Assembly: GCA_003574845.1 (NCBI GenBank)
Contig: NDHY01000004.1
Location: forward strand, 12,723 to 76,722
Direction of reading: 5' to 3'
Length of the DNA: 64,000 bases
Origin: a candidate division NPL-UPA2 bacterium Unc8
GTDB lineage: Bacteria > NPL-UPA2
A program made the position numbers and the translations under genes. Under the pieces are notes generated by a model that did not search any database, was not told where the DNA came from, and saw only the letters and a program-made list of their open reading frames with translations. Below are positions 1 through 64,000 of the stretch, piece after piece. Numbering within the stretch: position 1 is the stretch's first letter; the number at the start of each line of letters is the position of its first letter.

Positions 1-913
1 CAATGTCGTCATAGGAATAGATAATCTGAACGACGCTTATGATGTCCGCCTCAAAGAGTGGCGCTTGCACCAATTGAGAGATAAGCCAAACTGGACATTT
101 TACCGGATAGATATTAGTAATCAATCTGAAGTAGCCGGTGTATTCAAGGAGCACCAGGGAAGAGAATCCTTTGACGCAGTTATTAACCTCGCTGCCAGAG
201 CAGGTGTTCAGCAGAGCACAAAGGACCCCTGTGAATACTATGACACCAATCTTACCGGTACATTAAATCTTCTGGAACTGTGCCGAAAATTTGAAGTAAA
301 AAAAATCATTCTTGCCTCCACTTCAAGCATCTATGGAGAAATGAAACGTCCTTTCCGGGAAGACCAATCTACCGATACACCTCTTTCACCTTACGCTGCT
401 TCCAAAAAGGCAGCCGAAGTATTGTGTTATACATACCATTACCTTTACAATTTAGACATCACCATTTTGCGATATTTCACAGTCTATGGCCCGGCAGGGC
501 GGCCTGACATGAACATCTTTAGATTTATCAAGCAAGTTGCCGAAGGAAGCCCTGTCTTCATTTATGGAGATGGCACCCAGGAGCGAGACTTCACTTATGT
601 GGATGACATTGCCATGGGTACTCTATCAGCGCTCAAACTGATGGGTTATGAGATTATTAATTTGGGCAGTGACCGACCGATAAAGCTCTTGAAAGTGCTT
701 CACCTTATTGAACAGTTTGTAGAACGACAGGCAGAGGCAAAATATAAGCCGCGTCATCCGGCCGATGTACCTGCCACCTGGGCAGATATTTCCAGAGCGC
801 GGAAGCTGCTGTCATGGAAGCCGCAGGTAACTTTAGAAGAAGGTATTCACAAGGCAGTAGGGTGGTATATGGAAAATCGCAACTGGGCTAAAGACATCTT
901 AATTGAAGAATAG
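1..913 (+). CDS. NAD-dependent epimerase/dehydratase (UDP-sugar 4-epimerase, WbpP/TviC-like), 5' partial
   Basis: The reading frame is open from base 2. N-terminal VIGIDNLNDAYDVRLKEW is typical of UDP-GlcNAc/GlcA 4-epimerases, and the SDR catalytic YAASK (YxxxK) motif is present. Confidence 0.8.
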   Translation, partial: NVVIGIDNLNDAYDVRLKEWRLHQLRDKPNWTFYRIDISNQSEVAGVFKEHQGRESFDAVINLAARAGVQQSTKDPCEYYDTNLTGTLNLLELCRKFEVKKIILASTSSIYGEMKRPFREDQSTDTPLSPYAASKKAAEVLCYTYHYLYNLDITILRYFTVYGPAGRPDMNIFRFIKQVAEGSPVFIYGDGTQERDFTYVDDIAMGTLSALKLMGYEIINLGSDRPIKLLKVLHLIEQFVERQAEAKYKPRHPADVPATWADISRARKLLSWKPQVTLEEGIHKAVGWYMENRNWAKDILIEE

Positions 914-927
914 CAGGAGAGTAAAAT

Positions 928-2232
928 ATGAAATCTCATTTTCCTTCTTGTGTGGCTGTAGTAGGTTTAGGCTATGTAGGACTTCCTCTTGCCGTAGCAT
1001 TAGGTAAAGTTCTCTCCACTATAGGACTTGATGTAAATAAAAAGCGAATACTTGAACTTCAAAAAGGGTATGATTCTACAGGTGAAGCAAACAGAGAGCA
1101 ACTGAGAGCGCCTCATCTGAAGTTTACTTCCAACCCGGCAATTCTGCGTCAGGTCTCCTTCATTATCGTGACCGTTCCCACACCTGTGGACCAACACAAG
1201 CGCCCTGACTTAAGTTACCTCAGAGAAGCAAGCCGTTTAGTAGGGCAAAACCTTTCCCCCGGCACCATTGTCGTCTATGAATCCACTGTCTATCCGGGAG
1301 TGACAGAGAATGTCTGTCTGCCAATCTTAGAGCAAGAGTCAAAGCTCAAGGCAGGAGAAGGATTCAAAGTGGGTTACTCTCCCGAGCGTATCAATCCGGG
1401 CGACCCGGAGCACACTCTTGAGAAAGTGGTAAAGATAGTAGCTGCTCAGGACGAGGAAACATTAGAAGCTATTGTCAATGTATTAGGACTGATAGTAAAA
1501 GCTGGAGTTTATCGCGCCGCGGACATCAAAACCGCTGAGGCTGCCAAGATAATTGAGAACGTGCAGCGCGACCTGAATATTGCCCTGATGAATGAGCTTG
1601 CCATCCTATTTCACAAAATAGGATTAGACACAAAGGCAGTGCTAAGGGCAGCACAGACCAAGTGGAACTTTCTCTCCTTTGAACCGGGGCTGGTGGGTGG
1701 CCATTGTATTCCAGTAGACCCTTACTATCTCACCTATAAGGCAGAGGAAGCGGGCTATCATCCTCAGATTATACTTACAGGTAGAAGAATCAATGACTCT
1801 ATGGGAATTTATGTTGCACAGGAGACCGTAAAACTTCTCATCCAGGCAGACAAAGCAGTTCGGGGAGCAAAAATCCTGGTCTTAGGTGTAACCTTCAAGG
1901 AAAATGTGGGCGACATCCGCAACAGTCGGGCAATAGAACTGGTACAGGAAATGGAAAGTTATGGGATTGATGTTCGAGTTTATGACCCACTTGCAAGCAC
2001 TGAACAGTTAGAACAACTGGCTCTGAAAACAGTCGGAGACCCTTTCAAAGCAAAGGGCAAATATGATGCTATTGTATTGGCCGTTGCACACAGGGTATTT
2101 CAAAAAAAGGAACTCAAGGCATATCTTCAACTACTGCAGAATAATGGCGGATCCAGTGTGATAATAGATGTAAAGGGTATTTTGCCCTGGAAGGTGGAAG
2201 AAAATCCAGGAATCCTTTACTGGAGTCTATAG
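928..2232 (+). CDS. Nucleotide-sugar 6-dehydrogenase (UDP-GlcNAc/UDP-ManNAc dehydrogenase family, WbpA/TviB/WecC-like)
   Basis: Rossmann [16 protein letters not shown] at the N-terminus, catalytic Cys in the GGHCIPVDP context, about 430 aa, and an SD-like AGGAGAG sits upstream. Confidence 0.85.
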
Positions 2233-2242
2233 CAAAGGACAA

Positions 2243-5068
2243 TTGATGGGGGAGAAAATTATCATTAAGGGGGCGCGGGAACACAATCTCAAGAACATTA
2301 ATGTAGAGATTCCCAGAAACAAGTTAGTTGTCCTTACCGGAGTCTCGGGCTCAGGAAAATCATCACTTGCCTTTGACACTATCTATGCTGAAGGGCAGAG
2401 AAAATATGTAGAATCGCTTTCTGCCTATGCCCGCCAATTCTTAGACCAGATGGAAAAACCGGATATGGATGAAATTAGCGGACTTTCCCCTGCCATCTCC
2501 ATTGAACAAAGAAAGCCCGGCGCTAATCCCCGCTCTACCGTTGGAACGGTAACTGAAATCTATGACTACCTTCGGCTGCTCTTTGCCCGTGCCGGCACTT
2601 CTTACTGCTACAAATGCGGCAAAAAGATAGACTCGCAAGCCGTAGGAGAAATGGTAGATAGAATATTTAACTTGCCCGCCGGCACCCGCATTGAGGTGCT
2701 TTCGCCACTGGTGCGCGGGAGAAAAGGAGAATATATGAGTCTCCTTGAGCTGATTCGTCAGGATGGATACAGTAAGGTAAGAATAGATGGAAAAACTTAT
2801 AGCCTTTCCGAAGAAGTAAGGCTAAACAAAAATAGAAAACATAACATTGAAGTAATCATTGATAGATTGAGTATCAAAAATGAGAACAAGAGCCGCCTTG
2901 CCGACTCTCTTGAAACAACGCTCAGTTTAAGCAATGGACTTGCTCTCATTGTCATCAATCAAAACAGCCCCCGGGGATGGGAAAGAGAAACTCTCTTTAG
3001 CGCTACTTTTTCCTGTCCTCAATGCGGCATTTCCTATGGAGAGATTAATCCACGCATTTTTTCTTTTAACAGTCCCTATGGAGCATGCAATACATGCGCC
3101 GGCCTGGGGAAAAGCACAGAGATTGACCCTGATCTTGTGATACCTGACAAGAGAAAATCCATAAGGGAAGGAGCAATAGGTCCCTGGCAGGGCGGAGGAA
3201 GAAGAATTCGGTCTTATTACCGCTGGCTTCTGAGGATGCTTTTTAGGGAATGTGATGTTGACCCTGAACTCAAATTCGAGAAGCTTACCTCTGAAAAACA
3301 GAAGGCGGTTCTTTATGGCTCGGGAGACGGGAGATTTGAAGGAGTAATTCCTAACCTTGAGCGCCGCTTTAAAGAGACAAAGAGCGATTATGTTAAAAAG
3401 CAAATACTAAACGTTATGAATTTTCTTCCCTGCGTCTCTTGTCACGGAGCGAGATTAAAAAAAGAAAGTCTGGCAATAAAAATAGATAACAAATCAATCG
3501 CTGAGGTAACGGCAATGTCAGTAACGGCAGGACAGGCGTTCTTTGACAATTTAGAACTTGCTGGCGAGAAGAAGGTTATTGCTCGGGAGATAGTAAGTGA
3601 GATAAGTAAGCGTCTTTCTTTCCTGATAGAGGTGGGGCTCAGCTACCTGACGTTGGACCGGGAAACAGCCACATTATCCAGTGGAGAGGCAGAAAGGATA
3701 AGGCTTGCATCTCAAATCGGCTCGGGGCTGGTAGGTGTGCTTTATGTGCTTGACGAGCCATCAATTGGATTACATGCTCGGGACAACCAAAGGCTTCTCA
3801 ATGCCCTCGTGCGACTCCGTGACCTTGGGAATACCATCCTCGTGGTTGAGCATGATGAGACAACAATAAGAAGTGCTGACCATATTATTGACCTTGGCCC
3901 TGGGGCTGGAAACGACGGTGGTTGGTTGGTTGCAGAAGGAAAATTAGATAGGATTATGAGCTCCCCGCAATCTCTGACAGGAAAGTATCTAAAAGGTGAA
4001 TTACAAATTAAAGTTCCTCGTTTGAGACGCCAACTAAAAGGGATATTTCTTGAAGTTAGAGGAGCAAGAGAAAATAACCTGAAAAACATAAACGTGCAGA
4101 TTCCAATCGGGGTCTTTACCTGCGTTACCGGGGTCTCAGGCTCAGGAAAGTCAACTCTCATCGTTGATACTCTTGAAAAAGCTCTTTCTCGCATCTTGCA
4201 TCGGGCTAAGGTTGGTTCTGGAGAATATGACAGTATCTCAGGAAATGAACATATTGATAAAATGATAGTTATTGACCAGGCGCCCATTGGACGAACCCCC
4301 CGTTCCAATCCTGCTACTTATATAGGAGTGTTTACATTTATTAGAGAATTATTTTCATTGATTCCTGAGGCAAGAGAGAGAGGATACAGGTTAGGTAGAT
4401 TTAGTTTTAATATTAGAGGAGGAAGGTGCAATGCCTGTCGGGGCGACGGTATTATTAAGATTGAAATGCACTTTCTCCCGGATGTCTATGTTCGCTGTCA
4501 GACCTGCGGTGGAAAAAGATATAATAGGGAAACATTGGAGATAAAGTATAAAGACAAAAGCATTGCTGATGTCCTTGATATGACGGTTGATACAGCCCTG
4601 GATTTCTTCAAAAACATTCCGCAAATAAAGAAAAAACTGGAAACTCTTAGCAATGTGGGGTTGGGATACATAAGATTAGAGCAGTCTGCCCCAACCCTCT
4701 CCGGTGGAGAAGCGCAACGGGTAAAATTAGCGGCAGAGCTCAGTCGGCGGGGAAGTGGGAAAACTCTCTACATTCTTGATGAACCGACAACGGGGCTCCA
4801 CTTTGCTGACATAGAAAAGTTGCTGCAAGTGCTCTCCCGATTAGTAGACGCAGGAAACACTGTACTTGTTATTGAACACAACCTTGATGTAATTAAAACG
4901 GCAGATTACATCATAGACCTTGGGCCAGAGGGCGGAGATGGCGGGGGAGAGGTTGTAGCCACAGGAACACCTGAAGAGGTTGCTGTCAACGGAAATTCTT
5001 ACACAGGAAAATTCCTCAAAAAACTGTTAATAGGGAAGGGCTTTGGTAACGTCAAGGAAAGTGTGTAA
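2243..5068 (+). CDS. uvrA: Excinuclease ABC subunit A
   Basis: Two ABC ATPase modules ([35 protein letters not shown] and a second GVSGSGKST), zinc-finger Cys clusters, 941 aa. Confidence 0.95.
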
Positions 5069-6425
5069 ATTCATAAAGTGCACCTTTCTCCATTAATCTT
5101 AAACTGATTGAAATCTTTTAGGAGCCGAGCTCCCCAGTGATTATTCAGATGATTAAAGATACAGTAGATTATCCTCTCACAACTGGCCTGGTTAGTGAAA
5201 CAATTCATGGTTCTTACCCGTCGCCTTACCTCTCGGAAAGACCTCTCTACTACATTCGTTGTCCTTATCTTAACTCTATGCTCTTTAGGACAATCCAGGA
5301 AAGCTAACAGTTCATCTAATTCTCTCTCTATGCATCTTACCGCCTCTGGCTTTATCTCTATCCACTTCTTCGCCCAGGATTTGTAAATTCTCACGGCTTC
5401 TTTCTTATTATCTGCCAGATAAATCTTGCCTGCTTCTTTGGTACACTCCTTCTGATACTTCTTCGGTAGATAGTTAGATACGTTCCTTAACTTGTGCACC
5501 CAGCAGGCCTGACGAGGAACTTCTGGATATACTGTCTCTAAGGCTTTATGTAACCCTTTACAGCCATCGGTGGTGATTAATTTGAGCTCTTTACCATCTA
5601 ATCCCCTGTTGTAGAGATCCGTCAGAAACTGTTCCCACTTGACCTCAGATTCTACCCCTACTACCCGGAATCCTATTAGTCTGCGTTGGCCCATCACCGT
5701 TATCCCATAAGCTACTAAAATTACTTTCTTCTTCCCTTTAAGAACGCCTTTTATCTTCAGATGTATCCCATCCAGAATTAGATATTGGTACTCATCAGTT
5801 AATTTCTGCCGGTGAAACTTCTTAACCTCCTTATCCAATGCCTTGGTGACATTAGATACTGTACCAGCACTTACTGGAGCATCCAGAAGAGCACTTAAGG
5901 CTTCTCCAACTCTTCTGGTGCTTACCCCGCAGATAAACACATCTCTGATAGCCTGATCTACTGCCTTCTGCCGCGCCTGGTAGTTCTTGAATACCCTGGT
6001 CTGGAATTTTCCCTTCCTTAATCGGGGCACCTTTAAATCTTCAATAGGTCCTTCATGAGTGAGAAAACGTCGGTATCGGAACCCATTACGGTAGTCTATC
6101 TTGTTCTCATTTCTCTCATGCCACCGAGAATGAGTGTAAGCTTCCACTTCCCCTCTCATCGTTGATTCCATCAACCTCTTAAGTGCCTGCTTCATATATG
6201 TCCTGGTGTTGACCCAGAAATCCTCCTCACGATTTTCCTTGATTTCTCCCCACCATTCCTTTAATATTTCCTCAGGCCTTAGTTGCCTACTCTGCACTAT
6301 TTCCATTGGGTGTACCTCCTTTCTCCTTTGGGCGAGCATTATTGCCCAACCCTTCTTTCTGGGAGAAAAGGTACACCCTTTTTTATCTTATCTCAAGCCT
6401 TTTCAAACCTGAATTTACACACTTT
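5058..6425 (-). mobile_element. IS256-family insertion sequence with 16-bp perfect terminal inverted repeats (AAAGTGTGTAAATTCA)
   Basis: Left end 5058-5073 AAAGTGTGTAAATTCA; right end 6410-6425 is its exact reverse complement. A single transposase ORF lies between them. No flanking direct repeat was found. Confidence 0.8.
5071..6339 (-). CDS. IS256-family (mutator-type) transposase
   Basis: 422 aa, with DGCKGL and LILDGIHLKIKG-type motifs and a basic C-terminal region typical of IS256 transposases. Confidence 0.85.
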   Translation of the reverse strand: MLAQRRKEVHPMEIVQSRQLRPEEILKEWWGEIKENREEDFWVNTRTYMKQALKRLMESTMRGEVEAYTHSRWHERNENKIDYRNGFRYRRFLTHEGPIEDLKVPRLRKGKFQTRVFKNYQARQKAVDQAIRDVFICGVSTRRVGEALSALLDAPVSAGTVSNVTKALDKEVKKFHRQKLTDEYQYLILDGIHLKIKGVLKGKKKVILVAYGITVMGQRRLIGFRVVGVESEVKWEQFLTDLYNRGLDGKELKLITTDGCKGLHKALETVYPEVPRQACWVHKLRNVSNYLPKKYQKECTKEAGKIYLADNKKEAVRIYKSWAKKWIEIKPEAVRCIERELDELLAFLDCPKEHRVKIRTTNVVERSFREVRRRVRTMNCFTNQASCERIIYCIFNHLNNHWGARLLKDFNQFKINGERCTL

Positions 6426-6454
6426 ATTTTATATTACCAATCAAAATCGAACAC

Positions 6455-6483
6455 TTGACTTTTTTCCAGGATGGTTTTATAAT
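6455..6483 (+). promoter_or_regulatory. Consensus sigma70-like promoter: TTGACT, 17-nt spacer, TATAAT
   Basis: Hexamers read at 6455-6460 and 6478-6483, about 30 bp outside the right IS end and about 135 bp upstream of the MFS gene. Confidence 0.4.
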
Positions 6484-6618
6484 GAGGCTAAGCCGAGGTG
6501 CTAAGGAGTCACCATAAACCGGAGTGGTCAAAACTTTTTTGGAAAAACTAAACTGTTACGCTGGCAGAAATTTGCGTCACAGTGCAGTAGGTTATATAAG
6601 GAATATAAGGAGCAGAAG

Positions 6619-7902
6619 ATGAACAAAAGAGATAATTTGGGGTTATTCAGGCAATTAGCTTACAGCTCCGGGTATATGGGCTTAGCGCTTACCAGTGAGC
6701 TTATAGGCATGTGGTTAATTTTCTTCTATGCGGCGCGGGAAGAAATGGTCTTTGTGCCTGTTCTGCTTATGGGCGGTATCGTTTTTTTCGGCAGGGTTAT
6801 GGATGCTGTTAGCAGTCCTGTTATAGGATATTTTAGCGATAGATCAAGAAGCCGCTTTGGCAGGAGAATCCCGTTTATTGCCATAGGAACGCTGTTTTTA
6901 GTTGTAACCTTAATTCTTATTTTTCACCCGCCTGTTCCTGCTGAATCGGTAATTAATGCCATCTATTTAATAGTGGTATTAGGGCTTTTTTGGATTTTCT
7001 TCAGTGCTGTAGCTACGCCTCATCATGCTCTTCTCCCAGAGCTTGTTTCTACAGGTCGCGAACGGATAAACCTGGCAAAGTATGTAGGTATTTTTGGCGT
7101 TCTGGGTCTTTTTATTGCTTTTGCGGGCTCAGGTTATCTGATAGATCATCATGGCTTTGGATTAATGGCTATTGTTATGGGGGCTATTGTTTTTGTCAGT
7201 TTATATATCCTGGTGATATCTATTAAAGAGAGTCCTTGGTCCAGCGCAAAAGAAGTGGACTTATCATTTATTGCAGCAATGAAGCATTGTTTTATGAACA
7301 AACCGTTTCTTTATTATGTCTTTGCCTTTACTCTCATGATGATGGGGCTTAGTCTTCTTGCGGCTGCCGTTCCTTTTATAGTTACGGTATTGATGGGAGC
7401 AGGAGAGGAATGGGCAGGATATGCAATGGGGATGATGATGGTGGTGGCACTCTTGTCTTTTCCAATGATTAATTATCTCGCAAAGAAATTTGGCAAGAAA
7501 ATTGTTTTTGCTGGTTCCATCTTATTCTTCAGCGTTTTTGCGAGCTTACTTGGCACTATTGGAATGTTACCGATATCGCCCTTTTACCATGGATTATTTC
7601 TTATCGTCATCATGGGGGCCCCGGTTGCCAGTGCTTTGATGCTGCCTTTTGCAATAATTGCCGATGTAATTGACCATGATGAGACGATAACTGGATTTAG
7701 GAGAGAAGCATGTTATTTTGGGGTGCAAGCGTTAATATGGAAGTCAGGAGCAGGTATTTCCGCTTTAATTCTAACTCTGTTGCTGCATCATTTTGGCAAA
7801 ACCGCAGCAGAGCCACTCGGGATTATACTGGCCGGGCCGGCGGCAGGGCTCATACCTCTTATTGGTTTTTTCGTGTTCCTCAAATACCCATTTGAGAAAT
7901 GA
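6619..7902 (+). CDS. MFS transporter, glycoside-pentoside-hexuronide (GPH) cation symporter family
   Basis: 12 predicted TM helices and the GPH signature DRSRSRFGRRIPF after TM2. Confidence 0.8.
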   Translation: MNKRDNLGLFRQLAYSSGYMGLALTSELIGMWLIFFYAAREEMVFVPVLLMGGIVFFGRVMDAVSSPVIGYFSDRSRSRFGRRIPFIAIGTLFLVVTLILIFHPPVPAESVINAIYLIVVLGLFWIFFSAVATPHHALLPELVSTGRERINLAKYVGIFGVLGLFIAFAGSGYLIDHHGFGLMAIVMGAIVFVSLYILVISIKESPWSSAKEVDLSFIAAMKHCFMNKPFLYYVFAFTLMMMGLSLLAAAVPFIVTVLMGAGEEWAGYAMGMMMVVALLSFPMINYLAKKFGKKIVFAGSILFFSVFASLLGTIGMLPISPFYHGLFLIVIMGAPVASALMLPFAIIADVIDHDETITGFRREACYFGVQALIWKSGAGISALILTLLLHHFGKTAAEPLGIILAGPAAGLIPLIGFFVFLKYPFEK

Positions 7903-8116
7903 ACAACGGTTCAAGCCTATTGATGCCACAAGCCCACTAAATGTTTACTATAAGTTTGTCATGTTATTACAAACACTGCCGATAAGTAAAGATAAAAGGG
8001 TTCAGGATTCAGGGGTCAGCATTTTCGGATCGTCGGTAAAATAGTTTTCTGAAAGGCATAAACTTTTAACTTGCACTTTTGACTTTTAACTTTTGAATTA
8101 GTTCTTAAATACGTAA

Positions 8117-9331
8117 ATGAATAAGGAAAAACAGCAAATTCTCAAGGAAAAGTTAGGCCTTCTTCCTCTATCTGTTTCCAAGATAGAGGGAACACCCCGT
8201 ATCTGGGTAAATGCAGTATCAGTAGGGGAGGTTGTCGCCGCCGGCTCAATCGTCAAATTGCTAAGAGAGACTTATCCTTCTGCCTCTATTATCCTTTCTA
8301 CGGGAACAGAAACGGGTCGGAAAACGGCAGAGCAAACTATTAAAGAAGTAGATGGCTACATCTACTTTCCACTTGATTTCCCCTGGGTTGTCCGGCGCGT
8401 TTTAAGAATTCTCCGCCCTCATCTTTTTATTACTATAGAGACAGAAATCTGGCCAAATTTTTTAAGCATCGCCAGAAAAATGGGAATTAAAACGATGCTT
8501 GCAAATGGGAGAATCTCTGCAAGGTCATTCAATCGCTACCGACGCACGCGCTTTCTCTGGAAAAAGGTGCTTGGCAACTTTGATGCAATGAGTATGATTT
8601 CAAAGATAGACGCCGAAAGAATTAAATCAATAGGGGCAGAGCCAGAGAAAGTATTTATAAGTGGTAACTCAAAGTATGATACTTTGATTTCTCGGGCAAA
8701 TCCGGGATTCAAAGCAGAAATAAGAAAGCTTTTACAAATAGAGCCTTATGAGGCAGTCTTTCTTGCTGCCAGCACTCACGATGGAGAGGAAAAGATTATC
8801 ATTAAAGCATATAAAAATTTGCTTAAGGAGTTTCCACATCTGATTTTTATTATTGCCCCCAGACATATTAAAAGAGTGGCATCGGTTGAGAAGGCACTCC
8901 GCAGCGAAGGACTTTCTGACTTTATTCATCGTAGCAGCCTGCAGCATACCCGGAGAAAATCTCCAATAATTATTCTGGATGTAATTGGAGAACTTTTTTA
9001 TGTTTATAGCCTGGGAACGATTATTTTCTGTGGAGGAAGTCTGGTTAAAAAAGGTGGTCAAAACATACTTGAGCCTGCTTGCTGGGGAAAGGTTGTTTTT
9101 TATGGTCCTTCAATGGAGGACTTTCTTGTAGAGAGAGAGCTTTTGGGAGGGGCTGGAGCAGGGATAGAGGTCAAGGGAGCAGCTTCCCTTGTAAGAGAGG
9201 CGATGGTGCTCCTCAATAACCCGGAAGAACGAAGGCAACGCGGAGAAAAAGGAAGAGAAGCTATCCAAAAAATGGAAGATGCCGCTAAAAAAAATGTGAG
9301 ACTTGCTCAAAAGCTCCTGAAAGACTTTTGA
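8117..9331 (+). CDS. waaA: 3-deoxy-D-manno-octulosonic acid (Kdo) transferase
   Basis: N-terminal WVNAVSVGEVVAAGSIVKLL...STGTETG and the C-terminal glycosyltransferase fold of KdtA/WaaA. Confidence 0.85.
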   Translation: MNKEKQQILKEKLGLLPLSVSKIEGTPRIWVNAVSVGEVVAAGSIVKLLRETYPSASIILSTGTETGRKTAEQTIKEVDGYIYFPLDFPWVVRRVLRILRPHLFITIETEIWPNFLSIARKMGIKTMLANGRISARSFNRYRRTRFLWKKVLGNFDAMSMISKIDAERIKSIGAEPEKVFISGNSKYDTLISRANPGFKAEIRKLLQIEPYEAVFLAASTHDGEEKIIIKAYKNLLKEFPHLIFIIAPRHIKRVASVEKALRSEGLSDFIHRSSLQHTRRKSPIIILDVIGELFYVYSLGTIIFCGGSLVKKGGQNILEPACWGKVVFYGPSMEDFLVERELLGGAGAGIEVKGAASLVREAMVLLNNPEERRQRGEKGREAIQKMEDAAKKNVRLAQKLLKDF

Positions 9332-9406
9332 CAACGACTTCTTTTCTATGATAGGCTACTCCTGAAAATCAGGAATCGGAGTGGGATTGAGCCCCAGAAT
9401 CTTGAA

Positions 9407-10909
9407 ATGAATAATCAAAAGCAACAAATACTGCGGACAATCAAGGGACTGAGCTCGGAAATGAGAGTCACTTCAGAGGATGTCTCTATTATTCTTGCTG
9501 CCGGGCATGGAAAGAGAATTAAGTCCGAGATTCCCAAGATGCTTCACAAGATATGGAACATTCCCACTATCTGCCGAGTAGTTGATACAGTTGGTGATGT
9601 GCTGGGCAACAGCAGGATAGTGGTAGTGGGAATAAAGGGTGATGAGGTTGCAGGGCAAATCGGGAAGAGAGATGGCATAACATTTGCCTACCAGGAAGAA
9701 CAGAAAGGAACGGGGCACGCCTTACAAATAGCCCTGAATACTTTTGGAGGCAAAGAATACAATGGAAACATCTATGTCTTTCCAGGAGATATGGGACTGA
9801 TAACAACAGAGATAGTCAGAAAATTTAAAGAAGAGTTTGAACGCTCTCATCCGGATATGTTAGTTCTGACCGGCATCTATGAAGAAAAAATAGAAAACAA
9901 TTACTATGGTCGGGTATTGCGAGTTCCTGAAAAGGACCGCACAGGAAATTCAAGTGGTAGTAACCACGGATTAATTATTGAAATAATAGAATACAAAGAC
10001 ATACTGGCTCTGGATAGTGATTATACAACGAGATTTAATGGAAGAGAATACTGCTTCACCAGCTCCGCTCTTCTGAACATAGGAGAATTTAACAGTGGGG
10101 TTTATGCCTTCAGAGGCAAATTGGTAAAGAAGTATATAACGGAGATAACTAAAAAGAACGTTCAGGGAGAATTTTACATAACGGAGCTTATCAAAATATT
10201 CAATCGCCACCAGCTTTCGGTTGGAGCATTAAAGATGGCAGACCACACCGCACTCCTCGCTTTCAACAACAAGTCCGCTCTTAGAGATATGGAGGGAATT
10301 GCCCGGAGTCGAGTATATAACAAGATAGGAAATATCATCACTATTGAGAACAAAGAAGATTTTTTTCTTGCTGACACAGTAGTAGAAAGCATCCTGACTC
10401 TGGACAAAGAAAAAGGGCCACTTGACATTGTCATTGAGAAAGGAGTTTACCTCTACGACGGAGTAGAGCTGAACAAAGGAATACACATTAAGAAAAATAG
10501 TGTTCTCAACGGAAATATTAAGCTCGGGGAAGGAGTAATCATTTGCGAAAATGTTTCCTTGAGCACTTATCCGGAACAAGTGATGAAAATAGGGGACCAC
10601 ACGGAAATACTCAAAGGCAATATCATCAAAGGGAATACTCACATTGGAAGGGATTGCCGTATTGAATCATCCGTTAACATAACCGGCGGCGATGAATACC
10701 CAACAAGAATTGGCGATAATGTTACCATTAAGGGAACAAGCTATGTCTTTGGCTCAATCATTGAGAATGACCAGTGGATAGAACACTCGATCATTAAGAA
10801 GAAGTATATCAGAAAAGTAATTAGTGATGGCTCTGTTCAGCAAATAAAACATTATCTGCCTCCCCCGGAGGGAATTTCTTCCATCAGTAACCTGCCTTAC
10901 TCCTCATAA
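9407..10909 (+). CDS. GlmU-like sugar-1-phosphate nucleotidyltransferase with C-terminal left-handed beta-helix acyltransferase domain
   Basis: ILAAGHGKRIK...PKMLHKI, QEEQKGTGHAL and GEFYITELIK are homologous to the GlmU uridyltransferase. C-terminal hexapeptide repeats follow. 500 aa. Confidence 0.65.
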   Translation: MNNQKQQILRTIKGLSSEMRVTSEDVSIILAAGHGKRIKSEIPKMLHKIWNIPTICRVVDTVGDVLGNSRIVVVGIKGDEVAGQIGKRDGITFAYQEEQKGTGHALQIALNTFGGKEYNGNIYVFPGDMGLITTEIVRKFKEEFERSHPDMLVLTGIYEEKIENNYYGRVLRVPEKDRTGNSSGSNHGLIIEIIEYKDILALDSDYTTRFNGREYCFTSSALLNIGEFNSGVYAFRGKLVKKYITEITKKNVQGEFYITELIKIFNRHQLSVGALKMADHTALLAFNNKSALRDMEGIARSRVYNKIGNIITIENKEDFFLADTVVESILTLDKEKGPLDIVIEKGVYLYDGVELNKGIHIKKNSVLNGNIKLGEGVIICENVSLSTYPEQVMKIGDHTEILKGNIIKGNTHIGRDCRIESSVNITGGDEYPTRIGDNVTIKGTSYVFGSIIENDQWIEHSIIKKKYIRKVISDGSVQQIKHYLPPPEGISSISNLPYSS

Positions 10910-10920
10910 TAAGGAAAAAT

Positions 10921-11691
10921 ATGAAGCAGATAAAGATTATCCCCTGCCTTGATGTCAAGGATGGAAGAGTAGTTAAAGGGGTAAAGTTTGAAAATCTTAA
11001 GGATGCCCGAGACCCGGTAGAAGCAGCAGCTACCTATTGCCGCGAGGGTGCTGATGAACTTGTCTTCCTTGATATCTTCGCCACAGTGGAGAATAGAAAG
11101 ACTAGATTGGAGTGGGTGAGAAAGGTTGTTGATGTAGTTACTATTCCCTTTGCCGTGGGCGGTGGCATAGGTAACATTGAGGATATGAAGCTTTTGCTTG
11201 ACCTTGGCGTCAATAAGGTCTCTATAAACACGGCCGCGGTCAAGAACCCTGAGCTTATAAGAAGAGCATCTAAGGAGTTTGGTAAGAACCGGCTGGTGGT
11301 GGCTATCGATGGCAAGAAGAATCAATTGGGCAGTGGCTTTCCCCGACTTGAAGTGGTGGTTAAGAGTGGCAATGAAACTACGAGCATAGAAATTGTTGAC
11401 TGGGCAAAGAGGGTAGAAGAATTAGGCGCGGGAGAGATTTTACTCACCAGCAAGGATGCCGATGGCACCAAAGAAGGATATGATTTAGAAATGACCAGGG
11501 CAGTAGCCGAAGCGGTTCGCATTCCAGTTACTGCTTCAGGCGGCGCTGGCAAATTAGAGCACCTTTATGAGGCTGTTGTAATAGGTAAAGCATCAGCAGT
11601 TTTAGCTGCTTCAATCTTCCACTTCAGGGAGATTTCAATCAAAGAGGCAAAAAAATATTTGAAAAGTAAGGGTATATCGGTTTACGATTAA
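10921..11691 (+). CDS. hisF: Imidazole glycerol phosphate synthase cyclase subunit HisF (or WbuZ-like HisF paralog)
   Basis: N-terminal KIIPCLDVKDGRVVKG and the (beta/alpha)8 HisF signature. No hisH or hisA is adjacent. Confidence 0.8.
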   Translation: MKQIKIIPCLDVKDGRVVKGVKFENLKDARDPVEAAATYCREGADELVFLDIFATVENRKTRLEWVRKVVDVVTIPFAVGGGIGNIEDMKLLLDLGVNKVSINTAAVKNPELIRRASKEFGKNRLVVAIDGKKNQLGSGFPRLEVVVKSGNETTSIEIVDWAKRVEELGAGEILLTSKDADGTKEGYDLEMTRAVAEAVRIPVTASGGAGKLEHLYEAVVIGKASAVLAASIFHFREISIKEAKKYLKSKGISVYD

Positions 11692-11716
11692 GTATATTTA
11701 ATCGAAAGGTAAGATT

Positions 11717-12982
11717 ATGCAGAAGAAAAAGCTGAATCCCTTCAAGATCGCTCAGGCCCAATTGGATGAGGCAGCCAAAAAGTTAGGTTTAACTCCTCAT
11801 ATACATCAACTTTTAAGAAAGCCTATGAGGGAATACCATGTGACTATCCCGGTGAAGATGGATAGTGGCAAGATTAAGAGATTCAAAGGCTTCAGGGTCC
11901 AATACAATGATGCCCGGGGACCATGTAAAGGCGGAATAAGATACCACCCTGATGAGACCATTGATACAGTGAGAGCATTGGCTGCGTGGATGACATGGAA
12001 GACCGCCCTTTTAAATCTTCCTTTTGGTGGAGGAAAAGGTGGGGTAATCTGTAATCCAAAGGAGATGTCTTCTGGAGAATTAGAGAGACTTAGCAGGGGT
12101 TACATAAGGATGATATTTAAATACATCGGTCCCAAGGTTGATATTCCTGCCCCTGATGTCTATACTACACCTCAGATAATGGCCTGGATGATGGATGAAT
12201 ATAGTAAACTTATAGGTTATTATTGTCCTGGTGTAATTACTGGCAAACCTGTAGAAGTGGGAGGTTCTCTGGGTAGAGATGATGCTACTGCCAGAGGTGG
12301 GGTGTATACGGTAAGGGAGGCAGCCAGGCATTTGAAGCTCGATACTAAAGGGGCTACAGTAGCGGTTCAGGGATATGGAAATGCTGGATTGAATGCTGCT
12401 ATCCTGAGCCAGGAAATTTTTGGCTGTAAGATTGTTGCTGTGTCTGATACAAAAGGTGGAATCTATGACCCTAATGGTTTTGATCCTAAGGCGGTAGTAG
12501 AGCATAAGAGAAAGGTAGGTTCAGTTATTAATTTCCCAGGCACAGAGTTTATATCAAATGAGAATCTCCTGGAACTCAATGTTGATATCTTATGGCCGGC
12601 GGCGTTGGAGAATGTCATCACAAAAGAGAATGCCCCTCGGATAAAGGCAAAGATTATAGCAGAGGCCGCCAATGGTCCCACAACACCTGATGCTGACGGA
12701 ATTCTTTATAAAAACGGTGTATTTGTGATTCCTGATTTTCTCTGCAACGCAGGGGGTGTTACTGTTTCTTATTTTGAATGGGTCCAGAATATTACAGGGC
12801 TCTACTGGGAATTGGAAGAGATTCACCGGAGGCTTGATGAGAGGATGACCAGAGCCCTTCACAATACTTTAAATATGTCCCTTGAGCATAAGGTCAATAT
12901 GAGAGTGGCAGCCCATATGATAGCAGTAGAGAGAGTAGCCAGGGCCATGGAGCTCAGAGGATGGAGGAAAAAGATTAAGTGA
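11717..12982 (+). CDS. gdhA: NAD(P)-specific glutamate dehydrogenase
   Basis: Glu/Leu/Phe/Val dehydrogenase signature LPFGGGKGG with the catalytic Lys region; 421 aa. Confidence 0.9.
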   Translation: MQKKKLNPFKIAQAQLDEAAKKLGLTPHIHQLLRKPMREYHVTIPVKMDSGKIKRFKGFRVQYNDARGPCKGGIRYHPDETIDTVRALAAWMTWKTALLNLPFGGGKGGVICNPKEMSSGELERLSRGYIRMIFKYIGPKVDIPAPDVYTTPQIMAWMMDEYSKLIGYYCPGVITGKPVEVGGSLGRDDATARGGVYTVREAARHLKLDTKGATVAVQGYGNAGLNAAILSQEIFGCKIVAVSDTKGGIYDPNGFDPKAVVEHKRKVGSVINFPGTEFISNENLLELNVDILWPAALENVITKENAPRIKAKIIAEAANGPTTPDADGILYKNGVFVIPDFLCNAGGVTVSYFEWVQNITGLYWELEEIHRRLDERMTRALHNTLNMSLEHKVNMRVAAHMIAVERVARAMELRGWRKKIK

Positions 12983-13401
12983 AACAGCCCCACGACATAG
13001 TTAGTAAGTTAAGCGAATTAGGCTATCGGCTGACACCGCAGCGGATGATGATTTTGTCGGCTATTGAAAATAGCGATGACCATATTAGTGCCGAGGAAAT
13101 CTACGCCCAGGTGACGGTTAAATATCCTAATGTTAACATCTCAACCGTCTATCGCACCCTGGAACTATTAAAACGACTTGGGCTGACAACCGAGACGGAC
13201 CTCGGGGGAGGTAGAGTTAGATATCATCCCGCAGCGAAAGGGCATCATCATCACCTCGTTTGCCAGCAATGTGGAGCTATAATCGCCCTTGATGAGTCGC
13301 TGATGTCCTCTCTCAAGAGCGCTTTGCTCCGAGAATATAAATTTAGCGCCGACCTGAGACACCTGGCTATTTTTGGTCGCTGTGTAAATTGCGGTAAATA
13401 A
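12979..13401 (+). CDS. Fur-family metalloregulator (Fur/Zur/Nur-like)
   Basis: GTG start overlaps the gdhA stop. Winged-helix LTPQRMMILSAIE, His-rich HPAAKGHHHHLVCQQCG and C-terminal CxxC are present. Confidence 0.8.
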   Translation: MKQPHDIVSKLSELGYRLTPQRMMILSAIENSDDHISAEEIYAQVTVKYPNVNISTVYRTLELLKRLGLTTETDLGGGRVRYHPAAKGHHHHLVCQQCGAIIALDESLMSSLKSALLREYKFSADLRHLAIFGRCVNCGK

Positions 13402-13440
13402 TTTTTTTTATTGTGTCACTGCATATTGTTGCGATAAAGA

Positions 13441-13469
13441 TTGCATTATTTTAAAAAGTGTTGTATAAT
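13441..13469 (+). promoter_or_regulatory. Sigma70-like promoter (TTGCAT, 17 nt, extended -10 TGTATAAT) upstream of the cbi locus
   Basis: Hexamers read directly. A 15-bp palindrome TTGCAAATAATTGCA at 13521-13536 lies downstream as a candidate operator. Confidence 0.35.
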
Positions 13470-13520
13470 TATTCTAAAATAGTAAAGAAGCATTAGGCTC
13501 TTAATTTTTTTGCTTTGTTA

Positions 13521-13536
13521 TTGCAAATAATTGCAG
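13521..13536. promoter_or_regulatory. Palindromic candidate operator TTGCAAATAATTGCA between the Fur-family gene and the cbi operon
   Basis: A near-perfect inverted repeat sits downstream of the candidate promoter. Confidence 0.25.
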
Positions 13537-13550
13537 ATGCATTTAATCGC

Positions 13551-13650
13551 TAAAAGCAGAAGCCAGAATCCAGAAGCCAGAATTCAGAATAGAAGAAGTA
13601 TAGGCTTCCAGCAACTTGCTGACTTCTGACTCCTGAATTGGTGGCGTTGT
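13551..13650. repeat. CAGAAK-unit tandem repeats arranged as an imperfect palindrome
   Basis: gcagaagccagaatccagaagccagaattcagaa ... ttctgacttctgactcctgaattgg. The same unit family recurs at 25499-25600. Confidence 0.7.
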
Positions 13651-13694
13651 GCAACCAGTTGTAATTATATCCTTATTAAGAAAGGGAGGAAAAA

Positions 13695-14447
13695 ATGAAA
13701 GTGGTATTGAAGGTTTTCTTGACGTTAGTTTTCCTGACGTTAGTTTTTCTGGCTACGGCTACGGTTGAGCTCTTGGGGTGTCCACCTCCCGCAGAGCCAA
13801 AGGTAGATGTAGAAGCGGTCAGAAGTGATATAGATGGAATTAAAAGGGATATGGAAGCTTTTAAAAAAGCTGTGAATGTCATCCATCCGCAATCCGATGT
13901 AATTGTCTCTGAGGAAACCCTCCCTCAGGAGATAAGGGATATGGCAGAGACGATTCACCTGAGCAGCCACGGGCTTAAATACCTTATGCCTTATATGGAA
14001 AAGGTTATAGAGGAGCTTGACAGGTATAAAGAAAACCCCCAGACGCATAAGAAGGAAATCCTTTATGCAGCTGGGGGACTTGAAGCCCTAAGAAAGGCTT
14101 CTATAAAAATAATGCAGGAAAAAAGGTTCATCTCCCTTATGGAGCTTCCCTATCCTGAGAAAGCACCGCATAAAATAGCACATGTGCTTCTGGAAAAAGA
14201 AGAGATCAGGGCAATTGAGGAGACCAAAAAGGCAGCTGGGGATATTCATATCGCTATGCATGGGCTTGAGGATGCTTTAACCTCTATGAAGCTTAATCTG
14301 AAGAAGATTTTCGAAGCTTTTGTCGGTGAGGGTATGGCGAGGGCGGGCAGCACCGGTTATACCCGGCTCCAGTTGGCAGTGATGGCGGGGTGTGTCATCT
14401 GGGGATTTATCGGCACCGCTCTGTTCTTCAATAGGAGGGGCGGCTGA
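13695..14447 (+). CDS. His-rich predicted lipoprotein with C-terminal TM anchor, translationally coupled to cbiM (candidate metal-delivery component)
   Basis: Signal peptide with lipobox LLGC; a 15-bp tandem duplication inside the signal peptide; many His in helical repeats; a C-terminal hydrophobic helix; the stop overlaps the cbiM ATG (TGATG). Confidence 0.55.
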   Translation: MKVVLKVFLTLVFLTLVFLATATVELLGCPPPAEPKVDVEAVRSDIDGIKRDMEAFKKAVNVIHPQSDVIVSEETLPQEIRDMAETIHLSSHGLKYLMPYMEKVIEELDRYKENPQTHKKEILYAAGGLEALRKASIKIMQEKRFISLMELPYPEKAPHKIAHVLLEKEEIRAIEETKKAAGDIHIAMHGLEDALTSMKLNLKKIFEAFVGEGMARAGSTGYTRLQLAVMAGCVIWGFIGTALFFNRRGG

Positions 14448-15166
14448 TGCACATTTCAGATGGCGTGTTATCGCCTCAAGTCTGGATATCTGGATATGTG
14501 ATTACCGTGGCATTAACCGCTTATGTCTTAGCCAGGAAAACGGACACCAGCGAACTGCCGAAACTCTCGATAATTACCGCGGCTCTCTTTGTGGCTTCAT
14601 TAATCCATATACCGATAGGTCCAACAAGCGTTCATCTGGTATTGACCGGCTTAGCCGGAATAACCCTCGGACTGCTTGCTTTTCCGGCTGTTCTCGTCGC
14701 CTTAATCCTGCAAGCCCTTCTTTTCCAGCACGGAGGTATAACTACCATAGGGATAAACACCATTAATCTGGGACTTCCGGCACTGGCAGTCTATGGGCTT
14801 TTTCTCCTCGGAACCAGGACTAATATCAGAGGAAAACATGGAATATTCGGTGGTTTAGCCGGTGGAATGGCTGTAGCTCTGGGCATACTGCTTCTCTCCT
14901 TGAGTTTGCTCGTTACCGGTGAGCACCTTAAAGATGTGATTCCGTTCGTCGTTGTAGCGCATCTTCCGTTAATAGCAATTGAGGCTATAGTTGTGGGTGC
15001 TTTTGCTGGATTTGTGAGGAGAGTTAGTCCACAGGTATTAAAAAATGGTAGAGTATCCTCAAATCGACAGATATGCCGGACTTACCTCCCCGATCCACCG
15101 CTGGGACCCGCGGGCCAAGCTGGTCGCTATCCTTGGTCTGATCTTCTCGGTGGTGCTCATCACTGA
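14447..15166 (+). CDS. cbiM: ECF transporter substrate-specific component CbiM/NikM (Co/Ni)
   Basis: N-terminal MHISDG (Met1-His2 metal-ligand motif) and multiple TM helices. The C-terminal ~35 aa overlap cbiQ in a different frame. Confidence 0.85.
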   Translation: MHISDGVLSPQVWISGYVITVALTAYVLARKTDTSELPKLSIITAALFVASLIHIPIGPTSVHLVLTGLAGITLGLLAFPAVLVALILQALLFQHGGITTIGINTINLGLPALAVYGLFLLGTRTNIRGKHGIFGGLAGGMAVALGILLLSLSLLVTGEHLKDVIPFVVVAHLPLIAIEAIVVGAFAGFVRRVSPQVLKNGRVSSNRQICRTYLPDPPLGPAGQAGRYPWSDLLGGAHH

Positions 15167-15800
15167 CTTGATGATGGCTATGGTTGGGTTAGCTGTCGCT
15201 CTCTTTCTGGTTTTTATATCCAGGATACCTTTTGGCTTTGTGCTAAAGCACTTAGCACGAGTTAGCATATTTATCTTCCCTCTCTGTGTGCTCATTCTGT
15301 TTACCTATCATCAAGGAGATGAGATAGCAAGGTTTTACTTCCTGACTGTTACCTCAGGTGGAATTGAGCATGCCTGCTTGATAGCAGTCAGGGCACTTGC
15401 CGCAGTTATTCTTATATTCCCCCTGATAGGCACTATGAGGTTTGATGTTGCGATAAAGGCTTTAGGAAAGCTTAAAGTCCCTAACAAGCTGGTTCAAATG
15501 CTAATTTTTACCTATAGATACATTTTTGTCTTTATTGAAGAAGTTCAAAGAATGTTCAGAGCACTTACTTCAAGAGGATTTACCGGAGGAATGAATGGAC
15601 GCACGCTGAGGGCAACGGGCAGGTTGATAGGGATGCTGTTGGTTAGAACCCTTGAAAGAGCGGAGAGGGTTTACAATGCTATGGTTTCCCGAGGATACGA
15701 AGGAAATCTCGGGACTTTGGTTGAGTTCAAAATTGGAGGAGGAGATATTCTTAAAGCTGCCATTTTAATAGCGATAGCAATCGCATTAAATGTGTTTTGA
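15045..15800 (+). CDS. cbiQ: ECF transporter transmembrane T component CbiQ
   Basis: N-terminal RWDPRAKLVAILGLIFSVVL and the CbiQ/EcfT fold; it overlaps cbiM by 120 bp. Confidence 0.8.
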   Translation: MVEYPQIDRYAGLTSPIHRWDPRAKLVAILGLIFSVVLITDLMMAMVGLAVALFLVFISRIPFGFVLKHLARVSIFIFPLCVLILFTYHQGDEIARFYFLTVTSGGIEHACLIAVRALAAVILIFPLIGTMRFDVAIKALGKLKVPNKLVQMLIFTYRYIFVFIEEVQRMFRALTSRGFTGGMNGRTLRATGRLIGMLLVRTLERAERVYNAMVSRGYEGNLGTLVEFKIGGGDILKAAILIAIAIALNVF

Positions 15801-16537
15801 GGGTTATTCAGATGAGTGAAAGAGCGATAAGTATTACAAATCTTAGCCATACCTATCCTGACGGAACACCCGGGCTGCGTGGAATTTCACTTGATATAAT
15901 TAGAGGAGAATCCGTTGGTGTAATAGGTCCGAATGGGGCAGGAAAAACTACACTTTTATTACATCTAAACGGCATTTTTATGAGCAAGAATGGAAATGTA
16001 GAGATATTAGGAAAGGAAATAAGAAAGGAGAATATAAAAGGGATAAGGAGAAGTGTCGGGCTTGTTTTTCAAGACCCGAATGACCAGCTTTTTATGCCCA
16101 CCGTCTTTGATGATGTTGCCTTTGGTCCGCTCAATATGGGTTATTCTGAGGCTGAGGTTCGGCAATGTGTAGCCAGGGCCCTGGATTGGGTGGGGATGAC
16201 TGGTTATGAGCCGCGCTCACCTCATCATCTTGGTGTTGGTGAGAAGAAACGGATTGCTATAGCTACCGTCCTGGCTATGACCCCGGAAATCCTGGTGATT
16301 GATGAGCCAACGGCAAATCTTGACCCGGGGAGTAAGTGGTCTTTAATTGAATTACTGAGAGGGTTGTCAATAACTAAAATAATTGCCACTCATGACCTGG
16401 AGTTGGTGCGAGTCCTGTGCCAGCGGACTATCGTTCTTGACAAAGGGAGAGTAATTACTGACGGCACTACTAAACATATTTTAGTTGATAAACCGCTGCT
16501 TTGTGCCCATGAACTGGCTCCACCAAATGCCACTTAG
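15797..16537 (+). CDS. cbiO: ECF transporter ATPase CbiO
   Basis: Walker A GPNGAGKTT, the ABC signature and Walker B ILVIDEPT. Confidence 0.85.
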   Translation: MRVIQMSERAISITNLSHTYPDGTPGLRGISLDIIRGESVGVIGPNGAGKTTLLLHLNGIFMSKNGNVEILGKEIRKENIKGIRRSVGLVFQDPNDQLFMPTVFDDVAFGPLNMGYSEAEVRQCVARALDWVGMTGYEPRSPHHLGVGEKKRIAIATVLAMTPEILVIDEPTANLDPGSKWSLIELLRGLSITKIIATHDLELVRVLCQRTIVLDKGRVITDGTTKHILVDKPLLCAHELAPPNAT

Positions 16538-16558
16538 ATTAGTCTTAGGGTCTGTAGC

Positions 16559-17437
16559 TCAAGCTATTTCCTCTTTGGTCCTGATTGATTTACTATTGCC
16601 GGCATTGAGCAGGACACAGGGAAGACCATCAACCGGGTGGAGATAGACACAGTCCTCAGCTCCATAGACCTCCTTGATATTGCGAGCAGTGATAACCTCC
16701 TTAGGTGTCCCCTCAGCATGAACTCGCCCGTTATTTATCAGGACTAATCGATCGCAGTATTGTGAGGCAAGGTTCAGGTCATGAAGGGCAGCCAAAACTG
16801 TTAGATTATTCTCCCGGCAAAGGTTCTTAATCAGGTCAAGGATTTCAATCTGACGGCCGATATCCAGATTTGCGGTCGGCTCATCCAGAAGAATCGCCTT
16901 TGGCTCTTGAGCCAGAACACGAGCAATGAGTAGACACTGTATTTCCCCACCGGAAAGTTCGCTCACTCTTCGCTCAGCAAGAGAGTGAGTTGCCGTCCTT
17001 TCCATAGCTTGCCAGGCGATAGTTAGTTCTCTGGGTCCTTCATACTGAAAAGGGCTGAGGTGGGGATTTCTGCCCATAAGCACTATCTCAAAGGCGGTAA
17101 AGGCGCTGGGCAGGAGAGGCATCTGAGGGACGACACCAAGCAAACGAGCCAAATCCTGCCTTGGTATCTCCCTTACATTTTTTCCATCCAGAAGTATTTT
17201 CCCTGAATGGGGAGAGATAATGCGACTTAAAGTCCGGATAATGGTCGACTTACCACAGCCATTTGGTCCGATAAGCCCTACCATCTCTCCCGGCCTCACC
17301 TGAAAGGTCATCTCTTTCAACACTACCTTACGACCATAGCCAAAGCAGACATCCTGCATTTCTATCTTAATCATTGGAGGGTCAGAAAAGTATTTTTCTC
17401 TTGCGCCGCAATAAGTAAAGGAAGAAGGGTGCTCCAC
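16559..17437 (-). CDS. ABC transporter ATP-binding protein (iron-siderophore/cobalamin FecE/BtuD type)
   Basis: GLIGPNGCGKST Walker A, LSGGE signature, ILLDEPT Walker B. Confidence 0.85.
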   Translation of the reverse strand: MEHPSSFTYCGAREKYFSDPPMIKIEMQDVCFGYGRKVVLKEMTFQVRPGEMVGLIGPNGCGKSTIIRTLSRIISPHSGKILLDGKNVREIPRQDLARLLGVVPQMPLLPSAFTAFEIVLMGRNPHLSPFQYEGPRELTIAWQAMERTATHSLAERRVSELSGGEIQCLLIARVLAQEPKAILLDEPTANLDIGRQIEILDLIKNLCRENNLTVLAALHDLNLASQYCDRLVLINNGRVHAEGTPKEVITARNIKEVYGAEDCVYLHPVDGLPCVLLNAGNSKSIRTKEEIA

Positions 17438-18449
17438 AGAGAGCAGTGATTACCCCTATCGGTATCTCGGTAGGAGCCAGAGCGGTGCGCGCGATTAGGT
17501 CGGTTAGGATTAGAAAGATGGCACCGGTGAGAACAGACAGGGGTAGTAGGAAACGGTGGTCAGCACCCCAAATTAGACGCACGGCATGAGGAATGATGAT
17601 GCCGACAAAGCCGATGATGCCGACAAAAGAGACGGCGGCAGCCGTAATTAAAGTGGCTGCGACCAGGAGAACGAGCTTGAGTCTTTCCACATTGATTCCT
17701 AACTGCTGAGCCTGCTCCTCGCCAAGCTGCATTATATTAAGTGGACGAGCATAAAGCAAGATGATGACTATCCCCACCACCACATAAGGCAGAACAATCT
17801 TTACCTCTGACCACTGGCTCAAGGAGAAACTGCCCATTAGCCAAAATATAATGCCGTGCATTTTCTCCCCGCTGAAAATGATGAGATAGGAAATGATTGA
17901 CCCTAAAAGCGCGCCTAAAGCCACACCGGCTAAAATAAGAGTAGTCACGGGCAGGGTTTTGCCTACCCGAGCCAAACCATAGACAATAGTAGTGCTAACC
18001 AGTGCCCCGGTGAAGGCAAGTAGGGGGATAATCCCGAAACCCATACCGTGCCAGGTGAACGGAAGTAAAAAGCCAATGACTGCCCCCAACGCTGCTCCTT
18101 GAGCGACACCGATGAGATAAGGGTCAGCCAGTGGGTTACGGAAGAGTCCCTGGTATGTAGCCCCGGCTATTGCCAGAGCAGCTCCGACCAATCCTGCCAG
18201 TAGTACCCGGGGAAGGCGAATATCAATAATAATTGTCTCCGCCGCTGCCGACCAGGCGGGGATGATATCTATAAGAGGCAGCCGGGAAAGCAATATCCCC
18301 CATATGGTGTTGAGAGGGATGTGGGTGCTTCCCACCGCCGTAGCTACAACCATTATCACTCCCAGGAGTAAGGCAAGCCCGGCTATGCCATATAGTCGGC
18401 TTCGCCACCGCAAGTGGTAGGCATGGGTAGCTCTGACCAGTGGTATCAT
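17382..18449 (-). CDS. FecCD-family ABC permease (BtuC/FepD-like)
   Basis: 355 aa, about 9-10 TM helices, the conserved FecCD Gly-rich region. Confidence 0.85.
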   Translation of the reverse strand: MIPLVRATHAYHLRWRSRLYGIAGLALLLGVIMVVATAVGSTHIPLNTIWGILLSRLPLIDIIPAWSAAAETIIIDIRLPRVLLAGLVGAALAIAGATYQGLFRNPLADPYLIGVAQGAALGAVIGFLLPFTWHGMGFGIIPLLAFTGALVSTTIVYGLARVGKTLPVTTLILAGVALGALLGSIISYLIIFSGEKMHGIIFWLMGSFSLSQWSEVKIVLPYVVVGIVIILLYARPLNIMQLGEEQAQQLGINVERLKLVLLVAATLITAAAVSFVGIIGFVGIIIPHAVRLIWGADHRFLLPLSVLTGAIFLILTDLIARTALAPTEIPIGVITALCGAPFFLYLLRRKRKILF

Positions 18450-18461
18450 TATAGTTCCTCT

Positions 18462-19373
18462 CTATTCACCGAAAAGTTCAGGGTGAATAAACTTTGTTAA
18501 CTCCTCCAGGGCATCAACCAGCCTCGGTCCAGGTCTATCAAATAGGTCCTCCTCAACCAGATATACCCTGTTTTCCCGGAACGCATCAGTAACCCCTAAC
18601 CCTAATCTGAGTTTATCCTTCACTCCGGCAGCGCGATGAGGGGCGATAATTAACTGAGGATTCCTGGCAATAACCGTTTCTAAATCAATACCTGCCCATT
18701 GAGTAAGGTCATAAGCAATGTTTTTTCCCCCGGCTTTGTTGATCAAATCATCAGCAAAGGTTCCTGAGCCAGCCACCAACAGCGGGTCGTGCCAGACTAT
18801 ATATAGAACCCGTGGTCTTTGCTCATCAGTCAGAGTCATGGTTTTCTCGGTTATGGCTCTAATCCGATCCTCCAGATCGGTAACCAGCCGGATAGCCTTC
18901 TCGCTCTTGCCGGTGATTTCCCCAACTAAGGTAATGTTGGATAGCACTTCATTTAGGGTCTTCGGCACCAGAGCAAAGACAGTTATATCAACTCTCTCCA
19001 GTGCTGGGATTCCTTTCCGTTCGTGAAGGGCGGCGGCCAGTACCAGGTCTGGCTCAAGAGCGACCACCCTCTCCAGGTCGAAGGGGAGCCAGCCACCTAC
19101 CTTTTCTATATCCAGTGCTGTCTCCGGATAATTACAAAATTCAGTAACCCCGACTACCTTATTCCCAAGACCTAAGGCAAAGAGGATTTCGGTATTACTC
19201 GGGGCAAGGGAAACAATCCTCTGCGGCACTTCTTCAATATCTACTGTTCTTCCCAGGTCATCAACAAAGACGCCAGGGACAGGCGGGGGAGGACAAACCG
19301 GGTAAACCGCAGCCGAGCCCGAAAATGCCACCATCAGCAAAGTTGGAATACACCACCGAATATAATGTTTCAT
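18462..19373 (-). CDS. Periplasmic substrate-binding protein (class III, BtuF/FepB-like)
   Basis: Signal peptide, 303 aa, positioned with the FecCD permease and ATPase. Confidence 0.75.
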   Translation of the reverse strand: MKHYIRWCIPTLLMVAFSGSAAVYPVCPPPPVPGVFVDDLGRTVDIEEVPQRIVSLAPSNTEILFALGLGNKVVGVTEFCNYPETALDIEKVGGWLPFDLERVVALEPDLVLAAALHERKGIPALERVDITVFALVPKTLNEVLSNITLVGEITGKSEKAIRLVTDLEDRIRAITEKTMTLTDEQRPRVLYIVWHDPLLVAGSGTFADDLINKAGGKNIAYDLTQWAGIDLETVIARNPQLIIAPHRAAGVKDKLRLGLGVTDAFRENRVYLVEEDLFDRPGPRLVDALEELTKFIHPELFGE

Positions 19374-19560
19374 TTAAAAATCTCCTTTATTGTTCTAAAT
19401 AAATCCTACCCCCTTACTCCGCGGAGGTTCAAGGATACAGCAATCCGAATCAAAAGTCCAAATAAATAATCAGCATTATTTTGACACGACCCCTTAAAAA
19501 ACTTAACATGTGACAGCAGAATGTAGTATAATCAGGAAATGACGTGCTTTGTTGTGATTA

Positions 19561-22014
19561 ATGTCGTTATGTATAGGTATTGATGAGGATATTATGATTA
19601 AGCTTGAAGAAAACCTTATTGCCACAACAGAACCTGAATGCAGCGAAAAGCAATGTATACAGGGAAAGGGTTACAGAATAACTGTATTGACTTCAGAATT
19701 ATTCAGAATAGAAGTATCAATTGAAAATAATTTTCTTGATAAGGCAACGCAAGTCGTATGGTTTAGAAACTTCGATAATCCAGAGTATACAGCTAAGGAG
19801 ATGAAAAATAATCTTCAAATAACCACCGATAAAGTTACGTTGTTTTTCGATACAAAATCATTAAAAGCAAAATATATTAAGTTTAATGATTCTAACAGGA
19901 AAATAAAGTGTAACAATAACTACAACTTAAAAGGTACAATAAGGACGTTAGATGTGTTTTATCTAAAGAAAAGGCTAAAAAATGGCATTATGTCATTAAA
20001 CGGTGTTTCCGTATATGACGATAGCAAATCGCTGATTCTTGATAATGACGGAATGATCAGTTCCAGAGAGGCTAAAAGCAATGATATATATATCTTTGCC
20101 TATGGAAATAATTTCCGCAAATGCCTGAAAAACTTTTTTAGACTTACAGGCAAAACCCCACTCATTCCTCGCTACGCCTTATCTAACTGGTGGAGCAGAT
20201 ATAAGGCTTACTCCCAGGAAGAATATATTGACTTGATGAAAAGATTTATCAAAGAAGATATTCCGATTACTGTTGCAGTAGTTGATATGGATTGGCACTG
20301 GGTAAATGTCAATGAGAAATTTGGCACCAACTACAGACGCGGGCGCCTCATCTTGCCTGGAGTCCTGTCTGTGGGCTGGACAGGTTATAGTTGGAATACG
20401 GATTTATTTCCTGATTATAAGGCGTTCCTAAAGTGGTTGCAAGAACACAATCTTAAAGTTACCTTAAATCTTCACCCTGTAGATGGGGTTAGGCCCTATG
20501 AAGATATGTATAAAGAAATGGCATTAGAGATGGGTATTGATCCAGGCAGCAAAGAAGATATTAAATTTGACATTACAGATCCAAAATTTATAAATGCGTA
20601 CTTCAAAATTTTACATCATCCATACGAAACAGAAGGCGTTGATTTTTGGTGGATAGACTGGCAACAAGGAGAGAAATCCAAAACCAAAGGCTTAGATCCT
20701 TTGTGGGCGCTAAATCACTATCATTTTCTGGATAACAGAAAAGAAGATAAAAGACCCCTTATACTGTCCCGGTATGCAGGTGCCGGAAGTCATCGTTATC
20801 CTATAGGCTTTAGTGGTGACACCGTAGTAAGCTGGGGCACATTAAAGTTCCAAATATATTTTACTGCTACTGCTACCAATATCGGTTATGCCTGGTGGAG
20901 CCATGATATAGGTGGTCATTGCCTTGGCATAAAGGATGATGAGCTCTATTTAAGGTGGGTGCAATATGGCGTGTTTTCTCCAATTCTGAGATTGCATTCT
21001 ACCAGCCACGACTTACAGGGCAAAGAACCCTGGAATTACAGCAAAGACGTTGAAGCATTCACTAAAGAGCAATTGAGATTGAGACACAGGCTGTTGCCTT
21101 ATATCTATTCAATGAACTATAGAACCTATAACGATAGCATTGCGCTGGTAGAGCCTATGTATTATGCTCATCCAGAAGACAAAAGAGCTTATTTGGCAAC
21201 CGAGCAGTATTCCTTTGGCTCTGAGTTTATTGTCTGTCCTATTATTAGAAAAATCAACAAAAGGCTGAAGATGGCATATTCGGATGTATGGTTACCTGAA
21301 GGTCGTTGGACAGACTTTTTTACCGCTCAGATTTATAAGGGCAACAAATGGGTCAGGATGTTCCGAGGCTTAAATACAATACCTGTGCTTGCCAAAGAAG
21401 GTGCTATTATACCTATATCAGATAATATTGGTAATGATTGCTCCAATCCTGAAAAGATGACCCTGCATATTTATCGTGGAAACTCATCTTTTGTGCTCTA
21501 TGAAGATAATGGTTATGATAATAAGTACATAGATGGCAAGTATGCCAAGACAACATTTAGCGTTGAAGAAAATAATGATATAATATTTAACATAAGTAAA
21601 GTAGAAGGTGTTAAGGAAGTAATACCTAAAAATCGACAGTATAAATTGTTATTTAAGGATATTGTTAGCGCTGAAAAAGTTGAAGTGAGAATTAATGACA
21701 AGATAATAGAGGAAATAAATTTTAATACAGATAATTGTCTATCAGTTGAACTTAAGAATATTGAGCCTGATGAGAATGTGCAGGTTATCATATCAGGTTA
21801 CAAAATAAAAGAGAACATTTCCTATAATGAGGCAATAATTGAAATACTTACAAAATACCAGGCTTCAAATATTCTTAAGATGTTGCAATATAAGATACTG
21901 CAATATACAAAATCTAAGGATATAGCAACTAAAGACAGGTACATTGAAAAAATTAAAAGACTTTGCGTTCTTCCAAAGGTTATAAGAGGAGCGGTAGAAG
22001 AATATTTAGATTAA
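19561..22014 (+). CDS. Glycoside hydrolase family 31-like (alpha-glucosidase/alpha-xylosidase family)
   Basis: PRYALSNWWSRYKAYSQEEYIDLMKRFIKEDIPITVAVVDMDWH and GVDFWWIDWQQGE resemble GH31 catalytic-domain motifs. The gene is visibly AT-rich compared with its neighbours. Confidence 0.6.
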   Translation: MSLCIGIDEDIMIKLEENLIATTEPECSEKQCIQGKGYRITVLTSELFRIEVSIENNFLDKATQVVWFRNFDNPEYTAKEMKNNLQITTDKVTLFFDTKSLKAKYIKFNDSNRKIKCNNNYNLKGTIRTLDVFYLKKRLKNGIMSLNGVSVYDDSKSLILDNDGMISSREAKSNDIYIFAYGNNFRKCLKNFFRLTGKTPLIPRYALSNWWSRYKAYSQEEYIDLMKRFIKEDIPITVAVVDMDWHWVNVNEKFGTNYRRGRLILPGVLSVGWTGYSWNTDLFPDYKAFLKWLQEHNLKVTLNLHPVDGVRPYEDMYKEMALEMGIDPGSKEDIKFDITDPKFINAYFKILHHPYETEGVDFWWIDWQQGEKSKTKGLDPLWALNHYHFLDNRKEDKRPLILSRYAGAGSHRYPIGFSGDTVVSWGTLKFQIYFTATATNIGYAWWSHDIGGHCLGIKDDELYLRWVQYGVFSPILRLHSTSHDLQGKEPWNYSKDVEAFTKEQLRLRHRLLPYIYSMNYRTYNDSIALVEPMYYAHPEDKRAYLATEQYSFGSEFIVCPIIRKINKRLKMAYSDVWLPEGRWTDFFTAQIYKGNKWVRMFRGLNTIPVLAKEGAIIPISDNIGNDCSNPEKMTLHIYRGNSSFVLYEDNGYDNKYIDGKYAKTTFSVEENNDIIFNISKVEGVKEVIPKNRQYKLLFKDIVSAEKVEVRINDKIIEEINFNTDNCLSVELKNIEPDENVQVIISGYKIKENISYNEAIIEILTKYQASNILKMLQYKILQYTKSKDIATKDRYIEKIKRLCVLPKVIRGAVEEYLD

Positions 22015-22029
22015 ATAAGACTTGACTTT

Positions 22030-23709
22030 TTGTTTATAGCGCCATCCTATTTCCTTAATAAGAAGGGACTGAAAATGCGGAAATCCTACAAGCAAACTTC
22101 TTATACCCTGTTGAAGAATGGGCTTGTTGTTGACGGGACAGGGCAAAAGGGGATGACCGGCAATGTCCTCATTAATGGGCCCAATATTGAAGAAATTTCC
22201 CGGCAAGCAATTGATGTAGACGGTGAAATAATAGATTGCACAGGCAAAGTTATTGCTCCTGGCTTCATTGATATACACTCACATCAAGACTGGTTTCTTC
22301 CGTCAAAAGAACATAATAAATTCACATCGCCATTTACCTCTCAGGGGATAACCACCTTCATAGGAGGAAACTGTGGCTTTGCTCCCGCAGGCTTCAAAAA
22401 AGATAGCCCACATAAGGGCGAGATTGAGCATACTCTCTTTAGATTCTTCAGGGCAGGGCTTGATAAGCTGCCATGGGACTCTATTGAGGAATATTTCAAA
22501 CATCTCTCGCGCGAAGGCATAAGCCATAATCTCTCAAACTTCGCGGGCTATAATACAACCCGGGGTTCCATAAAAGCACTTAAGCCCGACCCCATGAGAG
22601 CTGATGAAATGAAGGATTTGCTCTGGTTGCTTGAAGAAGCTATGGACCAGGGGGCAAAAGGAGTATCTTTGGGCTTACAATATGAACCTGGTATCTTTGC
22701 CACTACGAACGAGTTAGGAGAGATTGCCAGGCTGGTAAAAAGAAAAAATAAAATCATAACAGTTCATGCAAAGGCACTTTCAGCATTATCAGGCAGCTAT
22801 CCACTAAGTCTTAATAAATCGCATAACTTGCAGGCAATTCAGGATATGATTGACCTTGCGCGTGATACCGGAGTAAGGCTTCAGTTTTCTCATCTGATAT
22901 TCGTAGGTACCAGGACATGGGGAACACACGAGAAGGCGCTGGAGCTTTTTGACAGAGCCATGCTTGAGGGTATTGATATAAAATTTGATACTTATGCACA
23001 TCACGGCGGAGCATCTCTCCTGTATGTAGTTTTGCCAGAGTGGTTTATTGTCAGAGCGCCTGAGGTGTATAATAACAGCTTGGCGTTGCGCAGACTCAGG
23101 TTTGAAATGATGTTCGCACAAAGGCTTCTGGGTTTCGGGTATGGAGAAATGCAGGTAACTTATGCGAACCACCCTGAATTAAATGAGTATAATGGAATGT
23201 TTCTTAGCGATATAGCGAGTAAGCGCGGGTTATCACCGTTTGAAAACTTCATTGATTTTATTAAAAGGGGCAATCGCGGAGTTAAAGTTCTTATGCACAA
23301 GCACAGCAATCAGAAGATTATTGAGGCTCTCATGAAACACCCGGCGTCTCTTTTTATGACTGATGCATGGTCAGAGCCCGAGGGGCAGCAAAATCCTGGC
23401 GCTTTTGGCACTTTCCCGAGGTTTTTGCAACTTGCGAGGGATAAAAAGCTGCTTTCTCTTGAAGAGACAATTCATAAGATGACAGGGGCTTGTGCATCAA
23501 GGGTTGGCATCAAAGACCGAGGCACATTAAAAGAAGGTCTGGCAGCTGATATTACTGTTTTTGACTGGAATACGATAAGAGACAATACAACGGTAGAGCA
23601 GCCAGCCGAGCCCCCTACAGGGATAGAATTTGTGTTTATAAACGGCGCACAAGTTCTGGGAAATGGAAAAGCAGATGGTTCACTGCGCCCAGGAGTAATT
23701 CTAATATGA
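22030..23709 (+). CDS. N-acyl-D-amino-acid deacylase (D-aminoacylase) family amidohydrolase
   Basis: GFIDIHSHQDW metal-binding motif and amidohydrolase fold. The likelier start is ATG 22075 (MRKSYKQ) with an AAGGGA SD upstream. Confidence 0.8.
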   Translation: MFIAPSYFLNKKGLKMRKSYKQTSYTLLKNGLVVDGTGQKGMTGNVLINGPNIEEISRQAIDVDGEIIDCTGKVIAPGFIDIHSHQDWFLPSKEHNKFTSPFTSQGITTFIGGNCGFAPAGFKKDSPHKGEIEHTLFRFFRAGLDKLPWDSIEEYFKHLSREGISHNLSNFAGYNTTRGSIKALKPDPMRADEMKDLLWLLEEAMDQGAKGVSLGLQYEPGIFATTNELGEIARLVKRKNKIITVHAKALSALSGSYPLSLNKSHNLQAIQDMIDLARDTGVRLQFSHLIFVGTRTWGTHEKALELFDRAMLEGIDIKFDTYAHHGGASLLYVVLPEWFIVRAPEVYNNSLALRRLRFEMMFAQRLLGFGYGEMQVTYANHPELNEYNGMFLSDIASKRGLSPFENFIDFIKRGNRGVKVLMHKHSNQKIIEALMKHPASLFMTDAWSEPEGQQNPGAFGTFPRFLQLARDKKLLSLEETIHKMTGACASRVGIKDRGTLKEGLAADITVFDWNTIRDNTTVEQPAEPPTGIEFVFINGAQVLGNGKADGSLRPGVILI

Positions 23710-23711
23710 AA

Positions 23712-24371
23712 TTATGTTACTAATGCCTGAATCCGCGTCATGAAATCACTCAGGTTTCCACCGTACTCCGGAGAACCTTCTATTCTCAGATATCCTTTTT
23801 TAACAGCCTCAATCATGCCGACATCTTTCATTATTACGGGAAATGCGCCGTCAACTCCATTGAAATTGAGACGCACGAATGGGCGTCTTTTTGCATAGAC
23901 CCCGCGGCCTGCTTTTGTCCTGCCGGCTCTTACCCTAAGATATGCCGCGATGCCTTCTTCGACCGAAATTTGATATATCCTCTCGGGCTGCTTCTTCGTC
24001 CACCTGACCATTTCAGGGTCCCCGCCTTTGTTATACTGACTTAAAGCGCTGATAATCATATAAAATGCCATTTTTACCTTAAGCCTTTTCTTTTCAGAAT
24101 CCTTGGGTCTTGCATTTGGCATAAGTATCTTCAGGCTTAAAATCAGTCTGAATACCTTTAAGAAAAGACCAACTTTCATTATTCCCTTAATCTTTGGCAT
24201 CACCATCTTTCCGGTAAAGAAGGCGTTCATTTTTGCTGCACTCTTAAAAGTAAAAGTAATGGTTGGGTTATCGCAGATGCCCGGGTCTACCCGAAAATCG
24301 CCATCATTGAATACCAGTACAGGCTCCGATGTCTTTGCCATCTTCGGTAGTATGAAAGAGCACCCTGGCAC
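23712..24371 (-). CDS. SCP2-like (sterol-carrier-protein-2 fold) lipid-binding protein, paralog A
   Basis: C-terminal GYLRIEGSPEYGGNLSDFM resembles the SCP2 C-terminal motif. It is homologous along its length to the ORF at 27784-28572. Confidence 0.5.
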   Translation of the reverse strand: MPGCSFILPKMAKTSEPVLVFNDGDFRVDPGICDNPTITFTFKSAAKMNAFFTGKMVMPKIKGIMKVGLFLKVFRLILSLKILMPNARPKDSEKKRLKVKMAFYMIISALSQYNKGGDPEMVRWTKKQPERIYQISVEEGIAAYLRVRAGRTKAGRGVYAKRRPFVRLNFNGVDGAFPVIMKDVGMIEAVKKGYLRIEGSPEYGGNLSDFMTRIQALVT

Positions 24372-24487
24372 TGACCCCTTTGAATTTCTTTTTCATGCTC
24401 GGGACATCTTCAAGCACTACCTTCATCACCGGCAGGATAGCCCTTAAAATTATTCTTGAAGTAATTAAATCTTTTTCGGTAGCCATA

Positions 24488-25498
24488 TTATATCTCATCT
24501 TCCCAGTCTTCATCTTCTTCAAATTCTTTGCCCATAACCTCTCTTGCCTTCTCAATAATACCATCAGTATCAAGTTTGTAGTGAGAATAGAGATCTTCAG
24601 GATAACCGACAAGGGAATAACAATCAGGAATGCCCACTTTACTAAAAGCGCAACCCTTTCCGCTTGCAGCTATTACATCAGCAACAGCACTGCCAAGACC
24701 ACAATAAATATTGTGGTCCTCAAAGGTTATTATTCTTCGTGTTTCCTCTATTGCCCTGAGCACGGCGTCTTCGTCAAGCGGCTTGATTGTATGCATATTC
24801 AGCACTCGGACGCTTAAGCCGTCTTGCTCCTGAAGAAGTTTTGCCGCCTCAACTGCCTGCCGCACCGTAATTCCGCAGCAAATGAGGGTAATGTCGGCTC
24901 CTTCCTTCACCTCAACTGACTTGCCAATCTGGAAACCATAATCGGCGTTTTCATAAAAAGTTGGCTCAAATCCTCTGCCAATCCTGATGTATACAGGACC
25001 CGGATGCTCAACAGATGCGGCGACTACATTGCCTGTTTCTATTCCGTCAGCAGGCACGACGACGGTCATGTTCGCAAAAGACCTCATAATTGCAAGGTCT
25101 TCGGTACAGTGATGGGTTGAGCCAGCCTGCCCGAATGCCGTTCCGGCGTGAGTTGCAATTATTTTGACATTCAGGTTCTGATAACAAATGTCGGTTCTAA
25201 CCTGCTCGGCAGCCCTCATTGAAATAAATGCCGCCATGGTTGACACAAAGGGAATAAGCCCGGACTTCGCAAGTCCTGCTGCTATGCCGAACATATTCTG
25301 CTCGGCGATACCGACATTAAAGAATCTTTCGGGAAACTTATCGCCAAATTTGCTGATTTTAGTTGATTTCGCAAGGTCTGCGGATAGACCGACAATATTT
25401 AGATATCGTTCTCCTAACTGACAGAGAACCTCGCCGTACACTTCAGCTAAAGTCAAAGCATCGGCGTCATATACCGTCCAGGTTAAACCTTCTCTCAT
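24488..25498 (-). CDS. Transketolase C-terminal subunit (pyrimidine-binding and C-terminal domains)
   Basis: 336 aa matching the C-terminal section of a split transketolase, in the same orientation as the N-terminal subunit gene. Confidence 0.85.
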   Translation of the reverse strand: MREGLTWTVYDADALTLAEVYGEVLCQLGERYLNIVGLSADLAKSTKISKFGDKFPERFFNVGIAEQNMFGIAAGLAKSGLIPFVSTMAAFISMRAAEQVRTDICYQNLNVKIIATHAGTAFGQAGSTHHCTEDLAIMRSFANMTVVVPADGIETGNVVAASVEHPGPVYIRIGRGFEPTFYENADYGFQIGKSVEVKEGADITLICCGITVRQAVEAAKLLQEQDGLSVRVLNMHTIKPLDEDAVLRAIEETRRIITFEDHNIYCGLGSAVADVIAASGKGCAFSKVGIPDCYSLVGYPEDLYSHYKLDTDGIIEKAREVMGKEFEEDEDWEDEI

Positions 25499-25678
25499 AA
25501 GTAACCTCCCTATCTTAAACAGGAGCCAGAATTCAGAATTCAGGAGCCAGGAGCCAGAATTCAGAATTCAGAAGTCAGAAGCCAGAATTCAGAAGTCAGA
25601 ATCTGAGATTTGTCATTTCTATGTGCCTCTGTGCCTTTGTGCCTTTGTGCCTCTCTAATAGCCTACAGCCTACAGCCT
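25499..25678. repeat. Composite tandem-repeat spacer (CAGAAK units, GTGCCTYT units, CAGCCTA units) between the two transketolase subunit genes
   Basis: aggagccagaattcagaattcagg...gtgcctctgtgcctttgtgcctttgtgcctctctaatagcctacagcctacagcc. Confidence 0.8.
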
Positions 25679-26542
25679 TCAACCTTTATACATTCTGTCT
25701 ATTGATTGTTTTGCTTTTTCAATGAGGTCTGTATCAAGGCCCCCATAATGCCACTTCACCTCATTTTCCATGAAGTCAACCCCTTTCCCTTTTACCGTGT
25801 TTGCGATAATCATTACCGGGGCGCTATTTTCACTTCGGGCATATTCAATTGCCTCAGCAATCTCCTGGAAGCTATGCCCATTGATTTCCCTGACGAGCCA
25901 TCCAAAGGCTTTCCACTTGTCTGCAAATGGCTCAAGCCCCATAATCTCTTCTGTCGGGCCATCAATCATCAATTTATTCCTGTCTACAAAAGTAACCATA
26001 TTGGTAACTTTAAAGTGATGGGCTGACATTGCCGCCTCCCAGTTTGACCCCTCATTGCATTCACCATCTCCAAGTACACAATAAGTAAGCCATGATTTCT
26101 TCTGCACCCTGGCGCCAAGAGCCAAGCCAACAGATATTGGAAGACCATGCCCCAATGACCCGGTTGACACATCAACTCCTTTCACTTTAAGACTATCAAG
26201 GTGCATACCAAACGAAGACTTAAAATGATTAAATTCCCTCAAGAGTTCAAAGTCAAAATATCCTTTGCGCGCTAAGATGGCTGCATGACACACTCCAGCG
26301 TGACCCTTGCTTAACACAACCCTGTCCCTGTTTTCCAGTTCAGGGTTATTTGGTTCAATATTAAGATATTTAAAATAAAGAATTACAAGTATCTCTACCA
26401 CGCTCAAAGCGCCGCCAACATGAGCTCCACCTGCCCATCCGGTAATATCAATAATGTCTTTCCTTACTTGGTGCGCTTTCTCTTCCAATTCTTTAATTTC
26501 CTGATCCGTTATTGGCATTTTTCCTCCCTGACTATTAGTCAA
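25679..26542 (-). CDS. Transketolase N-terminal subunit (thiamine-diphosphate-binding)
   Basis: GWAGGAHVGGALSVVEILVILYF...SKGHAG and the GDGE TPP-binding motif; 287 aa. Confidence 0.85.
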   Translation of the reverse strand: MTNSQGGKMPITDQEIKELEEKAHQVRKDIIDITGWAGGAHVGGALSVVEILVILYFKYLNIEPNNPELENRDRVVLSKGHAGVCHAAILARKGYFDFELLREFNHFKSSFGMHLDSLKVKGVDVSTGSLGHGLPISVGLALGARVQKKSWLTYCVLGDGECNEGSNWEAAMSAHHFKVTNMVTFVDRNKLMIDGPTEEIMGLEPFADKWKAFGWLVREINGHSFQEIAEAIEYARSENSAPVMIIANTVKGKGVDFMENEVKWHYGGLDTDLIEKAKQSIDRMYKG

Positions 26543-26548
26543 TGCGTT

Positions 26549-27787
26549 CTACTTGCCAAATTTCCTCTTTACTGCCCTGAAAGCGGCATCTGCTACCTCC
26601 AGAGTTTTTTTTATGTCATCCTCTGTGTGAGCGCAAGAGATAAACCAGTTGTGATGCGGATGAAGAAACACTCCTCTCTTTGCGCACTCGGAACAGAAAA
26701 GTTGACTGCGAATGAAATTATCTTCATTTTTAAATCTCATAAACGGGATTGACGGTGGGCCGGTAATGGAGACTTTTAGATTATGACTCTCTGCAAGCTG
26801 CCCTAATCCATCCTGAAGCATTTTCCCTATCTTAAACATATAATTTATTCCATCAATTGCTTTCAACTCTTCTATGGTAGCAATCGCTGCCGCCATCGGC
26901 GCCCGGGAAAAATAAAAAGTTCCAGTGAAGAAAATCCTGGAAGCTACCTTCCTTAGTTCATCTCTGCCCACACAAGCAGAAATCGGATGTCCGTTTGCCA
27001 TTGCCTTGCAAAAAGTAATCGAATCAGGCTTAAATCCAAAGTATTCATTAGAACCCCTCAGATGCAATCTGAATCCTGCCCTTATATCATCAAGAATTAA
27101 CACAATGCTTTCCTTATTACAGGTGCTCTGAATAATTTCCCAGAACCCGTCTTTGGGGAATTCATGGTCAGCATAAACTGGATGATGGTAAGGAGTCATA
27201 ATAACTCCGGCAATCTCTCCTCTGTATTTATCCACCAATTCTAAAAATCCTTCCGTATCATTCCACTTAAATATCAAAGTGTTCGCTTTATCTTCTTCAA
27301 TTATTCCTCCATATCCGGGGCTGCACCAGGGGTGAGAGCCATGATATTCACTCTGAACCATAATAATTTTCTTCTTTCCGGTGTGTTCCCTGGCAATTTG
27401 AGTGGCATATGTTGTAACATCAGAGCCATTTTTGCCAAAGACTGCCCACTCTGCCACAGACACCAGAGATACCAGATATTCTGCAAGCTCTACCATCTTT
27501 TCGGTAGATAGGTCAAAGCAATCTCCCAGGGCTTTTTCTTTATTAACCACCTCTTTAATTTTTGGATAATTATATCCTAAAATTATTGGCCCGAACCCGC
27601 ACATATAATCAATGTATTCCTGTCCATCAACATCCCAGAACCGACACCCTTCTCCCCTTGCTGCAAAGTAAGGAAAATGCCCCGGAACCATAAATCCAGG
27701 ATGTCTCTGACCGTAAATTCCCCCCGGTATTACATTTCCTGCTCTTTTGAAAAGCTCAATTGACCTATCAAATTTATATGCTTTCAT
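26549..27787 (-). CDS. Class-III PLP aminotransferase (glutamate-1-semialdehyde aminomutase-like)
   Basis: VIPGGIY, WDVDGQEYIDYMCGFGP, LILDDIRAGFR and the CKAMANG Lys align with HemL-family motifs; 412 aa. Confidence 0.85.
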   Translation of the reverse strand: MKAYKFDRSIELFKRAGNVIPGGIYGQRHPGFMVPGHFPYFAARGEGCRFWDVDGQEYIDYMCGFGPIILGYNYPKIKEVVNKEKALGDCFDLSTEKMVELAEYLVSLVSVAEWAVFGKNGSDVTTYATQIAREHTGKKKIIMVQSEYHGSHPWCSPGYGGIIEEDKANTLIFKWNDTEGFLELVDKYRGEIAGVIMTPYHHPVYADHEFPKDGFWEIIQSTCNKESIVLILDDIRAGFRLHLRGSNEYFGFKPDSITFCKAMANGHPISACVGRDELRKVASRIFFTGTFYFSRAPMAAAIATIEELKAIDGINYMFKIGKMLQDGLGQLAESHNLKVSITGPPSIPFMRFKNEDNFIRSQLFCSECAKRGVFLHPHHNWFISCAHTEDDIKKTLEVADAAFRAVKRKFGK

Positions 27788-28572
27788 TTATCCTCCCCGG
27801 GAAGATATTCCATCAGCTTCTCCATAATTATGCTCATCGCTTCAGCGAATGATACAAGCCCGACTATTCTTAAGTCCATTGTCCCCAGTCCCACCATAAA
27901 GTCAATCTCTCCCTGAAACATTTTATAGGCAATGCTCGCATTCTTTATCTGAAATGTAGAAGTGGGAGAAGGATGCTTTCCTTTGGAAGGCAGAAATTTC
28001 CCGTCAGCCATCGTAATATACCCGCAAGGTCCATCAGGCAGTATCTCTACCTGAAAAACTCCAGAGGGAAATCGGGAGATGGTGGCATTAGCTCTTTTAA
28101 TTTTAAAGCTGCCATCGTTCTCTCCCACAACCTTTATTCCCCACAGGAGAGTATAAAGTGTAACTTTCAGATAAAATTTTAAGTTTTCTTCCGTCTTCAG
28201 AAACTCTTCATCAGGTCGCAGGTAACGCTCCATCTTTTTTGTTAGCCTGCTGAAACCCTTGAGCAGCGAGAGGCACCAGAATCCTTTCCAAACTAACGGG
28301 ATAATCTGCTTGCCTTCAAACATCTTATTTAAAGACGAGTGTTTGAGAAAAAATAGTCCAACTGTTGGCATAGGCGCCTTTTCTCTTTTTATTCCCAATC
28401 TGCCGTTTTTGAAAATCAGGCTGACCCTGGGCCCACTCTTTACACCAAGCCGAATAGAGGCGTTCCAATTTTTCGCAATGTCCCCTGCCTCTTCATCAAA
28501 TTCTAATATCTCTTCAAGTTGCGGCAGGATGGCATGCAAATAAAGGTAGGATTTTATCTTTTCTTTATTCAT
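27784..28572 (-). CDS. SCP2-like lipid-binding protein, paralog B
   Basis: C-terminal FMVGLGTMDLRIVGLVSFAEAM is an SCP2-like motif. It is a paralog of 23712-24371 and overlaps the aminotransferase stop by 4 nt. Confidence 0.5.
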   Translation of the reverse strand: MNKEKIKSYLYLHAILPQLEEILEFDEEAGDIAKNWNASIRLGVKSGPRVSLIFKNGRLGIKREKAPMPTVGLFFLKHSSLNKMFEGKQIIPLVWKGFWCLSLLKGFSRLTKKMERYLRPDEEFLKTEENLKFYLKVTLYTLLWGIKVVGENDGSFKIKRANATISRFPSGVFQVEILPDGPCGYITMADGKFLPSKGKHPSPTSTFQIKNASIAYKMFQGEIDFMVGLGTMDLRIVGLVSFAEAMSIIMEKLMEYLPGEDK

Positions 28573-28803
28573 AAATCTTCATCTTTCTAACTTTTGCGTA
28601 GCGATATTTTCAATGTTATATCATACGCAGGACAGATTTTAAAATTAAAAAAATCGGTTTACCTTGACATAAAGGATAATTTGGAGTATTGGAACTTCAA
28701 GAAGACTCCTGCAACTTGCAGAAGTGGAATCTTGATACGGATTAGGGAGTTTTGAGAGAAACAATCTGGTTTCTCTTGAGATGAGAAAGGAGGTAAAGAA
28801 AAA

Positions 28804-29097
28804 ATGAAGGTGTTAATTGGGGGAATAGTAGCATTACTGTTTGGATTGTGGGGATTAATTGGCTGGTGGAGTGAATTTGTAGGCATATTGCAAGGCACGA
28901 TACCTTTCCTTCTACTGGTCGGCGGCTCAATAGCCACTTATGCAGGAATAGCTTCTGCGAAAGATAGAGCGGCCAAGAAGAAAGAAGAAGAGATAAAAGA
29001 AATAGAAAAGAGAGAAGAAAAATTCAAGAAAGAGAAAGAGAAAAAAGAAATAGACAAGGAAAGAAGAAGAGCTCAAGAAAGAAAAGGAAAAGGGTAA
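28804..29097 (+). CDS. Small membrane protein (2 TM) with Lys/Glu-rich tail
   Basis: Strong SD AGGAGGT 9 nt upstream, two hydrophobic helices, low-complexity KE-rich C-terminus. Confidence 0.45.
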   Translation: MKVLIGGIVALLFGLWGLIGWWSEFVGILQGTIPFLLLVGGSIATYAGIASAKDRAAKKKEEEIKEIEKREEKFKKEKEKKEIDKERRRAQERKGKG

Positions 29098-29540
29098 GGG
29101 AAAAAAGAAAGTCGTAAGGAGAAAAGTAGTAAGGAAAAAGTCAGAGACCTGAGTTTCTTTTTTTCCGATTGTTTGTGTTTAGCTTCAAGCATCTTTTCTT
29201 TTGCGCGGCGGGAACGTCTGCGTTTCTGCCTGCGAATTTTCTCAATACGCTGCTTTTCCTCAAGTATAAAACCTTCCTGCCATTTTTCAATAAGGTCTAA
29301 AAGTCTGCGCCGGGCAAGAAAGCGATTTAAAGATTGAGAGCGTTCTATCTGACATTTGACTATAATATTAGTTGGTAGGTGACGAAGAAACACGCAGGTT
29401 GAAGCCTTATTGACCTTTTGTCCTCCAGGACCAGATGAGCGAATAAATTTCTCCTCTAAGTCCTCTTCAGAAACTCCCAATTTTTGCATGCGCTCTTCAA
29501 GCTTCCGTTCCTTATGAGCAGATATATTGAACATAAACAA
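29073..29540 (-). CDS. arfB: Alternative ribosome-rescue factor ArfB (peptidyl-tRNA hydrolase, class-I release-factor-like)
   Basis: SSGPGGQKVNKASTCV GGQ motif plus a basic C-terminal tail; about 150 aa. Confidence 0.75.
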   Translation of the reverse strand: MFMFNISAHKERKLEERMQKLGVSEEDLEEKFIRSSGPGGQKVNKASTCVFLRHLPTNIIVKCQIERSQSLNRFLARRRLLDLIEKWQEGFILEEKQRIEKIRRQKRRRSRRAKEKMLEAKHKQSEKKKLRSLTFSLLLFSLRLSFFPYPFPFLS

Positions 29541-29591
29541 TTTTCAATTTTCAATCGTTAATTTTTGAACCGTGAACCTTGACCGCTTTTA

Positions 29592-30107
29592 TTAATATTT
29601 CATTAAGTAGTAAATCTTATACTTCTTTAGTTTATCGCGACCGTGAAGAAAGGCAAGTTCAATCAAAAAAGTGCAAGCGATAACCCTACCACCAAGTTTT
29701 TCTACCAATTCCACCACACTTTTTACAGTTCCACCGGTAGCCAGAACATCGTCAACAATTAAAATATTTTCCCCTTTCGTAATTGCATCTTGATGTATTT
29801 CCAGGGTATCGGTGCCATATTCTAATTCATAAGTAACATTAATTTTCTTCCAGGGTAATTTATTTTTCTTTCTTACCGGGACAAAACCACAACCAAGTTT
29901 ATAAGCAAGCGCCCCGCCAAAAATAAATCCACGTGCTTCCATGGAAACAATTTTATCAATCTTCTTTTTTCTCAATTTCTCTGCTAACAGATTAATTGTT
30001 TCTTTAAAAACTTTCCCCTCTTTAAGTAAAGTAGTAATATCTTTAAAAATTACACCTTTTTTAGGAAAATCAGGCACATCCCGAATAAATTTTTTTAAAC
30101 TTTTCAT
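29592..30107 (-). CDS. apt: Adenine phosphoribosyltransferase
   Basis: N-terminal IRDVPDFPKKGVIFKDIT and PRPP-binding ILIVDDVLATGGT. Confidence 0.9.
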   Translation of the reverse strand: MKSLKKFIRDVPDFPKKGVIFKDITTLLKEGKVFKETINLLAEKLRKKKIDKIVSMEARGFIFGGALAYKLGCGFVPVRKKNKLPWKKINVTYELEYGTDTLEIHQDAITKGENILIVDDVLATGGTVKSVVELVEKLGGRVIACTFLIELAFLHGRDKLKKYKIYYLMKY

Positions 30108-30119
30108 TACTATTTACCT

Positions 30120-30170
30120 CCAAAATCACCCCTGACAAATGGTCAACATTATTCTGATACGACCCCTTAG
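30120..30170. repeat. Solo copy (about 51 bp) of the MITE-like terminal repeat; its terminal CCCCTTA contains the ppcA stop codon
   Basis: ccaaaatcacccctgacaaatggtcaacattattctgatacgaccccttag matches 36579-36629 at about 44 of 51 positions. Confidence 0.6.
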
Positions 30171-31624
30171 CCCAGAAATTTTCTCAAGCTTGCTGCTCTC
30201 AGGATATGTTCTTCCAATTCTTTTGCTTTGTCTTCTTTCAATGAGGTTGCGATGTAATTTGTCACTTCCCTATACTCCTCATCTGGTTGAAAATCACCCA
30301 GAAAATCCACAACTCTTGCCTTAAGGTTTTGCGGCAGGAAAGCAATGTCTGGATTAAAATACCCAATCGCATCTCTTAAATCGTTTTCAAAGTTCACATA
30401 AACCTCTTTGATAAATTGAAAATCGTTATCATCTAAGGCATTCAAGCCTAAAATTTCCGGAGGAAGTCCAATAGAGTAAAGCGCAGCAGTAAATGCTATC
30501 GCTCTTGGCAATGTAATTCCTCCTATGCTGCGTGAATAGCCAAAGAGTCCTATGTGCAGCTTTCTTTTTCTTCTTCCCGGAATGTATTTTGCCACTTTAT
30601 TAATCATCGGCGCCAATTTTACAATCTGACTTACATACTCATCGCTATATTTCCTCATTACCCTCAGGCATTTCTCTTCATCTATCTCCTGCGGCAGGCT
30701 CGTTTTTCTCTCCTGTAATTTCCTTATGGCTTCTCTGACCTCTGCTGGCGGATTATCATATTTGAACGCAGATTGAATGGTAAAAGTATGAGCGCTTGGA
30801 TATTCTTTTGTAACTCTCTCCACAGTTTGCGGTTTGAGATTACCCCTGAAAGGAGCCGAGCCAACTCCCACAATAGGATAAATTTTGACATCAATCTCTT
30901 CTGATAATTTTTGCAATTTCTGAAGAGCGATTTTATTTAAAAGAACAGCGCTAACAAGTCCATAATTCATTGCCGGGTCTGACCTCGCCAGAAAGACCCG
31001 CTGATATTCCACTTTTTTATTCTGCAGGTACGCTCCGGTTATGTTGTGAGCGTCAAGCATGTGCTCCCAATCTTCAAAAAGAGGGATAACATTTATCTTC
31101 TCAGGTTTGAATTCTCCAATCCACTCAGCAATTGTTATATCTTTCTCTCTAAATGATTTATGCTGCTTTCCCACCACAAAATCGCAATAATATCTATAAA
31201 TCCTATCAATACATTCAGAAGAAGCTGTCATGGGCAAAATGACTTCAAATATGGGTGAGGTATCATCTTGATAAAATAACTTAGCGGCATCAAATGACCT
31301 GGGGATGCTATCCAGTGTTTCCAGTAAAATCTTTGCCTCTCCCTTCTCTACGGTTGGGTTTGGAACACGTAAGGTTATAAAAAGGTCCTTACCCAGTCTA
31401 TTTTCCCTGAAAAATGATTCATATTTTGTTAATAATTTTTTAACCACAAAACTATCAACTTCCTTGCCCTCGCAATCCCACATCTGTTCATCGCATCCTA
31501 AGTGCGAAAATGCATAGTATGCTTCCTGGACTTCATCTTCCCCGCCAAGCTCGGTGTGCGCTGCAAAAAACGGAGGACATACATTATCAGGATGTTGCGT
31601 GCTCATGCACTTTGGTATTTTCAC
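30167..31624 (-). CDS. ppcA: Archaeal-type phosphoenolpyruvate carboxylase
   Basis: N-terminal MKIPKCMSTQHPDNV is diagnostic of archaeal-type PEPC; 485 aa. Confidence 0.85.
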   Translation of the reverse strand: MKIPKCMSTQHPDNVCPPFFAAHTELGGEDEVQEAYYAFSHLGCDEQMWDCEGKEVDSFVVKKLLTKYESFFRENRLGKDLFITLRVPNPTVEKGEAKILLETLDSIPRSFDAAKLFYQDDTSPIFEVILPMTASSECIDRIYRYYCDFVVGKQHKSFREKDITIAEWIGEFKPEKINVIPLFEDWEHMLDAHNITGAYLQNKKVEYQRVFLARSDPAMNYGLVSAVLLNKIALQKLQKLSEEIDVKIYPIVGVGSAPFRGNLKPQTVERVTKEYPSAHTFTIQSAFKYDNPPAEVREAIRKLQERKTSLPQEIDEEKCLRVMRKYSDEYVSQIVKLAPMINKVAKYIPGRRKRKLHIGLFGYSRSIGGITLPRAIAFTAALYSIGLPPEILGLNALDDNDFQFIKEVYVNFENDLRDAIGYFNPDIAFLPQNLKARVVDFLGDFQPDEEYREVTNYIATSLKEDKAKELEEHILRAASLRKFLG

Positions 31625-32517
31625 TTAACTCTCCCAGACAACTCTTTGTATCTTTTTTTAATATCGTTATTGGTAATTGTTCTCAGGCAATCAAGGCTAA
31701 ATCCCTCAATGGTAAAAGACGCCATCACAGAACCGTAAACGAGGGCATTTCGTAATGCATTTTCACTCAAACTGCCACATTGCTCCAGATACCCAAGGAA
31801 TCCACCGGCAAAACTATCTCCCGCCCCGGTTGGGTCACAGACGGTCTTGATAGAATAAGCAGGGACAGGAAAGTAACTACTTTTAGTAAAGAGAGCAGCC
31901 CCATATTCTCCTCTTTTAATGACAGCAATGCGCGGCCCAAGCGAGAGAAGTTTTCTTCCTGAGGCAACGAGGTCATCTTCTCCTGTCAACATCTTCGCCT
32001 CTTCATCATTCACAATAAAGATGTCCATCATAGAAAGTGTCCTTTGCAGTGAGGGAAATTTTTTCTCAATCCATATATTCATCGTATCGCCAACAACTAA
32101 TTTCGGACTGTCAAGTTGCCTGAGAACGCTAAGATGAAGTTCCGGATCAATATTTGCCAGAAATACAGTTTTAGAAAGGCGGTAATCACGAGGAAGAATG
32201 GGGTGGAAATCCTTAAATACATTGAGACAGAGTAAGAGCGTTTCTCTTTCATTCAGATTTTCACCGTAGCGGGCCTTCCACCGAAAAGTATCTCCTTTCT
32301 TTATTTCCAGCCCCGCTAAGTCAATAGAGCGACTTTTTAATAAATTTAAATGTTCCTCCGGGAAATCATTTCCCACTACAGCGCATAAATTTACCGGCGA
32401 AAAATAGCTTGCCGAGATTGCAAAGTAGATAGCTGACCCGCCCAGAGCGTCTTTTACCTCTCCCCGAGGAGTTTTCACAGTATCCAGTGCTACTGAGCCA
32501 ACAACTAAAATACTCAT
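31621..32517 (-). CDS. PfkB-family (ribokinase-fold) kinase
   Basis: N-terminal VVGSVALD and the C-terminal DPTGAGDSFAGGF PfkB signature. It is co-oriented within the thiamine gene cluster. Confidence 0.75.
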   Translation of the reverse strand: MSILVVGSVALDTVKTPRGEVKDALGGSAIYFAISASYFSPVNLCAVVGNDFPEEHLNLLKSRSIDLAGLEIKKGDTFRWKARYGENLNERETLLLCLNVFKDFHPILPRDYRLSKTVFLANIDPELHLSVLRQLDSPKLVVGDTMNIWIEKKFPSLQRTLSMMDIFIVNDEEAKMLTGEDDLVASGRKLLSLGPRIAVIKRGEYGAALFTKSSYFPVPAYSIKTVCDPTGAGDSFAGGFLGYLEQCGSLSENALRNALVYGSVMASFTIEGFSLDCLRTITNNDIKKRYKELSGRVK

Positions 32518-32520
32518 CTC

Positions 32521-33819
32521 TCAACGTGAATCCTGCGAAGGCAATAATTGGTCTAACATTTTAAGGGAGCAGTACTCTCCGCACATTGTGCAGACATTGC
32601 GGTCGGGCCTACCTCCACTTTTCTCCCAGCACCTTCTCGCCATTTCAGGGTCAATTGACAAATTGATGTGTTTCTTCCATTCTCTCTTTCGGCGCAACTT
32701 TGAAATTTGCGTATCCCAGTCACCAGCACCCTTTATTCCTTTGGCAATATCAGCAACATGAGCGGCAATCCGGGCAACGATTACTCCTTCTTTTACCTCA
32801 ACAACAGTAGGAAGCCCCAGGTGCTCGCTTGCAGTGACATAGCAAAGAAAGTCAGCCCCGGCAGCCCCGGCAACTGCCCCGCCGATAGCAGCCACAATAT
32901 GATCGTAGCCCGGGGCAACATCCGTAACAAGCGGACCAAGCACATAAAACGGAGCATTTTTACAAATCCGTTTCTCTAAAACGACATTGGCTTCTATTTG
33001 ATTAAGCGGAACATGCCCGGGGCCCTCAATCATTACCTGAACCCCCTTTTCTCCTGCCCTCTCAGCCAGCTTTCCTAAAATAAGAAGTTCCTGAATTTGG
33101 GTCCTATCAGTTGCATCGGCTATTGCCCCCGGTCGCATCCCATCGCCCAGGCTCAAGGTCATATCATACCCTTCTGCTATTTCCAAAACACGGTCGTAAT
33201 AAGCATAAAAAGGGTTCTCATCATTGTTATGAAGCATCCAGGCAACTAAAAACGCTCCCCCGCGGCTGACAACCCCGGCGACTCTATTTTCATTTTTGAG
33301 CCGCCTAACACTTTCCAATGTTATACCGGCATGAATAGTTACGAAGTCAACTCCGACGCGAGCGTGTTCTTCAACTGCATTAAGCATGTCGTCAGTGCTC
33401 ATATTGATAATTCCCTGCTTCTCCTTCGCCGCGATTACTGCCGTTTCATAGATGGGAACCGTTCCCAAGGGCAAACGACTTTCCTCAAGAATAGCCTTGC
33501 GAATTTCAGGAAGAGCTCCGCCAAGGCTCAAATCCATAAGTGTATCTGCCCCGCTCTCCTCTGCAACCATAGCCTTTTTTAGTTCTTCTTTTAGCGTTGA
33601 CCTGTCCTCGGAAGTGCCGATATTGGCATTGACTTTTGTACGCAAGCCACTGCCAACTCCACAGACCTTTATTTTCCTTCCCTTATTATTTGCCAGGATA
33701 ACAATGCTGCCTGCGGCAACGCCATCCCTCACGAACTCTCCGCTTACTCCCTCATTGCGAGCAACCTCGTGCATTTCTCTGGTAATATTGCCCTTTTTTG
33801 CTTCAGTTCTTTGCATCAT
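32521..33819 (-). CDS. thiC: Phosphomethylpyrimidine synthase
   Basis: GVDFVTIHAGI, the radical-SAM-type C-terminal CTMCGEYCSLK; 432 aa. Confidence 0.9.
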   Translation of the reverse strand: MMQRTEAKKGNITREMHEVARNEGVSGEFVRDGVAAGSIVILANNKGRKIKVCGVGSGLRTKVNANIGTSEDRSTLKEELKKAMVAEESGADTLMDLSLGGALPEIRKAILEESRLPLGTVPIYETAVIAAKEKQGIINMSTDDMLNAVEEHARVGVDFVTIHAGITLESVRRLKNENRVAGVVSRGGAFLVAWMLHNNDENPFYAYYDRVLEIAEGYDMTLSLGDGMRPGAIADATDRTQIQELLILGKLAERAGEKGVQVMIEGPGHVPLNQIEANVVLEKRICKNAPFYVLGPLVTDVAPGYDHIVAAIGGAVAGAAGADFLCYVTASEHLGLPTVVEVKEGVIVARIAAHVADIAKGIKGAGDWDTQISKLRRKREWKKHINLSIDPEMARRCWEKSGGRPDRNVCTMCGEYCSLKMLDQLLPSQDSR

Positions 33820-34879
33820 CAGGAAAACCTGCCCTTGAAATCAAATTTTTAGTAGCCTCAGTAATGTCCTTTGCCTTAATAATGACAGCGGCAACAGCCA
33901 CAACGTCTGCTCCTGCACTGACTACTTCTTTAATATTTGTTTCGTTTATTCCACCAATAGCTATAAGAGGAACTCTTAGTGCTTTTTTCAGCTCCGCAAT
34001 CTTATTCACTCCGACAGGAGAGCCAGCGTCTTTCTTTGTGCCGGTAGGAAATATTGGACCCACCGAGACATAATCCGCCCCTTCCTTCTCTGCCTCTATA
34101 GCTTCCTTTTGATTATGAGTGGATATTCCAATTATTCTTTTTTTCCCTAATAGTTTCCTTGTCTCCTTTATTGGAAGGTCGTCCTGTCCCAGATGTACAC
34201 CATCAGCCTCTGTCATCACAGCAACATCAAGGCGGTCATTAACTATAATCGCGACCTTCTGCAATGGCGCAAATTGTCTGAGACGAGAGACTAATAAAAA
34301 AGCGTTTTTGTCTGTTATATCTTTGCATCGCAACTGAACCGCACTCACGCCTCCCATTGTTGCCGCTGCAGCAACTTTCAGAGGGTTTTTATTTCCAATC
34401 AGCTCTTTATCAAGAATAAGATAAAGCTTCCAGTTTCTGACAACCTGACGCCTGACGCTCAAGTTTAGTTTCTCTGTAATCTCTTTTTCTATTGCGTAAA
34501 GGCGAAAGCGAATGTCTTTGAATTTTTTTCCTGCAGGAAAATCGATCATCCTGGAAAATTCTTCAAGAACCCTCATCGCCTCCTGCGTCCGCACCATGCT
34601 CGCCTTTAGAATTTCAGATAGCTCCTTCCCATCCTGATGCTTATCATAATGACTGCTTTTGCCTATATCACAACTACTGTCTCGTGCGGCAAGAAGAGCT
34701 TCTCCAGGAACTTCCTTCAAGATGGTGGCAATTTCGTGTCTTAAGCTCTTTAAATGAGAGGCAAGTGGAGAATCTTCAAGGTCAAACCTTGCTATTTCTT
34801 CAACCACTCGCAAGCCCTCGCGGGCACGGTTGAGGTTAGCGTCAATAATGCGGTATGCGCCATTTCTTAGAAGAGCCAT
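33803..34879 (-). CDS. thiE: Thiamine-phosphate synthase with N-terminal about 150-aa uncharacterised domain
   Basis: The C-terminal 210 aa carry ThiE motifs (VQLRCKD, GISTHN, DYVSVGPIFPTGTK, IAIGGI). The N-terminal domain has no recognised motif. Confidence 0.8.
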   Translation of the reverse strand: MALLRNGAYRIIDANLNRAREGLRVVEEIARFDLEDSPLASHLKSLRHEIATILKEVPGEALLAARDSSCDIGKSSHYDKHQDGKELSEILKASMVRTQEAMRVLEEFSRMIDFPAGKKFKDIRFRLYAIEKEITEKLNLSVRRQVVRNWKLYLILDKELIGNKNPLKVAAAATMGGVSAVQLRCKDITDKNAFLLVSRLRQFAPLQKVAIIVNDRLDVAVMTEADGVHLGQDDLPIKETRKLLGKKRIIGISTHNQKEAIEAEKEGADYVSVGPIFPTGTKKDAGSPVGVNKIAELKKALRVPLIAIGGINETNIKEVVSAGADVVAVAAVIIKAKDITEATKNLISRAGFPDDAKN

Positions 34880-34899
34880 TTCTCATTATGTAAATATTC

Positions 34900-35040
34900 A
34901 ATGAACCCCATTAGTAAGACACAAAGGCACACTTGAATTTCGGTAATTTGAGTTTTGAGTTTGTTTAGAGTTTAGAGTTTCATATTTAGAGTTTAGGCTT
35001 CTCTGTGCCTCTGTTTCTAGTGAGTAAGGCTCCGAGAAAA
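34900..35040. repeat. Tandem-repeat block (TAGAGTT/TTGAGTTT units, GTGCCTCT units)
   Basis: aatttgagttttgagtttgtttagagtttagagtttcatatttagagtttaggcttctctgtgcctctg. Nearly the same string recurs at 46180-46260. Confidence 0.75.
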
Positions 35041-35060
35041 GAGCGGCTACTCCTCTCTAT

Positions 35061-35594
35061 CTAAGGGCGAGTAATTTCTGCCCCTTCTCTTTCACGAGCT
35101 ATTTTAGTTATAAAGACCTTAATTGATGCAATGTTCTTTATTCCCAAAACGCCTTCTACGTATTCTCTGATTGTTCCTTGAATGCGGGTGGTAGCCTCAG
35201 GAATATTAATGTTTGGTTCCAGTGTAAGCCGAGCATTAATTTCCAATCCCTTTTTTGTTATTGAGAGCTCAGGCTTCATTTCCCGAACCTCGTCAAATCT
35301 CAGTCTCTTAAGAAACTCTTCAACGGCGCCAAACGAAACTCTTACCTCTCCTTCAGGATTTCGAAAGGATATTGTCAACCCATAGCGAATTTCTCTCACT
35401 AAGAGATAAACAAGATAAACTCCTCCTCCTAAAAGAAGAGCCCCAACAATTATAGTGGGAATAATCTGCTCCTGGATAGATATAAGAATTTGCTTAATTC
35501 CCTCTACTGGTAGCCACCCAATCGCAAGAAAAATCAGAAATAGCCCCATGACCACTAAGATAACCATTGAAAAAAAGATAATAAACTTCTTCAT
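35061..35594 (-). CDS. Asp23/Gls24-family envelope stress protein with N-terminal TM helices
   Basis: The alternating hydrophobic pattern ...EVRVSFGAVEEFLKRL...IKVFITKI resembles the Asp23 (DUF322) family; two N-terminal TM helices. Confidence 0.45.
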   Translation of the reverse strand: MKKFIIFFSMVILVVMGLFLIFLAIGWLPVEGIKQILISIQEQIIPTIIVGALLLGGGVYLVYLLVREIRYGLTISFRNPEGEVRVSFGAVEEFLKRLRFDEVREMKPELSITKKGLEINARLTLEPNINIPEATTRIQGTIREYVEGVLGIKNIASIKVFITKIAREREGAEITRP

Positions 35595-35669
35595 CCTCCT
35601 CCCTCCTTAAATAAATAACAACCTTTACAACCTAACAACCTACAGCCTACAGCCTATCTACCTGAGCAA

Positions 35670-36227
35670 TTATATTCTTCCTGAATATTTTCCTGTTCTG
35701 GTGTCAATGCGAACGAGGTCGTTGTCCTTAATGAAAAGTGGTACCTGGACGGTAGCTCCTGTCTCAAGAGTAGCCACCTTAAAGCCTCCGCCAACCGTAT
35801 CACCGCGCACTCCCGGCTCTGTTCTGACAATCAGCAACTCAACAAATTGAGGAAATTTTACTTCCATGGGTTTTTCATTATGCATGGAAGCAGTAAGCAC
35901 CATTTCTTCTTTCAAAAATTTTGTCTTCTCCCCCAACTGACTTTCAGTCAATATCACTTGCTCATAACTCTCCAGGTCTATAAAGTAGAAGTTATCCTCG
36001 CTCTGATAGAGATACTGAATCTCCTTTTCCCTTAAAGTCGCCTCTGCCACCTTCTCGCCGGAACGGAATGTTCTTTCTATGATGCGACCACTCTTTAACT
36101 CTTTGAGTCGCGCTGGTATGAGAGCGCCTCCTTTTCCGGGCTTCACATGTTCAAAAGAGATAACCTCGTAAAGCCCCCCTTCCAGCTCAAGTACCATGCC
36201 TTTACGGAACTGAGATGTAGGCATCAT
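35670..36227 (-). CDS. efp: Elongation factor P
   Basis: N-terminal FRKGMVLELEGGLYEVISFEHVKPGKGGA; 185 aa. Confidence 0.95.
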   Translation of the reverse strand: MMPTSQFRKGMVLELEGGLYEVISFEHVKPGKGGALIPARLKELKSGRIIERTFRSGEKVAEATLREKEIQYLYQSEDNFYFIDLESYEQVILTESQLGEKTKFLKEEMVLTASMHNEKPMEVKFPQFVELLIVRTEPGVRGDTVGGGFKVATLETGATVQVPLFIKDNDLVRIDTRTGKYSGRI

Positions 36228-36348
36228 TTTTTCTATGATACTAATAAAGCTTTCACTCTGTCAAGAAACTATTACAGAAATTATTACAAGATTATTAAAG
36301 GTAAGCGTTCAGCAGTCTGCTGAAAGCTGACCGCTGATGGCTGAATGC

Positions 36349-36628
36349 TTAGGGGTCGTATCAGAATAATCTTGACTATTTGGAGTCCCAGATTTGAGGT
36401 CAGTGCAAGGTGCGACGAGGGCAGTGTGCCCGCTGTGGCACATAACCGAGGAACAACCGCCGCAAGGGCCCAAAGACGGGACCCCCCGAAGGGCCAGGTC
36501 GCTTTTGGGCTGCGACTGTGTCGCTCATCGCTTCCGTAGCGCTTTGGCTACGCTTCACTCTTCGTTCCTTGTCTCGCTCCAAAATCACCTCTGGCAAATA
36601 GTTAATGTTATTTTGATACGACCCCTTA
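36349..36628. mobile_element. MITE-like non-autonomous element: about 280 bp, about 35-bp terminal inverted repeats, GC-rich non-coding core
   Basis: Left end ttaggggtcgtatcagaataatcttgactatttg is the reverse complement of right end caaatagttaatgttattttgatacgaccccttac at about 30 of 35 positions. The core has many short hairpins and no plausible ORF. The right terminal TTA is the topA stop codon. Confidence 0.5.
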
Positions 36629-38671
36629 CTCTGTGCTTGTATAATTGCATTTTTCATTGATGCACTGGAGGTAACCTCCTCTCCTCTTTTTTACCACAAG
36701 AAACCTGGCTCCGCAGGAAGGGCATTCTTTTGCAATCGGTTTATCCCAGGTGGAAAAATTACACTCTGGGTAACGATTGCAGCCAAAGAAGATTTTCTTT
36801 TTTCGTGTCCTTTTTTCCACAATTTCGCCATCACACTTATCTTCGGGACACTTTATACCAAGACCAATCGGTGCAGTATATTTGCACTGTGGATAGTTTT
36901 TACAAGCGAAAAATTTTCCGTACTTTCCAATTTTTATCGTAAGATTACCGTCACATTCAGGGCAGGTTCTGTCAGTGGCAATCTCCATTTTTTTTACTTT
37001 ATCATTTGCCTTATCCAGCATAGCAATAAATGGATGGTAAAAGTCACTCAACAATTTCATCCAGTCAGATTTTCCGTCTTCAATCCTATCCAGCTCATTT
37101 TCTATGTGAGAGGTAAACTTTAAATCCATTATCTTCGGAAAACGTGCAACAAGCAGATTAATCACCATTACTCCAAGTTCGGTTGGGTAAAATTTACCAT
37201 CAACCTTTTCTACGTATTCCCGCTGCTCAATCGTTTGAATTATCGGAGCATATGTACTTGGTCTGCCAATTCCTTCTTCTTCAAGCACTTTTACCAGCGT
37301 AGCATCAGAGAATCTGGGCAAAGGCTTAGTAAAGTGCTGCTTTTCCTGAAGAGCAATAACATCCAACTTTTCACTCATTTGAAGATCGGGAATATTACTT
37401 TCTTCTTCCTTATCACCATAGATAATTGTGAAGCCGAGAAACTTAATGTTCACTCCCTTTGCCTGCAAATTAAATTTGCCTGCCTTTATCTTAATTGTTG
37501 TCAGTTTAAACAAGGCTGGCTTCATCTGGCTGGCAAGGAAGCGGAGCCAGATCATGTGATAGAGCCTGTACTGTTCAGGCGAAAGAAATTCTTTCATTTT
37601 CTCTGGCTCTCGTCGGATGCTCGTTGGCCTTATTGCCTCATGAGCTTCCTGCGCTCCTTTCCTTGAGCGGTAGACGGGAGATTTAGAAGGAGCAAAATCC
37701 CTTCCAAATTTCTCTTTGATATAAGTAGATGCTTCTTTCTGGGATTGCGAGGAAAGACGCACCGAATCAGTTCTCATATAAGTAATCAACCCTACTCTTT
37801 CCTTCCCGATTTCAATCCCCTCATAGAGCTCCTGAGCAATGCGCATCGCCTTAGTTGGTGTAAATCTAAGTTTTCTTGCTGCCTCCTGCTGAAACTGACT
37901 TGTAGTAAATGGCGGCGGAGGATTTTTCTTTTGCTCCTTTTTCTCTATGCTTTCAACAAAAAACTCTTCTTTTCTTAACTCATAGATTACTCTCTTTGCC
38001 TCTGATTCATTATCAATCTCTGCTTTTTTGCCACTGATTTTTTCCAATTTTGCTTCAAAATCCCCTTCTTCCCCCACCTTCTTCTTTAGCTTCGCAGCAA
38101 TTGTCCAGTATTCCCTGGAAACAAAATCGGCAATTTCTTTCTCGCGGTCGCATACTATCCGCAGCGTTACTGACTGCACTCTCCCGGCACTTAAGCCCTT
38201 GCCAATCTTTTTCCAGAGAAAAGGACTAAGCTTATAGCCGACAATACGATCAAGAATGCGGCGCGCCTGCTGAGCTTTCACTTTGTTTAAATCTATTTCC
38301 CTGGGGTTTTTAATTGCTTTTTCAACCTCTTCTTTGGTAATTTCATTAAAAGTAACCCGATAGAGGTTATCTCCACCAAGCACTTCTGATAAGTGCCAGG
38401 AAATCGCCTCTCCTTCCCGATCAGGGTCTGAAGCAAGAAACACTTTCTCAGCACTCTGGGAGTTCTTTTTTATCTCTTTAATCACCTCTTTTCTTTGAGG
38501 AATAATAATGTAATGAGGACGGAAGCCATCTTCCGGGTCAATGCCAAATCTATCCCTGGGAAGGTCGCGGATATGCCCCAGACAGGACTTGACACTATAA
38601 CTGCTTCCCAGAAACTTATCTATCGTTCTCGCTTTTGCTGAAGATTCCACAATTACCAATAACTTTGGCAT
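36626..38671 (-). CDS. topA: DNA topoisomerase I with C-terminal zinc ribbons
   Basis: N-terminal LVIVESSAKARTIDKFLG Toprim, catalytic Tyr region, three C-terminal Cys4 ribbons; 681 aa. Confidence 0.9.
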   Translation of the reverse strand: MPKLLVIVESSAKARTIDKFLGSSYSVKSCLGHIRDLPRDRFGIDPEDGFRPHYIIIPQRKEVIKEIKKNSQSAEKVFLASDPDREGEAISWHLSEVLGGDNLYRVTFNEITKEEVEKAIKNPREIDLNKVKAQQARRILDRIVGYKLSPFLWKKIGKGLSAGRVQSVTLRIVCDREKEIADFVSREYWTIAAKLKKKVGEEGDFEAKLEKISGKKAEIDNESEAKRVIYELRKEEFFVESIEKKEQKKNPPPPFTTSQFQQEAARKLRFTPTKAMRIAQELYEGIEIGKERVGLITYMRTDSVRLSSQSQKEASTYIKEKFGRDFAPSKSPVYRSRKGAQEAHEAIRPTSIRREPEKMKEFLSPEQYRLYHMIWLRFLASQMKPALFKLTTIKIKAGKFNLQAKGVNIKFLGFTIIYGDKEEESNIPDLQMSEKLDVIALQEKQHFTKPLPRFSDATLVKVLEEEGIGRPSTYAPIIQTIEQREYVEKVDGKFYPTELGVMVINLLVARFPKIMDLKFTSHIENELDRIEDGKSDWMKLLSDFYHPFIAMLDKANDKVKKMEIATDRTCPECDGNLTIKIGKYGKFFACKNYPQCKYTAPIGLGIKCPEDKCDGEIVEKRTRKKKIFFGCNRYPECNFSTWDKPIAKECPSCGARFLVVKKRRGGYLQCINEKCNYTSTE

Positions 38672-38709
38672 AGAAATCCTTTTGATTATTATCTGTGCTC
38701 AGGGTCTTT

Positions 38710-38823
38710 AGATTGTTACTTACCTTATGCGAACCTCTGGCCAAGCGTGGCCAAGAAACCACCCGGAAATTGGTTCTATTAACCAGAGAACGCCAATAGC
38801 TAACATTATTATTCCTGTTATAA
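38710..38823 (-). CDS. Small hydrophobic peptide (37 aa, single TM) between apbE and topA
   Basis: Read by hand: ATG with GGAGGTGA SD 5 nt upstream. MLAFITGIIMLAIGVLWLIEPISGWFLGHAWPEVRIR. It is below the ORF-track length cut-off. Confidence 0.4.
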
Positions 38824-38928
38824 AAGCCAACATTTATCTCACCTCCTCTTATCTTTTGCTTTTTTATTACCTCTGTGTTGAATTTTACTGTGATTTCAGC
38901 TTCTGTCAAATAAAATTTATGGGATATT

Positions 38929-39975
38929 TTACTCCAGAGTCACTTTTTCATTCACATTGGTTGATATTGTTATCTGGCGATTACCATCTTCGTCTTCGCT
39001 TACGATGATTACTCCTATTTCTTCTATTGCCTCTGTTAGCTTTATGCCTTTCTCGCGTCCAAGGACAAAAATTGCAGTAGAAAGACCATCAGCAAATGTC
39101 GCATTAGGGGCAATAACAGTAACACTCTGCATTCTTTCTACTGGAAGACCGGAACGTGGATCAATAATATGATGGAATCGCCGGCCGCCGATTATAAAGT
39201 ACCAGCGATAATCACCGGATGTTACTACTGCCTCATCGCGCAAATCAAGGGAAGCAAAAATTTCACCTTTTTCTCGCGGGTCTTCTATTCCAATGCGCCA
39301 CCATTCTCGCTCATGTGGCTTTCCAAGAAGATAGAGGTCTCCTCCAGCATTAACCATCGCATTCTTTATTCCATGTTTTTCCAATGCCATAATAGCCATG
39401 CTGACAGCATGCCCCTTAGCTATCCCGCCCAGGTCAATCCCCATACCTGCTTTCTCTAAGCCAACTGCGAGATTGGCGGTATCAAGTATAATGTATCGCC
39501 AATTAACGAGGACACGCGCTGCTGCTATTTCAACATCGGTGGGAAGAGCGTTTTGCTCACGAGCAGCGCGCCACAAAGTCATCAGTGGAAGAATCGTAAT
39601 GTCAAAGGCGCCATCAGTCATTTCAGAGATACGAATAGACTCTTCAATAAGGCGAAAAGTACACTCACTTACCACAACCATCTGCCCTGCCTCGCTGGTA
39701 TTTATGTTCCATACATCACTTCCTTTCCTAAACCTGCTCATCGTATTATGAACTCTTTCCACCTCAGCAAAGGCAGCGGCAACAGCAACAGCAGCATCCT
39801 TTCCCCACGCAGAGATTTCAACTTCAGTTCCCAACAGAAACCTCACTTCCCTGACAAAGGGGAGTTGCTGGAATTGCTCATCTTCTGCAGGAATCCTCGT
39901 AAGAATTAGAAGTCCCACCAAAAGAACAAAGAGAAAAACAAATCCAAAAGATTGTTTTGACATTTTCATCCTCAT
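38929..39975 (-). CDS. apbE: FAD:protein FMN transferase (ApbE family)
   Basis: Signal/TM N-terminus and the GGIAKGHAV motif; 348 aa. Confidence 0.85.
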   Translation of the reverse strand: MRMKMSKQSFGFVFLFVLLVGLLILTRIPAEDEQFQQLPFVREVRFLLGTEVEISAWGKDAAVAVAAAFAEVERVHNTMSRFRKGSDVWNINTSEAGQMVVVSECTFRLIEESIRISEMTDGAFDITILPLMTLWRAAREQNALPTDVEIAAARVLVNWRYIILDTANLAVGLEKAGMGIDLGGIAKGHAVSMAIMALEKHGIKNAMVNAGGDLYLLGKPHEREWWRIGIEDPREKGEIFASLDLRDEAVVTSGDYRWYFIIGGRRFHHIIDPRSGLPVERMQSVTVIAPNATFADGLSTAIFVLGREKGIKLTEAIEEIGVIIVSEDEDGNRQITISTNVNEKVTLE

Positions 39976-40043
39976 TCAGATTCTATACCAAAAAACTGCA
40001 CAAAATGCAATGCCTTTACTCATACTGTAGGCTGAAAGCTGAT

Positions 40044-40077
40044 AGCTGATAGCTATTTTTTCTTGACGGGATTTTGG
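40044..40077. repeat. 34-bp exact repeat agctgatagctattttttcttgacgggattttgg (copy 1), preceded by GCTGAWAGC tandem units
   Basis: Identical to 53304-53337. Contains TTGACG. Sits upstream of leuC. Confidence 0.7.
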
Positions 40078-40162
40078 GGGGTGTAGTAGGCTTTATATCA
40101 GGTAGATAGACTGATAGCTAAACCCTGAACCCTTTCCCGAACGGAGCGAGAGTAAGCTTGTT

Positions 40163-41428
40163 ATGGCAATGACGATAACTGAAAAGATATTAGCTGCTCA
40201 TTCAGGAAAAAAAAGCGTCTTTCCTGGCAAACTCATTGAAGCAGACGTTAGTCTCATCCTTGCCAATGACATCACCGCTCCCATGGCGATTGACGAATTT
40301 GAAAAAGTTGGCGGCAAATTATTTAATCCGGAAAAGATTGTCCTTGTTCCAGACCACTTTACCCCGAATAAAGACTTAAAATCTGCCGCTCAGTGTTTAA
40401 AGCTGAGAGATTTTGTAAAGAAAAACAAGGTAAAGCATTATTTTGAGGTTGGGAGAGGCGGAATTGAGCATGTGCTCCTTCCCGACGAGGGACTTGTTTT
40501 GCCCGGGGACCTTATCATCGGCGCTGATTCCCACACCTGCACCTATGGGGCAGTGGGGGCATTTGCTACCGGGGTAGGAAGCACTGACATTGCTGCTGCA
40601 ATGATTACCGGCAAAGTGTGGCTAAAAGTTCCTGAGACGATAAAACTTATCTACCATGGGAAAAAACTAAAGAAATGGGTAACCGGCAAGGACCTCATCC
40701 TGCATACAATCAGGGACATAGGTGTTGAAGGAGCAAACTATCAGGCAATGGAATTCTGCGGGGAGATGGTTTCCAGGCTTGATATGGCGGCAAGATTTAC
40801 AATGGCAAATATGGCGATTGAGGCAGGTGCGGAAAATGGAATTTTTGAGGTAGACAAAAAGACTACTTCCTACCTTAATTCTACACCGGCGCACTACAGA
40901 CAGGAAATCGCCGCCGCAAGCGACCCGGACGCTTCTTATTGTAGAAGGAGAGAATATGATTGCGAAGCGCTTGAACCTCAGGTAGCCGCTCCTCCGCTCC
41001 CTTCCAATGCCCGCCCTGTTTTAGAATTCACCGATGTCCGCATTGACCAGGCATTAATTGGCTCCTGCACAAACGGACGAATTGAGGATTTGAGATTGGC
41101 AGCAGAGGTTCTCAGCGGCAGGAAAACTCATCCTGATGTCCGGCTGATTATAATTCCGGCAACACAGAAAGTCTATCTTCAGGCGCTCAAGGAGGGATTA
41201 ATTGAAATATTCATCTCCTCCAATGGCGTCGTTTCCACTCCAACCTGCGGACCCTGTCTTGGCGGACACATGGGAATACTTGCTCGTGGAGAGGTAGCAA
41301 TAGCAACTACAAATAGAAATTTTATTGGAAGGATGGGACACCTTGAAAGTAAGGTTTACCTGGCAAATCCAGCCATTACTGCCGCCTCTGCCATCAAGGG
41401 AAGAATTGCCCATCCCGACGAGGTATAA
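40163..41428 (+). CDS. leuC: 3-isopropylmalate / homoaconitate dehydratase large subunit (short archaeal-type aconitase-family LeuC/HacA)
   Basis: MAMTITEKILAAHSG N-terminus and the aconitase Cys ligands (GSCTNGR, CGPCLG); 421 aa. No small-subunit gene is adjacent. Confidence 0.85.
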   Translation: MAMTITEKILAAHSGKKSVFPGKLIEADVSLILANDITAPMAIDEFEKVGGKLFNPEKIVLVPDHFTPNKDLKSAAQCLKLRDFVKKNKVKHYFEVGRGGIEHVLLPDEGLVLPGDLIIGADSHTCTYGAVGAFATGVGSTDIAAAMITGKVWLKVPETIKLIYHGKKLKKWVTGKDLILHTIRDIGVEGANYQAMEFCGEMVSRLDMAARFTMANMAIEAGAENGIFEVDKKTTSYLNSTPAHYRQEIAAASDPDASYCRRREYDCEALEPQVAAPPLPSNARPVLEFTDVRIDQALIGSCTNGRIEDLRLAAEVLSGRKTHPDVRLIIIPATQKVYLQALKEGLIEIFISSNGVVSTPTCGPCLGGHMGILARGEVAIATTNRNFIGRMGHLESKVYLANPAITAASAIKGRIAHPDEV

Positions 41429-41462
41429 ATAAGAGAGGCACAAAGGCACAGAGGCATAGAGT

Positions 41463-42398
41463 ATGACAGGGGTGAAAAAAAATACTGTTTTACTTACTTT
41501 GAGGTTGCCTGACATTAAGATGCTTAAACAGGGGAAAGTGCGGGATATTTATGACCTTGGCAATAAGCTTCTGATTGTGGCAACAGACCGCATCTCAGCA
41601 TTTGATGTCGTCTTACCCGATGGCATTCCTGACAAAGGAAAGGTGCTGACCGGATTGTCGGTATTCTGGTTTGGGCTCACCAAAGAGATTATAAGTAATC
41701 ATCTTATTACTGCCGAGAGTGCTCTTTTTCCGGAGAGATTGCAAGAGCACGCTGAAGTTCTTAATGGTCGTGTGATGCTGGTGCAAAAGGCAGATGTAAT
41801 TCCGATTGAATGCGTCGTTCGCGGCTACTTAGCAGGCTCAGCATGGAAGGAATACCAGGAAACAGGTTCAGTCTGTGGAGTTAAGCTTCCATACGGTCTC
41901 TTGAGGGGAGCGCCTATTCCTGAGCCTATCTTCACCCCTGCTACTAAAGCTACTTGGGGGCATGACATTAACATCAGTGAAAAGGAGGCGGGAGAACTGG
42001 TGGGACATAAACTGATTCAGGAGCTGAAAGCAAAAAGTCTGAAAATTTACTCTATGGCAAGCCGTTATGCTGAGCATAGGGGAATAATTATCGCTGATAC
42101 GAAACTTGAGTTCGGTAGAATAGATAATAAAACCATTTTAATAGATGAACTGTTAACCCCGGATTCATCACGATTCTGGCCATATGAAGACCTTTTCCCA
42201 AAATTACCTGATGAGGCTCTATCACAGGCAGATAGAACACAAAGGAGCTTTGACAAGCAGTTTGTTCGGGATTATCTGGAAATGGTGAACTGGGATAAAG
42301 CCCCGCCTCCGCCACACCTACCCCCCGAGATTATTGCAAAGACAAGCGAAAAATATCATGAAGCATACCTTAGACTCACTGGAAGGAGATGTAATTGA
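41463..42398 (+). CDS. purC: Phosphoribosylaminoimidazole-succinocarboxamide synthase (SAICAR synthetase, long type)
   Basis: GKVRDIYDLGNKLLIVATDRISAFD signature. The true start is possibly the ATG at 41520. Confidence 0.85.
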   Translation: MTGVKKNTVLLTLRLPDIKMLKQGKVRDIYDLGNKLLIVATDRISAFDVVLPDGIPDKGKVLTGLSVFWFGLTKEIISNHLITAESALFPERLQEHAEVLNGRVMLVQKADVIPIECVVRGYLAGSAWKEYQETGSVCGVKLPYGLLRGAPIPEPIFTPATKATWGHDINISEKEAGELVGHKLIQELKAKSLKIYSMASRYAEHRGIIIADTKLEFGRIDNKTILIDELLTPDSSRFWPYEDLFPKLPDEALSQADRTQRSFDKQFVRDYLEMVNWDKAPPPPHLPPEIIAKTSEKYHEAYLRLTGRRCN

Positions 42399-43099
42399 AA
42401 AAAATTAAATATATTGATGACCTGGCAAAGCTTGACCTCTGCCGCGGTGAGCGGACAGGTATTCCTGAGGCGGTCTTTGCTGAAGCAAAGCAACCTGCCG
42501 ATGTGGTCAGCATTCTTAAAGCGCTGGTGGAAGAGAAAGGGTATGCAATGGCAACCAGGGTTACCTCAGCATGCCTTGAAGCAATTAAAGAATCTGATTT
42601 TAGCCCATATAAAGTGCAGATGTATCCCAGGGCACGCATCGTTGTTATGTCTAAAAAGAATAGAAAGCAAAAGCAGGACACAGGTGCCGCCGTCGGGTTG
42701 ATAGCAGCAGGAACAGCTGATATCTCCATTGCTGAAGAGGTAAAAGTTACGGCTACTGAGATGGGCTGCGAGGTAATTTATGCCTATGATGTGGGAGTGG
42801 CTGGTATTCATCGGCTTATTGCTCCTCTGAAGGAGATGAGAAAGAAAAGAGTCTCGGTAATTGTCGTTGTGGCAGGAATGGATGCCGTGCTTCCAATTGT
42901 CGTTAAGGGGATGGTAGCTACCCCTGTCATCGGTGTTCCTACCTCTATTGGCTATGGCTATGGCGGTGGTGGAGAGGCGGCACTGATGACCATGCTTCAG
43001 TCCTGTTCTCCCGGTCTTGTGGTAGTTAACATAGATAATGGCTTTGGTGCCGGAGCGACAGCTGCTCTTATTGCTAAAGGTGCGGCAAAAGGATTATAA
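42395..43099 (+). CDS. larB: PurE-like carboxylase of the LarB type (nickel-pincer cofactor biosynthesis family) with about 60-aa N-terminal extension
   Basis: PurE-fold motifs (GLIAAGTAD, VVVAGMDAVLP, PVIGVPTSIGYG) plus a LarB-like N-terminal extension with RGERTGIPE. It is distinct from the bona fide purE at 60138. Confidence 0.55.
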   Translation: MKKIKYIDDLAKLDLCRGERTGIPEAVFAEAKQPADVVSILKALVEEKGYAMATRVTSACLEAIKESDFSPYKVQMYPRARIVVMSKKNRKQKQDTGAAVGLIAAGTADISIAEEVKVTATEMGCEVIYAYDVGVAGIHRLIAPLKEMRKKRVSVIVVVAGMDAVLPIVVKGMVATPVIGVPTSIGYGYGGGGEAALMTMLQSCSPGLVVVNIDNGFGAGATAALIAKGAAKGL

Positions 43100-43101
43100 C
43101 A

Positions 43102-43683
43102 ATTAACGAAAAACAAAAAATCAGGAAAAAATTTCTTGAAGAAAGAGGACATCTATCAGAAGTTTTTGTTACTGAAAACAGTGCAAAGATATGGGAGAGA
43201 CTCTCATCGCTAAGAGAATTCCGGGAAGCAAAAACTATTATGTTCTATGCAGCAAAAGAAAATGAGGTAAGAACCGAGAATATGATTAAGGAATCCATCC
43301 GTATGGGGAAAAGGGTGACGGTCCCCGTGATGATGAAAGAAAGGACACTGTCTCCATCTCTTCTGACCGATTATGATGCAGAACTAACTGCCAAACGTTT
43401 TAAAATATTGGAGCCGAAGGAAGAGTGTCTTCATTTTTTGCCGATTGAGGAGATTGAAGTAATTATTGTTCCCGGCGTCGTTTTTGACAGGAATAGAAGT
43501 AGAATTGGATTCGGAAAAGGATTTTATGATAACTTTTTAAAGGAAATCAGTAGCAAAACATGCGCAATCGGAATCGCTTATCAATTTCAGATAGTTGATA
43601 AGCTACCGGTTGAGGAAACAGATATCTCAATAGATATTATTGTAAGCGAAAATGAAGTTATTATTAGCCCCACGGGGATTTGA
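43102..43683 (+). CDS. 5-formyltetrahydrofolate cyclo-ligase (MTHFS); no canonical start codon
   Basis: The only ATG (43240) would truncate the conserved N-terminus. The in-frame upstream translation INEKQKIRKKFLEERGHLSEVFV...FYAAKENE matches the MTHFS N-terminus. The C-terminal GFGKGFYD motif is present. Confidence 0.65.
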   Translation: MNEKQKIRKKFLEERGHLSEVFVTENSAKIWERLSSLREFREAKTIMFYAAKENEVRTENMIKESIRMGKRVTVPVMMKERTLSPSLLTDYDAELTAKRFKILEPKEECLHFLPIEEIEVIIVPGVVFDRNRSRIGFGKGFYDNFLKEISSKTCAIGIAYQFQIVDKLPVEETDISIDIIVSENEVIISPTGI

Positions 43684-43737
43684 ACCCCGGTCTCCAGACT
43701 GAGAATCTGGCATCCTGGGCCTCTAGACGATGGGGCC
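43665..43737 (-). tRNA. tRNA-Glu (anticodon CUC)
   Basis: Folded by hand into a cloverleaf: acceptor GGCCCCA/TGGGGCT, D-arm GTCT-AGAGGCCCA-GGAT, anticodon stem CCAGA/TCTGG with loop TTCTCAG, T-arm CGGGG-TTCAAAT-CCCCG. It is highly similar to bacterial tRNA-Glu and has no encoded CCA. Confidence 0.75.
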
Positions 43738-43789
43738 AGAGGAATAATAAATTGGCACTTATTGATGCGACACTACCAGAACACAGAGA

Positions 43790-44815
43790 TTAAGGCAAAG
43801 AAAAATGGTCATATCCTGCTGGAAAGAGCCGGTGGGAGTTGCCTTTTTTGTCAATTAGTAACAACTCTTTTTTCTTGCTAATCTCACCTATTTTGCTTAT
43901 GGAGACCCCGAGCACATTGGTGATTGGTGATTGGTGATTGGTGATTGGTGCTCTTGTGCTCTTGTGCTCTTCTTTGTGCCTTTGTGCCTTTGTGCCTTTG
44001 TGCCTTTCTTTTATGGCTGCAGCAGTGAAGAGAAGCTGATAATCCTCTCCTCCTTCAAGAGCCAATTTTAACGGAGCTTTTCCGATTTTCTTTGCCGTTA
44101 TTCTGGTCTCATCAGAGATTGGGATTGCTTCCTCATAAATTTTTGCTCCTACCCTGCTTGCTTCGCAGATATGCATAATGTCACTGGAAAGCCCATCACT
44201 TATGTCAATCATTGAAGTTGGCTTAAATTTCTTAATAATTTCTCTCCCTTCATTAATAAGAGGCAAAGTGGGAATGTGTTTGCCCGCTAACCTTGCCGCA
44301 GCAGTTGCTCCAAGGTGCCCTGTAACAAATATTTCATCTCCTGATTTTGCCCCGCTCCGATGCACGAGAAACTTCTCGGTCACCTCACCCAGAAGAGAGA
44401 TATTTATCATCATACCTTCAGGGGACCTTGCAGTGTCACCTCCAACGATGGCAACTGCAAATCTTGCTGCTACTTTTTTTATTCCACGATAGACTTCATT
44501 GACGAATGTTACCGATGTTTCCGGGGTGAGAGCAACAGAAACAACGGCATATTTAGGAATGCCTCCCATTGCAGCAATATCACTTAAATTCACCGCCATT
44601 GCCTTCTCTCCCACCTGATATGGAGTAAGCAAGTCTGATGAAAAGTGAATATTTTCAATCAGGCTGTCCGTAGTAAATAAAATAAACTTTTTGGCGCCGC
44701 ATCTGATGACCGCAGCATCATCCCCAATTCCAGTAACTACGGCAGAGTTCACAATAGGAATCCCCTGTGTAAAGTGCTTGATTAGATTAAACTCTCCCAA
44801 CTCCTTCAGATTCAT
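43790..44815 (-). CDS. thiL: Thiamine-monophosphate kinase with in-frame repeat-encoded insertion
   Basis: N-terminal GEFNLIKHF...GIGDDAAVI (AIR-synthase-like fold) and C-terminal GYDHF ThiL motifs. An 84-bp tandem-repeat block (43917-44008) is translated in frame near the C-terminus. Confidence 0.85.
43917..44008. repeat. Composite microsatellite block (TGATTGG x4, TGCTCTTG x3, TTTGTGCC x4) lying inside the thiL coding sequence
   Basis: ggtgattggtgattggtgattggtgattggtgctcttgtgctcttgtgctcttctttgtgcctttgtgcctttgtgcctttgtgcc. Confidence 0.85.
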
Positions 44816-45951
44816 CGAAAAATTCTCCTTGCTAAAAGACTTTTTCTAATGCTGATTGCGTCCTCAGGGCACAACTCGCGACAGCAAAGGCAGAGGATGC
44901 ATTTGTGATAATTAATTCTTGGGTAGCCGTCGGTAAGAGAGATGGCATCAACAGGGCAGTTTTCTCTACAAATCAGACATCTCGTGCACTTTTTGCGGAG
45001 AGGAACAGGCTTAACCATTACCTGTCGCGCAATAAGACTCAAAATTGGGCCAGGAATTCTTCTTGTCAGGCGGGCACTCAAAGGGAGAATGAAATCATCA
45101 ATGCTCACCTCCTCCAGAGACTCTCCTAAAACCTCTATCTCCTTCAAACCAGATACTCCAAGACTTCTTTTTGTCGCTGCCTTTGTTGTGGGGACATCAA
45201 AAGGTGCCAACCCTATCATTGCCTGAGCAATGGTATCAAGAGCAACTGAGTCTTTACTTGCCAGAATTACTCCGATGTCTCTCAGCTTACCATGAACAGG
45301 TCCGTTTCCTTCCATTCCAACAACGGCATCAAGAATTGCCATCACTGGCTTCATTACTGAGAAAATGTCGGCCAGCGCTTCACCAAAGTCATCCGGCTTT
45401 GGGCACCGTTTATGAATCTCAGCCTTACCGAGACCGGGAATAAGCCCCATAAGGTTTTTAACTGCTCCTGTGTATAATGTAAGGTCGTGTGTCTTGAGTT
45501 TGGGAAGGGTTATAATGGCATCTACCTCAAGTGCGACAGCAGGAATATAAAGCTTCTGATAAATTACGCCATGAGGGACACTTATCTCCCTACTATTCTC
45601 CTCCAGGCTTACAAGTTTTGCGCCAGTCATTTCGGAAATCTTCTTATATCCAGAAATTTCCCAATAATAACTCAGCCCATTTTTTATTATACCTCCAGGA
45701 CTGTCGCCAATAAGAACCTCTGCACCCTCTTCTTTCAATAACTCAACGACTGCCTGGACTACAGCAGGATGAGTATCTACTCCACTCTCTGGTGGTTTTG
45801 CGGAAAGCATATTCGGCTTGACCAGAATACGACTACCTTTCTTTACAATCTCACCCAGACCACCAATCAGGGTCAGTGCTTGTCTGACCGCACCCCGGAC
45901 GTCTTTTTCATTATAATCCCTGCATCGGACAATGGAAACCTTTGCTTTCAA
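44812..45951 (-). CDS. DUF362-domain protein with C-terminal 2x[4Fe-4S] ferredoxin domain
   Basis: C-terminal [12 protein letters not shown] and [12 protein letters not shown] clusters; 379 aa. Confidence 0.7.
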
Positions 45952-45959
45952 AGAGAACC

Positions 45960-46290
45960 TCCAGTAAAGCGCTACATCTGTAGGCGGTTTTTCTGAAGAT
46001 AATTTAAATCAAACTTCGCCCATATAGTCAAGAAAAACAACTACAAATCCCAAATAAGAAGACCACCAGAGCACCAGTCACCCACAGGGGTCAGGGATCA
46101 GGGGTCAGAATCCAGAATTTAGGTTTTAGCCCTGAATCAAGTTCAGGGTAGGTTTTAGGTGTCAGGTTTTAGAGTTTAGAGTTTTGAGTTTTGAGTTTGT
46201 TTAGAGTTTAGAGTTTCGTATTTAGAGTTTAGGCTTCTTTGTGCCTCTGTGCCTCTCTAATAGCTTTCAGCCTACAGCCTGAGCGGTTTG
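45960..46290. repeat. Approximately 330-bp divergent intergenic region filled with tandem repeats (GGGGTCAG, TAGAGTTT/TTGAGTTT, GTGCCTCT, CAGCCTA units)
   Basis: cagaatccagaatttaggttttagccctgaatcaagttcagggtaggttttaggtgtcaggttttagagtttagagttttgagttttgagtttgtttagagtttagagtttcgtatttagagtttaggcttctttgtgcctctgtgcctctctaatagctttcagcctacagcc. Confidence 0.8.
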
Positions 46291-47610
46291 ACTGGGGGGT
46301 ATTTTTTTGATAGTGTTATCACTATGATACAAAGACCAAAAAACCTGCCCGAGCAACCAGGCATCTATCTAATGAAAAACAGTAAGGGGGAGATTGTCTA
46401 TATTGGGAAGGCGGCATCTCTTCGTGAAAGAGTTGGGTCTTATTTTCGCTCCCCCGGCACGCATGGGGCGAGAATAGAAAAACTGCTCTCTGACGCCACT
46501 GAACTTAAATACCAAACGACTGATTCTGAGATTGCTGCCATCAATCTTGAATGCGAGTTAATTAAAAAATACCATCCTAAATATAATGTTCAGCTTCGCG
46601 ATGATAAGAAATATCCTTTTGTTAAAGTAACCGTTCAGGAAGAATATCCCGCCATTTCTGTTACCAGAAAACTAAAGTCCAATGGCTCTAAATACTATGG
46701 TCCTTATACCAGCTCTAAAAAATTGAGAGAAACCTTAAAGATAATGCGGATTTTTTTTCCGCTGCGGAGCTGCCGTTGCATTCGCAAGAGAGCCTCACAC
46801 AGGCCATGTCTGAACTATGATTTGAAGCAGTGTCTGGGTCCCTGCACCGGTCAAGTTAAAAAAAGAAAATATCAAAACCTGGTCAATGAAACTTGTCTGT
46901 TCTTAGAAGGAGCCGGCGAAAAACTTATCAGGCAACTTGAGAAAAAAATGGAGAAAGCAAGTCTCTCTCTAAAATTTGAAGAGGCTATGAAGCTGCGTGA
47001 TAAAATTAAATCCCTGAATAGAATAATAGAGAAGGAAAAAAGCACGCCAATATCAGAGATAATGAAAGTTGCTCACTCCTTGCGCGGGAAAAGAGGAGTT
47101 AAGGAGAGTTTGGTTCTTTTAGGAAATGCTCTCGGCTTATCATCTCCTCCACGGCGAATTGAGGCATTTGACATCTCTAACATTATGGGCAAAGAGGCGG
47201 TGGGGGCAATGGTAGTCTTTGAGCAAGGCGAACCAATAAAAAAAGACTACAGACGCTTCAAGATAAAATTAAGCTCAAAAATAGATGACTACGGAATGAT
47301 GAGAGAAATTATAAGGCGGCACTATGGGCGGGTAAAGCAGGAAGGAAGGAGGCATCCGGAACTTATTTTGATTGATGGTGGTGAGCAGCATCTCAACCTG
47401 GCAACGGGAGTCCTGAAAGAGTTAGGGTTAGAAAAAATACCTGTCATTGCCATTGCCAAGCGACTTGAAGAGGTCTTCATTCCCAACAAACGGGAACCGC
47501 TCATTATCCCGGACAGCGCTCTTTACTTAATTAAAAGGATAAGAGATGAAGCGCATCGTTTTGCATTGGCGTTTCATCGCCAACTGCGAACAAAAAAAAT
47601 GCTATCATAA
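46288..47610 (+). CDS. uvrC: Excinuclease ABC subunit C, short form lacking the C-terminal (HhH)2 domain
   Basis: GIY-YIG N-terminus (PGIYLMKN...GEIVYIGKA), UvrBC motif, RNase-H-like endonuclease domain (EAFDISN); 440 aa. The true start may be the ATG at 46324. Confidence 0.8.
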   Translation: MTGGYFFDSVITMIQRPKNLPEQPGIYLMKNSKGEIVYIGKAASLRERVGSYFRSPGTHGARIEKLLSDATELKYQTTDSEIAAINLECELIKKYHPKYNVQLRDDKKYPFVKVTVQEEYPAISVTRKLKSNGSKYYGPYTSSKKLRETLKIMRIFFPLRSCRCIRKRASHRPCLNYDLKQCLGPCTGQVKKRKYQNLVNETCLFLEGAGEKLIRQLEKKMEKASLSLKFEEAMKLRDKIKSLNRIIEKEKSTPISEIMKVAHSLRGKRGVKESLVLLGNALGLSSPPRRIEAFDISNIMGKEAVGAMVVFEQGEPIKKDYRRFKIKLSSKIDDYGMMREIIRRHYGRVKQEGRRHPELILIDGGEQHLNLATGVLKELGLEKIPVIAIAKRLEEVFIPNKREPLIIPDSALYLIKRIRDEAHRFALAFHRQLRTKKMLS

Positions 47611-47768
47611 CATAAGGGTGTCAGGTCTTGCGATGTGACTTCCGAGAGTAGACCTTCCCTGTAGAGCAAAAATCCTTTGCTAAATAAGCAAATTTGTCTT
47701 ATTATGCTCCTACCTAAACAACAAGTAATCAGGCTGAAGGCTGTTAGATAGAGGGAAAGTTTTAAAAA

Positions 47769-48989
47769 ATGGCACTGATTGTTCAGAAATATGGCGGAAG
47801 CTCACTCACCGATGTAGAAAAGATTAAGAAGATTGCCGCCCGGGTCATTGCTGCTAAAGACAGCGGTGATGAAATAGTCGTGGTTGTCTCCGCTCGAGGG
47901 GACACAACTGATAAACTTATTAAGCTTGCCCATCAAATTAACGAACAACCTGCAGAAAGGGAGATGGATATGCTGCTTTCTACCGGAGAACAAGTCTCCG
48001 CTGCTCTCCTGACAATGGCAATACATGCTCAGGGCAAGGATGCTACATCCTTTACAGGAACACAGGTGGGAATTGCTACTGACAGCTCTCACACCAGGGC
48101 AAAAATCCTGAAAATTGATGCAAAAAGAGTAAAAAATAAGCTGGAGAAAGGACATATTGTTATTGTTGCAGGATTTCAGGGCATTGACTATGAGGGAAAT
48201 ATTACCACCCTGGGACGAGGCGGTTCTGATCTGACTGCTGTTTCTCTGGCGGCGGTGCTTAATGCGCAGCGCTGTGAGATTTGCACCGATGTTGAAGGAG
48301 TTTATACTGCCGACCCTCGCATTGTCCCTGAAGCTCGCAAATTAAATGTTGTTTCCTACGACGAGATGCTGGAGATGGCATCTCTCGGCGCATATGTTCT
48401 CTACGATCGATCGGTGGAAATGGCAAAAAGATTTTCCGTTCCACTTCATATTCGCCATAGTTTTTCTCGAAATCCCGGAACATTAATTATCAAGGAGGAT
48501 AAATCAATGGAAGATATCCTGGTGAGGGGAATTACCTTAAGCAAGGAGGAGGCAAAGGTTTCCTTCCATGGAGTTTCTGATAAGCCGGGAGTGGCAGCAA
48601 AACTTTTTCAAGCCATTGCCAGCGCTAATATCAGCGTTAATATGATTATTCAAAATGTGAGCAAAGAAGGACTATCCGACATATCATTTACAGTGGCAAA
48701 AGGAGATCTAAAAAAAGCTATTGCCATGGCCAGGAAAGTCTCCAGACAGATTGGCGGTTGCAAAGTGAGTGCTGATGATGGCATTGCAAATGTATCAATA
48801 GTCGGGATAGGAATGGGCAGACATTCAGGGGTTGCCGCCGAGATGTTCACTGCCCTTGCCGAAGAAGGAGTAAATATTCAGATGATTAGCACTTCAGAAA
48901 TTAAGATTTCCTGTATTGTCTCTGAGAAAGATGGAAAGAAAGCAGCGCGAGCAATACATACAAAATTTAAATTAGGGAAGAGGAATTGA
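47769..48989 (+). CDS. lysC: Aspartate kinase with tandem ACT domains
   Basis: N-terminal IVQKYGGSSL and C-terminal ACT repeats; 406 aa. Confidence 0.9.
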   Translation: MALIVQKYGGSSLTDVEKIKKIAARVIAAKDSGDEIVVVVSARGDTTDKLIKLAHQINEQPAEREMDMLLSTGEQVSAALLTMAIHAQGKDATSFTGTQVGIATDSSHTRAKILKIDAKRVKNKLEKGHIVIVAGFQGIDYEGNITTLGRGGSDLTAVSLAAVLNAQRCEICTDVEGVYTADPRIVPEARKLNVVSYDEMLEMASLGAYVLYDRSVEMAKRFSVPLHIRHSFSRNPGTLIIKEDKSMEDILVRGITLSKEEAKVSFHGVSDKPGVAAKLFQAIASANISVNMIIQNVSKEGLSDISFTVAKGDLKKAIAMARKVSRQIGGCKVSADDGIANVSIVGIGMGRHSGVAAEMFTALAEEGVNIQMISTSEIKISCIVSEKDGKKAARAIHTKFKLGKRN

Positions 48990-48992
48990 ATT

Positions 48993-50552
48993 ATGCAAAA
49001 TATTTTTCTCTATGACACAACCCTGCGGGATGGAGCACAGCAAGACAGAATATCCTTTTCACTTAACGATAAAATTGCAATCGCCAGAAGATTGGACAAA
49101 TTGGGAATTCACTATATTGAAGGAGGATGGCCTGGCTCAAACCCCAAAGACAGCGATTTTTTTCGTGAGGTTGCCAAAATCAGGTTAAGAAAAGCGCGTA
49201 TTTCAGCATTTGGTTCCACCCGCCGCGCCGATAAGAAAGCTAACAGGGATGCTAACTTCAAGGCAATGCTCAAGGCAGAAACTCCGGTCGTTACTATTTT
49301 CGGCAAAAGCTGGATTCTGCATGTGGAAGACGTCCTTCGCACAACTGCCGCCGAAAATCTGAGGATGATTGAGGACTCTATTTTCTATCTCAAATCGCGG
49401 GGGAGAGAAGTGATTTACGATGCCGAGCACTTCTTTGACGGGTATGAAGACAACAAAGAGTACGCCATTCAGACTATTCTTGTTGCAGCGGAGGCGGGAG
49501 CAGACTGGATTGTGCTCTGTGATACCAATGGAGGAATACTGCCAGGGGCTATTTTGAATGCCGTTACTACAGTGAGAAAAAAAATCGGGGTTCCTCTTGG
49601 AATACATACTCATAATGATATTGGAATGGCAATAGCAAATTCCGTTGTTGCCGTAGAAGCCGGCTGCACTCAGGTTCAGGGGACAATCAATGGTTACGGA
49701 GAAAGGTGTGGCAATGCTGACCTCACAGCAGTAATTCCAAACATAATCTTGAAGTTAGGATTCAGGTGCATTCCCAAGGAAAAATTAAAACACCTTTCAG
49801 AGGTTTCTCGATATATTGGTGAAATAGCAAATGTCATTCCCGATGACTATCAGCCATTTGTGGGAAACAGCGCCTTTGCTCACAAGGGAGGCATGCACGT
49901 AGACGCAGTGAGGAAAAACCCGCGCAGCTTTGAGCACATAAACCCGGAATTGGTTGGCAACCGCCGCCGCGTGTTAGTATCGGAGCTTTCAGGGAAAGGA
50001 AGTGTTCTTCATCGGGCAGAAGAGCTTGGTCTTGACCCCGACAAGCGTGAGACTCACCGCATCTTGAAAATGCTCAAGAAGCTTGAAGGACAAGGTTACT
50101 TATTTGAGGCTGCTGATGCCTCCTTTGAACTGTTAATGAAGAAGGCAACAGGAAAATATAAACGATTGTTCAATCTGGAATCTTTTCGCGTCATCATTGA
50201 AAAAAGAGAAGGCGATGGGCTGGTCTCGGAGGCAACGATTAAATTGCGAATCAGAGGGCGGCAGGAGCATACTACTGCCGAGGGCTCCGGACCTGTAAAT
50301 GCTCTTGACAATGCTTTGCGTAAGGCATTGGAGAAGTTTTATCCCGGACTTTCGGAGATGCATCTTTCAGATTTTAAGGTGCGTATTCTTGATCCTGAGG
50401 AAGGCACAAAAGCAAAGACCAGGGTTTTCATTGAATCCCGCGATCGCACCCATACCTGGGGAACGGTCGGAGTATCTGAAAACATCATTGAGGCATCCTG
50501 GCAGGCACTTGTAGAGAGCATTGAATACAAGTTACTGAAGGATAGTAAGTAG
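48993..50552 (+). CDS. cimA: (R)-citramalate synthase (LeuA/CimA family, short form)
   Basis: N-terminal [11 protein letters not shown], HxH metal site and a LeuA-dimerisation C-terminal domain; 519 aa, typical of CimA-type synthases. Confidence 0.8.
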
Positions 50553-53221
50553 TGGATAGCAGATATGACCCCAGGTCGTTAGAGGATAAATGGTACCGAT
50601 TATGGGAAGAAAAGGAGCTTTTCCAGCCGCGTTCCCCTTCTCGCAAGAGCTACTCCATTGTCATTCCGCCTCCCAATATAACCGGCTCACTTCACTGGGG
50701 ACACGCTCTCAATAATACTCTTCAGGACATTCTCATCAGATGGCGACGAATGCAGGGTTATAATACACTCTGGATTCCGGGGGTTGACCATGCTGGAATT
50801 GCCACACAGAATGTCCTTGAAAAAGAGCTCCTAACGCAGGGGATTGACCGTCATAAGTTAGGTAGGGAAAAATTCATCAAAAAAGTGTGGGAGTGGAAAG
50901 AGCACTATGGCGGGACAATTATCCATCAATTGAAAAAGTTAGGCTCCTCCTGCGATTGGTCACGAACAAGATTCACTATGGATGAGAAATGTTCAAAAGC
51001 AGTGATGGAAATATTTGCCCGACTTTACAATGAGGGATTGATTTACCAGGCTGATTATATTGTTAATTGGTGTCCTCGCTGTCATACCGCCATTTCTGAC
51101 ATTGAGGTAGAACACAAGGAAAAGCAAGGGAAACTTTATTATATCAACTATCCGCTGGAGGGAGAAAAAAGAAAGCTCACAGTAGCAACGACGCGTCCGG
51201 AGACCATGTTGGGAGATACAGCAGTTGCCGTTCATCCAGACGACAGGAGATACCAGCATTTTATTGGCAAGACCATTATCCTCCCATTGGTTGAGAGGAA
51301 AATACCTGTTATTGCCGATGCGATTGTTAACCCGTCCTTTGGCACCGGGGCGGTGAAAATTACTCCTGCCCATGACCCAAATGATTTTGAGATTAGCTTG
51401 CGGCGAGGCCTCCCACGGATAGTAGTTATTGATGGAGAAGGGAAAATGACCCCGGCTGCCGGGCGTTACCAGGGTATGAAGCGTGATGAGTGCCGGGAAA
51501 AGGTCATCACTGATCTTGAGGAAAAAGGGTACCTCCTCAAGACCAAAGTCCATCTCCACTCTGTTGGGCATTGCTACCGCTGCAATACCACAATTGAGCC
51601 TCTAATATCAAAGCAATGGTTTCTTAGTATGAAGGAACTTGCCAGGCCGGCAATAAGGGCAGTCAAATCCGGCAAAGTCAGATTTGTGCCCAGCCGTTGG
51701 GGAGATGTATATTTAGAGTGGATGGAAAATATCAGAGACTGGTGCATCTCGCGGCAGATTTGGTGGGGGCATCGGATTCCCATCTGGCACTGTCCGGCTT
51801 GTAAAAAATCAGATGTATATCTGCCTGTGCCGAGTTCGACACGGCAGATAGGTCAAAATTCTGCGACCAAATGTAGGAGTTGCGCCTCCACAAAATTAAA
51901 GCAGGATGAGAGTGTCCTTGACACATGGTTCAGTTCCGCTCTCTGGCCCCTGTCCACACTTGGCTGGCCTGAGAAAACAGACGACATAAATCGCTTTTAT
52001 CCAACAGCAACTCTTGTTACCGGACATGAGATAATACACTTCTGGGTAGCGCGAATGATAATGATGGGAATGAAAATAGTCAAAAAACCACCATTCAGGG
52101 AAGTTCTTATTCATGGGATTGTGCGTGATGCCGAAGGAAAAAAGATGAGTAAATCTCTTGGGAATGCAATTGACCCGCTAAAAACAATTGAAACATATGG
52201 CACTGATGCCCTGCGCTTTGCTCTAATAGGAGCCACTTCACTTGGTGGTCAGGACATCTTTCTTGGTATTGAAAGTATAGAAGGGGGAAGAAACTTTGCC
52301 AATAAAATCTGGAATTTATCTCGCTTCATTCTTCTTAATTCTCAAGACTTTCAGTTTGATAAGGTAAAGCGGAGAGAGTTAATCCTTGATGAAGATGACA
52401 CCTATATCATCAGCCGTATTAATCAGGTCACGAAAACAACGAATGAATTTCTTTCTAACTACCGCTTTAACGAGATGGCAAAGACGCTTTATGAGTTTCT
52501 CTGGCACGAATTCTGCGATTGGTATATTGAACTCTCAAAGCTTCGGCTAAAGCCCTCCATTCCTGCTGAAAGAAAAACGACGCAGTGGGTCTTGCATTAT
52601 GTTCTGCGTGACAGCATGAAGCTTCTTCACCCGATAATGCCATTTATTACAGAAGAGATTTATCAGCGCCTCATCCCTGGAGAGGAAAGTATTATGATTG
52701 CACCCTGGCCGGTCTCAATGAAGAGCCGCATAAATGAGGGTGTGATTGCGCGAACAAAAAAGAAGTATGAAGTAATCACTGCTGAGAGAAAAATTAGAAG
52801 TTTTTGGAACATCCCCGCCGGGAAAAAACTAAGACATCACATAAAGCCAATTGATGCTGATGAAAGAAAAACACTGGAGAAAAACAAGGAAAAATTAATT
52901 GGTATCCTGCCTTCCGCGCACCTTATAATTGAGGAAAAACAACCACTTTCTCAGTATCCGATTTCTGCGGTTACTCCCTCAGGCACCACCATTTCTATTG
53001 ACCCGGGAGAAGACATTGACCTTCAGAAAGAAAAGGAAAAAAAAAGGAAAGAAATTTCTCTCCTTGATAAAAAGATAGAGACATCATCAAATAAGCTAAA
53101 AAACACTAATTTTCTGACAAAGGCAGCGCCAGGGGCTATTGCCCGCGAGAGAGAGAAAAAGCAGGAGCTTGAGGGACGGCGGGCAGAACTGGCAAAAATA
53201 AATCAGTTAATAATTGAATAA
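50552..53221 (+). CDS. valS: Valine--tRNA ligase
   Basis: HIGH-region (PPPNITGSLHWGHAL), KMSKS, editing domain and C-terminal coiled coil; 889 aa. The start overlaps the cimA stop. Confidence 0.95.
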   Translation: MDSRYDPRSLEDKWYRLWEEKELFQPRSPSRKSYSIVIPPPNITGSLHWGHALNNTLQDILIRWRRMQGYNTLWIPGVDHAGIATQNVLEKELLTQGIDRHKLGREKFIKKVWEWKEHYGGTIIHQLKKLGSSCDWSRTRFTMDEKCSKAVMEIFARLYNEGLIYQADYIVNWCPRCHTAISDIEVEHKEKQGKLYYINYPLEGEKRKLTVATTRPETMLGDTAVAVHPDDRRYQHFIGKTIILPLVERKIPVIADAIVNPSFGTGAVKITPAHDPNDFEISLRRGLPRIVVIDGEGKMTPAAGRYQGMKRDECREKVITDLEEKGYLLKTKVHLHSVGHCYRCNTTIEPLISKQWFLSMKELARPAIRAVKSGKVRFVPSRWGDVYLEWMENIRDWCISRQIWWGHRIPIWHCPACKKSDVYLPVPSSTRQIGQNSATKCRSCASTKLKQDESVLDTWFSSALWPLSTLGWPEKTDDINRFYPTATLVTGHEIIHFWVARMIMMGMKIVKKPPFREVLIHGIVRDAEGKKMSKSLGNAIDPLKTIETYGTDALRFALIGATSLGGQDIFLGIESIEGGRNFANKIWNLSRFILLNSQDFQFDKVKRRELILDEDDTYIISRINQVTKTTNEFLSNYRFNEMAKTLYEFLWHEFCDWYIELSKLRLKPSIPAERKTTQWVLHYVLRDSMKLLHPIMPFITEEIYQRLIPGEESIMIAPWPVSMKSRINEGVIARTKKKYEVITAERKIRSFWNIPAGKKLRHHIKPIDADERKTLEKNKEKLIGILPSAHLIIEEKQPLSQYPISAVTPSGTTISIDPGEDIDLQKEKEKKRKEISLLDKKIETSSNKLKNTNFLTKAAPGAIAREREKKQELEGRRAELAKINQLIIE

Positions 53222-53235
53222 CAGTAACTGTTTAC

Positions 53236-53270
53236 GGGGTCAGGGGTCGGGGACTTGACCACTTGACCCC
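53236..53270 (+). terminator. GC hairpin (GGGGTCA...TGACCCC) downstream of valS, possible terminator
   Basis: Inverted repeat read directly. It is not followed by an immediate T-run. Confidence 0.3.
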
Positions 53271-53303
53271 TTGAATCCTTAAGACTGACGGCTGAATGCT
53301 GAG

Positions 53304-53337
53304 AGCTGATAGCTATTTTTTCTTGACGGGATTTTGG
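53304..53337. repeat. 34-bp exact repeat agctgatagctattttttcttgacgggattttgg (copy 2)
   Basis: Identical to 40044-40077 and, like copy 1, preceded by GCTGAWNGC tandem units. Confidence 0.7.
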
Positions 53338-53354
53338 GTTTTGGAATTTACCTA

Positions 53355-53396
53355 CCCCTAACGGGGTAAACGAAGTAGCTCGGTTATTTTAAGTTA
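53355..53396. repeat. Hairpin (CCCC-TAAC-GGGG) followed by repeat AAACGAAGTAGCTCGGTTATTTTAAGTTA (copy 1)
   Basis: A second copy (27 of 29 identical) lies at 61924-61952, also preceded by a GC hairpin. A partial TAACGGGGTAAAC copy is at 54404-54416. Confidence 0.6.
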
Positions 53397-53495
53397 TCTG
53401 AAATTAGAAACCCTTGTGATGAAAGAAAAAGGGAAAGAGAAACGAGTAAAGATACGAACAGAATAACCAGAAGTTTGGTGAGGGAGAGATAAAAC

Positions 53496-53975
53496 ATGCG
53501 AAAATTAAAATTATATCTGGATGCTTCCGTTTGGAATTTCTTTTTTGCAGATGATGCCCCTGAAAAAAGGGATGTAACCAGGGGATTTTTTAATTCTATC
53601 GAAGAAGACGCCTATGAAATCTATATTTCTGAGGTGGTAATTAGAGAGATAAATGATGCACCTGACCCCAAAAGGAAAACGTTGCTTGATTTAATTAATA
53701 AATACACCCCTGTGGAATTAGAGATTACAGAAGAAGCAAATGAATTAACCGAAGTTTACATAAACAACGGTATTGTTCCTAAGGCCAAAAGAAATGATGC
53801 GTTTCACGTTGCTATTGCTACAGCTTTCGAAATGGATGCGGTTATCACCTGGAATTATCAACATCTGGCTAATCTACGAAAGGCTGAGTTGTTTAATGGT
53901 GTTAATTTAGGAAGAGGATATACCAAACGATTAGAAATGGTTACGCCCATGGAGGTGAGTAGATATGAAGGTTGA
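53496..53975 (+). CDS. PIN-domain (VapC-like) nuclease
   Basis: YLDASVW N-terminal acidic motif, SEVVIREI, NDAFHVAIATAFEMDAVITWN, consistent with the PIN Asp/Glu quartet; 159 aa. Confidence 0.55.
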   Translation: MRKLKLYLDASVWNFFFADDAPEKRDVTRGFFNSIEEDAYEIYISEVVIREINDAPDPKRKTLLDLINKYTPVELEITEEANELTEVYINNGIVPKAKRNDAFHVAIATAFEMDAVITWNYQHLANLRKAELFNGVNLGRGYTKRLEMVTPMEVSRYEG

Positions 53976-54135
53976 TAAATCACTCCAGGAAGTATGGGAC
54001 TGGAAAGATAAGGTCTACCGGGAGACAAAGCATCTTTCAGTAAGAGAAACAGCCAAGAAGATCCATGAGGATGTCCAGCAGATTAAGAAAAAATACGGGT
54101 TGAAACTCAAAACGCTTCATCCGTTACAGAAATAA
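53965..54135 (+). CDS. Small protein (56 aa) translationally coupled to the PIN gene
   Basis: Read by hand: ATG at 53965 with GGAGGTGA SD, overlapping the PIN stop. MKVDKSLQEVWDWKDKVYRETKHLSVRETAKKIHEDVQQIKKKYGLKLKTLHPLQK. Confidence 0.4.
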   Translation: MKVDKSLQEVWDWKDKVYRETKHLSVRETAKKIHEDVQQIKKKYGLKLKTLHPLQK

Positions 54136-54139
54136 GCTG

Positions 54140-54248
54140 CAAAAATAAACTTATTCAACGATATTTAAGGCATTCAGATGTAACAACGACGTTGAGGTAT
54201 TATATGGATGTGTTTCCGGAGGACCTGGAAGAGGCGGCAGAGGTGTGA
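54140..54248 (+). pseudogene. Tyrosine-recombinase (integrase) C-terminal fragment
   Basis: The in-frame translation ...LIQRYLRHSDVTTTLRYYMDVFPEDLEEAAEV carries the R-H-x-x-x-TT-x-x-Y catalytic-tail motif, but only about 35 codons remain after an upstream stop. Confidence 0.5.
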
Positions 54249-54558
54249 GCAGAGAGGTAATCAAAACTTACAGATATAGTTAGAAATAGATGAAGTACTT
54301 CGTCGGGCACACAAGTCCTAAAGACTTGGGTCGTGCCAATTTGGGAGTATAAATCCCATTAGAAGTATCAATTTTGCTACCCACTAAGAAGACATAATTT
54401 CTAACGGGGTAAACAAACTCAAATTTCAAAACTCAAAACTCAAAAGAAAGAGGAGAAAAGGACGGTTCACTTAATTGCATCAAAAAGGAAGGAAGAGAAG
54501 GGATGGAAATTCTATTTTTATTTCCACTTAAAGGCAGAGAAAAGAAAAGGAGAGTGAT

Positions 54559-55095
54559 ATGGCAAGAAGAAAGACTGATGGCAAGATGATATCATGTAAG
54601 AAATGCGGAAAACCTTTAAGGTCTTTCATTTTTAAGTCATCGACATGGAAACATGAATGCGATGAATGCGACGACGGATACTATTGCGGAGCCTGTATTA
54701 AGAAGTGGGAAAGGACACTTGTATGCGATAAATGTTATAAAGCGCTTACGATGTTTAAGATTACAAGTGAGAGCAAATTTGTAGGATACAAAGTAGTGAG
54801 TGAGTTTAATTTAATCATAATTGAAGCGATATTCACATCCATGTCAGAGGTGAAAGAAGAAATGACGAGGCAGGCCTTTAGGATAAAGGCAAATGCGGTA
54901 ACAAATTTCAAAATCGTGGAACAAAAAGAAACAACTGAGGACGAGACCTATGTTCCAAAGTATAAGTATACAAAAGAAACATCTCCTATTAGATTCGAAT
55001 TCGAAAAAGAACGAAGCCGAAGAACTTACACACGCTATGGAGCCCAGGGTATGCCTGTCATATTACAGAAGTGTTCGAGGTCAGCAAATGGATAA
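54559..55095 (+). CDS. Double zinc-ribbon protein fused to a YbjQ/DUF74-like domain
   Basis: N-terminal CKKCG...CDECDDGYYCGACIKK...CDKCYK, then FRIKANAVTNFKIVE resembling the YbjQ GANAVVGVRF motif. Confidence 0.5.
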   Translation: MARRKTDGKMISCKKCGKPLRSFIFKSSTWKHECDECDDGYYCGACIKKWERTLVCDKCYKALTMFKITSESKFVGYKVVSEFNLIIIEAIFTSMSEVKEEMTRQAFRIKANAVTNFKIVEQKETTEDETYVPKYKYTKETSPIRFEFEKERSRRTYTRYGAQGMPVILQKCSRSANG

Positions 55096-55651
55096 GCAAT
55101 ATTATAAGGTAGTTATTACCAAAATCGGAGGGGGAGTCGCAAGATTAACAGCTGCCAGGGCATTAAGAGCTCTTAAGTCTATCTCGTTGAGCGAGGCTTT
55201 AGATTTAATTGACAATGCCCCCTACACCGTTCATGAAGGCTCGAAAGCAGAGGCTGATTGGCTAGCAAGCAAACTGCGCCAAACCGGTACAAATGTAATC
55301 ATCAAGGAGATTGTGACAGAATCAAAACCAAAGTCTATGATTATGCAAACTGAAAACCAAGATAAAAGTGAAGGGAGGGTTAAAATGGCAACGGGGAAAC
55401 CCCTTTTCGCTGTCTTTGCAATAATAATAGTACTTATCGGTGCAGTCTTAGTCTCTTATAATCGGGGCATCAAAATCAAAGAGCAGGTAGAGCCTTTGAT
55501 TGCAGCGCTCAGGGACAAGAATTGGCATGTCCGAGAGAAAGCAGCCGAGGCATTGGAGAAGATAACAGGTCGGATTTTCGGGGAAGACCCGGTAAAATGG
55601 CAGGAGTGGTGGGAAGAAAATAAGGAAACTTTTCTAAAAGGAGAAAATTAG
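55088..55651 (+). CDS. Membrane protein with ribosomal-L7/L12-C-terminal-like domain and C-terminal HEAT-like repeat
   Basis: The likely start is ATG 55088, overlapping the upstream stop. KVVITKIGGGVARLTAARALRALKSISLSEALDLIDNAPYTVHEGSKAEADWLASKL resembles the L7/L12 CTD. One TM helix follows, then a DKNWHVREKAAEALEKI HEAT-like repeat. Confidence 0.45.
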   Translation: MDKQYYKVVITKIGGGVARLTAARALRALKSISLSEALDLIDNAPYTVHEGSKAEADWLASKLRQTGTNVIIKEIVTESKPKSMIMQTENQDKSEGRVKMATGKPLFAVFAIIIVLIGAVLVSYNRGIKIKEQVEPLIAALRDKNWHVREKAAEALEKITGRIFGEDPVKWQEWWEENKETFLKGEN

Positions 55652-55653
55652 TA

Positions 55654-56634
55654 TTGATAACAGTAGGAATTGCCGGTACTGGCTTTTATCTTCCAGAGCG
55701 TGTTCTGAGAAATGCTGACCTGGAGAAAATGGTGGATACCAGTGATGAATGGATTGTTTCCCGCACCGGTATCCGTGAGCGGCGTATTGCCTCCGACAGA
55801 GAGGCAACTTCAGACCTGGCAATATCAGCTGCCCGGGAAGCGCTGAGAGACGGCTCCATAGACCCAGAGGAGATTGACCTGATTATCGTATGCACAAGCA
55901 CTCCCGATATGCTTTTCCCTGCAACGGCATGTATTGTTCAGGAAGCTATCGGGGCAAAAAAAGCAGGAGCATTTGACCTTGAGGCTTGTTGCACAGGATT
56001 TGTCTATGGGCTATCCGTTGGCAGCCAATTCATCAAGGCAGGAACGTACAAAACAGTGCTGGTTATTGGCGCTGATATTTTTTCTCGCATTATTGATTGG
56101 ACTGATAGGAACACATGTATTCTGTTTGCTGATGGCGCCGGGGCAGCAGTCTTGAAACCGGCAAAAGATGAAAAGGTGATTCTTGCCACACAATTGGGGA
56201 GTGATGGGTCCTTAGCCAATCTTATCGCCCAGCCTGCCGGCGGCTCGCGTCAGCCGGCAACTTATAAAACAATTGATAAAAGGTTGCATTACTTAAAAAT
56301 GGATGGGAGAAGGGTATTTAGGGTTGCAGTAGAGATTGCAGATAGGGCAACAAGGGATGTCTTAGAGGAATGCAGTCTCTCCACTGAGGATATTGACTGT
56401 CTTATTCTACATCAGGCTAACGCTCGCATTCTGGAGGCAATCGCCAGGAGGTTAGAGCTGCCAGGCAGCAAGGTTTTCATAAATCTTGACCGCTATGGAA
56501 ATGCCTCTGCTGCTTCCATTGCTATTGCTCTTGCTGAGGTGGCGCGCGAGGGACAGTTGAAAAAAGGGAGCATTGTTGTTATAATTGGTTTTGGCTCAGG
56601 AATGACCTGGGCGTCTTGTGTAATAAAATGGTAA
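55654..56634 (+). CDS. fabH: 3-oxoacyl-ACP synthase III
   Basis: TTG start; GTGFYLPERVL, the catalytic Cys in the ACCTGF context, His/Asn in the C-terminal half; 326 aa. Confidence 0.9.
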   Translation: MITVGIAGTGFYLPERVLRNADLEKMVDTSDEWIVSRTGIRERRIASDREATSDLAISAAREALRDGSIDPEEIDLIIVCTSTPDMLFPATACIVQEAIGAKKAGAFDLEACCTGFVYGLSVGSQFIKAGTYKTVLVIGADIFSRIIDWTDRNTCILFADGAGAAVLKPAKDEKVILATQLGSDGSLANLIAQPAGGSRQPATYKTIDKRLHYLKMDGRRVFRVAVEIADRATRDVLEECSLSTEDIDCLILHQANARILEAIARRLELPGSKVFINLDRYGNASAASIAIALAEVAREGQLKKGSIVVIIGFGSGMTWASCVIKW

Positions 56635-56637
56635 GAG

Positions 56638-57228
56638 GTGGAAATGGCTATAAGTAGTTATCGGGTTATACCGGGTCCAGAAAGTTATCTTTCCCCTGCG
56701 GCAGCTTCAATGGGGGTAGTCCTCCCTGAAAAGGGTGAAGCGCTGATTGAAGGAAAGATAGTTCCTGAGGAAGAGGCAATAGAAAAAATTACGGAAAAAC
56801 TTATTCTCGCAAAAAATCCATTTTTCTTTCCCGGCCCCCTCATCCTGTGGGCATGGAATGAAAAAGCAATAGCAAAAGCAAAAGCAGTAAAAGAGCTGGC
56901 TGAAGCGGCAGGAGCAAAAATTATCCCGATGCCTGATTACAGGCCCAAGTATCCAATGATTAATCCCGAGGAGGAGATCAACCCAAACCATCCCAACCTT
57001 ACTATCTGGCATAACAAAATTGACACTTGTGTTTTTGTCGGAGTCCATTGCCACTACGCTAATTTAGCTTTAAAGATTATCAGAGGAGGAACAGACTGCT
57101 ACACCATTGCCTTGTGCGGACAGGCTGGGCATGAAGATGCGATGATTACTCTGAGAGATATCCACTCCGAAGAAGTGCAGAAATTAACAGAGGTGGTAAA
57201 GAGAGCTAAAGGAGGAACTCCCCAATGA
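56638..57228 (+). CDS. Conserved hypothetical protein co-transcribed with the 2-oxoacid:ferredoxin oxidoreductase genes
   Basis: 196 aa with no recognised motif. It sits 4 nt after fabH and overlaps the OFOR alpha start. Confidence 0.5.
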   Translation: MEMAISSYRVIPGPESYLSPAAASMGVVLPEKGEALIEGKIVPEEEAIEKITEKLILAKNPFFFPGPLILWAWNEKAIAKAKAVKELAEAAGAKIIPMPDYRPKYPMINPEEEINPNHPNLTIWHNKIDTCVFVGVHCHYANLALKIIRGGTDCYTIALCGQAGHEDAMITLRDIHSEEVQKLTEVVKRAKGGTPQ

Positions 57229-58370
57229 TGGAAAGAAAAGTAGTGGACCCTGAATATATGTTCAAGCGCGCTCCGCGTGAGAAAAAATTTCTCATTGGAA
57301 ATGAGGCGGTTGCCGAAGCAGTGAAGCGAGCCAATGTGGATATAGCAATTGCCTATCCTATTACGCCACAAAGCGAGGCTACCCACATAGTGGGAGATAT
57401 TTATGCTGAAGGCTATATAAAAGACTATTATCGTGGAGAGGATGAGTTCAATGTAATGAGCGCAATTGCCGGTGCGAGGATGGGAGGGGCAAGAACATTT
57501 ACCGCCACCTCTGGACCAGGCACGCTGAGAGCATTTGAAATGTTTCCACTCTGGGCTGGAGCAAGACTGCCGGTGGTGTGTGCATTTATGTGCAGGGGCG
57601 TAAATTCTCCGCTGACCATCCAGCCGGATAACATTGAAATTGGGTGGTTGATGGATACAGGGATGCTGATATTTCATGCAGAGAATCCTCAGGAATTCTT
57701 TGATATGACCCTGCAGGCATACATTGTTGCCGAGCAGCCTGATGTCCATATACCAATCGGAGTATGCGTAGATGGCTTCTTTGTTACTCATACGCGGGAA
57801 ATTGTTGAGGTAACCCCGGAGGATGAGATGCTGCCGCCCTATGACCCTTCAACCTCACCGGTACCGATAATGGACATGGAGGTGCCGCCAATAAGACAGA
57901 TGAGAGACCCGTTTGTTATGAAAAGTAATTACATAAGTTATAACACACATGCCAGCTGGCAGCAGGAAGTCCGAGCAGCAGGAGAACGAGCAAAAAAACA
58001 TATTGCCAGATATGTAGGGAAATTCATAGAGGTTACCAACCCTGATGCAGAGATACTACTGATAGCATCAGGAACCGCTGCTGCCCAGGCGAGAGTAGCA
58101 ATGGAGCAGGCAAGAGAGAAAGGGATGGATGTAGGGCTGGCAAAAATCAGAGTAATAAGGCCATTCCCCGAGGATGAGGTCAGAGAATTGGCTGAAAACC
58201 CCCGCATAATCATAGTTCCGGAGCATAACATTGTAGGCTGGCTTGCCCGTGAGATAAAATCAAGAATTGATAACTCAGGTAAGGTAAGGGGACATCCGCG
58301 AGTATTTGGCGGAATGACAATGCCGCCGGAATTCATAATGGAAGAAATAGTAAATGGGAGGGCAAGGTGA
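57225..58370 (+). CDS. 2-oxoacid:ferredoxin oxidoreductase alpha subunit (PorA/VorA-like)
   Basis: IGNEAVAEAVKRANVDIAIAYPITPQSE transketolase-like pyrimidine domain; 381 aa. Confidence 0.85.
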   Translation: MMERKVVDPEYMFKRAPREKKFLIGNEAVAEAVKRANVDIAIAYPITPQSEATHIVGDIYAEGYIKDYYRGEDEFNVMSAIAGARMGGARTFTATSGPGTLRAFEMFPLWAGARLPVVCAFMCRGVNSPLTIQPDNIEIGWLMDTGMLIFHAENPQEFFDMTLQAYIVAEQPDVHIPIGVCVDGFFVTHTREIVEVTPEDEMLPPYDPSTSPVPIMDMEVPPIRQMRDPFVMKSNYISYNTHASWQQEVRAAGERAKKHIARYVGKFIEVTNPDAEILLIASGTAAAQARVAMEQAREKGMDVGLAKIRVIRPFPEDEVRELAENPRIIIVPEHNIVGWLAREIKSRIDNSGKVRGHPRVFGGMTMPPEFIMEEIVNGRAR

Positions 58371-59203
58371 TGAAAAAAAATATTGCAACAATATCTCCTG
58401 GCTTTGAAGATATAATGCCCGAGGAATATCAGGACTTGGTGAATGACGGTCCTTATGGCAGGGGATTGGGAATAAAAAATCTCGGCACCTTTAAGGAGTT
58501 GATAGAAGAACACCCGCTATGTGCAGGGTGCGGCCTTGCCCTGGCAATAAGACTGACGGCGGCTTCTCTTCCTGCCCCTGAAGATACAATCATAGTTGGA
58601 ACTACAGGGTGCAATAGTATTCTTATGCCTCAGCTGGCAATTCACAATATCCACTCGCTCTTTGGAAATCAGTCATCTCTGGCGGCGGGCCTAAAGCGGG
58701 CGCTAAAGCTGAGGTACCCGGATAAAAATAAAGATGTGGTAGTAATGGCCGGGGACGGCGGTATAGCCGACATCGGACTTTCTCCCACACTCCACACCTG
58801 GCTAAGAAGAGAAAACCTTACTACGATAATGTTAGACAATGAAAGCTACTCCAACACTGGTGGACAGGAGAGCGGAATGAGCTGCGAAGGAGCTGTGCTG
58901 AATATGGCGCCGACAGGAAAGAAGTTCCCCAAGATACCAATGCCTGAGATAGCTAAAGATAGCGGCTGTGCTTATGTTGCCACAGTGAGTGTTGCTAATG
59001 CAAGGCGGCTTGGAAGGATGGTGAAAAGAGCAATTCTTGTGGCAAGGGAAATTGGCCCAACATACCTCCAGATATTTGTCCCCTGTCCCACTAATTACAA
59101 ATTTTCTACCTCAGAGACGCTAAAGCGAGCAAAAGAACGTGAGAAGATAATGGAATATATCTCCTCTGAAGCAGAAAAACTAATAAAGGAGGCAAATATA
59201 TGA
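58367..59203 (+). CDS. 2-oxoacid:ferredoxin oxidoreductase beta subunit (TPP-binding)
   Basis: CAGCGLALAIRL and GDGGIADIGL TPP/Fe-S motifs; 278 aa. Confidence 0.85.
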   Translation: MMKKNIATISPGFEDIMPEEYQDLVNDGPYGRGLGIKNLGTFKELIEEHPLCAGCGLALAIRLTAASLPAPEDTIIVGTTGCNSILMPQLAIHNIHSLFGNQSSLAAGLKRALKLRYPDKNKDVVVMAGDGGIADIGLSPTLHTWLRRENLTTIMLDNESYSNTGGQESGMSCEGAVLNMAPTGKKFPKIPMPEIAKDSGCAYVATVSVANARRLGRMVKRAILVAREIGPTYLQIFVPCPTNYKFSTSETLKRAKEREKIMEYISSEAEKLIKEANI

Positions 59204-59856
59204 AATCAAGCATAAGAATGTCCGGGCTTGGTGGACAGGGTATGGTCACAGCCGCAAACTTACTGGGCACTGCAGCAGTAAAAGATGGAAAATACAGCAT
59301 TGTGATTCCGTTCTTTGGAGCAGAAAAAAGGCTTGCCCCCACAGAAAGCTATCTTCGCATATCAGATGAAGAAGTGTATGAAAAAGGCGAAGCCGTTTAT
59401 CCAAATATTATTATGGTCTTTCATAAGGATGTAATTGACAAAGGAAAATGCTATACAATGCCGTTTTACGAAGGACTCCAGTCAGAAGGACTGCTCATTA
59501 TCAATAGTGCTAATAAAGTCTTAATTCCAGAATATGATATCTCAAAATTACGCGAGCTGAAAATAAATATTATCTATGTCTCAGCTTCTAAAATTGCCAT
59601 GGAGGTAGCTGGCACTGAATTAGCAACCAATATGGTAATGTTAGGCGCTCTTATCGGTGTAACCGAGATAGTTACTCTTGAAAGCATGGAGAAAGCAATT
59701 ACAGAAAGATTTAGCGGCAAGACAAAGTTTATTGCTTCAGGAACAACTGCAGCGTTGGATGATGTGCTTAAAAAAAAGTATACCAAAGCAGCACAGCTTA
59801 TAGAAAAAAATATGGAAGCAATTCGTGTAGCGTATACTTCCACCAAAAATGCTTAG
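59200..59856 (+). CDS. 2-oxoacid:ferredoxin oxidoreductase gamma subunit
   Basis: SGLGGQGMVTAANLLGTAAVKDGKY is the PorG signature; 218 aa. Confidence 0.85.
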   Translation: MKSSIRMSGLGGQGMVTAANLLGTAAVKDGKYSIVIPFFGAEKRLAPTESYLRISDEEVYEKGEAVYPNIIMVFHKDVIDKGKCYTMPFYEGLQSEGLLIINSANKVLIPEYDISKLRELKINIIYVSASKIAMEVAGTELATNMVMLGALIGVTEIVTLESMEKAITERFSGKTKFIASGTTAALDDVLKKKYTKAAQLIEKNMEAIRVAYTSTKNA

Positions 59857-59884
59857 TAGCCCGAGGGAGTAATAAAAGGAGAAT

Positions 59885-60082
59885 TTGATGCTTATCAGTG
59901 TGAAAAACGAAAAATGCACGGGGTGCAGGCTATGCATCCTTGCCTGCCCTGAACCCAATGTAATCTGCTTCAATCCCAAGAAGAAGATTGTTAACATTGA
60001 CCCCGATGGATGCAAAGTCTGCAGATTGTGTATAGAAACTTGCCCTGAAGAAGCAATAGAGTCTACCGATGTGGCAATCTGA
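59885..60082 (+). CDS. 2-oxoacid:ferredoxin oxidoreductase delta subunit (2x[4Fe-4S] ferredoxin)
   Basis: CTGCRLCILACPE and CKVCRLCIETCPE; 65 aa. Confidence 0.8.
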   Translation: MMLISVKNEKCTGCRLCILACPEPNVICFNPKKKIVNIDPDGCKVCRLCIETCPEEAIESTDVAI

Positions 60083-60137
60083 CGTCTGATTACTGAGCGA
60101 TTTTCCACAGTGAGAGATTTTTAAGGGAGTTAGGAAA

Positions 60138-60632
60138 ATGAGAAAGCCATTAGTTGGAATAATTATGGGAAGTGATTCTGATATGGAGACAATGCAGGAA
60201 GCAGCCGAGATACTTCAAGGTTTTGATATAGCTTATGAAATATCTATTGTCTCCGCTCATCGCACCCCCGAGCGAATGTTTAAATATGCCGCCACTGCTT
60301 CTGAGAAAGGCATAGAAGTAATTATTGCCGGTGCCGGCGGGGCAGCGCATCTGCCGGGAATGACCGCTGCCAGCACGTCACTGCCAGTTATCGGCGTTCC
60401 CATTGAATCCCGCGTACTTAAAGGAATAGATTCTCTCTATTCTATTGTCTCTATGCCAGCCGGAGTTCCTGTTGCAACAATGGCAATTGGCAAGGACGGA
60501 GCAAAGAATGCCGCAATCCTTGCGGCACAGATCTTGGGAGTAAAATATTCAGAGATAAGAGAGCGAGTAAAAATTTATAAACAGGAACTGACAAGAAAGG
60601 TAGAGAAAAAAGCAGCAGAGCTAAACAAGTGA
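60138..60632 (+). CDS. purE: N5-carboxyaminoimidazole ribonucleotide mutase
   Basis: [44 protein letters not shown]; 164 aa. Confidence 0.9.
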
Positions 60633-61783
60633 GCATAAAAAAAATTTATCCAAAGGCAACCATTGGCATCTTCGGCGGCGGTCAGTTAGGGAGGATGCTT
60701 GCCCAGGCAGCAAAGAAGATTGGATACAATATAATAACCCTTGACCCCATCCCCAATTCTCCTTGTGCCCAGATAGCTGATGAGCAAATTGTCGCTGCTT
60801 TTGATGACTACGGTGCTGCTGAGAGATTAGCAGAACAGAGCGATGTTCTCACATACGAATTTGAAAATGTAAACGCCGACATTATTGAGCACCTGGAAAA
60901 AAAAGGAAACACCGTTTTTCCCTCATCAACTGTCCTCAGGATAACTCAGAATAGAATAAAAGAAAAAGAATTTCTAAAAAAGATAGGCATTTCGGTAACG
61001 GACTTCAGGGCCATCGTCCGCCGCTCTCATCTTGAAGAGGCAAAAGAGGAGTTAGGGCTGCCGGCAATGCTGAAGACAGCCACTGGCGGTTATGACGGAA
61101 AAGGGCAGATATTATTAAACACAGAGGAAGATATTCTTGATGTGCCTCAAGACCTTTTTCTTAAAGAGTTAATCTGGGAGAGGTATGTTCCTTTTATAAA
61201 AGAGATTTCTGTTATCTGCGCCCGTGGGGCAAGTAATGAGCTAATAACCTTCCCTGTATCAGAGAACGTCCATAGAGATAACATACTTTACACCTCCACT
61301 GTCCCCGCCAGGATACCTGCGGAGGTAGAAAAAAAGGCAACTGACATTGCCAGGAGAATCTCCGAGAGGTTAGAAGTAATAGGAGTAATAGGAGTGGAGA
61401 TGTTTCTATGTGAAGATGGGATTATTCTTGTAAATGAAATTGCTCCACGCGTGCACAACTCAGGACACTACACCATTGAAGCTTGCTATACCTCTCAGTT
61501 TGAACAGCACATCAGGGCAATTTGCGGGCTGCCACTTGGCAGGACAGAACTGCTATCACCGGTGGCAATGATAAATATCTTAGGAGAAGGGAAAGGGCAG
61601 GGAGGAGACTTTCTTGTCGGAGTAGAGAAAGTACTGTCCATCCCCGGAATAAGCCTCCATCTTTATGGAAAGGAGAGAGCAAGGGCAGGGAGAAAGATGG
61701 GACATTTAACGGTGCTGGCAGACTCAGTTTTGGAGGCAGTCTCTCGAGCTAAGAAAGCGATTGAAATGCTCTCATGGGAGTGA
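60629..61783 (+). CDS. purK: N5-carboxyaminoimidazole ribonucleotide synthase (ATP-grasp)
   Basis: [14 protein letters not shown]-terminus and an ATP-grasp domain; 384 aa; overlaps the purE stop. Confidence 0.9.
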
Positions 61784-61894
61784 TGAAAGAAAGAGCACCT
61801 GAAAAATGAATACAGACCAAACCTTTTTTACCAACGAGCCCGGCTCTACCCTGCTATATCTGATGGAAATGCTTCGCAAAATATACCAATTTGC

Positions 61895-61952
61895 CTGCCC
61901 GCCAATCTTTGTGGCGGGGGCATAAACGAAATAGTTCGGTTATTTTAAGTTA
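61895..61952 (+). terminator. GC hairpin (GCCCGCC...GGCGGGG) followed by repeat AAACGAAATAGTTCGGTTATTTTAAGTTA (copy 2); probable purK terminator
   Basis: Stem read directly. The T-rich repeat follows. Same architecture as 53355-53396. Confidence 0.45.
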
Positions 61953-62094
61953 GATGTAATTTTCGGTTAAGGAAATAAAAATGATGAATAACGAAAAAGT
62001 AAAAGTATCAAAAAAACCAATTTGCAGAAGTATTGTATTATTGGCTATCGGGGTATTTAACTAAGAAAGCCATCAAAAAAAGTGCCAAAGCCCA

Positions 62095-62316
62095 ATGGTT
62101 ATAAAATGGGGAAGAAATGGTAGATTTATTGCCTGTTCGGCATACCCGTCTTGTAAAAATACAAAGTCCATAGGAACAGGTGTGAAGTGTCCGTCACAAG
62201 ACTGTGGGGGCGAACTTGTAGAAAGAAGAGCAAGGAAAAAAGGAGCAAGGCTCTTCTACGGTTGTTCAAGGTATCCCGAATGTAAATTTGTCACCTCATA
62301 TTTGAAAAAAATATGA
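62095..62316 (+). CDS. Topoisomerase-I-type zinc-ribbon protein (truncated paralog of the topA C-terminus), translationally coupled to uvrB
   Basis: [18 protein letters not shown]...[34 protein letters not shown] aligns at about 60% identity with topA residues GKYGKFFACKNYPQCKYT...CPEDKCDGEIVEKRTRKKKIFFGCNRYPECNF. The homology continues upstream of the ATG. The stop TGA overlaps the uvrB ATG. Confidence 0.55.
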
Positions 62317-64000
62317 TATTTCATCTCAAAAGTCCATACAAACCTGTTAGTGATCAGCCCTCTGCTATTTATTTCCTGTCAGATGGTATTAAAAAAAATA
62401 TAAGATATCAGACACTGCTTGGCGCAACCGGCACAGGAAAAACATTTACCATTGCAAATGTAATCTCTAATATTGATAAACCCGTCCTTGTAATATCACA
62501 CAACAAAACACTTGCCGCACAATTATACAGAGAGTTCAAAGATTTTTTCCCCAGTAATGCAGTAGAATACTTCATAAGTTATTATGATTATTACCAGCCC
62601 GAAGCATATATCCCGCAGACAGACACATATATTGAAAAAGACGCAACCATAAACGAAGAAATAGACAGACTTCGTCTTAAAGCAACAAGCAGCCTTATTA
62701 CAAGAAGAGATGTGATTGTTGTTGCAAGCGTTTCCTGTATATATAACCTCGGTGAACCTTCCGAGTATGAGGGAGCACACTTAAATATAAGCGTCGGACA
62801 GACTATACCGATGGAGGATATTTTAAAAGAGTTTGTTAGTCTTCGCTATAACAGAGACGAAACAGGGTTTAAGAGAGGTATTTTTAGGGTAAGAGGGGAT
62901 GTTGTTGAAATTTTTCCGTCATATGAGGAAACCCCTTTCAGGATAGAATTTTTTGGCAACAGAATAAAAAAGATTTCTCTTATAAAAACAGACGGGGCCT
63001 TTGTTTCAAACCTTGAAAAACTTTTTCTTTATCCAGCAAAACATTTTGTTGTATCACAAAATAGATTTCAAGATGCCCTTGACTCTATAAGAGAGGAACT
63101 TAAAAAAAGAGTAAAAGAACTTTTATCTGCGGGTAAAGAAATGGAGGCAAACAGGTTAAAAACAAGAACAGAATTTGATATTCAGATGCTTGAAGAAGCA
63201 GGGGTCTGTAATGGCATAGAAAACTATTCTAGACATTTTTCCCGCCGTCCAGCAGGAAGCCGTTCCTATGCGCTTCTTGATTATTTTCCAAAAGATTTTC
63301 TTACCATTATTGATGAATCACATGTTACAATCCCTCAGATTCGGGGAATGTATAATGCAGATAAATCAAGGAAACAAACACTCGTTGATTTTGGTTTCAG
63401 ACTTCCGTCCTGTATGGATAACAGGCCATTAAAATTTGAAGAATGGGATATGCTTACACCTCAATGTATATTTATGTCTGCAACCCCCGGTGGATATGAA
63501 CTGACGAAAAGTTTAGATAGAATTATTGAGCAAATTATAAGACCCACGGGACTTGTTGACCCAAAGATAGAGGTTCGCCCGATAAAAGGACAGATAGACG
63601 ATATTATAAAAGAATGTAAAAACAGGATAAAAAAAGAACAAAGGGTGCTTATAACAACACTTACAAAAAAAATGGCAGAAGAATTGTCCAGGTACCTTGA
63701 AGAAATGGGTATAAAGGCAAGATATATACATTCCGATTTAAATGCATTTGAAAGAGTTGGCATCCTGAAAGATTTGAGGCTCAGAAACATAGATGTGCTT
63801 GTCGGAGTGAATCTTTTAAGAGAAGGGCTTGACCTTCCGGAGGTTTCTCTTGTTGCTGTTTTTGATGCTGATAAAGAGGGGTTCTTAAGGTCAAAAACCT
63901 CGCTGATACAGGTTTCTGGAAGAGCCGCAAGAAATATTGACGGAAGCGTTATACTGTATGCCGATACAATCACCGATTCAATGAAAGAGGCATCAAAAGA
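62313..64000 (+). CDS. uvrB: Excinuclease ABC subunit B, 3' partial (runs off the window)
   Basis: Translated by hand: [22 protein letters not shown]...[16 protein letters not shown]...[12 protein letters not shown]. It is absent from the ORF track because no stop codon occurs before the window end. The gene is AT-rich relative to its neighbours. Confidence 0.9.

Follow-up and report, generated by a model that had tools for sequence, protein, structure and literature searches.

Within the 64-kb stretch of DNA analyzed here (the window), which comes from Unc8, an NPL-UPA2 acetogen of hyperalkaline spring water that relies on CODH/ACS, five genes on the plus strand stand in the order fur-like, 250-aa lipoprotein, cbiM, cbiQ, and cbiO, and the transporter genes are contiguous or overlapping. 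The gene for a Nur-like, Fur-family regulator (140 aa; 12979 to 13401; PF01475, E = 3.9 × 10−31) starts at a GTG that overlaps the gdhA stop (GTGA) and lies directly upstream of the 250-aa open reading frame (13695 to 14447), as an earlier sequence-only reading had reported. The same reading had placed CbiM, CbiQ, and CbiO here, and profile matches agreed: the S component cbiM/nikM (14447 to 15166; 239 aa; PF01891, E = 3.8 × 10−49; NF004905, 190.8 against a cutoff of 173), whose product begins with MHISDG, the T component cbiQ (15045 to 15800; PF02361; TIGR02454, 152.9 bits against a cutoff of 111.8), and the ATPase gene cbiO (15812 to 16537; 241 aa; PF00005). The best NCBIfam matches of CbiO were cobalt or ECF ATPase models, all below their curated cutoffs (TIGR01166, 205.4 versus 211.8). 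The ATG at 15812 is a likelier cbiO start than the alternative TTG at 15797, and the 241-aa product is common to the gene callers and PGAP. In sister assemblies, a stop-codon SNP (stop at 15059 to 15061) leaves a CbiM of 204 aa. With a CbiM-family S component that has a Met-His N terminus, and with CbiQ and CbiO in the same operon, the locus encodes a group I ECF importer for nickel or cobalt, composed of CbiM/NikM (S), CbiQ (T), and CbiO (A).

The absence of cbiN noted earlier extends to the whole 64-kb window. No called gene between about 6410 and 24447 matched the Pfam models for CbiN, NikN, or PDGLE, and no small CbiN-like open reading frame with two transmembrane (TM) helices occurs elsewhere in the window, which holds neither an adjacent nor a fused N component (PF02553) of the CbiMNQO/NikMNQO kind.

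Regulator, operator-like sites, and substrate

The best PDB sequence match of the regulator was Streptomyces coelicolor Nur (3EYY; E = 6 × 10−33; 116.7 bits versus 96 for the next match), its closest solved homolog, and the recognition helix NISTVYRTLELL is identical in the two proteins. Nur M-site residues His33, His88, and His90 are conserved as well. The poly-His tract that had been singled out as special (KGHHHHLVC) aligns to Nur H86 to H90 and C93 and is an ordinary Fur-family metal-site motif. At the Nur nickel site (His70, His72, and His126), however, the regulator has E72, D74, and H128, so that only the last histidine is kept; at the first two of these sites, the homologs carry K/K (L005) and K/D (L029).

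Between the regulator and the 250-aa gene lies the palindrome described earlier, an imperfect 6-4-6 inverted repeat (TTGCAA-ATAA-TTGCAG; TTGCAAATAATTGCAG; 13521 to 13536, assigned to neither strand). This operator-like motif is the sole match in the window, and 8 of 11 fur-linked loci have it in the interval that separates fur from the transporter genes; it matched 11 times in all, whereas 500 shuffles gave a mean of 0.47 matches and a maximum of 4. A second, weaker operator-like site (GTGCAACCAGTTGTAA; 13649 to 13664, again without strand; 10/12 half-site matches) lies 31 nt before the start codon. Another 13 loci, four of them from one organism, likewise have a fur-like gene ahead of nikL-cbiM or K-cbiM. 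The Nur box is tTGCaa-N5-ttGCAA, and Nur binds the nikM promoter in S. coelicolor (PMC2691836). The TTGCAA half-sites are the same in both, and Nur is known to control a nikM-type ECF operon, but the spacing in the Nur box is 5 bp (6-5-6) versus 4 bp (6-4-6) in every locus examined here.

The sigma70-like promoter proposed earlier exists as a sequence (TTGCAT-17-TATAAT; 13441 to 13469, plus strand) and is identical in L065, a 98.8%-identical strain contig, but it is weak and at chance level: its −35 element matches 3 of 6 consensus positions, a consensus scan made no call, and such sites are expected by chance in the A+T-rich spacer. The operator lies about 50 nt downstream of this best promoter-like site, which counts against the overall explanation given below. 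As for the metal-responsive control suggested earlier, operator conservation and the closeness of Nur support Fur-type regulation via the palindrome, but two of the three Nur nickel-site histidines are missing. The operon is probably repressed by the Nur-like protein on TTGCAA-N4-TTGCAG when metal is sufficient, metal being the presumed effector. Conserved across several phyla, the regulator/operator pair could be a basis for Ni/Co regulon prediction in lineages not yet cultured.

For Unc8, the likelier substrate is nickel, needed for CODH/ACS, given the reliance on this enzyme and the apparent lack of corrin-ring synthesis. No precorrin, cobyrinic-acid, or cobaltochelatase genes were found in the Unc8 gene table, and a btuB-like receptor is present there. 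Acquiring nickel should be limiting for Unc8, which depends on CODH/ACS and inhabits hyperalkaline, metal-poor water. In the Unc8 paper, operon transcripts were reported from two springs at a modest level, with cbiM at rank 851, which is low for a MAG with 985 reported coding sequences; CODH/ACS was highly expressed.

The 250-aa protein and its NikL-type anchor

The 250-aa open reading frame is continuous, is preceded by a strong Shine-Dalgarno sequence (GGGAGG), and was called in four assemblies, with 245-aa variants in close strains. Residues 1 to 29 form a lipoprotein signal peptide (13695 to 13781, plus strand; lipobox LLGC, Cys29), encoded by a segment that contains a 15-nt tandem repeat; the cysteine is kept in bacterial relatives of the protein, which have clearer lipoboxes (LVGCGGG, LSGCGGG, and FIGCGKG). 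The protein has 9 histidines, with three pairs of the HxxxH type among them, and a C-terminal TM helix spans about residues 225 to 245. The lipobox, the many histidines, and the TM helix of the sequence-only reading were thus all found, and the TGATG overlap with cbiM is real (TGA, 14445 to 14447; ATG, 14447 to 14449), with AGGAGG 8 nt upstream. The gene is absent from the published PGAP annotation of Unc8, in which only its tail (14355 to 14447; residues 221 to 250) is marked, as a pseudogene fragment named “carboxypeptidase regulatory-like domain-containing protein”; the Unc8 annotation should be corrected on this point.

No Pfam-A or NCBIfam model, DUF4198 (Pfam) and the NikL family NF058648 included, matched the 250-aa protein at E ≤ 1; the libraries presumably also contain models for CbiN and PDGLE. 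This profile check, named beforehand, therefore gave no family assignment, but homology to the NikL type was found at the C terminus. Residues 210 to 250 and the stop codon (14322 to 14447, plus strand) encode a NikL-type linker, a single TM anchor (helix at about 14367 to 14429, plus strand), and an RRGG tail. These last 41 residues are 83% identical to residues 104 to 144 of the NikL-like protein of L005, the nearest relative, and 65 to 83% identical over about 40 aa to the NikL-like proteins P0003 to P0008. When a NikL-like protein was searched against the window with tblastn, only its residues 104 to 144 matched; the beta-sandwich ectodomain of NikL is missing. DNA homology to L005 starts at 14323, protein homology starts exactly at residue 210, and homology continues through cbiMQO at 78.7% DNA identity, the L005/L009 operon having the order fur, nikL, cbiM, cbiQ, cbiO. 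The window CbiM is 83% identical to that of L009 and 54 to 60% identical to the CbiM of operons with a helical K protein (see below).

Twenty species carry the anchor motif CV[IV]WGFIG, every time on a NikL-like protein upstream of cbiM. These species span at least five named phyla or lineages (Chloroflexota, Bacillota, Fermentibacteria/Aegiribacteria, Spirochaetia, Desulfonatronospira, and Brachymonas, plus unclassified MAGs). The motif-bearing proteins, about 145 to 210 aa long, combine a signal peptide with a beta-sandwich and have a mature end of the form xHG, and they match NF058648 below its cutoff (E = 10−7 to 10−10, versus 5 × 10−20 for the L033 type). In the 18 loci with a contig long enough to be read, cbiM (MHIPDG) follows the nikL-like gene at −23 to +1 nt. 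Coupling in other loci had been named in advance as a test, and the commonest spacing among these 18 pairs was −1, as in the window.

It is quite unlikely that the gene is a pseudogene remnant, formed when a helical-lipoprotein gene was inserted in, or joined by deletion to, a decaying nikL, such that the anchor is an accidental read-through tail without a role and the helical protein either keeps the function of its free counterparts or has lost its accessory function altogether. The PGAP call would fit such an origin, as would the complete loss of the NikL beta-sandwich with its invariant xHG N terminus and the fact that free members of the helical family end without a TM anchor. Nevertheless, the two parts meet in frame, precisely where the conserved linker GEGMA.AG.TGYT.LQL begins, and the TM core is identical to that of L005 at 20 of 21 positions although the flanking operon is at 79% DNA identity. 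The anchor dN/dS of 0.32 (from 41 codons only; cbiM, 0.17), the intact TGATG overlap and Shine-Dalgarno sequence, and the retention of the fusion in all strain-level assemblies seen also argue against decay.

The helical domain and its family

Residues 34 to 209 (13794 to 14321, plus strand) make up a helical-bundle ectodomain. An AlphaFold (AF2) model predicts a bundle of about 180 aa (pLDDT, 95.2; pTM, 0.88), for which no significant Foldseek or sequence match was found in the PDB and no matching model in Pfam or NCBIfam. The domain contains H64, an HxSxH motif (H88-x-S90-x-H92), H159xxxH163, and H185xxxH189 as conserved elements, and conservation across the family covers H64, H88, S90, H92, H163, H185, and H189. 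An exhaustive HMMER search yielded 19 cluster representatives, and family members are named “hypothetical” or spuriously in every source. One cbiM-linked member (P0013) lacks four of the seven conserved histidines.

Family members recur in several operon contexts. A free helical lipoprotein lies directly upstream of cbiM in L030, with a 4-nt overlap, and in L029 it is preceded by fur and followed by cbiM after 12 nt. A helical K protein occupies the K slot of operons in the order K-M-L-Q-O (L033 to L036 and L041) or M-L-K-Q-O (L043, L046 to L053, and L058 to L063); archaeal versions, surface proteins with PGF-CTERM, were found within operons of the M-L-K-Q-O type in 16 of 26 metagenome loci, with many redundant loci among them. 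The bacterial K-M-L-Q-O loci adjoin B12-synthesis genes, an argument for cobalt in those loci. Archaeal neighbors of the domain further include feoB/feoA and a DtxR-type repressor; the domain may therefore lack Ni/Co specificity. The family shares with NikK-type proteins that it is exported (lipobox or signal peptide) and encoded within nikM/L/Q/O operons. The classical NikK-type domain is, we assume, DUF4198, with subtype K1 presumably corresponding to DUF4198/COG5266. Judged by these relatives, the helical domain represents a real transporter-linked family, unannotated so far, in the NikK position of bacterial and archaeal operons.

These archaeal feo neighbors, together with members that have no cbi gene within reach (L031, L039 to L045, and L054 to L057) and a function unconstrained by any specific fold match, would also suit a domain with a general role in the envelope, as a metal buffer, chaperone, or sensor and perhaps for iron, that resembles periplasmic helical metal or stress proteins; in that case, its genes would merely cluster with various metal-uptake genes, and it would not deliver Ni/Co to CbiM. 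We consider this unlikely, given that in several unrelated lineages the domain is encoded between nikL and cbiQ in M-L-K-Q-O operons or immediately ahead of cbiM, the junctions being short or overlapping, and that in the window it is covalently joined to an anchor that always accompanies cbiM.

Very unlikely, in our view, is that the protein is nothing new, being a highly divergent NikK/NikL subtype (e.g., NikK2/K3 of Zhang et al. 2009) in an ordinary nikKMLQO variant. NikK and NikL are indeed very diverse, and both several subtypes and rearranged gene orders, nikMLKQO among them, have been described (PMC2667541, PMC545781); the Unc8 paper already names the transporter CbiOQML. The lack of profile matches, DUF4198 and NF058648 included, and the uninformative names of family members everywhere speak against it, as does the joining of the two parts in this lineage only, among 20 anchor-bearing species and 19 domain cluster representatives.

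Proposed working and comparison with known systems

Because its C terminus is a NikL-type anchor and its helical domain holds the NikK position elsewhere, the 250-aa protein is, as read from sequence, a K-domain::L-anchor chimera and not an unrelated replacement. The earlier view that a NikL/NikK partner is absent is thereby overturned. The claim of a new extracytoplasmic component stands in that the domain recurs beside cbiM in independent bacterial and archaeal operons, but the protein joins two known roles. Very probably, it is an extracytoplasmic accessory component of the CbiM transporter. The explanation we favor as a whole, with moderate confidence, is a chimeric accessory subunit of a Ni/Co ECF importer under Nur-like repression, with nickel the likelier substrate.

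Such a subunit would consist of a lipoprotein signal, an up-down helical bundle of about 180 residues, and a NikL-type TM helix with a basic tail. Near one end of the bundle, the conserved histidines probably form a cluster, as argued solely from helix positions in the AF2 model, and would capture metal on the outer side of the cytoplasmic membrane. The anchor, which probably packs against CbiM, would hold the capture domain over the N-terminal Met-His metal site for hand-off, a role like that of CbiN, or of NikK plus NikL, in other systems. Related operons have two separate genes, for a helical K-position protein and for a beta-sandwich NikL with the anchor; here the K domain was most likely joined to the L anchor, and the beta-sandwich lost, through in-frame deletion or recombination. 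K proteins elsewhere work in anchorless form, and the NikL beta-sandwich, conserved N-terminal histidine included, persists in other operons, so the fusion may have lost a needed function.

More tentatively, and with somewhat less than even confidence, we suggest that the helical His-cluster bundle is an unrecognized class of extracytoplasmic metal-capture module for CbiM/NikM, and possibly Feo, in bacteria and archaea, hard-wired to the S component in NPL-UPA2 via a borrowed NikL helix. ECF transporters are usually defined by the absence of an extracytoplasmic binding protein, which such a module would in effect be. The metal route to the CbiM/NikM N-terminal site is, as far as we know, the least understood step of Ni/Co ECF transport, with only CbiN studied mechanistically; NikK and NikL are “additional components” known mainly from genomics. 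The locus adds a domain family, with a confident fold prediction and conserved His motifs, that recurs in the K slot across bacteria and archaea. The fusion would amount to natural evidence for K-type domains working in direct contact with CbiM, at the docking site of the L anchor, and it lends itself as a simple construct to studies of binding, structure, and uptake. The fusion may, in addition, be an adaptation to nickel scavenging at pH > 11, where free metal is vanishingly scarce.

Compared with NikL (NF058648, HI1622 family; “nickel transport protein” in KEGG style), the window protein has a homologous C-terminal linker, TM helix, and basic tail, a gene directly upstream of cbiM/nikM with overlapping stop and start, and an N-terminal export signal with an ectodomain tethered by a C-terminal TM helix. 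However, NikL carries a CarboxypepD_reg-like beta-sandwich with an xHG mature N terminus and a GHG motif in place of the 180-aa helical bundle, and the window signal peptide is of the lipoprotein type. Like CbiN/NikN, the protein is encoded beside cbiM and is presumably a membrane-tethered partner for loading the CbiM N-terminal metal site, but it is unrelated in sequence (no PF02553 match): CbiN/NikN consists of two TM helices and a short loop, whereas the window protein has one TM helix, a lipid anchor, and a large folded ectodomain. Like NikK of NikKMLQO (Rodionov 2004; Zhang 2009), the helical domain takes the K slot in K-M-L-Q-O or M-L-K-Q-O operons, is exported, and is proposed to bind metal. 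Unlike NikK, it has no similarity to DUF4198, and whereas NikK is a separate protein, the window domain is fused covalently to the L anchor.

Operon layout and the NikL-type anchor

The gene order proposed from sequence alone was confirmed by an ORF listing and direct reading: a Fur-family gene (12979-13401; PF01475), a 293-nt spacer, a 250-codon ORF (13695-14447), cbiM (start 14447; PF01891, NF004905 above cut-off), cbiQ (15045-15800; TIGR02454 above cut-off), and cbiO, which ends at 16537 and encodes an ABC ATPase with best matches to cobalt/ECF models. The TGA of the 250-aa gene (14445-14447) shares a base with the cbiM ATG (14447-14449), as had been noted, and AGGAGG lies 8 nt 5' of that ATG. 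The reported lack of cbiN also stood near the locus, where the genes called between ~6410 and 24447 include no CbiN, NikN, or PDGLE domain; no small two-TM CbiN-like ORF was found elsewhere in the 64-kb window.

The window matches metagenome contigs from The Cedars GPS1 at 99.5% identity, and its gene coordinates convert to Contig_4 of the NPL-UPA2 MAG Unc8 by adding 12722 (fur, cbiQ, and cbiO, and including the unusual 240-aa cbiM). The length of this CbiM reflects a TCA at the position of the stop codon TGA (15059-15061) of sister and close-strain assemblies (L001-L003, L065), which adds 35 aa running over the cbiQ start. The change sits among ~17 clustered substitutions (15060-15152). Within this cluster, CbiQ Q6, T14, and R19 agree exactly with the distant relative L005, unlike the sister contigs; G31 also differs from the sister contigs, the L005 residue being S. 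The match of the clustered CbiQ residues to L005, and not to the sister contigs, suggests that the strain is recombinant or the polished consensus mosaic.

The 250-aa ORF is missing from the PGAP annotation of the Unc8 MAG, which lists only 27077-27169 (window 14355-14447, the last 31 codons) as a pseudogene, "carboxypeptidase regulatory-like domain-containing protein," and the Unc8 paper names the system CbiOQML. Other MAG submissions give the full ORF as a hypothetical protein (MBT9146512.1, labelled Syntrophomonadaceae/Bacillota). Transcripts of fur, the pseudogene fragment, cbiM, cbiQ, and cbiO are present in two springs at modest rank.

The features first read in the 250-aa protein all held: a lipoprotein signal (LLGC, Cys29), a high His content (nine His, among them three HxxxH pairs), and a C-terminal TM helix, here a hydrophobic helix with NRRGG after it. 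The VFLTL repeats of the signal-peptide core are encoded by a 15-nt tandem repeat (GTTTTCCTGACGTTA, 2.6 copies, 13713-13751); 245-aa variants from close strains are one unit shorter, so the signal-peptide length is polymorphic. No Pfam or NCBIfam model matched the protein at E ≤ 1. By word-indexed homology search, it has two true relatives over the full length or the ectodomain (P0001, 97% identical; P0002, 53%), and six ~145-aa proteins align to its last ~40 residues alone (65 to 83% identity). These six carry a signal peptide and a beta-sandwich (weak CarboxypepD_reg/DUF4198 matches), weakly match NF058648 ("NikL family nickel/cobalt ECF transporter subunit"; NCBIfam), and are encoded in loci ordered fur, ~800 nt, nikL-like, cbiM, cbiQ, cbiO; two bear the JGI name "nickel transport protein."

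Nucleotide alignment (blastn) of the window with L005, the nearest relative's operon, gave 78.7% identity from 14323 (residue 210) through cbiO, with nothing aligned upstream. By tblastn, residues 210 to 250 correspond to NikL residues 104 to 144 (83% identity); with the same method, the window showed no trace of a NikL beta-sandwich or of the alternative K-like lipoprotein of ~280 aa, and L005 showed none of the helical domain. A NikL/NikK-type partner, which the sequence-only reading had considered absent, is therefore represented by the C-terminal anchor of the 250-aa protein.

The anchor motif CV[IV]WGFIG, sought across species-representative genomes, occurred at 20 loci, from Chloroflexota, Bacillota, Fermentibacteria/Aegiribacteria, Spirochaetia, Desulfonatronospira, Brachymonas, and unclassified MAGs. 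In every one, the carrier is the same protein type, consisting of a signal peptide, an xHG mature end, a beta-sandwich, and the anchor. Where the contig was long enough (18 loci), cbiM (MHIPDG...) begins at -23 to +1 nt after the anchor gene, most commonly at -1, the same spacing as in the window. Given that all 20 motif loci bear one NikL-like protein type, the window anchor is orthologous to a NikL anchor, with the ectodomain replaced.

The main rival explanation sees in the anchor a dead remnant. In the comparison of the window with L005, its dN/dS is 0.32 over 41 codons (0.17 for cbiM), and 20 of the 21 TM core residues are identical. A remnant is disfavored by this conservation, by the in-frame joining of the K domain to the anchor, and by the undamaged coupling to cbiM. 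The finding is thus real and has more structure than the sequence-only reading could reveal: the cbiMQO operon has a chimeric accessory subunit, in which a helical His domain of the K position is fused to the anchor of NikL. It would have arisen most simply when, in an ancestor of the K-L-M-Q-O type, a deletion or recombination joined the K domain in frame to the L linker.

In all 20 anchor-type proteins and three L033-type NikL-like proteins, a His directly follows the predicted signal-peptide cleavage site (AHG or AHN), which suggests, by analogy with CbiM's own Met-His, that this N-terminal His may be a metal ligand. The window chimera does not have the post-cleavage His of these NikL-like proteins (L009-L028, L033-L036).

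The helical ectodomain and its operon contexts

When 1.84 billion cluster representatives were searched exhaustively with the ectodomain profile (HMMER), only 19 proteins were returned. One group comprises bacterial lipoproteins of ~215 aa; members of the other are longer, contain one or two copies of the domain, and in several cases terminate with a PGF-CTERM archaeal sorting signal, confirmed by Pfam. The helical domain itself is covered by neither a Pfam nor an NCBIfam model, and family members are named "hypothetical protein" or spuriously in their sources. H88, S90, and H92 are invariant in the alignments; H64, H163, H185, and H189 are nearly so, as are several Met, Glu, and Asp positions.

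An AlphaFold2 model of the ectodomain from a 20-sequence alignment (pLDDT 95.2, pTM 0.88), which replaced a run with three sequences only (pLDDT 57), predicts four long helices (39-71, 78-111, 119-148, and 175-210) and a short capping helix (158-172). In this model, H64, H88/H92, and H185/H189 would each lie 7 to 14 residues from one common end of the bundle, with H159/H163 in the cap; these positions along the helices suggest that the conserved His may form one cluster. Neither a Foldseek search with the fold nor a profile search of PDB sequences gave a significant PDB match. When the N- and C-terminal halves were compared (hhalign), the two HxxxH helices aligned weakly (E 0.004, probability 9%), which is suggestive of an internal duplication but does not establish one.

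Elsewhere, the domain also accompanies cbiM. The anchorless relative P0002 is followed by a cbiM-like gene with a 4-nt overlap, and P0013 has a Fur-family gene just 5' and a cbiM-like start 12 nt 3'. The operons of P0027, P0033, and P0040 read helical lipoprotein, cbiM, NikL-like, cbiQ, cbiO; the NikL-like protein of this operon type matches NF058648 at E 5e-20, and the neighbors include CbiX/CbiC, CbiD, CbiZ, and CbiA. A metagenome scan for the domain yielded 27 loci, one of which has the window's fusion; in 16 of the 27, many of them redundant, the domain lies beside cbi genes, mostly cbiM, nikL, K, cbiQ, cbiO. The window CbiM is 83% identical to that of the L-M-Q-O operon L009, 54 to 60% identical to CbiM of helical-K operons, and 35 to 47% identical to CbiM of other anchor-bearing loci.

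Three further metagenome loci and the Altiarchaeota locus L032 place the domain beside feoB and a DtxR-type repressor. PGF-CTERM proteins with the helical His domain adjoin feoA/feoB in four archaeal loci (L032, L054, L056, L057; one labelled Ca. Altiarchaeota), hinting at an additional role of the domain in iron uptake. L032 also carries, with the DtxR-type repressor, a DUF2162, MotA/ExbB, DUF2149 set.

Other accessory proteins were seen in related operons. A second unannotated lipoprotein family (~270-290 aa; motifs LQF.ANGEDFVR, DPPYDPH, and C-terminal LGHTGEGHCHC) occupies a K-like slot between fur and nikL (L014-L017, L022, L024, L025, L028) in Chloroflexota and Fermentibacteria operons with the order fur, K', nikL, cbiM. 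At four loci (L014, L022, L024, L025), the gene before it encodes a ~234-aa protein resembling an outer-membrane barrel; neither protein has a Pfam or NCBIfam match. In the K-M-L-Q-O operon L033, a 90-aa His-rich helical ORF (3443-3715; HRLVH, HDACHE, HLEHH; no family match) lies between the helical K gene and cbiM.

A Nur-like regulator and an operator-like site

The best solved homolog of the Fur-family regulator is the nickel-responsive Nur of S. coelicolor (3EYY; E 6e-33, 116.7 bits; next match 96). The recognition helix NISTVYRTLELL is identical, and M-site His33, His88, and His90 are kept as H35, H90, and H92, whereas only His126 of the Ni-site is kept, His70 and His72 being replaced by Glu72 and Asp74. 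In this alignment, the HHHH run that had been read as a poly-His tract is an ordinary Fur-family M-site motif. Thirteen fetched loci, including four copies of one organism's locus, have a Fur-like gene together with nikL-cbiM or K-cbiM. The GTG start overlaps the gdhA stop (GTGA, 12979-12982), and for this reason the regulator appears to be transcribed, and coupled in translation, with glutamate dehydrogenase and not with the transporter operon. PGAP starts fur at M23 (118 aa; 13045-13401), removing the conserved N-terminal LTPQR helix; the Nur alignment begins at residue 8.

For Nur, the box is tTGCaa-N5-ttGCAA, and a nikM promoter is among its binding sites (PMC2691836). The palindrome flagged at 13521-13536 (TTGCAA-ATAA-TTGCAG; TTGCAAATAATTGCAG) is the sole match to the degenerate motif in the 64-kb window, and its candidacy as a Fur-type operator was strengthened by recurrence of the 6-4-6 motif between fur-like and transporter genes elsewhere: ATGCAACCAATTGCAA in L005/L009, ATGCAACTAAGTGCAA in L029, CTGCAAACTGTTGCAA in L015, the perfect palindrome TTGCAAATATTTGCAA in L017, and TTGCGAnnATTCGCAA in L016, L022, and L024. 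In total, 11 matches occurred in 8 of 11 spacers (500 shuffles: mean 0.47, maximum 4). A second, weaker site lies at 13649-13664. The promoter proposed earlier, TTGCAT-17-TATAAT, does exist ~50 nt 5' of the 13521-13536 site but is not statistically notable. We consider the chimera to be probably under a Nur-like regulator with a conserved operator-like site. Metal binding by the chimera, its docking to CbiM, and the effector of the regulator are inferred.

A riboswitch in the 293-nt leader was rejected: no Rfam match in the window, L005, or L006 reached the gathering score, those at E ≤ 10 were at chance level, and the leader folded no better than shuffles (z = -0.91). It also contains a 14-nt tandem repeat (CAGAAGCCAGAATC, 2.4 copies, 13557-13590), the copy number of which differs between assemblies or strains (L001, L065).

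Substrate and relation to known importers

The literature describes Unc8 as an acetogen in which CODH/ACS is highly expressed and no hydrogenase is known. Its gene table contains a btuB-like receptor and no precorrin, cobyrinic-acid, or cobaltochelatase genes. Together with the CODH/ACS expression, these make nickel the likelier substrate of the Unc8 transporter; for other helical-K operons, the adjoining B12-synthesis genes argue for cobalt. Abutting cbiO, a convergent BtuFCD/FepBDC-like ABC importer (16559-19373, minus strand; ATPase, FecCD permease, and Peripla_BP_2 binding protein) could import corrinoids in an organism apparently without corrin-ring synthesis.

The layouts of helical-domain operons are those of the nikKMLQO/nikMLKQO organization known from comparative genomics, in which NikK and NikL figure as accessory proteins that are exported, act by an unknown mechanism, and fall into several unrelated subtypes (PMC545781, PMC2667541, PMC2868824). 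What is known, then, is the NikK/NikL-assisted ECF Ni/Co importer; what is new is a variant built on a domain family without a Pfam or NCBIfam model.

Follow-up and report, generated by a model that had tools for sequence, protein, structure and literature searches.

Short tandemly repeated repetitive (STRR) sequences of cyanobacteria are built from heptamers such as CCCCAGT, TTGGTCA and CAACAGT. Their first description, cited in PMC4692102, concerned Calothrix PCC 7601. Not only cyanobacteria but also xanthomonads, Beggiatoaceae and some Bacteroidetes are on record as carrying intergenic heptameric repeats (PMC4692102, PMC4679880). The intergenic DNA of bacteria is enriched in such repeats, which vary in length and sequence at the same gaps between close relatives; polymerase slippage is a proposed reason for the preference for 7 nt (PMC4692102). 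Described families include the G-rich intergenic heptamer arrays GGGAATC of Xanthomonas and GGGGAYT of Nostoc (Rehm et al. 2015, PMC4692102) and the TAACTGA direct repeats of marine Beggiatoaceae, Microcystis and some Bacteroidetes (MacGregor 2015, PMC4679880), while the REP units of enterobacteria and pseudomonads are imperfect palindromes of ~20-40 nt mobilised by RAYT transposases (PMC3116915).

The window considered here is a 64-kb stretch of candidate division NPL-UPA2 bacterium Unc8, an uncultured organism with a ~1 Mb genome from a serpentinite spring, The Cedars; its proteins match NPL-UPA2 Unc8 entries on a 77,401-nt contig without a difference. Tandem Repeats Finder (TRF), applied to the whole window, gave matches at or near every coordinate named in the original prediction and confirmed that the array family is real; arrays do lie in the span first assigned to it (13551-46290), but the family is wider, running from 7997 to 54445. 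Its modules are as follows.

7997..8096, + strand: (AGGGTTC/AGGATTC/AGGGGTC) x3.3, a 50-nt spacer and (ACTTTTRA) x~4; GPH-family transporter gene/waaA gap (TRF, sequence).
13557..13636, + strand: (CAGAAKC) x4.9, 24 nt, then the inverse array (ACTTCTG) x3.1; fur-family gene/unknown ORF gap (TRF, sequence).
25520..25678, + strand: (CAGRAKY) x11.7, (TGTGCCTY) x4.1, CTAATAGC and (CAGCCTA) x2.7, a mosaic filling the spacer of a transketolase subunit gene pair on the - strand (TRF, sequence).
29538..29555, + strand: (CAATTTT) x2.6; 51-nt spacer (TRF).
34947..35015, + strand: (TTTGAGT/TTTAGAG) x7, GGCTTCT, CTGTGCCTCTGT; amaP/thiE gap (TRF, sequence).
35616..35661, + strand: (TAACAACC) x3 and (TACAGCC) x2; efp/amaP gap (TRF, sequence).
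36296..36345, + strand: GCTGANN heptamers and an inverse partner, forming hairpin TTCAGCAGTCTGCTGAA, directly upstream of the efp promoter-like site TTGACA-18-TATCAT (36264-36235, - strand) (sequence, repeat comparison).
40024..40078, + strand: (GCTGAWA) x3.4, then ATTTTTTCTTGACGGGATTTTGGG; divergent apbE/leuC gap (TRF, sequence).
40111..40135, - strand: inverse copy of an AGGGTTC-type array, AAAGGGTTCAGGGTTTAGCTATCAG on the - strand, 80% complementary to 7995-8019.
41431..41461, + strand: (AGAGGCAC) x3.5, filling the 34-nt leuC-purC spacer (TRF, sequence).
43916..44007, - strand: arrays inside thiL, on the sense (-) strand (AAAGGCAC) x4.5, (AAGAGCAC) x3 and (CACCAAT) x5 (TRF, reading frame, homologue comparison).
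46085..46285, + strand: the largest mosaic, in the divergent gap between a DUF362 gene and uvrC; it starts with (CAGGGRT) x3.4, (CAGAATY) x2 and (TTAGGTTTTAGGTG) units around a 19-nt hairpin, and ends with (TTTAGAG/TTTGAGT) x9.7, GGCTTCT, (TTGTGCCTC) x2, CTAATAGC and (CAGCCTA) x2 (TRF, sequence).
46130..46148, + strand: the small perfect hairpin CCCTGAATCAAGTTCAGGG within that array.
47730..47747, + strand: two-unit array CAGGCTGAAGGCTGTTAG, below the TRF threshold (sequence).
53236..53338, + strand: (GGGGTCA) x2.5 forming a hairpin with (ACTTGACC) x2.8, then (GCTGANN) x3.4 and ATTTTTTCTTGACGGG; downstream of valS (TRF, sequence).
54410..54445, + strand: (AAACTCA) x4.4, a TTTGAGT-family array in reverse complement (TRF).

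The TRF arrays at or near the predicted coordinates lie at 7997-8023, 8075-8096, 13557-13590, 13614-13636, 25520-25602, 25622-25654, 25660-25678, 34947-34996, 35616-35656, 40031-40054, 41434-41461, 43916-44007, 46085-46108, 46168-46232, 46240-46256, 53253-53274 and 54415-54445. A small unit vocabulary and a dispersed module family, as first proposed, hold; the units, given as 6 or 9 nt, are actually 7 or 8 nt long (period 7 in 15 TRF rows, period 8 in 6), the supposed CAGAAK, GCTGAWNGC and GGGGTCAG being the heptamers CAGAAKY, GCTGANN and GGGGTCA.

Chance does not generate such arrays at this frequency: when period-7/8 arrays with 2.5 or more copies are counted, the non-coding DNA holds 17 rows covering 515 nt, whereas 100 dinucleotide-preserving shuffles yield 0.07 rows and 1.5 nt (maximum 23 nt). 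Period-7/8 coverage in the window reaches 530 of 4,721 non-coding nt and 95 of 59,279 coding nt, the latter falling entirely in a single in-frame insertion in thiL; array 43916-44007 is not intergenic but lies within the thiL reading frame. By the sum of their spans the modules make up ~1/5 of the window's non-coding DNA, and a density of 9.8 nt/kb, against at most 0.9 nt/kb in six unrelated control loci, is indeed unusual for a bacterium. The statement that they occupy most intergenic regions was too strong, since a count by hand from TRF rows and sequence places them in 11 of ~20 gaps of at least 60 nt plus two shorter spacers, about half; their presence within operons, at the transketolase subunit pair and in the leuC-purC spacer, stands.

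An origin in the assembly or manual curation of this metagenome-assembled genome (MAG) is extremely improbable. The Unc8 MAG was extended and joined by hand (PMC6305446) and short-read contigs often end in arrays, but the arrays agree base for base in eight or more independently made assemblies that differ in sample and pipeline (NCBI MAGs QLUF, QLUG, QLUH, QLTW; BBPD, BBPF; Logan runs SRR21439978, DRR093103, DRR093104, SRR8194967), and the thiL block is in frame in every independent assembly spanning that site. Because the same arrays recur at 99.8% identity over 21 kb in independent assemblies L013 and L015, they are not artefacts; they are also present in L009-L012, L014, L016 and L017.

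Comparison of unit numbers across strains reveals a whole-unit difference, strain L010 lacking exactly one 7-nt unit (TAGGCTG) at 35616..35661. In L010 and L017, 53 extra nt, including more GCTGANN units, lie inside the efp-upstream array 36296..36345, and the only indels in the 21-kb alignment with L013 and L015 fall in array 46118-46163. Replication slippage, the cause we infer for these unit differences, would add and remove whole units, and the arrays are probably STRR-type intergenic simple-sequence repeats, that is, head-to-tail mosaics of 7-nt, less often 8-nt, units that are slippage-prone, copied from spacer to spacer and mostly tolerated. Short-read contigs L011 and L012 terminate inside the 34947..35015 array, while L014 and L016 begin inside or beside the 46085..46285 mosaic and terminate at 53333.

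Copying between spacers is apparent from dispersed segments of 44-68 nt at several loci with 93-97% identity: 68 nt of the 34947..35015 module are 97% identical to 46183-46250 (D6), 55 nt of 40024..40078 are 93% identical to 53284-53338 (D8), 44 nt at 25635-25678 are 93% identical to 46237-46280 (D11), and a further segment (D9) exists in three copies. Inverted relationships link 41431..41461 with 25627-25659 (91% complementary) and 54410..54445 with 46168-46203 (89% complementary), and the predicted recurrence of module order was confirmed at 25520-25678 and 46085-46285. The family is not confined to the window, as arrays also stand at 6-121, 2351-2461 and 3922-3963 on a second Unc8 contig (L098, with proteins that match Unc8 entries RIH99714 and RIH99710 exactly), which has composite segments of 42 and 54 nt in common with the window, 53254-53307 being 89% identical to its positions 2351-2404. 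The label 'genome-wide' is right in that the arrays spread past the window and somewhat too strong in that they are shown on two contigs of the genome. In the proposed mechanism, spacers would acquire 40-70-nt composite stretches from one another, the probable route being recombination or template switching that starts on units which they share or which are micro-homologous. Slippage alone explains neither the dominance of 7- and 8-nt units nor the same-order recurrence of GTGCCTYT, CAGCCTA, GCTGANN and CAGGGNT at many loci.

These near-identical composite segments on two contigs, and a module order fixed as in BIMEs, would also be expected of miniature non-autonomous mobile elements (like BIME/REPIN or Nostoc SDR), whose movement in trans would depend on a transposase or an RNA intermediate, the units acting as recognition sites or insertion targets, an explanation we consider quite improbable. 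In its favour, arrays are inserted into a coding gene (thiL), an IS256 copy adjoins an array in assembly L018, and the 19-nt hairpin at 46130..46148 lies one double unit (14 nt) further on in its array in L013 and L015. The small dispersed repeats (SDR) of Nostoc punctiforme, reportedly described by Elhai and colleagues in 2008 (a study cited in PMC3116915), are said to be multi-copy families embedded in heptamer arrays; a ~20-nt hairpin changing position within a heptamer array between near-identical strains resembles them, but the Unc8 hairpin CCCTGAATCAAGTTCAGGG is single-copy in the 64-kb window and the related loci compared. Moreover, the window repeat comparison found no terminal inverted repeats or target-site duplications bounding the arrays, most modules are non-palindromic direct repeats, and copies vary in length and unit count instead of being discrete. 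IS256 is the sole transposase among the ~30 window ORFs scanned, with ends unrelated to the arrays, and no RAYT-type or IS200/IS605-type transposase was found there. A MITE identity was likewise rejected for the arrays. Resemblance to the BIME/REP/REPIN systems of enterobacteria and pseudomonads (PMC3116915) extends to short extragenic repeats, mosaics with conserved module order and locations within operons and at gene ends, but the Unc8 units are mostly unstructured 7-8-nt direct repeats. The possibility that they collapse to REP/BIME elements was checked and this identity rejected, the arrays having no Rfam match and no similarity to E. coli genomes and plasmids, and most array regions folding like shuffles; the earlier reading that they are not CRISPR also holds.

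Under the favoured STRR-type reading, arrays would persist where they are harmless, in spacers within and between operons, upstream of promoters and, in thiL, at one surface-loop position where the inserted length keeps the frame. The thiL block comprises 75 nt (25 codons) in a variable loop, giving a ThiL of 341 aa against 315-329 aa in homologues at 76-86% identity, which are without it, and is identical in strains L013 and L015. In the relative L019 the ancestral flanks (AAAGATGGCA... and ...CTCACCAAA) are similar to the inserted units, a likeness that fits insertion by micro-homology. Rickettsia palindromic elements, reportedly described by Ogata and colleagues in 2000 as ~100-150 bp and in frame in protein genes, offer a parallel in that repeat DNA is tolerated in a loop of a housekeeping gene product; unlike those palindromes, the thiL insertion consists of three tandem arrays joined end to end.

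For most array regions, shuffles fold just as well, and the transketolase mosaic 25520..25678 is without excess structure (folding z = +1.25). At z = -1.6, 13557..13636 is weakly hairpin-like, and 36296..36345 and 53236..53338 reach z = -4.6 and -3.75. Promoter matches (25 against 23.4 expected) and terminator matches (28 against 16.4 expected) are near chance level and lie outside the arrays, the efp promoter-like site excepted. A few arrays were probably co-opted: inverted array pairs forming hairpins after valS and before efp, and the AGAGGCAC array, whose last GAGG motifs occupy the expected position of the purC ribosome-binding site and may supply it.

We consider unlikely the proposal that the arrays are functional cis elements acting on the transcript or nearby promoters, whether as unstructured platforms of 7-8-nt sites for a single-strand-binding protein (e.g. 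cold-shock/OB-fold) or as ribosome stand-by or Shine-Dalgarno-like sites tuning downstream translation. Relative to flanking genes, all eight unambiguous sites of three families share a fixed sense-strand orientation (ARAGGCAC 3/3, WAGGCTG 3/3, CTCWAAA 2/2), which a purely neutral satellite does not predict and which makes an RNA-level role possible; the result is modest, about 1 in 32 with each family's polarity free, ARAGGCAC shows no orientation bias in other organisms (14 against 9), and the CAGAAKY and GCTGANN families occur in both orientations. The purC GAGG fits such a role, as do the filled operon spacers that need read-through and the WAGGCTG units 10-25 nt upstream of ribosome-binding sites in the efp-amaP gap, before aspartate kinase (47730..47747, ~20 nt upstream) and at L098 11284-11297, and for TAACTGA repeats a translational role and CspB heptamer binding have been proposed (PMC4679880). 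Arrays of the efp and DUF362 genes, however, lie upstream of the likely promoter, outside the transcript. Purging of useless DNA would be expected in a streamlined ~1 Mb genome, yet the arrays are retained and, in relatives, occupy the same gene gaps with other units; against function, the units are not conserved among relatives at 72-86% protein identity.

Those relatives (72-86% ThiL identity) carry arrays of mostly other units; L019, L001, L196 and L199 have 12.9-40 nt/kb, sometimes in the same gene gaps, and L001 shows a two-part layout like 7997..8096, (RGGTTCA)n ... (AACTTGTN)n, at another locus. No arrays were found in a relative at 59% ThiL identity or in 37 kb of the distant NPL-UPA2 relatives L021 and L022. 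Array turnover is fast, units differing among lineages of one clade while the array-carrying habit persists. A CTGA/TCAG-type core is enriched in heptamers of the NPL-UPA2 clade and of unrelated array-rich contigs, which hints at a sequence-specific factor.

As in STRR, 7-nt units stand in tandem in a few to ~12 copies at many places between genes, with dissimilar units next to each other, and (TTGGTGA)n, equal to (ATTGGTG)n here, is one base off STRR2 (TTGGTCA). TRF found no canonical STRR units in the window, and Unc8 differs in being a non-photosynthetic host of ~1 Mb in place of a large cyanobacterial genome, with frequent 8-nt units and a recurring module order. GGGGTCA/GGGATCA arrays are similar in type to the Xanthomonas and Nostoc G-rich heptamers, which are likewise intergenic, usually of ~4 units and sometimes inverted pairs; those form one family, whereas Unc8 has many, in mosaics of fixed module order, and with only three G-runs per array a quadruplex is unlikely. 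The TAACTGA repeats share intergenic heptamer direct repeats near start codons, contigs that break in repeats, a CTGA core, a patchy phylogenetic distribution and, in some genomes, mixed heptamer assemblages (PMC4679880), but Beggiatoaceae have essentially one unit and Unc8 at least 12, and TRF found no TAACTGA array in the window.

The original prediction missed that this array type was already known. For the NPL-UPA2 lineage there is no earlier report of intergenic heptameric repeats; its arrays fall into the known class of such repeats, which includes STRR, the GGGAATC type and TAACTGA.

Tandem Repeats Finder (TRF) returned 66 rows across the whole window; no other period was as frequent among them as 7, with 15 rows, or 8, with 6, and the period-7/8 rows have 2.5-11.7 copies. 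The original prediction, that most intergenic regions are occupied by tandem arrays of short units, is real and correctly described as a whole, since rows of period 7 or 8 with at least 2.5 copies lie at the sites it had named, together with a few extra ones. Its unit vocabulary stands, but the unit lengths need a small correction, as all units are heptamers or octamers (CAGAAKY, GCTGANN, GGGGTCA, CAGCCTA, TTTAGAG/TTTGAGT, ATTGGTG, GTGCCTYT, GTGCTCTT, ACTTGACC and ACTTTTRA). On a rough gene map made from non-overlapping ORFs, about 30 of them named with NCBIfam and Pfam, period-7/8 TRF arrays cover 530 of 4,721 non-coding nt versus 95 of 59,279 coding nt, and the 17 rows (515 nt) observed in non-coding DNA compare with a mean of 0.07 rows (1.5 nt) in dinucleotide-preserving shuffles. 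Thirteen array sites fall in the window and three on a second contig of the Unc8 genome; by our count, arrays are present in about 11 of the 20 gaps that are 60 nt or longer and in two shorter spacers, leuC-purC (34 nt) and 29541-29591. Summed over module spans, the mosaics formed by joined arrays amount to ~970 nt, or about one fifth of the non-coding DNA of the window.

The Unc8 metagenome-assembled genome (MAG) comes from The Cedars serpentinizing springs and comprises 996 kb in 24 contigs, hand-refined from 291 contigs, and its genome paper makes no mention of repeats (PMC6305446); a literature search likewise found no paper describing repeats in NPL-UPA2 genomes. The EF-P sequence of the window has also been deposited as Candidatus Psychracetigena formicireducens. 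An assembly artefact is ruled out, because the same arrays occur base for base in independent assemblies of the same lineage (L009-L012, L013-L016, L017 and L018), of which L013 and L015 each cover 21 kb at 99.8% identity to the window. Short-read contig ends tend to fall inside the arrays or inside copies of the composite segments: the 34947-35015 module holds the ends of L011 and L012, and L014 and L016 span 46286 or 46227 to 53333. The arrays are the reason why short-read assemblies of this lineage shatter, as the 291 contigs of the first MAG illustrate. Nor are the arrays restricted to the window, an outcome that would have spoken for a local artefact: contig L098 (BBPF01002537), recovered by a metagenome pattern scan, encodes proteins identical to entries of a different Unc8 contig (20,499 nt) and bears arrays at three sites (6-121, 2351-2461 and 3922-3963; 16.6 nt/kb). 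It carries the same GTGCYTCT-CTAATAGC-CAGCYTT mosaic and shares with the window segments of 42 nt at 93% and 54 nt at 89% identity.

The arrays are direct repeats that directly abut one another, and the concatenation in an often repeated order described earlier was recovered on the + strand as CAGGGNT, CAGAAKY, (TTTAGAG), GTGCCTYT, CTAATAGC, CAGCCTA. This conserved order, a trait shared with REP/BIME/REPIN mosaics, occurs at 46085-46285, at 25520-25678 and at 2328-2380 of L098. In addition, CTAAYAGCCTWCAGCCTACAGCCT has three occurrences at different loci, and composite stretches recur as near-identical dispersed copies:
34947-35014 and 46183-46250: composite copy, 68 nt, 97% identity
40024-40078 and 53284-53338: composite copy, 55 nt, 93% identity
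25635-25678 and 46237-46280: composite copy, 44 nt, 93% identity

Further dispersed sequences were observed. The 55-nt repeat common to the leuC-upstream and valS-downstream gaps ends in ATTTTTTCTTGACGGGATTTTGGG (40055-40078, 53315-53338), an A/T tract plus a hexamer, TTGACG, which together resemble a portable -35 region; when 33000-48000 was scanned for promoters by a simple method, none was flagged at the leuC-upstream copy. Another dispersed repeat of 39 nt lies at 53367-53405 and 61923-61961 (87% identity), and a small hairpin, CCCCTAACGGGG(TAAA), recurs near 53350 and 54400 and in the relative L019 at ~12925.

Heptamer arrays between genes have been on record since 1990, and we know of no accepted function or mechanism for them. 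The heptanucleotides of Calothrix constitute the STRR family, in which STRR1-3 have the units CCCCAGT, TTGGTCA and CAACAGT and the hosts are heterocystous cyanobacteria; in contrast, the host here is an NPL-UPA2 bacterium, and no canonical STRR1-3 unit is present among the TRF consensus units of the window, the nearest being TTGGTGA, which differs from STRR2 by a single base. Many bacteria show an excess of heptameric repeats in intergenic DNA, with GGGAATC abundant in Xanthomonas (~185 arrays) and GGGGAYT in Nostoc, and three tandem heptanucleotides are cited there for Calothrix PCC 7601 (PMC4692102, which cites the Calothrix work). Sister species of xanthomonads mostly carry their arrays between the same genes, but the arrays differ in length and sequence; some form inverted pairs, and slippage of the polymerase has been put forward to account for the 7-nt preference (PMC4692102). 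TAACTGA arrays, often accompanied by other heptamers, are found in Beggiatoaceae, Microcystis and a few Bacteroidetes; contigs break in these repeats too, and a translational role and cold-shock protein binding have been suggested (PMC4679880).

In every structural respect tested, the Unc8 arrays fit this heptameric SSR/STRR class: units of ~7 nt run head to tail with no spacers between them, non-coding DNA is strongly preferred, the sites are many and dispersed over the genome, and strains and close species differ in the number of copies and in the sequence of the unit. Other repeat classes were considered and set aside. As first supposed, the arrays are not CRISPR, which has 23-50-nt repeats with unique spacers of similar length, whereas the units here measure 7-8 nt and abut without spacers. 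Nor do they collapse to REP/BIME-type elements: a REP, BIME or REPIN unit should be an imperfect palindrome of ~20-40 nt with a stable hairpin, the Unc8 units are mostly not palindromic, and BLAST of the arrays against E. coli genomes and plasmids gave no similarity. A MITE needs terminal inverted repeats and a target-site duplication, and no inverted repeats flank the arrays. Rfam yielded tRNA-Glu as its sole match at the gathering threshold, no match at E <= 1 in 36280-36680, and in 45900-46400 a single chance-level match (RMST_1, E = 0.37, 45940-46008) outside the arrays. Unc8 is therefore a new host lineage for a known, unexplained kind of repeat, and not a new kind of system.

Units are gained and lost whole. 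The comparison of unit copy number between strains, proposed with the original prediction, found such a difference at the efp locus, where assembly L010 is without exactly one TAGGCTG unit. At the same locus in L010 and L017, the inverted array that precedes efp contains an additional 53 nt, among them further GCTGANN units. Relative to the 99.8%-identical L013 and L015, all indels in 21 kb are confined to the array at 46118-46163. Within this array, a perfect 19-nt hairpin, CCCTGAATCAAGTTCAGGG, differs in position between strains: compared with its place in the window, it lies further along by one 14-nt double unit in L013 and L015. Only one copy is present in the window and one in each of the two assemblies. 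Very small mobile hairpins of 21-27 nt, the SDRs of Elhai et al. (2008), are said to occur in many copies, often inside heptamer arrays.

Two other elements differ in their arrangement between assemblies. An IS256-family insertion sequence with 31-nt terminal inverted repeats occupies 5043-6440 of the window and 77-1444 of L018, and in this older assembly (BBPD01001325) an IS256 end directly adjoins window position 46271 within the CAGCCTA array, which represents either a strain-specific insertion into the array or a mis-join. Distinct from the arrays is a GC-rich element of 280 bp (36347-36626), with topA on one side and the efp promoter region on the other; it has terminal inverted repeats of 32-36 nt (GGGGTCGTATCAGAATAAT...), folds with z = -6.5 against shuffles, and has no Rfam match. 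Because it is in reverse orientation in L010 and L017 with unchanged flanks, it is a segment capable of inversion or else a MITE that has re-inserted at this site. One of its ends also occurs alone in two other spacers, at 30118-30171 and 19445-19496.

Arrays have also entered a protein-coding gene, as an in-frame insertion of 25 codons composed of tandem arrays only:
43790-44815, - strand: thiL
43916-44007, - strand: arrays within thiL, in the sense direction (AAAGGCAC)4.5 (AAGAGCAC)3 (CACCAAT)5
ThiL measures 341 residues here versus 315-329 in homologues at 76-86% identity, which are without the 25 residues (a 75-nt block at the DNA level) at exactly the insertion point, a variable loop after a conserved motif. 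One of these insertion-free homologues belongs to the same MAG as L001, a relative whose topA has 91% nucleotide identity to that of the window. The flanks of the insertion site in the relative L019 (AAAGATGGCA..., ...CTCACCAAA) resemble the inserted thiL units, from which we infer a sequence-based suggestion that the block may have arisen by copying primed on micro-homology. CCAATCA, equivalent to CACCAAT, forms an intergenic array upstream of the DUF362-thiL operon in the more distant relative L199. An AlphaFold model of ThiL (mean pLDDT 41.6, 10-sequence alignment) was uninformative for placing the insertion, and a literature search found no paper on AAAGGCAC arrays. The insertion is identical in all Unc8 strains compared; a phase-variable contingency locus was accordingly rejected, as thiL, the sole array-bearing gene, is in frame and invariant, and so was phase-variable promoter spacing, the remaining arrays lying outside the -35/-10 spacers found.

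The invasion of thiL, the fixed mosaic order and the shifted hairpin keep alive the reading of the arrays as mobile elements, against which stands the fact that no element ends, target duplications or enzyme were found. The only transposase among the ~30 window ORFs scanned is that of the IS256 element; a RAYT (REP-associated tyrosine transposase) gene, which would accompany REP elements, was not seen among them. We are committed instead to slippage-prone satellite repeats of the STRR/heptameric-SSR class.

Turnover of the arrays is also seen between relatives, as every relative with a ThiL at 72-86% identity bears arrays, with units mostly other than those of Unc8:
L019: period-7/8 arrays at 12.9 nt/kb, units GCTTATC, TCGTAAT, AGCGATT and CGTTAAGT
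L001: period-7/8 arrays at 40 nt/kb, units AGAGGTTC and AACTTGTT
L196: units AGAGAGT, ACTTGTAA and CTGGTGCT
L199: units CCAATCA, ACCGATT and GCTGANN
Some of the arrays in these relatives use the gene gaps that are also used in Unc8, with other units (downstream of valS and upstream of the genes for aspartate kinase and DUF362). The 37 kb covered by two contigs of a more distant NPL-UPA2 relative (ThiL 59%) are free of such arrays, and six unrelated control loci reach at most 0.9 nt/kb. The habit of bearing arrays is therefore that of one clade, while their content turns over fast.

The sister lineages also possess another dispersed repeat, the 13-mer GATTACACAGATT, which is often paired and was not found in the window even at 2 mismatches:
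L001: 223-264
L019: 5166-5198, 8777-8809 and 11096-11156
L020: present
L196: 19-51
It fills the aspartate kinase-cimA spacer in the sister lineages, a spacer of only 3 nt in Unc8. The apbE-topA gap measures ~1,040 nt in the 91%-identical L001 (186-1227) versus 225 nt in the window (38692-38916), the extra DNA including arrays, GATTACACAGATT copies and GTCATTCYGAGC-type repeats.

The main rival to the satellite reading is that the arrays have a real cis-regulatory or RNA-level function, a reading kept alive in part by their orientation. A first impression that the modules favour one DNA strand (10 of 12 on +), which would be a replication-linked bias, vanishes once gene direction is counted. 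Under strict patterns, and at sites whose two neighbours share direction, ARAGGCAC (3 of 3 sites), WAGGCTG (3 of 3) and CTCWAAA (2 of 2) all read on the sense strand, GCTGANN is oriented 2 to 1, and CAGAAKY is mixed; eight of eight sense-strand sites have a probability of about 1 in 32 when the polarity of each family is left free. Orientation is thus coupled to transcription for three Unc8 unit families, a result that is suggestive and not decisive. A later joint inversion of genes and arrays does not explain it, since the divergent DUF362|uvrC layout is common to L019 while the arrays differ. In other organisms, ARAGGCAC has no orientation bias relative to genes. The placement of arrays just upstream of ribosome-binding sites also keeps alive a function in cis or at the RNA level, as does the fact that they persist in so small a genome (1 Mb).

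Hairpins form where an array is accompanied by its inverse at short distance, as in front of efp (z = -4.6) and after valS (z = -3.75). Folding is no better than that of shuffles (|z| < 1.6) in 8 of 11 array regions, with excess structure only in 36290-36350, 53222-53340 and 34880-35060. Matches to consensus promoters (25 found, 23.4 expected) and terminators (28 versus 16.4) are near chance and do not overlap the arrays, save for a good promoter-like site of efp just downstream of the GCTGANN array. In the spacer 3' of a fur-family gene (13402-13545), just upstream of the CAGAAKC array, AT-rich palindromes (e.g. TTGCAAATAATTGCA) may represent operators of the Fur type that precede an unknown ORF and what we take, from its translation, to be a CbiM-like transporter gene. 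A purine-rich, low-complexity tract (AAGAAAGA..., 28976-29085, periods 15-48) bears no relation to the heptamer family and appears to encode a tail rich in Lys and Glu in a small membrane protein (ORF 28804-29097, + strand).

Beyond the clade, the pattern (GTGCCTYT)2.6 matched at least 120 metagenome contigs with GC contents from 27% to 72%; among the matches listed, only L098 is related to NPL-UPA2, and one is a Microcoleaceae cyanobacterium. In viral contigs, GTGCCTYT gave 20 matches versus 10, 1 and 22 for composition-matched control octamers. As the controls are about as frequent, raw frequency proves nothing, a specially over-represented, horizontally shared unit is rejected, and for GTGCCTYT only the co-occurrence with heptamer arrays stands. 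Of the 120 contigs listed, 48 bear at least three period-7/8 rows, and viral contigs hold 2.0 heptamer rows per GTGCCTYT locus versus 0.25 per control locus, about eight times more. Several GTGCCTYT contigs also have multiple separate AAGGCACA arrays. The IMG/VR contigs L143-L162, classed as viral (GC 41-66%), bear several long (AAGGCACA)n arrays, separate from one another and reaching 25 copies, and assorted heptamer arrays of ~4.4 copies each, as exemplified by L148:
L148 3556-3760, 4567-4640 and 12497-12620: (AAGGCACA)n or heptamer arrays

The units themselves share a short core. In the NPL-UPA2 clade, CTGA/TCAG is contained in 9 of 30 heptamer units versus 2.1 expected, a value reached by none of 300 shuffles, and the known TAACTGA repeat has the same CTGA core. 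In unrelated array-rich contigs, TGAA (27 versus 9.4 expected), CAGA (20 versus 8.4) and CTGA (17 versus 7.0) are enriched. These expectations derive from within-unit shuffles of the units of the window, L098, L019, L001, L196, L199 and L023-L162, with the kinship of contigs ignored; because the loci were not de-duplicated by phylogeny, the shared CTGA/TCAG-TGAA-CAGA core is a lead only. Together with the GTGCCTYT-heptamer co-occurrence, the multiple AAGGCACA arrays and the orientation coupling, the CTGA/TCAG-TGAA core hints that the arrays are the footprint of one conserved, sequence-preferring process or factor, common to or transferred among phyla, and not independent products of slippage, a reading that we consider rather improbable. 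It could be a recombinase, a step involving a polymerase or primase, or a protein that binds single strands and has a footprint of 7 nt, and the phyla concerned may include cyanobacteria, Beggiatoaceae, xanthomonads, NPL-UPA2 and the sources of many metagenome contigs.

Under the satellite reading, composite stretches are copied from spacer to spacer, as the near-identical dispersed segments show, by a route that we infer to be template switching or recombination at units that are shared or micro-homologous. The majority of copies would be tolerated passengers in transcribed spacers and promoter-upstream regions, and a minority has probably been co-opted, such as the GAGG before purC and the hairpins at valS and efp. 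The in-frame thiL block indicates that selection filters where, and at what length, arrays persist. In a very small (~1 Mb) candidate-phylum genome from hyperalkaline, energy-starved water, useless DNA should be costly, yet these modules make up about one fifth of the non-coding DNA of the window. By combining unit gain and loss, a shifted hairpin, the invasion of thiL and turnover between sister lineages, this lineage constitutes a compact natural system for the origin and spread of such arrays.

Follow-up and report, generated by a model that had tools for sequence, protein, structure and literature searches.

A conserved five-gene cassette combining a FumI-type aminotransferase, a split transketolase and two tandem SCP2-like proteins: a candidate pathway for sphingoid-type amino-diols

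Five co-oriented minus-strand genes in the DNA analysed here (the window, 64,000 nucleotides of a contig from the candidate division NPL-UPA2 bacterium Unc8) form a conserved cassette, which we tentatively interpret as a two-module pathway for a long-chain sphingoid-type 2-amino-1,3-diol, most likely a catabolic or detoxifying one. In the proposed sequence of events, the double-SCP2 protein B would bind the water-insoluble amino-diol and pass it to a FumI-type aminotransferase (AT), which would shift the C2 amino group onto pyruvate, yielding alanine and a 1,3-dihydroxy-2-ketone (a "lipid ketose"). An alanine dehydrogenase, encoded nearby in many genomes, could regenerate pyruvate and free ammonium. 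The split, ThDP-dependent transketolase (TK) would then cut the C2-C3 bond of the ketol to give a fatty aldehyde, destined for fatty-acid oxidation, while the C2 glycolaldehyde unit held on ThDP would be handed to an aldose or aldose-phosphate acceptor and thereby enter central sugar-phosphate metabolism. The second double-SCP2 protein, the basic protein A, would take up or deliver the hydrophobic substrate and product, probably while docked on the acidic tail of the transketolase C subunit; a carrier role is probable for both A and B.

All five open reading frames reported in an earlier note on this DNA were found. Gene B (positions 27784 to 28572; 262 aa) is the partner of the aminotransferase gene (26549 to 27787; 412 aa) and overlaps it by 4 nt, as had been described (ATGA at 27784-27787). 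The N subunit of the split transketolase (TK-N, PP domain; 25679 to 26542; Pfam Transketolase_N, E 4e-45) is listed with a TTG start at 26542, but its true start is likelier the ATG at 26518, giving 279 aa, because the orthologues are 279-280 aa long. A spacer of short tandem repeats (25499 to 25678; units of 7, 28 and 8 nt according to TRF), which in the sister contig L091 measures only ~70 nt, separates it from the C subunit (TK-C, Pyr and TKC domains; 24488 to 25498; 336 aa; Pfam Transket_pyr and Transketolase_C). Gene A (23712 to 24486), the partner of the transketolase, comes last.

The claim that this arrangement is conserved was borne out. The full order B-AT-TKN-TKC-A is found in 46 of the 57 loci with enough upstream sequence, across at least six phyla, and in 71 of 72 loci A comes directly after TK-C, an arrangement far beyond chance. 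Sequence and structure comparison, which also established the spread and the recurrent neighbours, divides the cassette into two modules, B+AT and TK+A, each of which also occurs alone: B+AT is found without any transketolase in four loci (L004, L005, L096 and L097), and TK+A by itself in about 11. The hosts are more than 200 bacterial species, mostly anaerobic, and the spread is patchy, with relatives of A in 232 species genomes out of about 185,000. Recurrent neighbours are TetR-type regulators (26 + 9 loci) and alanine dehydrogenase (about 18-21), while acyl-CoA dehydrogenase, aldehyde dehydrogenase, acyl-CoA synthetase, 3-hydroxyacyl-CoA dehydrogenase and AFOR appear sporadically; in Ca. 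Hakubella an operon of AFOR, SCP2, Fe-ADH and an A-like gene adjoins the cassette. In this window, genes for TetR, alanine dehydrogenase and aldehyde oxidation are all absent. Hosts named in the match titles include Desulfatibacillum, Desulfosudis oleivorans, Desulfosarcina widdelii, Desulfoluna and Leptospirales, known as users of long-chain fatty acids or alkanes. Partial support for this lifestyle is found in the literature (PMC4103992).

The aminotransferase is a class-III PLP enzyme (Pfam Aminotran_3, E 8e-38) whose best solved relative is the aminopentol aminotransferase FumI (6HBS, E 2.6e-99, as against 7e-47 for the best GSA aminomutase, GSAM). The two proteins are 39% identical with only a single one-residue gap, and the PLP lysine is conserved. 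The enzyme falls below every NCBIfam cutoff, that of hemL included (TIGR00713: 215 bits, cutoff 527); its top NCBIfam match is the GntE model with 229 bits, the match to FumI reaches 336 bits, and 6'-aminotransferases are found lower down its list of PDB matches. An identity with HemL was therefore rejected: the hemL score is far too low, and the enzyme lacks the GSAM loop and the carboxylate-binding substrate arginine and stands far closer to FumI; on the same grounds the description "GSA-aminomutase-like" given in the earlier note is imprecise. FumI removes the C2 amino group of hydrolysed fumonisin B1, which is an analogue of sphinganine; it prefers pyruvate and has a Km for the lipid of 1.1 uM, and this sole characterised relative works catabolically (PMC3136697). 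It is from the 39% identity to this one characterised aminotransferase, together with the transketolase pocket residues, that we infer the identity of the substrate; its chain length, the direction of flux and the C2 acceptor are likewise proposals.

The transketolase subunits have their closest PDB entries in the split enzyme of Carboxydothermus (TK-N: 6YAK, N chain, E 1e-74; TK-C: 6YAJ, E 7e-79), and the C. hydrogenoformans enzyme, the closest relative of the cassette transketolase, has been verified biochemically (PMC7661550). In E. coli numbering, TK-N retains His26, His66, His100, His261, D155 and N185, and R91 is replaced by Asn in 70 of 70 orthologues. TK-C retains E411, S385, H461, H473 and R520 but has Ala in place of both R358 and D469, Gln in place of E468, Met in place of F434 and Phe in place of L466; Ala at position 469 recurs in 78 of 78 orthologues, and R358 is replaced in most of them, mostly by Ala. 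Judged by alignment, then, all catalytic and C1-hydroxyl-binding His residues are intact and the acceptor pocket is remodelled in a conserved manner: D469 and its partner R91, which read the 2-hydroxyl of sugar-phosphate substrates, are gone, and with R358 so is part of their phosphate site. When R358, S385, D469 and R520 of the E. coli enzyme are engineered, its preference shifts away from sugar phosphates and towards aldehydes of the aliphatic and aromatic kinds (PMC7661550, PMC5073344). A FumI-type aminotransferase next to a transketolase without D469, R91 and R358 strengthens the earlier idea of an interconversion between a hydrophobic 2-keto-1,3-diol and a 2-amino-1,3-diol. Against it stands the retention of the phosphate-site residues S385, H461 and R520. 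D469 is also lost more widely than in the cassette clade: of the 150 closest split TK-C representatives at 50% identity, about half lack it, and its loss marks a non-canonical substrate, not a lipid specifically. Summed over the subunits, the score of the enzyme (249.5 + 261.7 bits) passes the cutoff of 488 set for NCBIfam "transketolase" (NF004559), and the enzyme is thus close in sequence to ordinary transketolases.

TK-C ends in an acidic tail, EFEEDEDWEDEI, at 24491-24526. The tail is conserved as DFEEDEDWEDEV in 77 of 78 TK-C orthologues. Hakubella alone lacks it, and there the A-like gene has diverged (29% identity) and is encoded on the opposite strand. The calculated pI of A is 10.1, and these features together speak for the docking of A on the tail. 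That A and B are paralogues, as the earlier note had maintained, is supported by BLASTP over their full length (21% identity, E 2e-6) and by HHalign, which pairs the N-terminal halves with 99.3% and the C-terminal halves with 92.7% probability. Its assignment of both to the SCP2 fold also stands, since the structural models (pLDDT 90-94) have only SCP2 structures as their top matches; both are predicted to be tandem double-SCP2 folds, and a homologue of A, P0011, is modelled with the same fold (pLDDT 89.6). Pfam SCP2 matches are spread over both the A and the B families, and a Pfam search of the window's own A and B returned zero matches. The C-terminal SCP2-type strings quoted in support of the assignment do occur in both translations, but they are not what establishes SCP2.

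Gene A is split in this window by a +1 frameshift. Its true start, overlooked earlier, is the ATG at 24486, 1 nt past the TK-C stop, and a single-base insertion at about 24318 (TGT[A]CTG), after the codon for Cys56, divides it into reading frames of 60 and 209/219 aa. Intact homologues read DIGAC-L(I/V)F-NDGDF across this site, and with the extra base removed A has 257 aa and is 90% identical to P0011 from end to end. The frameshift is inherited: L094 and L095 (99.1% and 99.5% identical to the window) carry gene A split in the same way. Compared with L091, the repaired gene has a dN/dS of 0.16, like the neighbouring genes. Because of this inherited frameshift, the pathway may be impaired in the window.

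It is conceivable, though on balance rather unlikely, that the cassette handles another hydrophobic substrate, such as some other amino alcohol or aminopolyol with a long chain or an aromatic group (e.g., 1-deoxy bases, aminopolyols resembling toxins, or the head groups of bacterial aminolipids), or that its steps follow another order, with the aminotransferase acting not on the ketol but on the aldehyde that the transketolase makes or uses, and interconverting fatty aldehyde and fatty amine. Modules that occur separately need not share one intermediate, many GSAM-like class-III aminotransferases use aldehydes (GntE being the top NCBIfam match), and the split transketolase-like family is very diverse at position 469. 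There is also a stereochemical argument from general reasoning: canonical transketolase donors are 3S, and the ketone derived from D-erythro-sphinganine would be 3R, so that the natural substrate may have another configuration or structure. On the other hand, FumI, which acts on a secondary carbon beside a carbinol, is by far the closest characterised relative (336 versus 229 bits for GntE), and the tight five-gene linkage argues for a shared pathway. Moreover, His26 and His261, which bind the C1 hydroxyl of the donor, are retained; this points to a genuine 1-hydroxy-2-keto-3-hydroxy donor, the very type of compound that deamination of a 2-amino-1,3-diol yields.

The earlier note had proposed that flux runs in the reverse direction, as a synthesis of sphingoid-type bases without serine palmitoyltransferase. 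Here, A would present a fatty aldehyde, to which the transketolase would add a C2 ketol unit drawn from a ketose phosphate or from hydroxypyruvate; the aminotransferase would aminate the resulting 2-keto-1,3-diol with alanine, and B would take up the product. Both reactions are reversible, the enzyme-level evidence is all direction-neutral, and alanine dehydrogenase, which could furnish the amino donor, is as compatible with either direction as TetR is. An engineered cascade of transketolase and omega-transaminase likewise yields 2-amino-1,3-diols (PMC5813273; cited also in PMC3657141 and PMC5073344), and A is highly conserved between phyla (60-70% identity), as would suit housekeeping lipid synthesis. 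What makes synthesis doubtful is the genomic context, which points instead to the breakdown of sphingoid-type bases into a fatty aldehyde plus a C2 ketol unit. Across 80 loci, the cassette has no recurring neighbour that encodes a fatty acyl-CoA/ACP reductase, an N-acyltransferase, a ceramide synthase, a head-group transferase or a lipid exporter; what does recur is TetR repressors, joined sporadically by genes of beta-oxidation and aldehyde oxidation. The use of long-chain fatty acids or alkanes by the named hosts also speaks for catabolism. B+AT without a transketolase fits the deamination of an external amine better than a final synthetic step, and the catabolic role of FumI (PMC3136697), the patchy distribution and the tolerance of a frameshifted gene A in the window's lineage also speak against synthesis.

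A chance adjacency of ordinary housekeeping genes (a pentose-phosphate split transketolase, HemL for haem synthesis and two unrelated hypotheticals) is highly improbable. The transketolase subunits do jointly reach the NCBIfam model score, their closest solved structure is a genuine transketolase, and the aminotransferase matches hemL models at E about 1e-64. But these hemL scores are less than half of the cutoffs, and the enzyme lacks the GSAM loop and substrate arginine and is far closer to FumI. No transketolase orthologue has kept R91 or D469, and most have lost R358. The gene order is maintained in at least six phyla, along with a dedicated pair of SCP2 paralogues and with TetR and alanine dehydrogenase as neighbours.

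In the searchable literature we found no account of a transketolase-aminotransferase pathway for aminodiols. If we have read it rightly, the cassette is an undescribed route between sphingosine-like amino-diol lipids and fatty aldehydes. With FumI its aminotransferase shares a pattern of indels and the absence both of the GSAM gating-loop insertion and of the carboxylate-binding arginine of the SPVRAF motif.

The five co-oriented minus-strand genes that the earlier note placed at 23712-28572 were recovered by ORF listing and Pfam searches. In transcription order they are B (27784-28572, 262 aa, no Pfam match), the class-III aminotransferase AT (26549-27787, Pfam Aminotran_3), the split transketolase subunits TK-N (25679-26542, Pfam Transketolase_N) and TK-C (24488-25498, Pfam Transket_pyr plus Transketolase_C), and A (23712-24486), which is split by a single-base insertion at about 24318. 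B and AT overlap by the four bases ATGA, as had been claimed. TK-N probably starts at the ATG at 26518, since its orthologues are 279-280 aa long. The 180-nt spacer between TK-N and TK-C (25499-25678) consists almost entirely of short tandem repeats, namely the 7-nt CAGAATT (11 copies) inside a 28-nt unit (2.9 copies), the 8-nt TGTGCCTC (4 copies) and the 7-nt AGCCTAC (2.7 copies); on the sister contig L091, about 70 nt are found at this position. A promoter and terminator scan of 23400-29200 gave no sites above shuffled sequence, so that operon boundaries were not obtained.

The cassette is flanked by genes for GH31, an Amidohydro_3 'D-aminoacylase', an RF-1-domain protein, a phosphoribosyltransferase, an archaeal-type PEP carboxylase, a PfkB kinase and ThiC. 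These are unrelated, housekeeping or sugar genes, and the cassette therefore forms an island. The Amidohydro_3 gene (22030-23709, plus strand) is convergent and abuts the stop of A at 23712. It is syntenic with TK-C and A in four loci (L091, L092, L094 and L095), but was not found in the loci from Desulfobacterota or Spirochaetota. It is conceivable, if purely speculative, that its product is an N-acyl-amide (ceramide-like) deacylase that supplies the cassette. The archaeal-type phosphoenolpyruvate carboxylase (30167-31624, minus strand; Pfam PEPcase_2, E 8e-199) sits in an apparently bacterial MAG (candidate division WS2 / Hakubella-related). The record identical to the window's B comes from a 'candidate division WS2' MAG and that of the A fragment from a 'Syntrophomonadaceae' MAG, while the nearest named relative is Ca. 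Hakubella thermalkaliphila.

Gene A begins with an ATG at 24486, one base past the TK-C stop, that opens a frame of 60 codons. What this frame encodes (MATEKDLITSRIILRAILPVMKVV...) corresponds to the N-terminal part of A-family proteins, and the remaining 209/219-aa ORF lies in another frame. Intact A homologues read ...DIGAC-L(I/V)F-NDGDF, where the window carries the surplus base; once this is deleted, A becomes a protein of 257 aa with 90% identity over the full length to the intact homologue P0011. The same split gene is present in L094 (1185-1959) and L095 (1128-1902), which at 99.1% and 99.5% identity are related to the window, but are not the same sequence. That two related assemblies have it in common argues for an inherited frameshift rather than an assembly slip. 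Comparison of the repaired A with the intact A of the sister lineage in L091 gave a dN/dS of 0.16, which is similar to the values of neighbouring genes (0.07-0.14) and thus indicates that the frameshift is recent.

The earlier note had described A and B as paralogs ending in SCP2-type motifs. They are indeed paralogs, but distant ones (E 2e-6 at 21% identity along their whole length). HHalign pairs their N-halves with a probability of 99.3% and their C-halves with one of 92.7%, and the two halves of B are also homologous to each other (97.8%, E 7e-13). The assignment to SCP2 was right as well, though the motifs quoted for it are not what carries it. The window's own B and A fragments found no match in Pfam or NCBIfam (Pfam SCP2 at E <= 0.1), and SCP2 was therefore established via homologues and structure prediction. 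In the B family, 55 of 56 members match Pfam SCP2 (PF02036; best E 5e-11), and in the A family 45 of 55 do (best E 3e-7), with P0011 scoring 19.9 bits against a cutoff of 21.3. AlphaFold models built from alignments of 55-56 sequences reach a high pLDDT (89.6 in the A family and 93.7 in B) and contain two consecutive helix / beta-sheet / helix units in each protein; both families are predicted to adopt the SCP2 alpha/beta fold. Among the solved structures compared with these models, none matched both halves at once.

The aminotransferase had been taken for a relative of glutamate-1-semialdehyde 2,1-aminomutase (GSAM, HemL), a view that did not hold up. With the NCBIfam hemL model TIGR00713 it scores 214.9 bits where 527.3 are required, and the hemL models remain well under half of their cutoff. 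Its top match in the PDB, by a wide margin, is 'aminopentol aminotransferase' FumI (6HBS, E 2.6e-99, as compared to 7e-47 for the best GSAM). Identity to FumI is 39% with a single one-residue gap, both for the window's AT and for the Desulfatibacillum orthologue. When aligned with E. coli HemL, the cassette enzymes and FumI lack the 12-residue GSAM gating-loop insertion, the carboxylate-binding Arg of SPVRAF and the C-terminal insertion, whereas the PLP lysine column (K261) is invariant. Judged by these features, AT is to be classed as FumI-type, not HemL. The substrate of FumI is hydrolysed fumonisin B1, an analogue of sphinganine, which loses its C2 amino group to give a 2-keto compound and alanine; the enzyme prefers pyruvate as acceptor and has a Km for the lipid of 1.1 uM (PMC3136697).

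For both transketolase subunits, the nearest match is the split transketolase of Carboxydothermus hydrogenoformans, which has been characterised biochemically (ChTK; PDB 6YAK, E 1e-74 for TK-N, and 6YAJ, E 7e-79 for TK-C; PMC7661550). The PP, Pyr and TKC domains are present, as seen from the Pfam domains Transketolase_N, Transket_pyr and Transketolase_C. With positions numbered on E. coli TktA, the residues D155 and N185 of the ThDP/metal motif (GDG...N) and the cofactor-activating E411 are conserved in all orthologues. The catalytic and donor C1-OH histidines H26, H66, H100 and H261 are kept in 70/70 TK-N, and H473 in the TK-C of the window, Desulfatibacillum and Hakubella. R91 is replaced by Asn in 70/70 orthologues and D469 by Ala in 78/78; R358 has become Ala or Thr in most (mostly Ala), E468 is Q/A/S/T, F434 is Met and L466 is Phe. 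The phosphate-site residues S385, H461 and R520 are retained, but the canonical set for sugar phosphates and 2-hydroxyaldehydes (R358, S385, H461 and R520 plus the D469/R91 pair) is incomplete. D469 is the residue that reads the 2-hydroxyl of an aldose, and R358 belongs to the phosphate site. With the equivalog model NF004559 (cutoff 488), the subunits score 249.5 and 261.7 bits, each below the cutoff alone, and the halves sum to 511. We regard the enzyme as a real ketol transferase with an acceptor pocket that appears to be remodelled. A salt bridge joins D469 to R91 (PMC5073344), and mutation of R358, S385, D469 or R520 moves the E. coli enzyme to non-natural, bulky aromatic aldehydes (PMC7661550, PMC5073344).

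We had expected the loss of D469 to be a unique mark of this clade, but about half of the 150 nearest split TK-C representatives at 50% identity lack it as well. Since the loss is frequent in relatives, it argues for a non-canonical substrate in general, not for lipids in particular. Many of these representatives (P0251-P0400) are also without R358, and they display many different residue combinations, which points to a seemingly large and mostly uncharacterised diversity of non-canonical 'transketolases'. The acidic C-terminal tail of TK-C, DFEEDEDWEDEV, is found in 77/78 orthologues as well as in the top representatives P0251, P0252 and P0256, and the only orthologue without it is that of Hakubella. 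It is this tail, not the absence of D469, that is specific to the clade. A is basic (calculated pI 10.1) and would dock on the tail. We infer this docking purely from co-variation, in that Hakubella, where the tail is missing, also has a divergent A-like gene in another position.

The arrangement is conserved. A pattern scan with one genome per GTDB species found a relative of A in 232 genomes, whose hosts include Desulfobacterales, Desulfatibacillaceae, Desulfosudaceae, Desulfoluna, Desulfosarcina widdelii and many Leptospirales, and further other Spirochaetota, Nitrospiraceae, Hydrogenedentota, Verrucomicrobia and Myxococcota. Across the 80 loci that were retrieved, A directly follows TK-C in 71/72 cases, and the full order B-AT-TKN-TKC-A is present in 46/57. 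Eleven loci carry TKN-TKC-A without adjoining B-AT, one of them with B-AT placed divergently, and Hakubella-type B+AT pairs stand alone on four contigs. These separate occurrences indicate that B travels with AT, and A with the transketolase. In one of the stand-alone B+AT loci (L004), a gene for a 55-aa DUF6800 protein (3174-3341) lies between B and AT.

We compared window positions 23712-28572 with the Hakubella locus L001, the stand-alone B+AT loci L004 and L005, and the loci L010-L016, L029 and L091. The window's B and AT are of Hakubella type (65% and 79% identity), whereas its transketolase (77-84%) and A (67-69%) resemble Desulfobacteraceae loci that have no adjoining B-AT. The cassette is a mosaic, which suggests that two independently mobile modules were joined recently. 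On L091, TKN-TKC-A with an intact A (87% identity) stands beside the same aminoacylase gene and has no B-AT; a 269-aa ORF upstream of TK-N on this contig was tested as a B homologue and is not one.

Clustering of all flanking ORFs of the 80 loci showed that the only frequent neighbours are TetR-type regulators, in 26 + 9 loci, and alanine dehydrogenase, in 18 loci by this clustering and in up to 21 by other counts; both precede the cassette in Desulfatibacillum aliphaticivorans and Desulfosudis oleivorans Hxd3. Acyl-CoA dehydrogenase, aldehyde dehydrogenase (in Desulfoluna), acyl-CoA synthetase, 3-hydroxyacyl-CoA dehydrogenase and SDR genes occur sporadically. Genes for an acyl reductase, an N-acyltransferase or lipid export do not recur among these flanks. 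In the window itself, neither TetR nor alanine dehydrogenase nor the other accessory neighbours were found. The Hakubella locus carries on the opposite strand (5507-10106) genes for an aldehyde:ferredoxin oxidoreductase (AFOR), a 140-aa single-domain SCP2 protein, an Fe-alcohol dehydrogenase, a 33-aa ORF and the divergent tandem SCP2 protein that resembles A at 29% identity; this AFOR/SCP2/Fe-ADH operon converges on TK-C.

Taken together, the reading that we favour, if tentatively, is that the cassette serves the catabolism or detoxification of sphingoid-type long-chain bases, with a fatty aldehyde and a C2 ketol unit as products. AT would deaminate a 2-amino-1,3-diol to a 1,3-dihydroxy-2-ketone, which the transketolase would cleave to the fatty aldehyde and the C2 unit, the latter being passed to a sugar (phosphate) acceptor. 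A 1,3-dihydroxy-2-ketone is the functional group that transketolase cleaves, and the retained C1-OH histidines fit such a donor; the absence of the R91/D469 pair agrees with a leaving group that is an un-hydroxylated alkyl aldehyde. This reading is argued for by the SCP2 proteins, the TetR control, an operon logic like that of taurine degradation, and a host range with degraders of fatty acids or alkanes. The putative pyruvate-dependent deamination of a long-chain 2-amino-3-hydroxy lipid by AT has indirect support from the alanine dehydrogenase adjoining about 18-21 related loci, though none is found in the window.

Canonical transketolase donors are 3S, but D-erythro-sphinganine would give 3R, a stereochemical caveat to a sphinganine-derived donor. 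A different hydrophobic amine, or a different order of the steps, is the next reading to be considered and has a limited but real chance of being correct. It is rather unlikely, by our estimate, that the chemistry runs in reverse towards the biosynthesis of sphingoid-type bases, as the earlier note had proposed. This reverse route is formally identical to the engineered transketolase/transaminase route to amino-diols (PMC5813273). The cassette would then be a natural de novo route without serine palmitoyltransferase, an equally doubtful proposition, in which a lipid-adapted transketolase gives a fatty aldehyde its 1,3-dihydroxy-2-keto head group, the FumI-type transaminase aminates it, and the tandem SCP2 proteins act as obligatory docked substrate-channelling subunits. 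If this were true, Desulfobacterales, Leptospirales, Hakubella/WS2 and others would hold an unrecognised class of aminodiol lipids. That these are housekeeping genes is highly improbable, with AT far below the hemL cutoffs and the canonical transketolase residue set broken.

Some other systems were considered and set aside. One is the acetone pathway of Desulfococcus biacutus, which depends on ThDP and is found in related sulfate reducers; the enzyme induced there, however, is of the COG0028 acetolactate-synthase type, not a transketolase (PMC4103992). The loss of D469 and R91 is a misfit to polyhydroxylated substrates, which argues against the sulfoquinovose 'sulfo-TK', the glycolyl-ACP-forming transketolase-like enzymes and AniP/AniQ of anisomycin synthesis. 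These are not known to involve SCP2 proteins or a FumI-type aminotransferase.

The searchable literature gave no description of the cassette, or of a transketolase step in long-chain-base metabolism. All parts come from known families; measured against that literature, the novelty lies in their combination, in the tailed transketolase subfamily and in the tandem SCP2 proteins as partners. If the proposed function holds, this would be the first ThDP/transketolase route for degrading (or making) long-chain sphingoid bases, requiring no ATP, oxygen, S1P lyase or serine palmitoyltransferase, and it would explain the use or detoxification of a major class of membrane lipids of eukaryotes and Bacteroidota by anaerobic bacteria of sediments and the subsurface. 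The enzyme would represent a natural transketolase subfamily with a pocket for aliphatic aldehydes, a target of protein engineers for two decades, and the cassette a natural counterpart of the synthetic transketolase-transaminase cascade for chiral amino-diols. Two conserved 'hypothetical' tandem-SCP2 families, each with hundreds of clusters, would become enzyme-coupled lipid presenters, and there would be a hint at what comes after FumI in the breakdown of fumonisin. Cultured strains (D. alkenivorans AK-01, D. oleivorans Hxd3, Desulfosarcina widdelii and Desulfoluna limicola) offer a direct test.

Compared with known lipid presenters of the SCP2 fold, such as SCP2/SCPx, UbiJ/UbiT and the C-terminal domain of the alkylsulfatases SdsA1, Pisa1 and YjcS, A and B differ in being a tandem duplication in one chain of about 260 aa and in being genetically tied to AT and the transketolase, and their ligand binding is putative. 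AT has its indels in common with FumI from the fum cluster of Sphingopyxis sp. MTA144. However, FumI converts a 1-deoxy base to a methyl ketone, not to a 1-hydroxy ketol as proposed here, and its host is an aerobic alphaproteobacterium. Among the fum genes named in the papers covered here (the esterase gene fumD and the tricarballylate genes fumE, fumF and fumG), there is neither a transketolase nor an SCP2 gene.

The transketolase has the two-chain layout of ChTK (PP | Pyr + TKC) and the conserved ThDP, metal, catalytic and C1-OH residues of canonical enzymes. Where E. coli TktA and human TKT have R91, R358, E468, D469, F434 and L466, it has N91, A358, Q/A468, A469, M434 and F466, and unlike them it carries the conserved acidic tail and has an obligatory SCP2-type gene directly downstream. 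ChTK shows none of these substitutions (PMC7661550). Some of the positions that have changed naturally are those altered in engineered E. coli variants (D469T/E/Y, R358, R520Q, S385Y), which accept non-phosphorylated, non-hydroxylated aliphatic and aromatic aldehydes (PMC5073344, PMC7661550), whereas the natural enzyme has kept S385 and R520. Coupled to a pyruvate/alanine transaminase, transketolase yields 2-amino-1,3-diols (PMC5813273). Such a synthetic cascade with an omega-transaminase is formally the reverse of the catabolic pathway proposed here, but the engineered systems are laboratory constructs with short, soluble substrates and no carrier proteins. No natural operon counterpart to them was known.

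In taurine degradation, the class-III aminotransferase Tpa (taurine:pyruvate aminotransferase) uses pyruvate, the alanine dehydrogenase Ald recycles it, and the ThDP enzyme Xsc (sulfoacetaldehyde acetyltransferase) breaks up the carbonyl product. This operon logic is mirrored by TetR, Ald, AT and the ThDP enzyme in Desulfatibacillum and Desulfosudis, though the substrate class is another one, Xsc is not a transketolase, SCP2 proteins are lacking there, and Ald is absent from the window. With serine palmitoyltransferase on the one hand and sphingosine kinase plus S1P lyase on the other, the cassette would have the class of substrate and product in common (long-chain base <-> fatty aldehyde + C2). 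In known metabolism, such bases are made by a PLP-dependent Claisen condensation and degraded by a retro-aldol cleavage of the phosphorylated base, with the C2 unit leaving as phosphoethanolamine. By contrast, the cassette would combine transamination with ThDP-dependent ketol cleavage or transfer, without ATP or phosphorylation, and would hand on the C2 unit as the ketol unit of a sugar.
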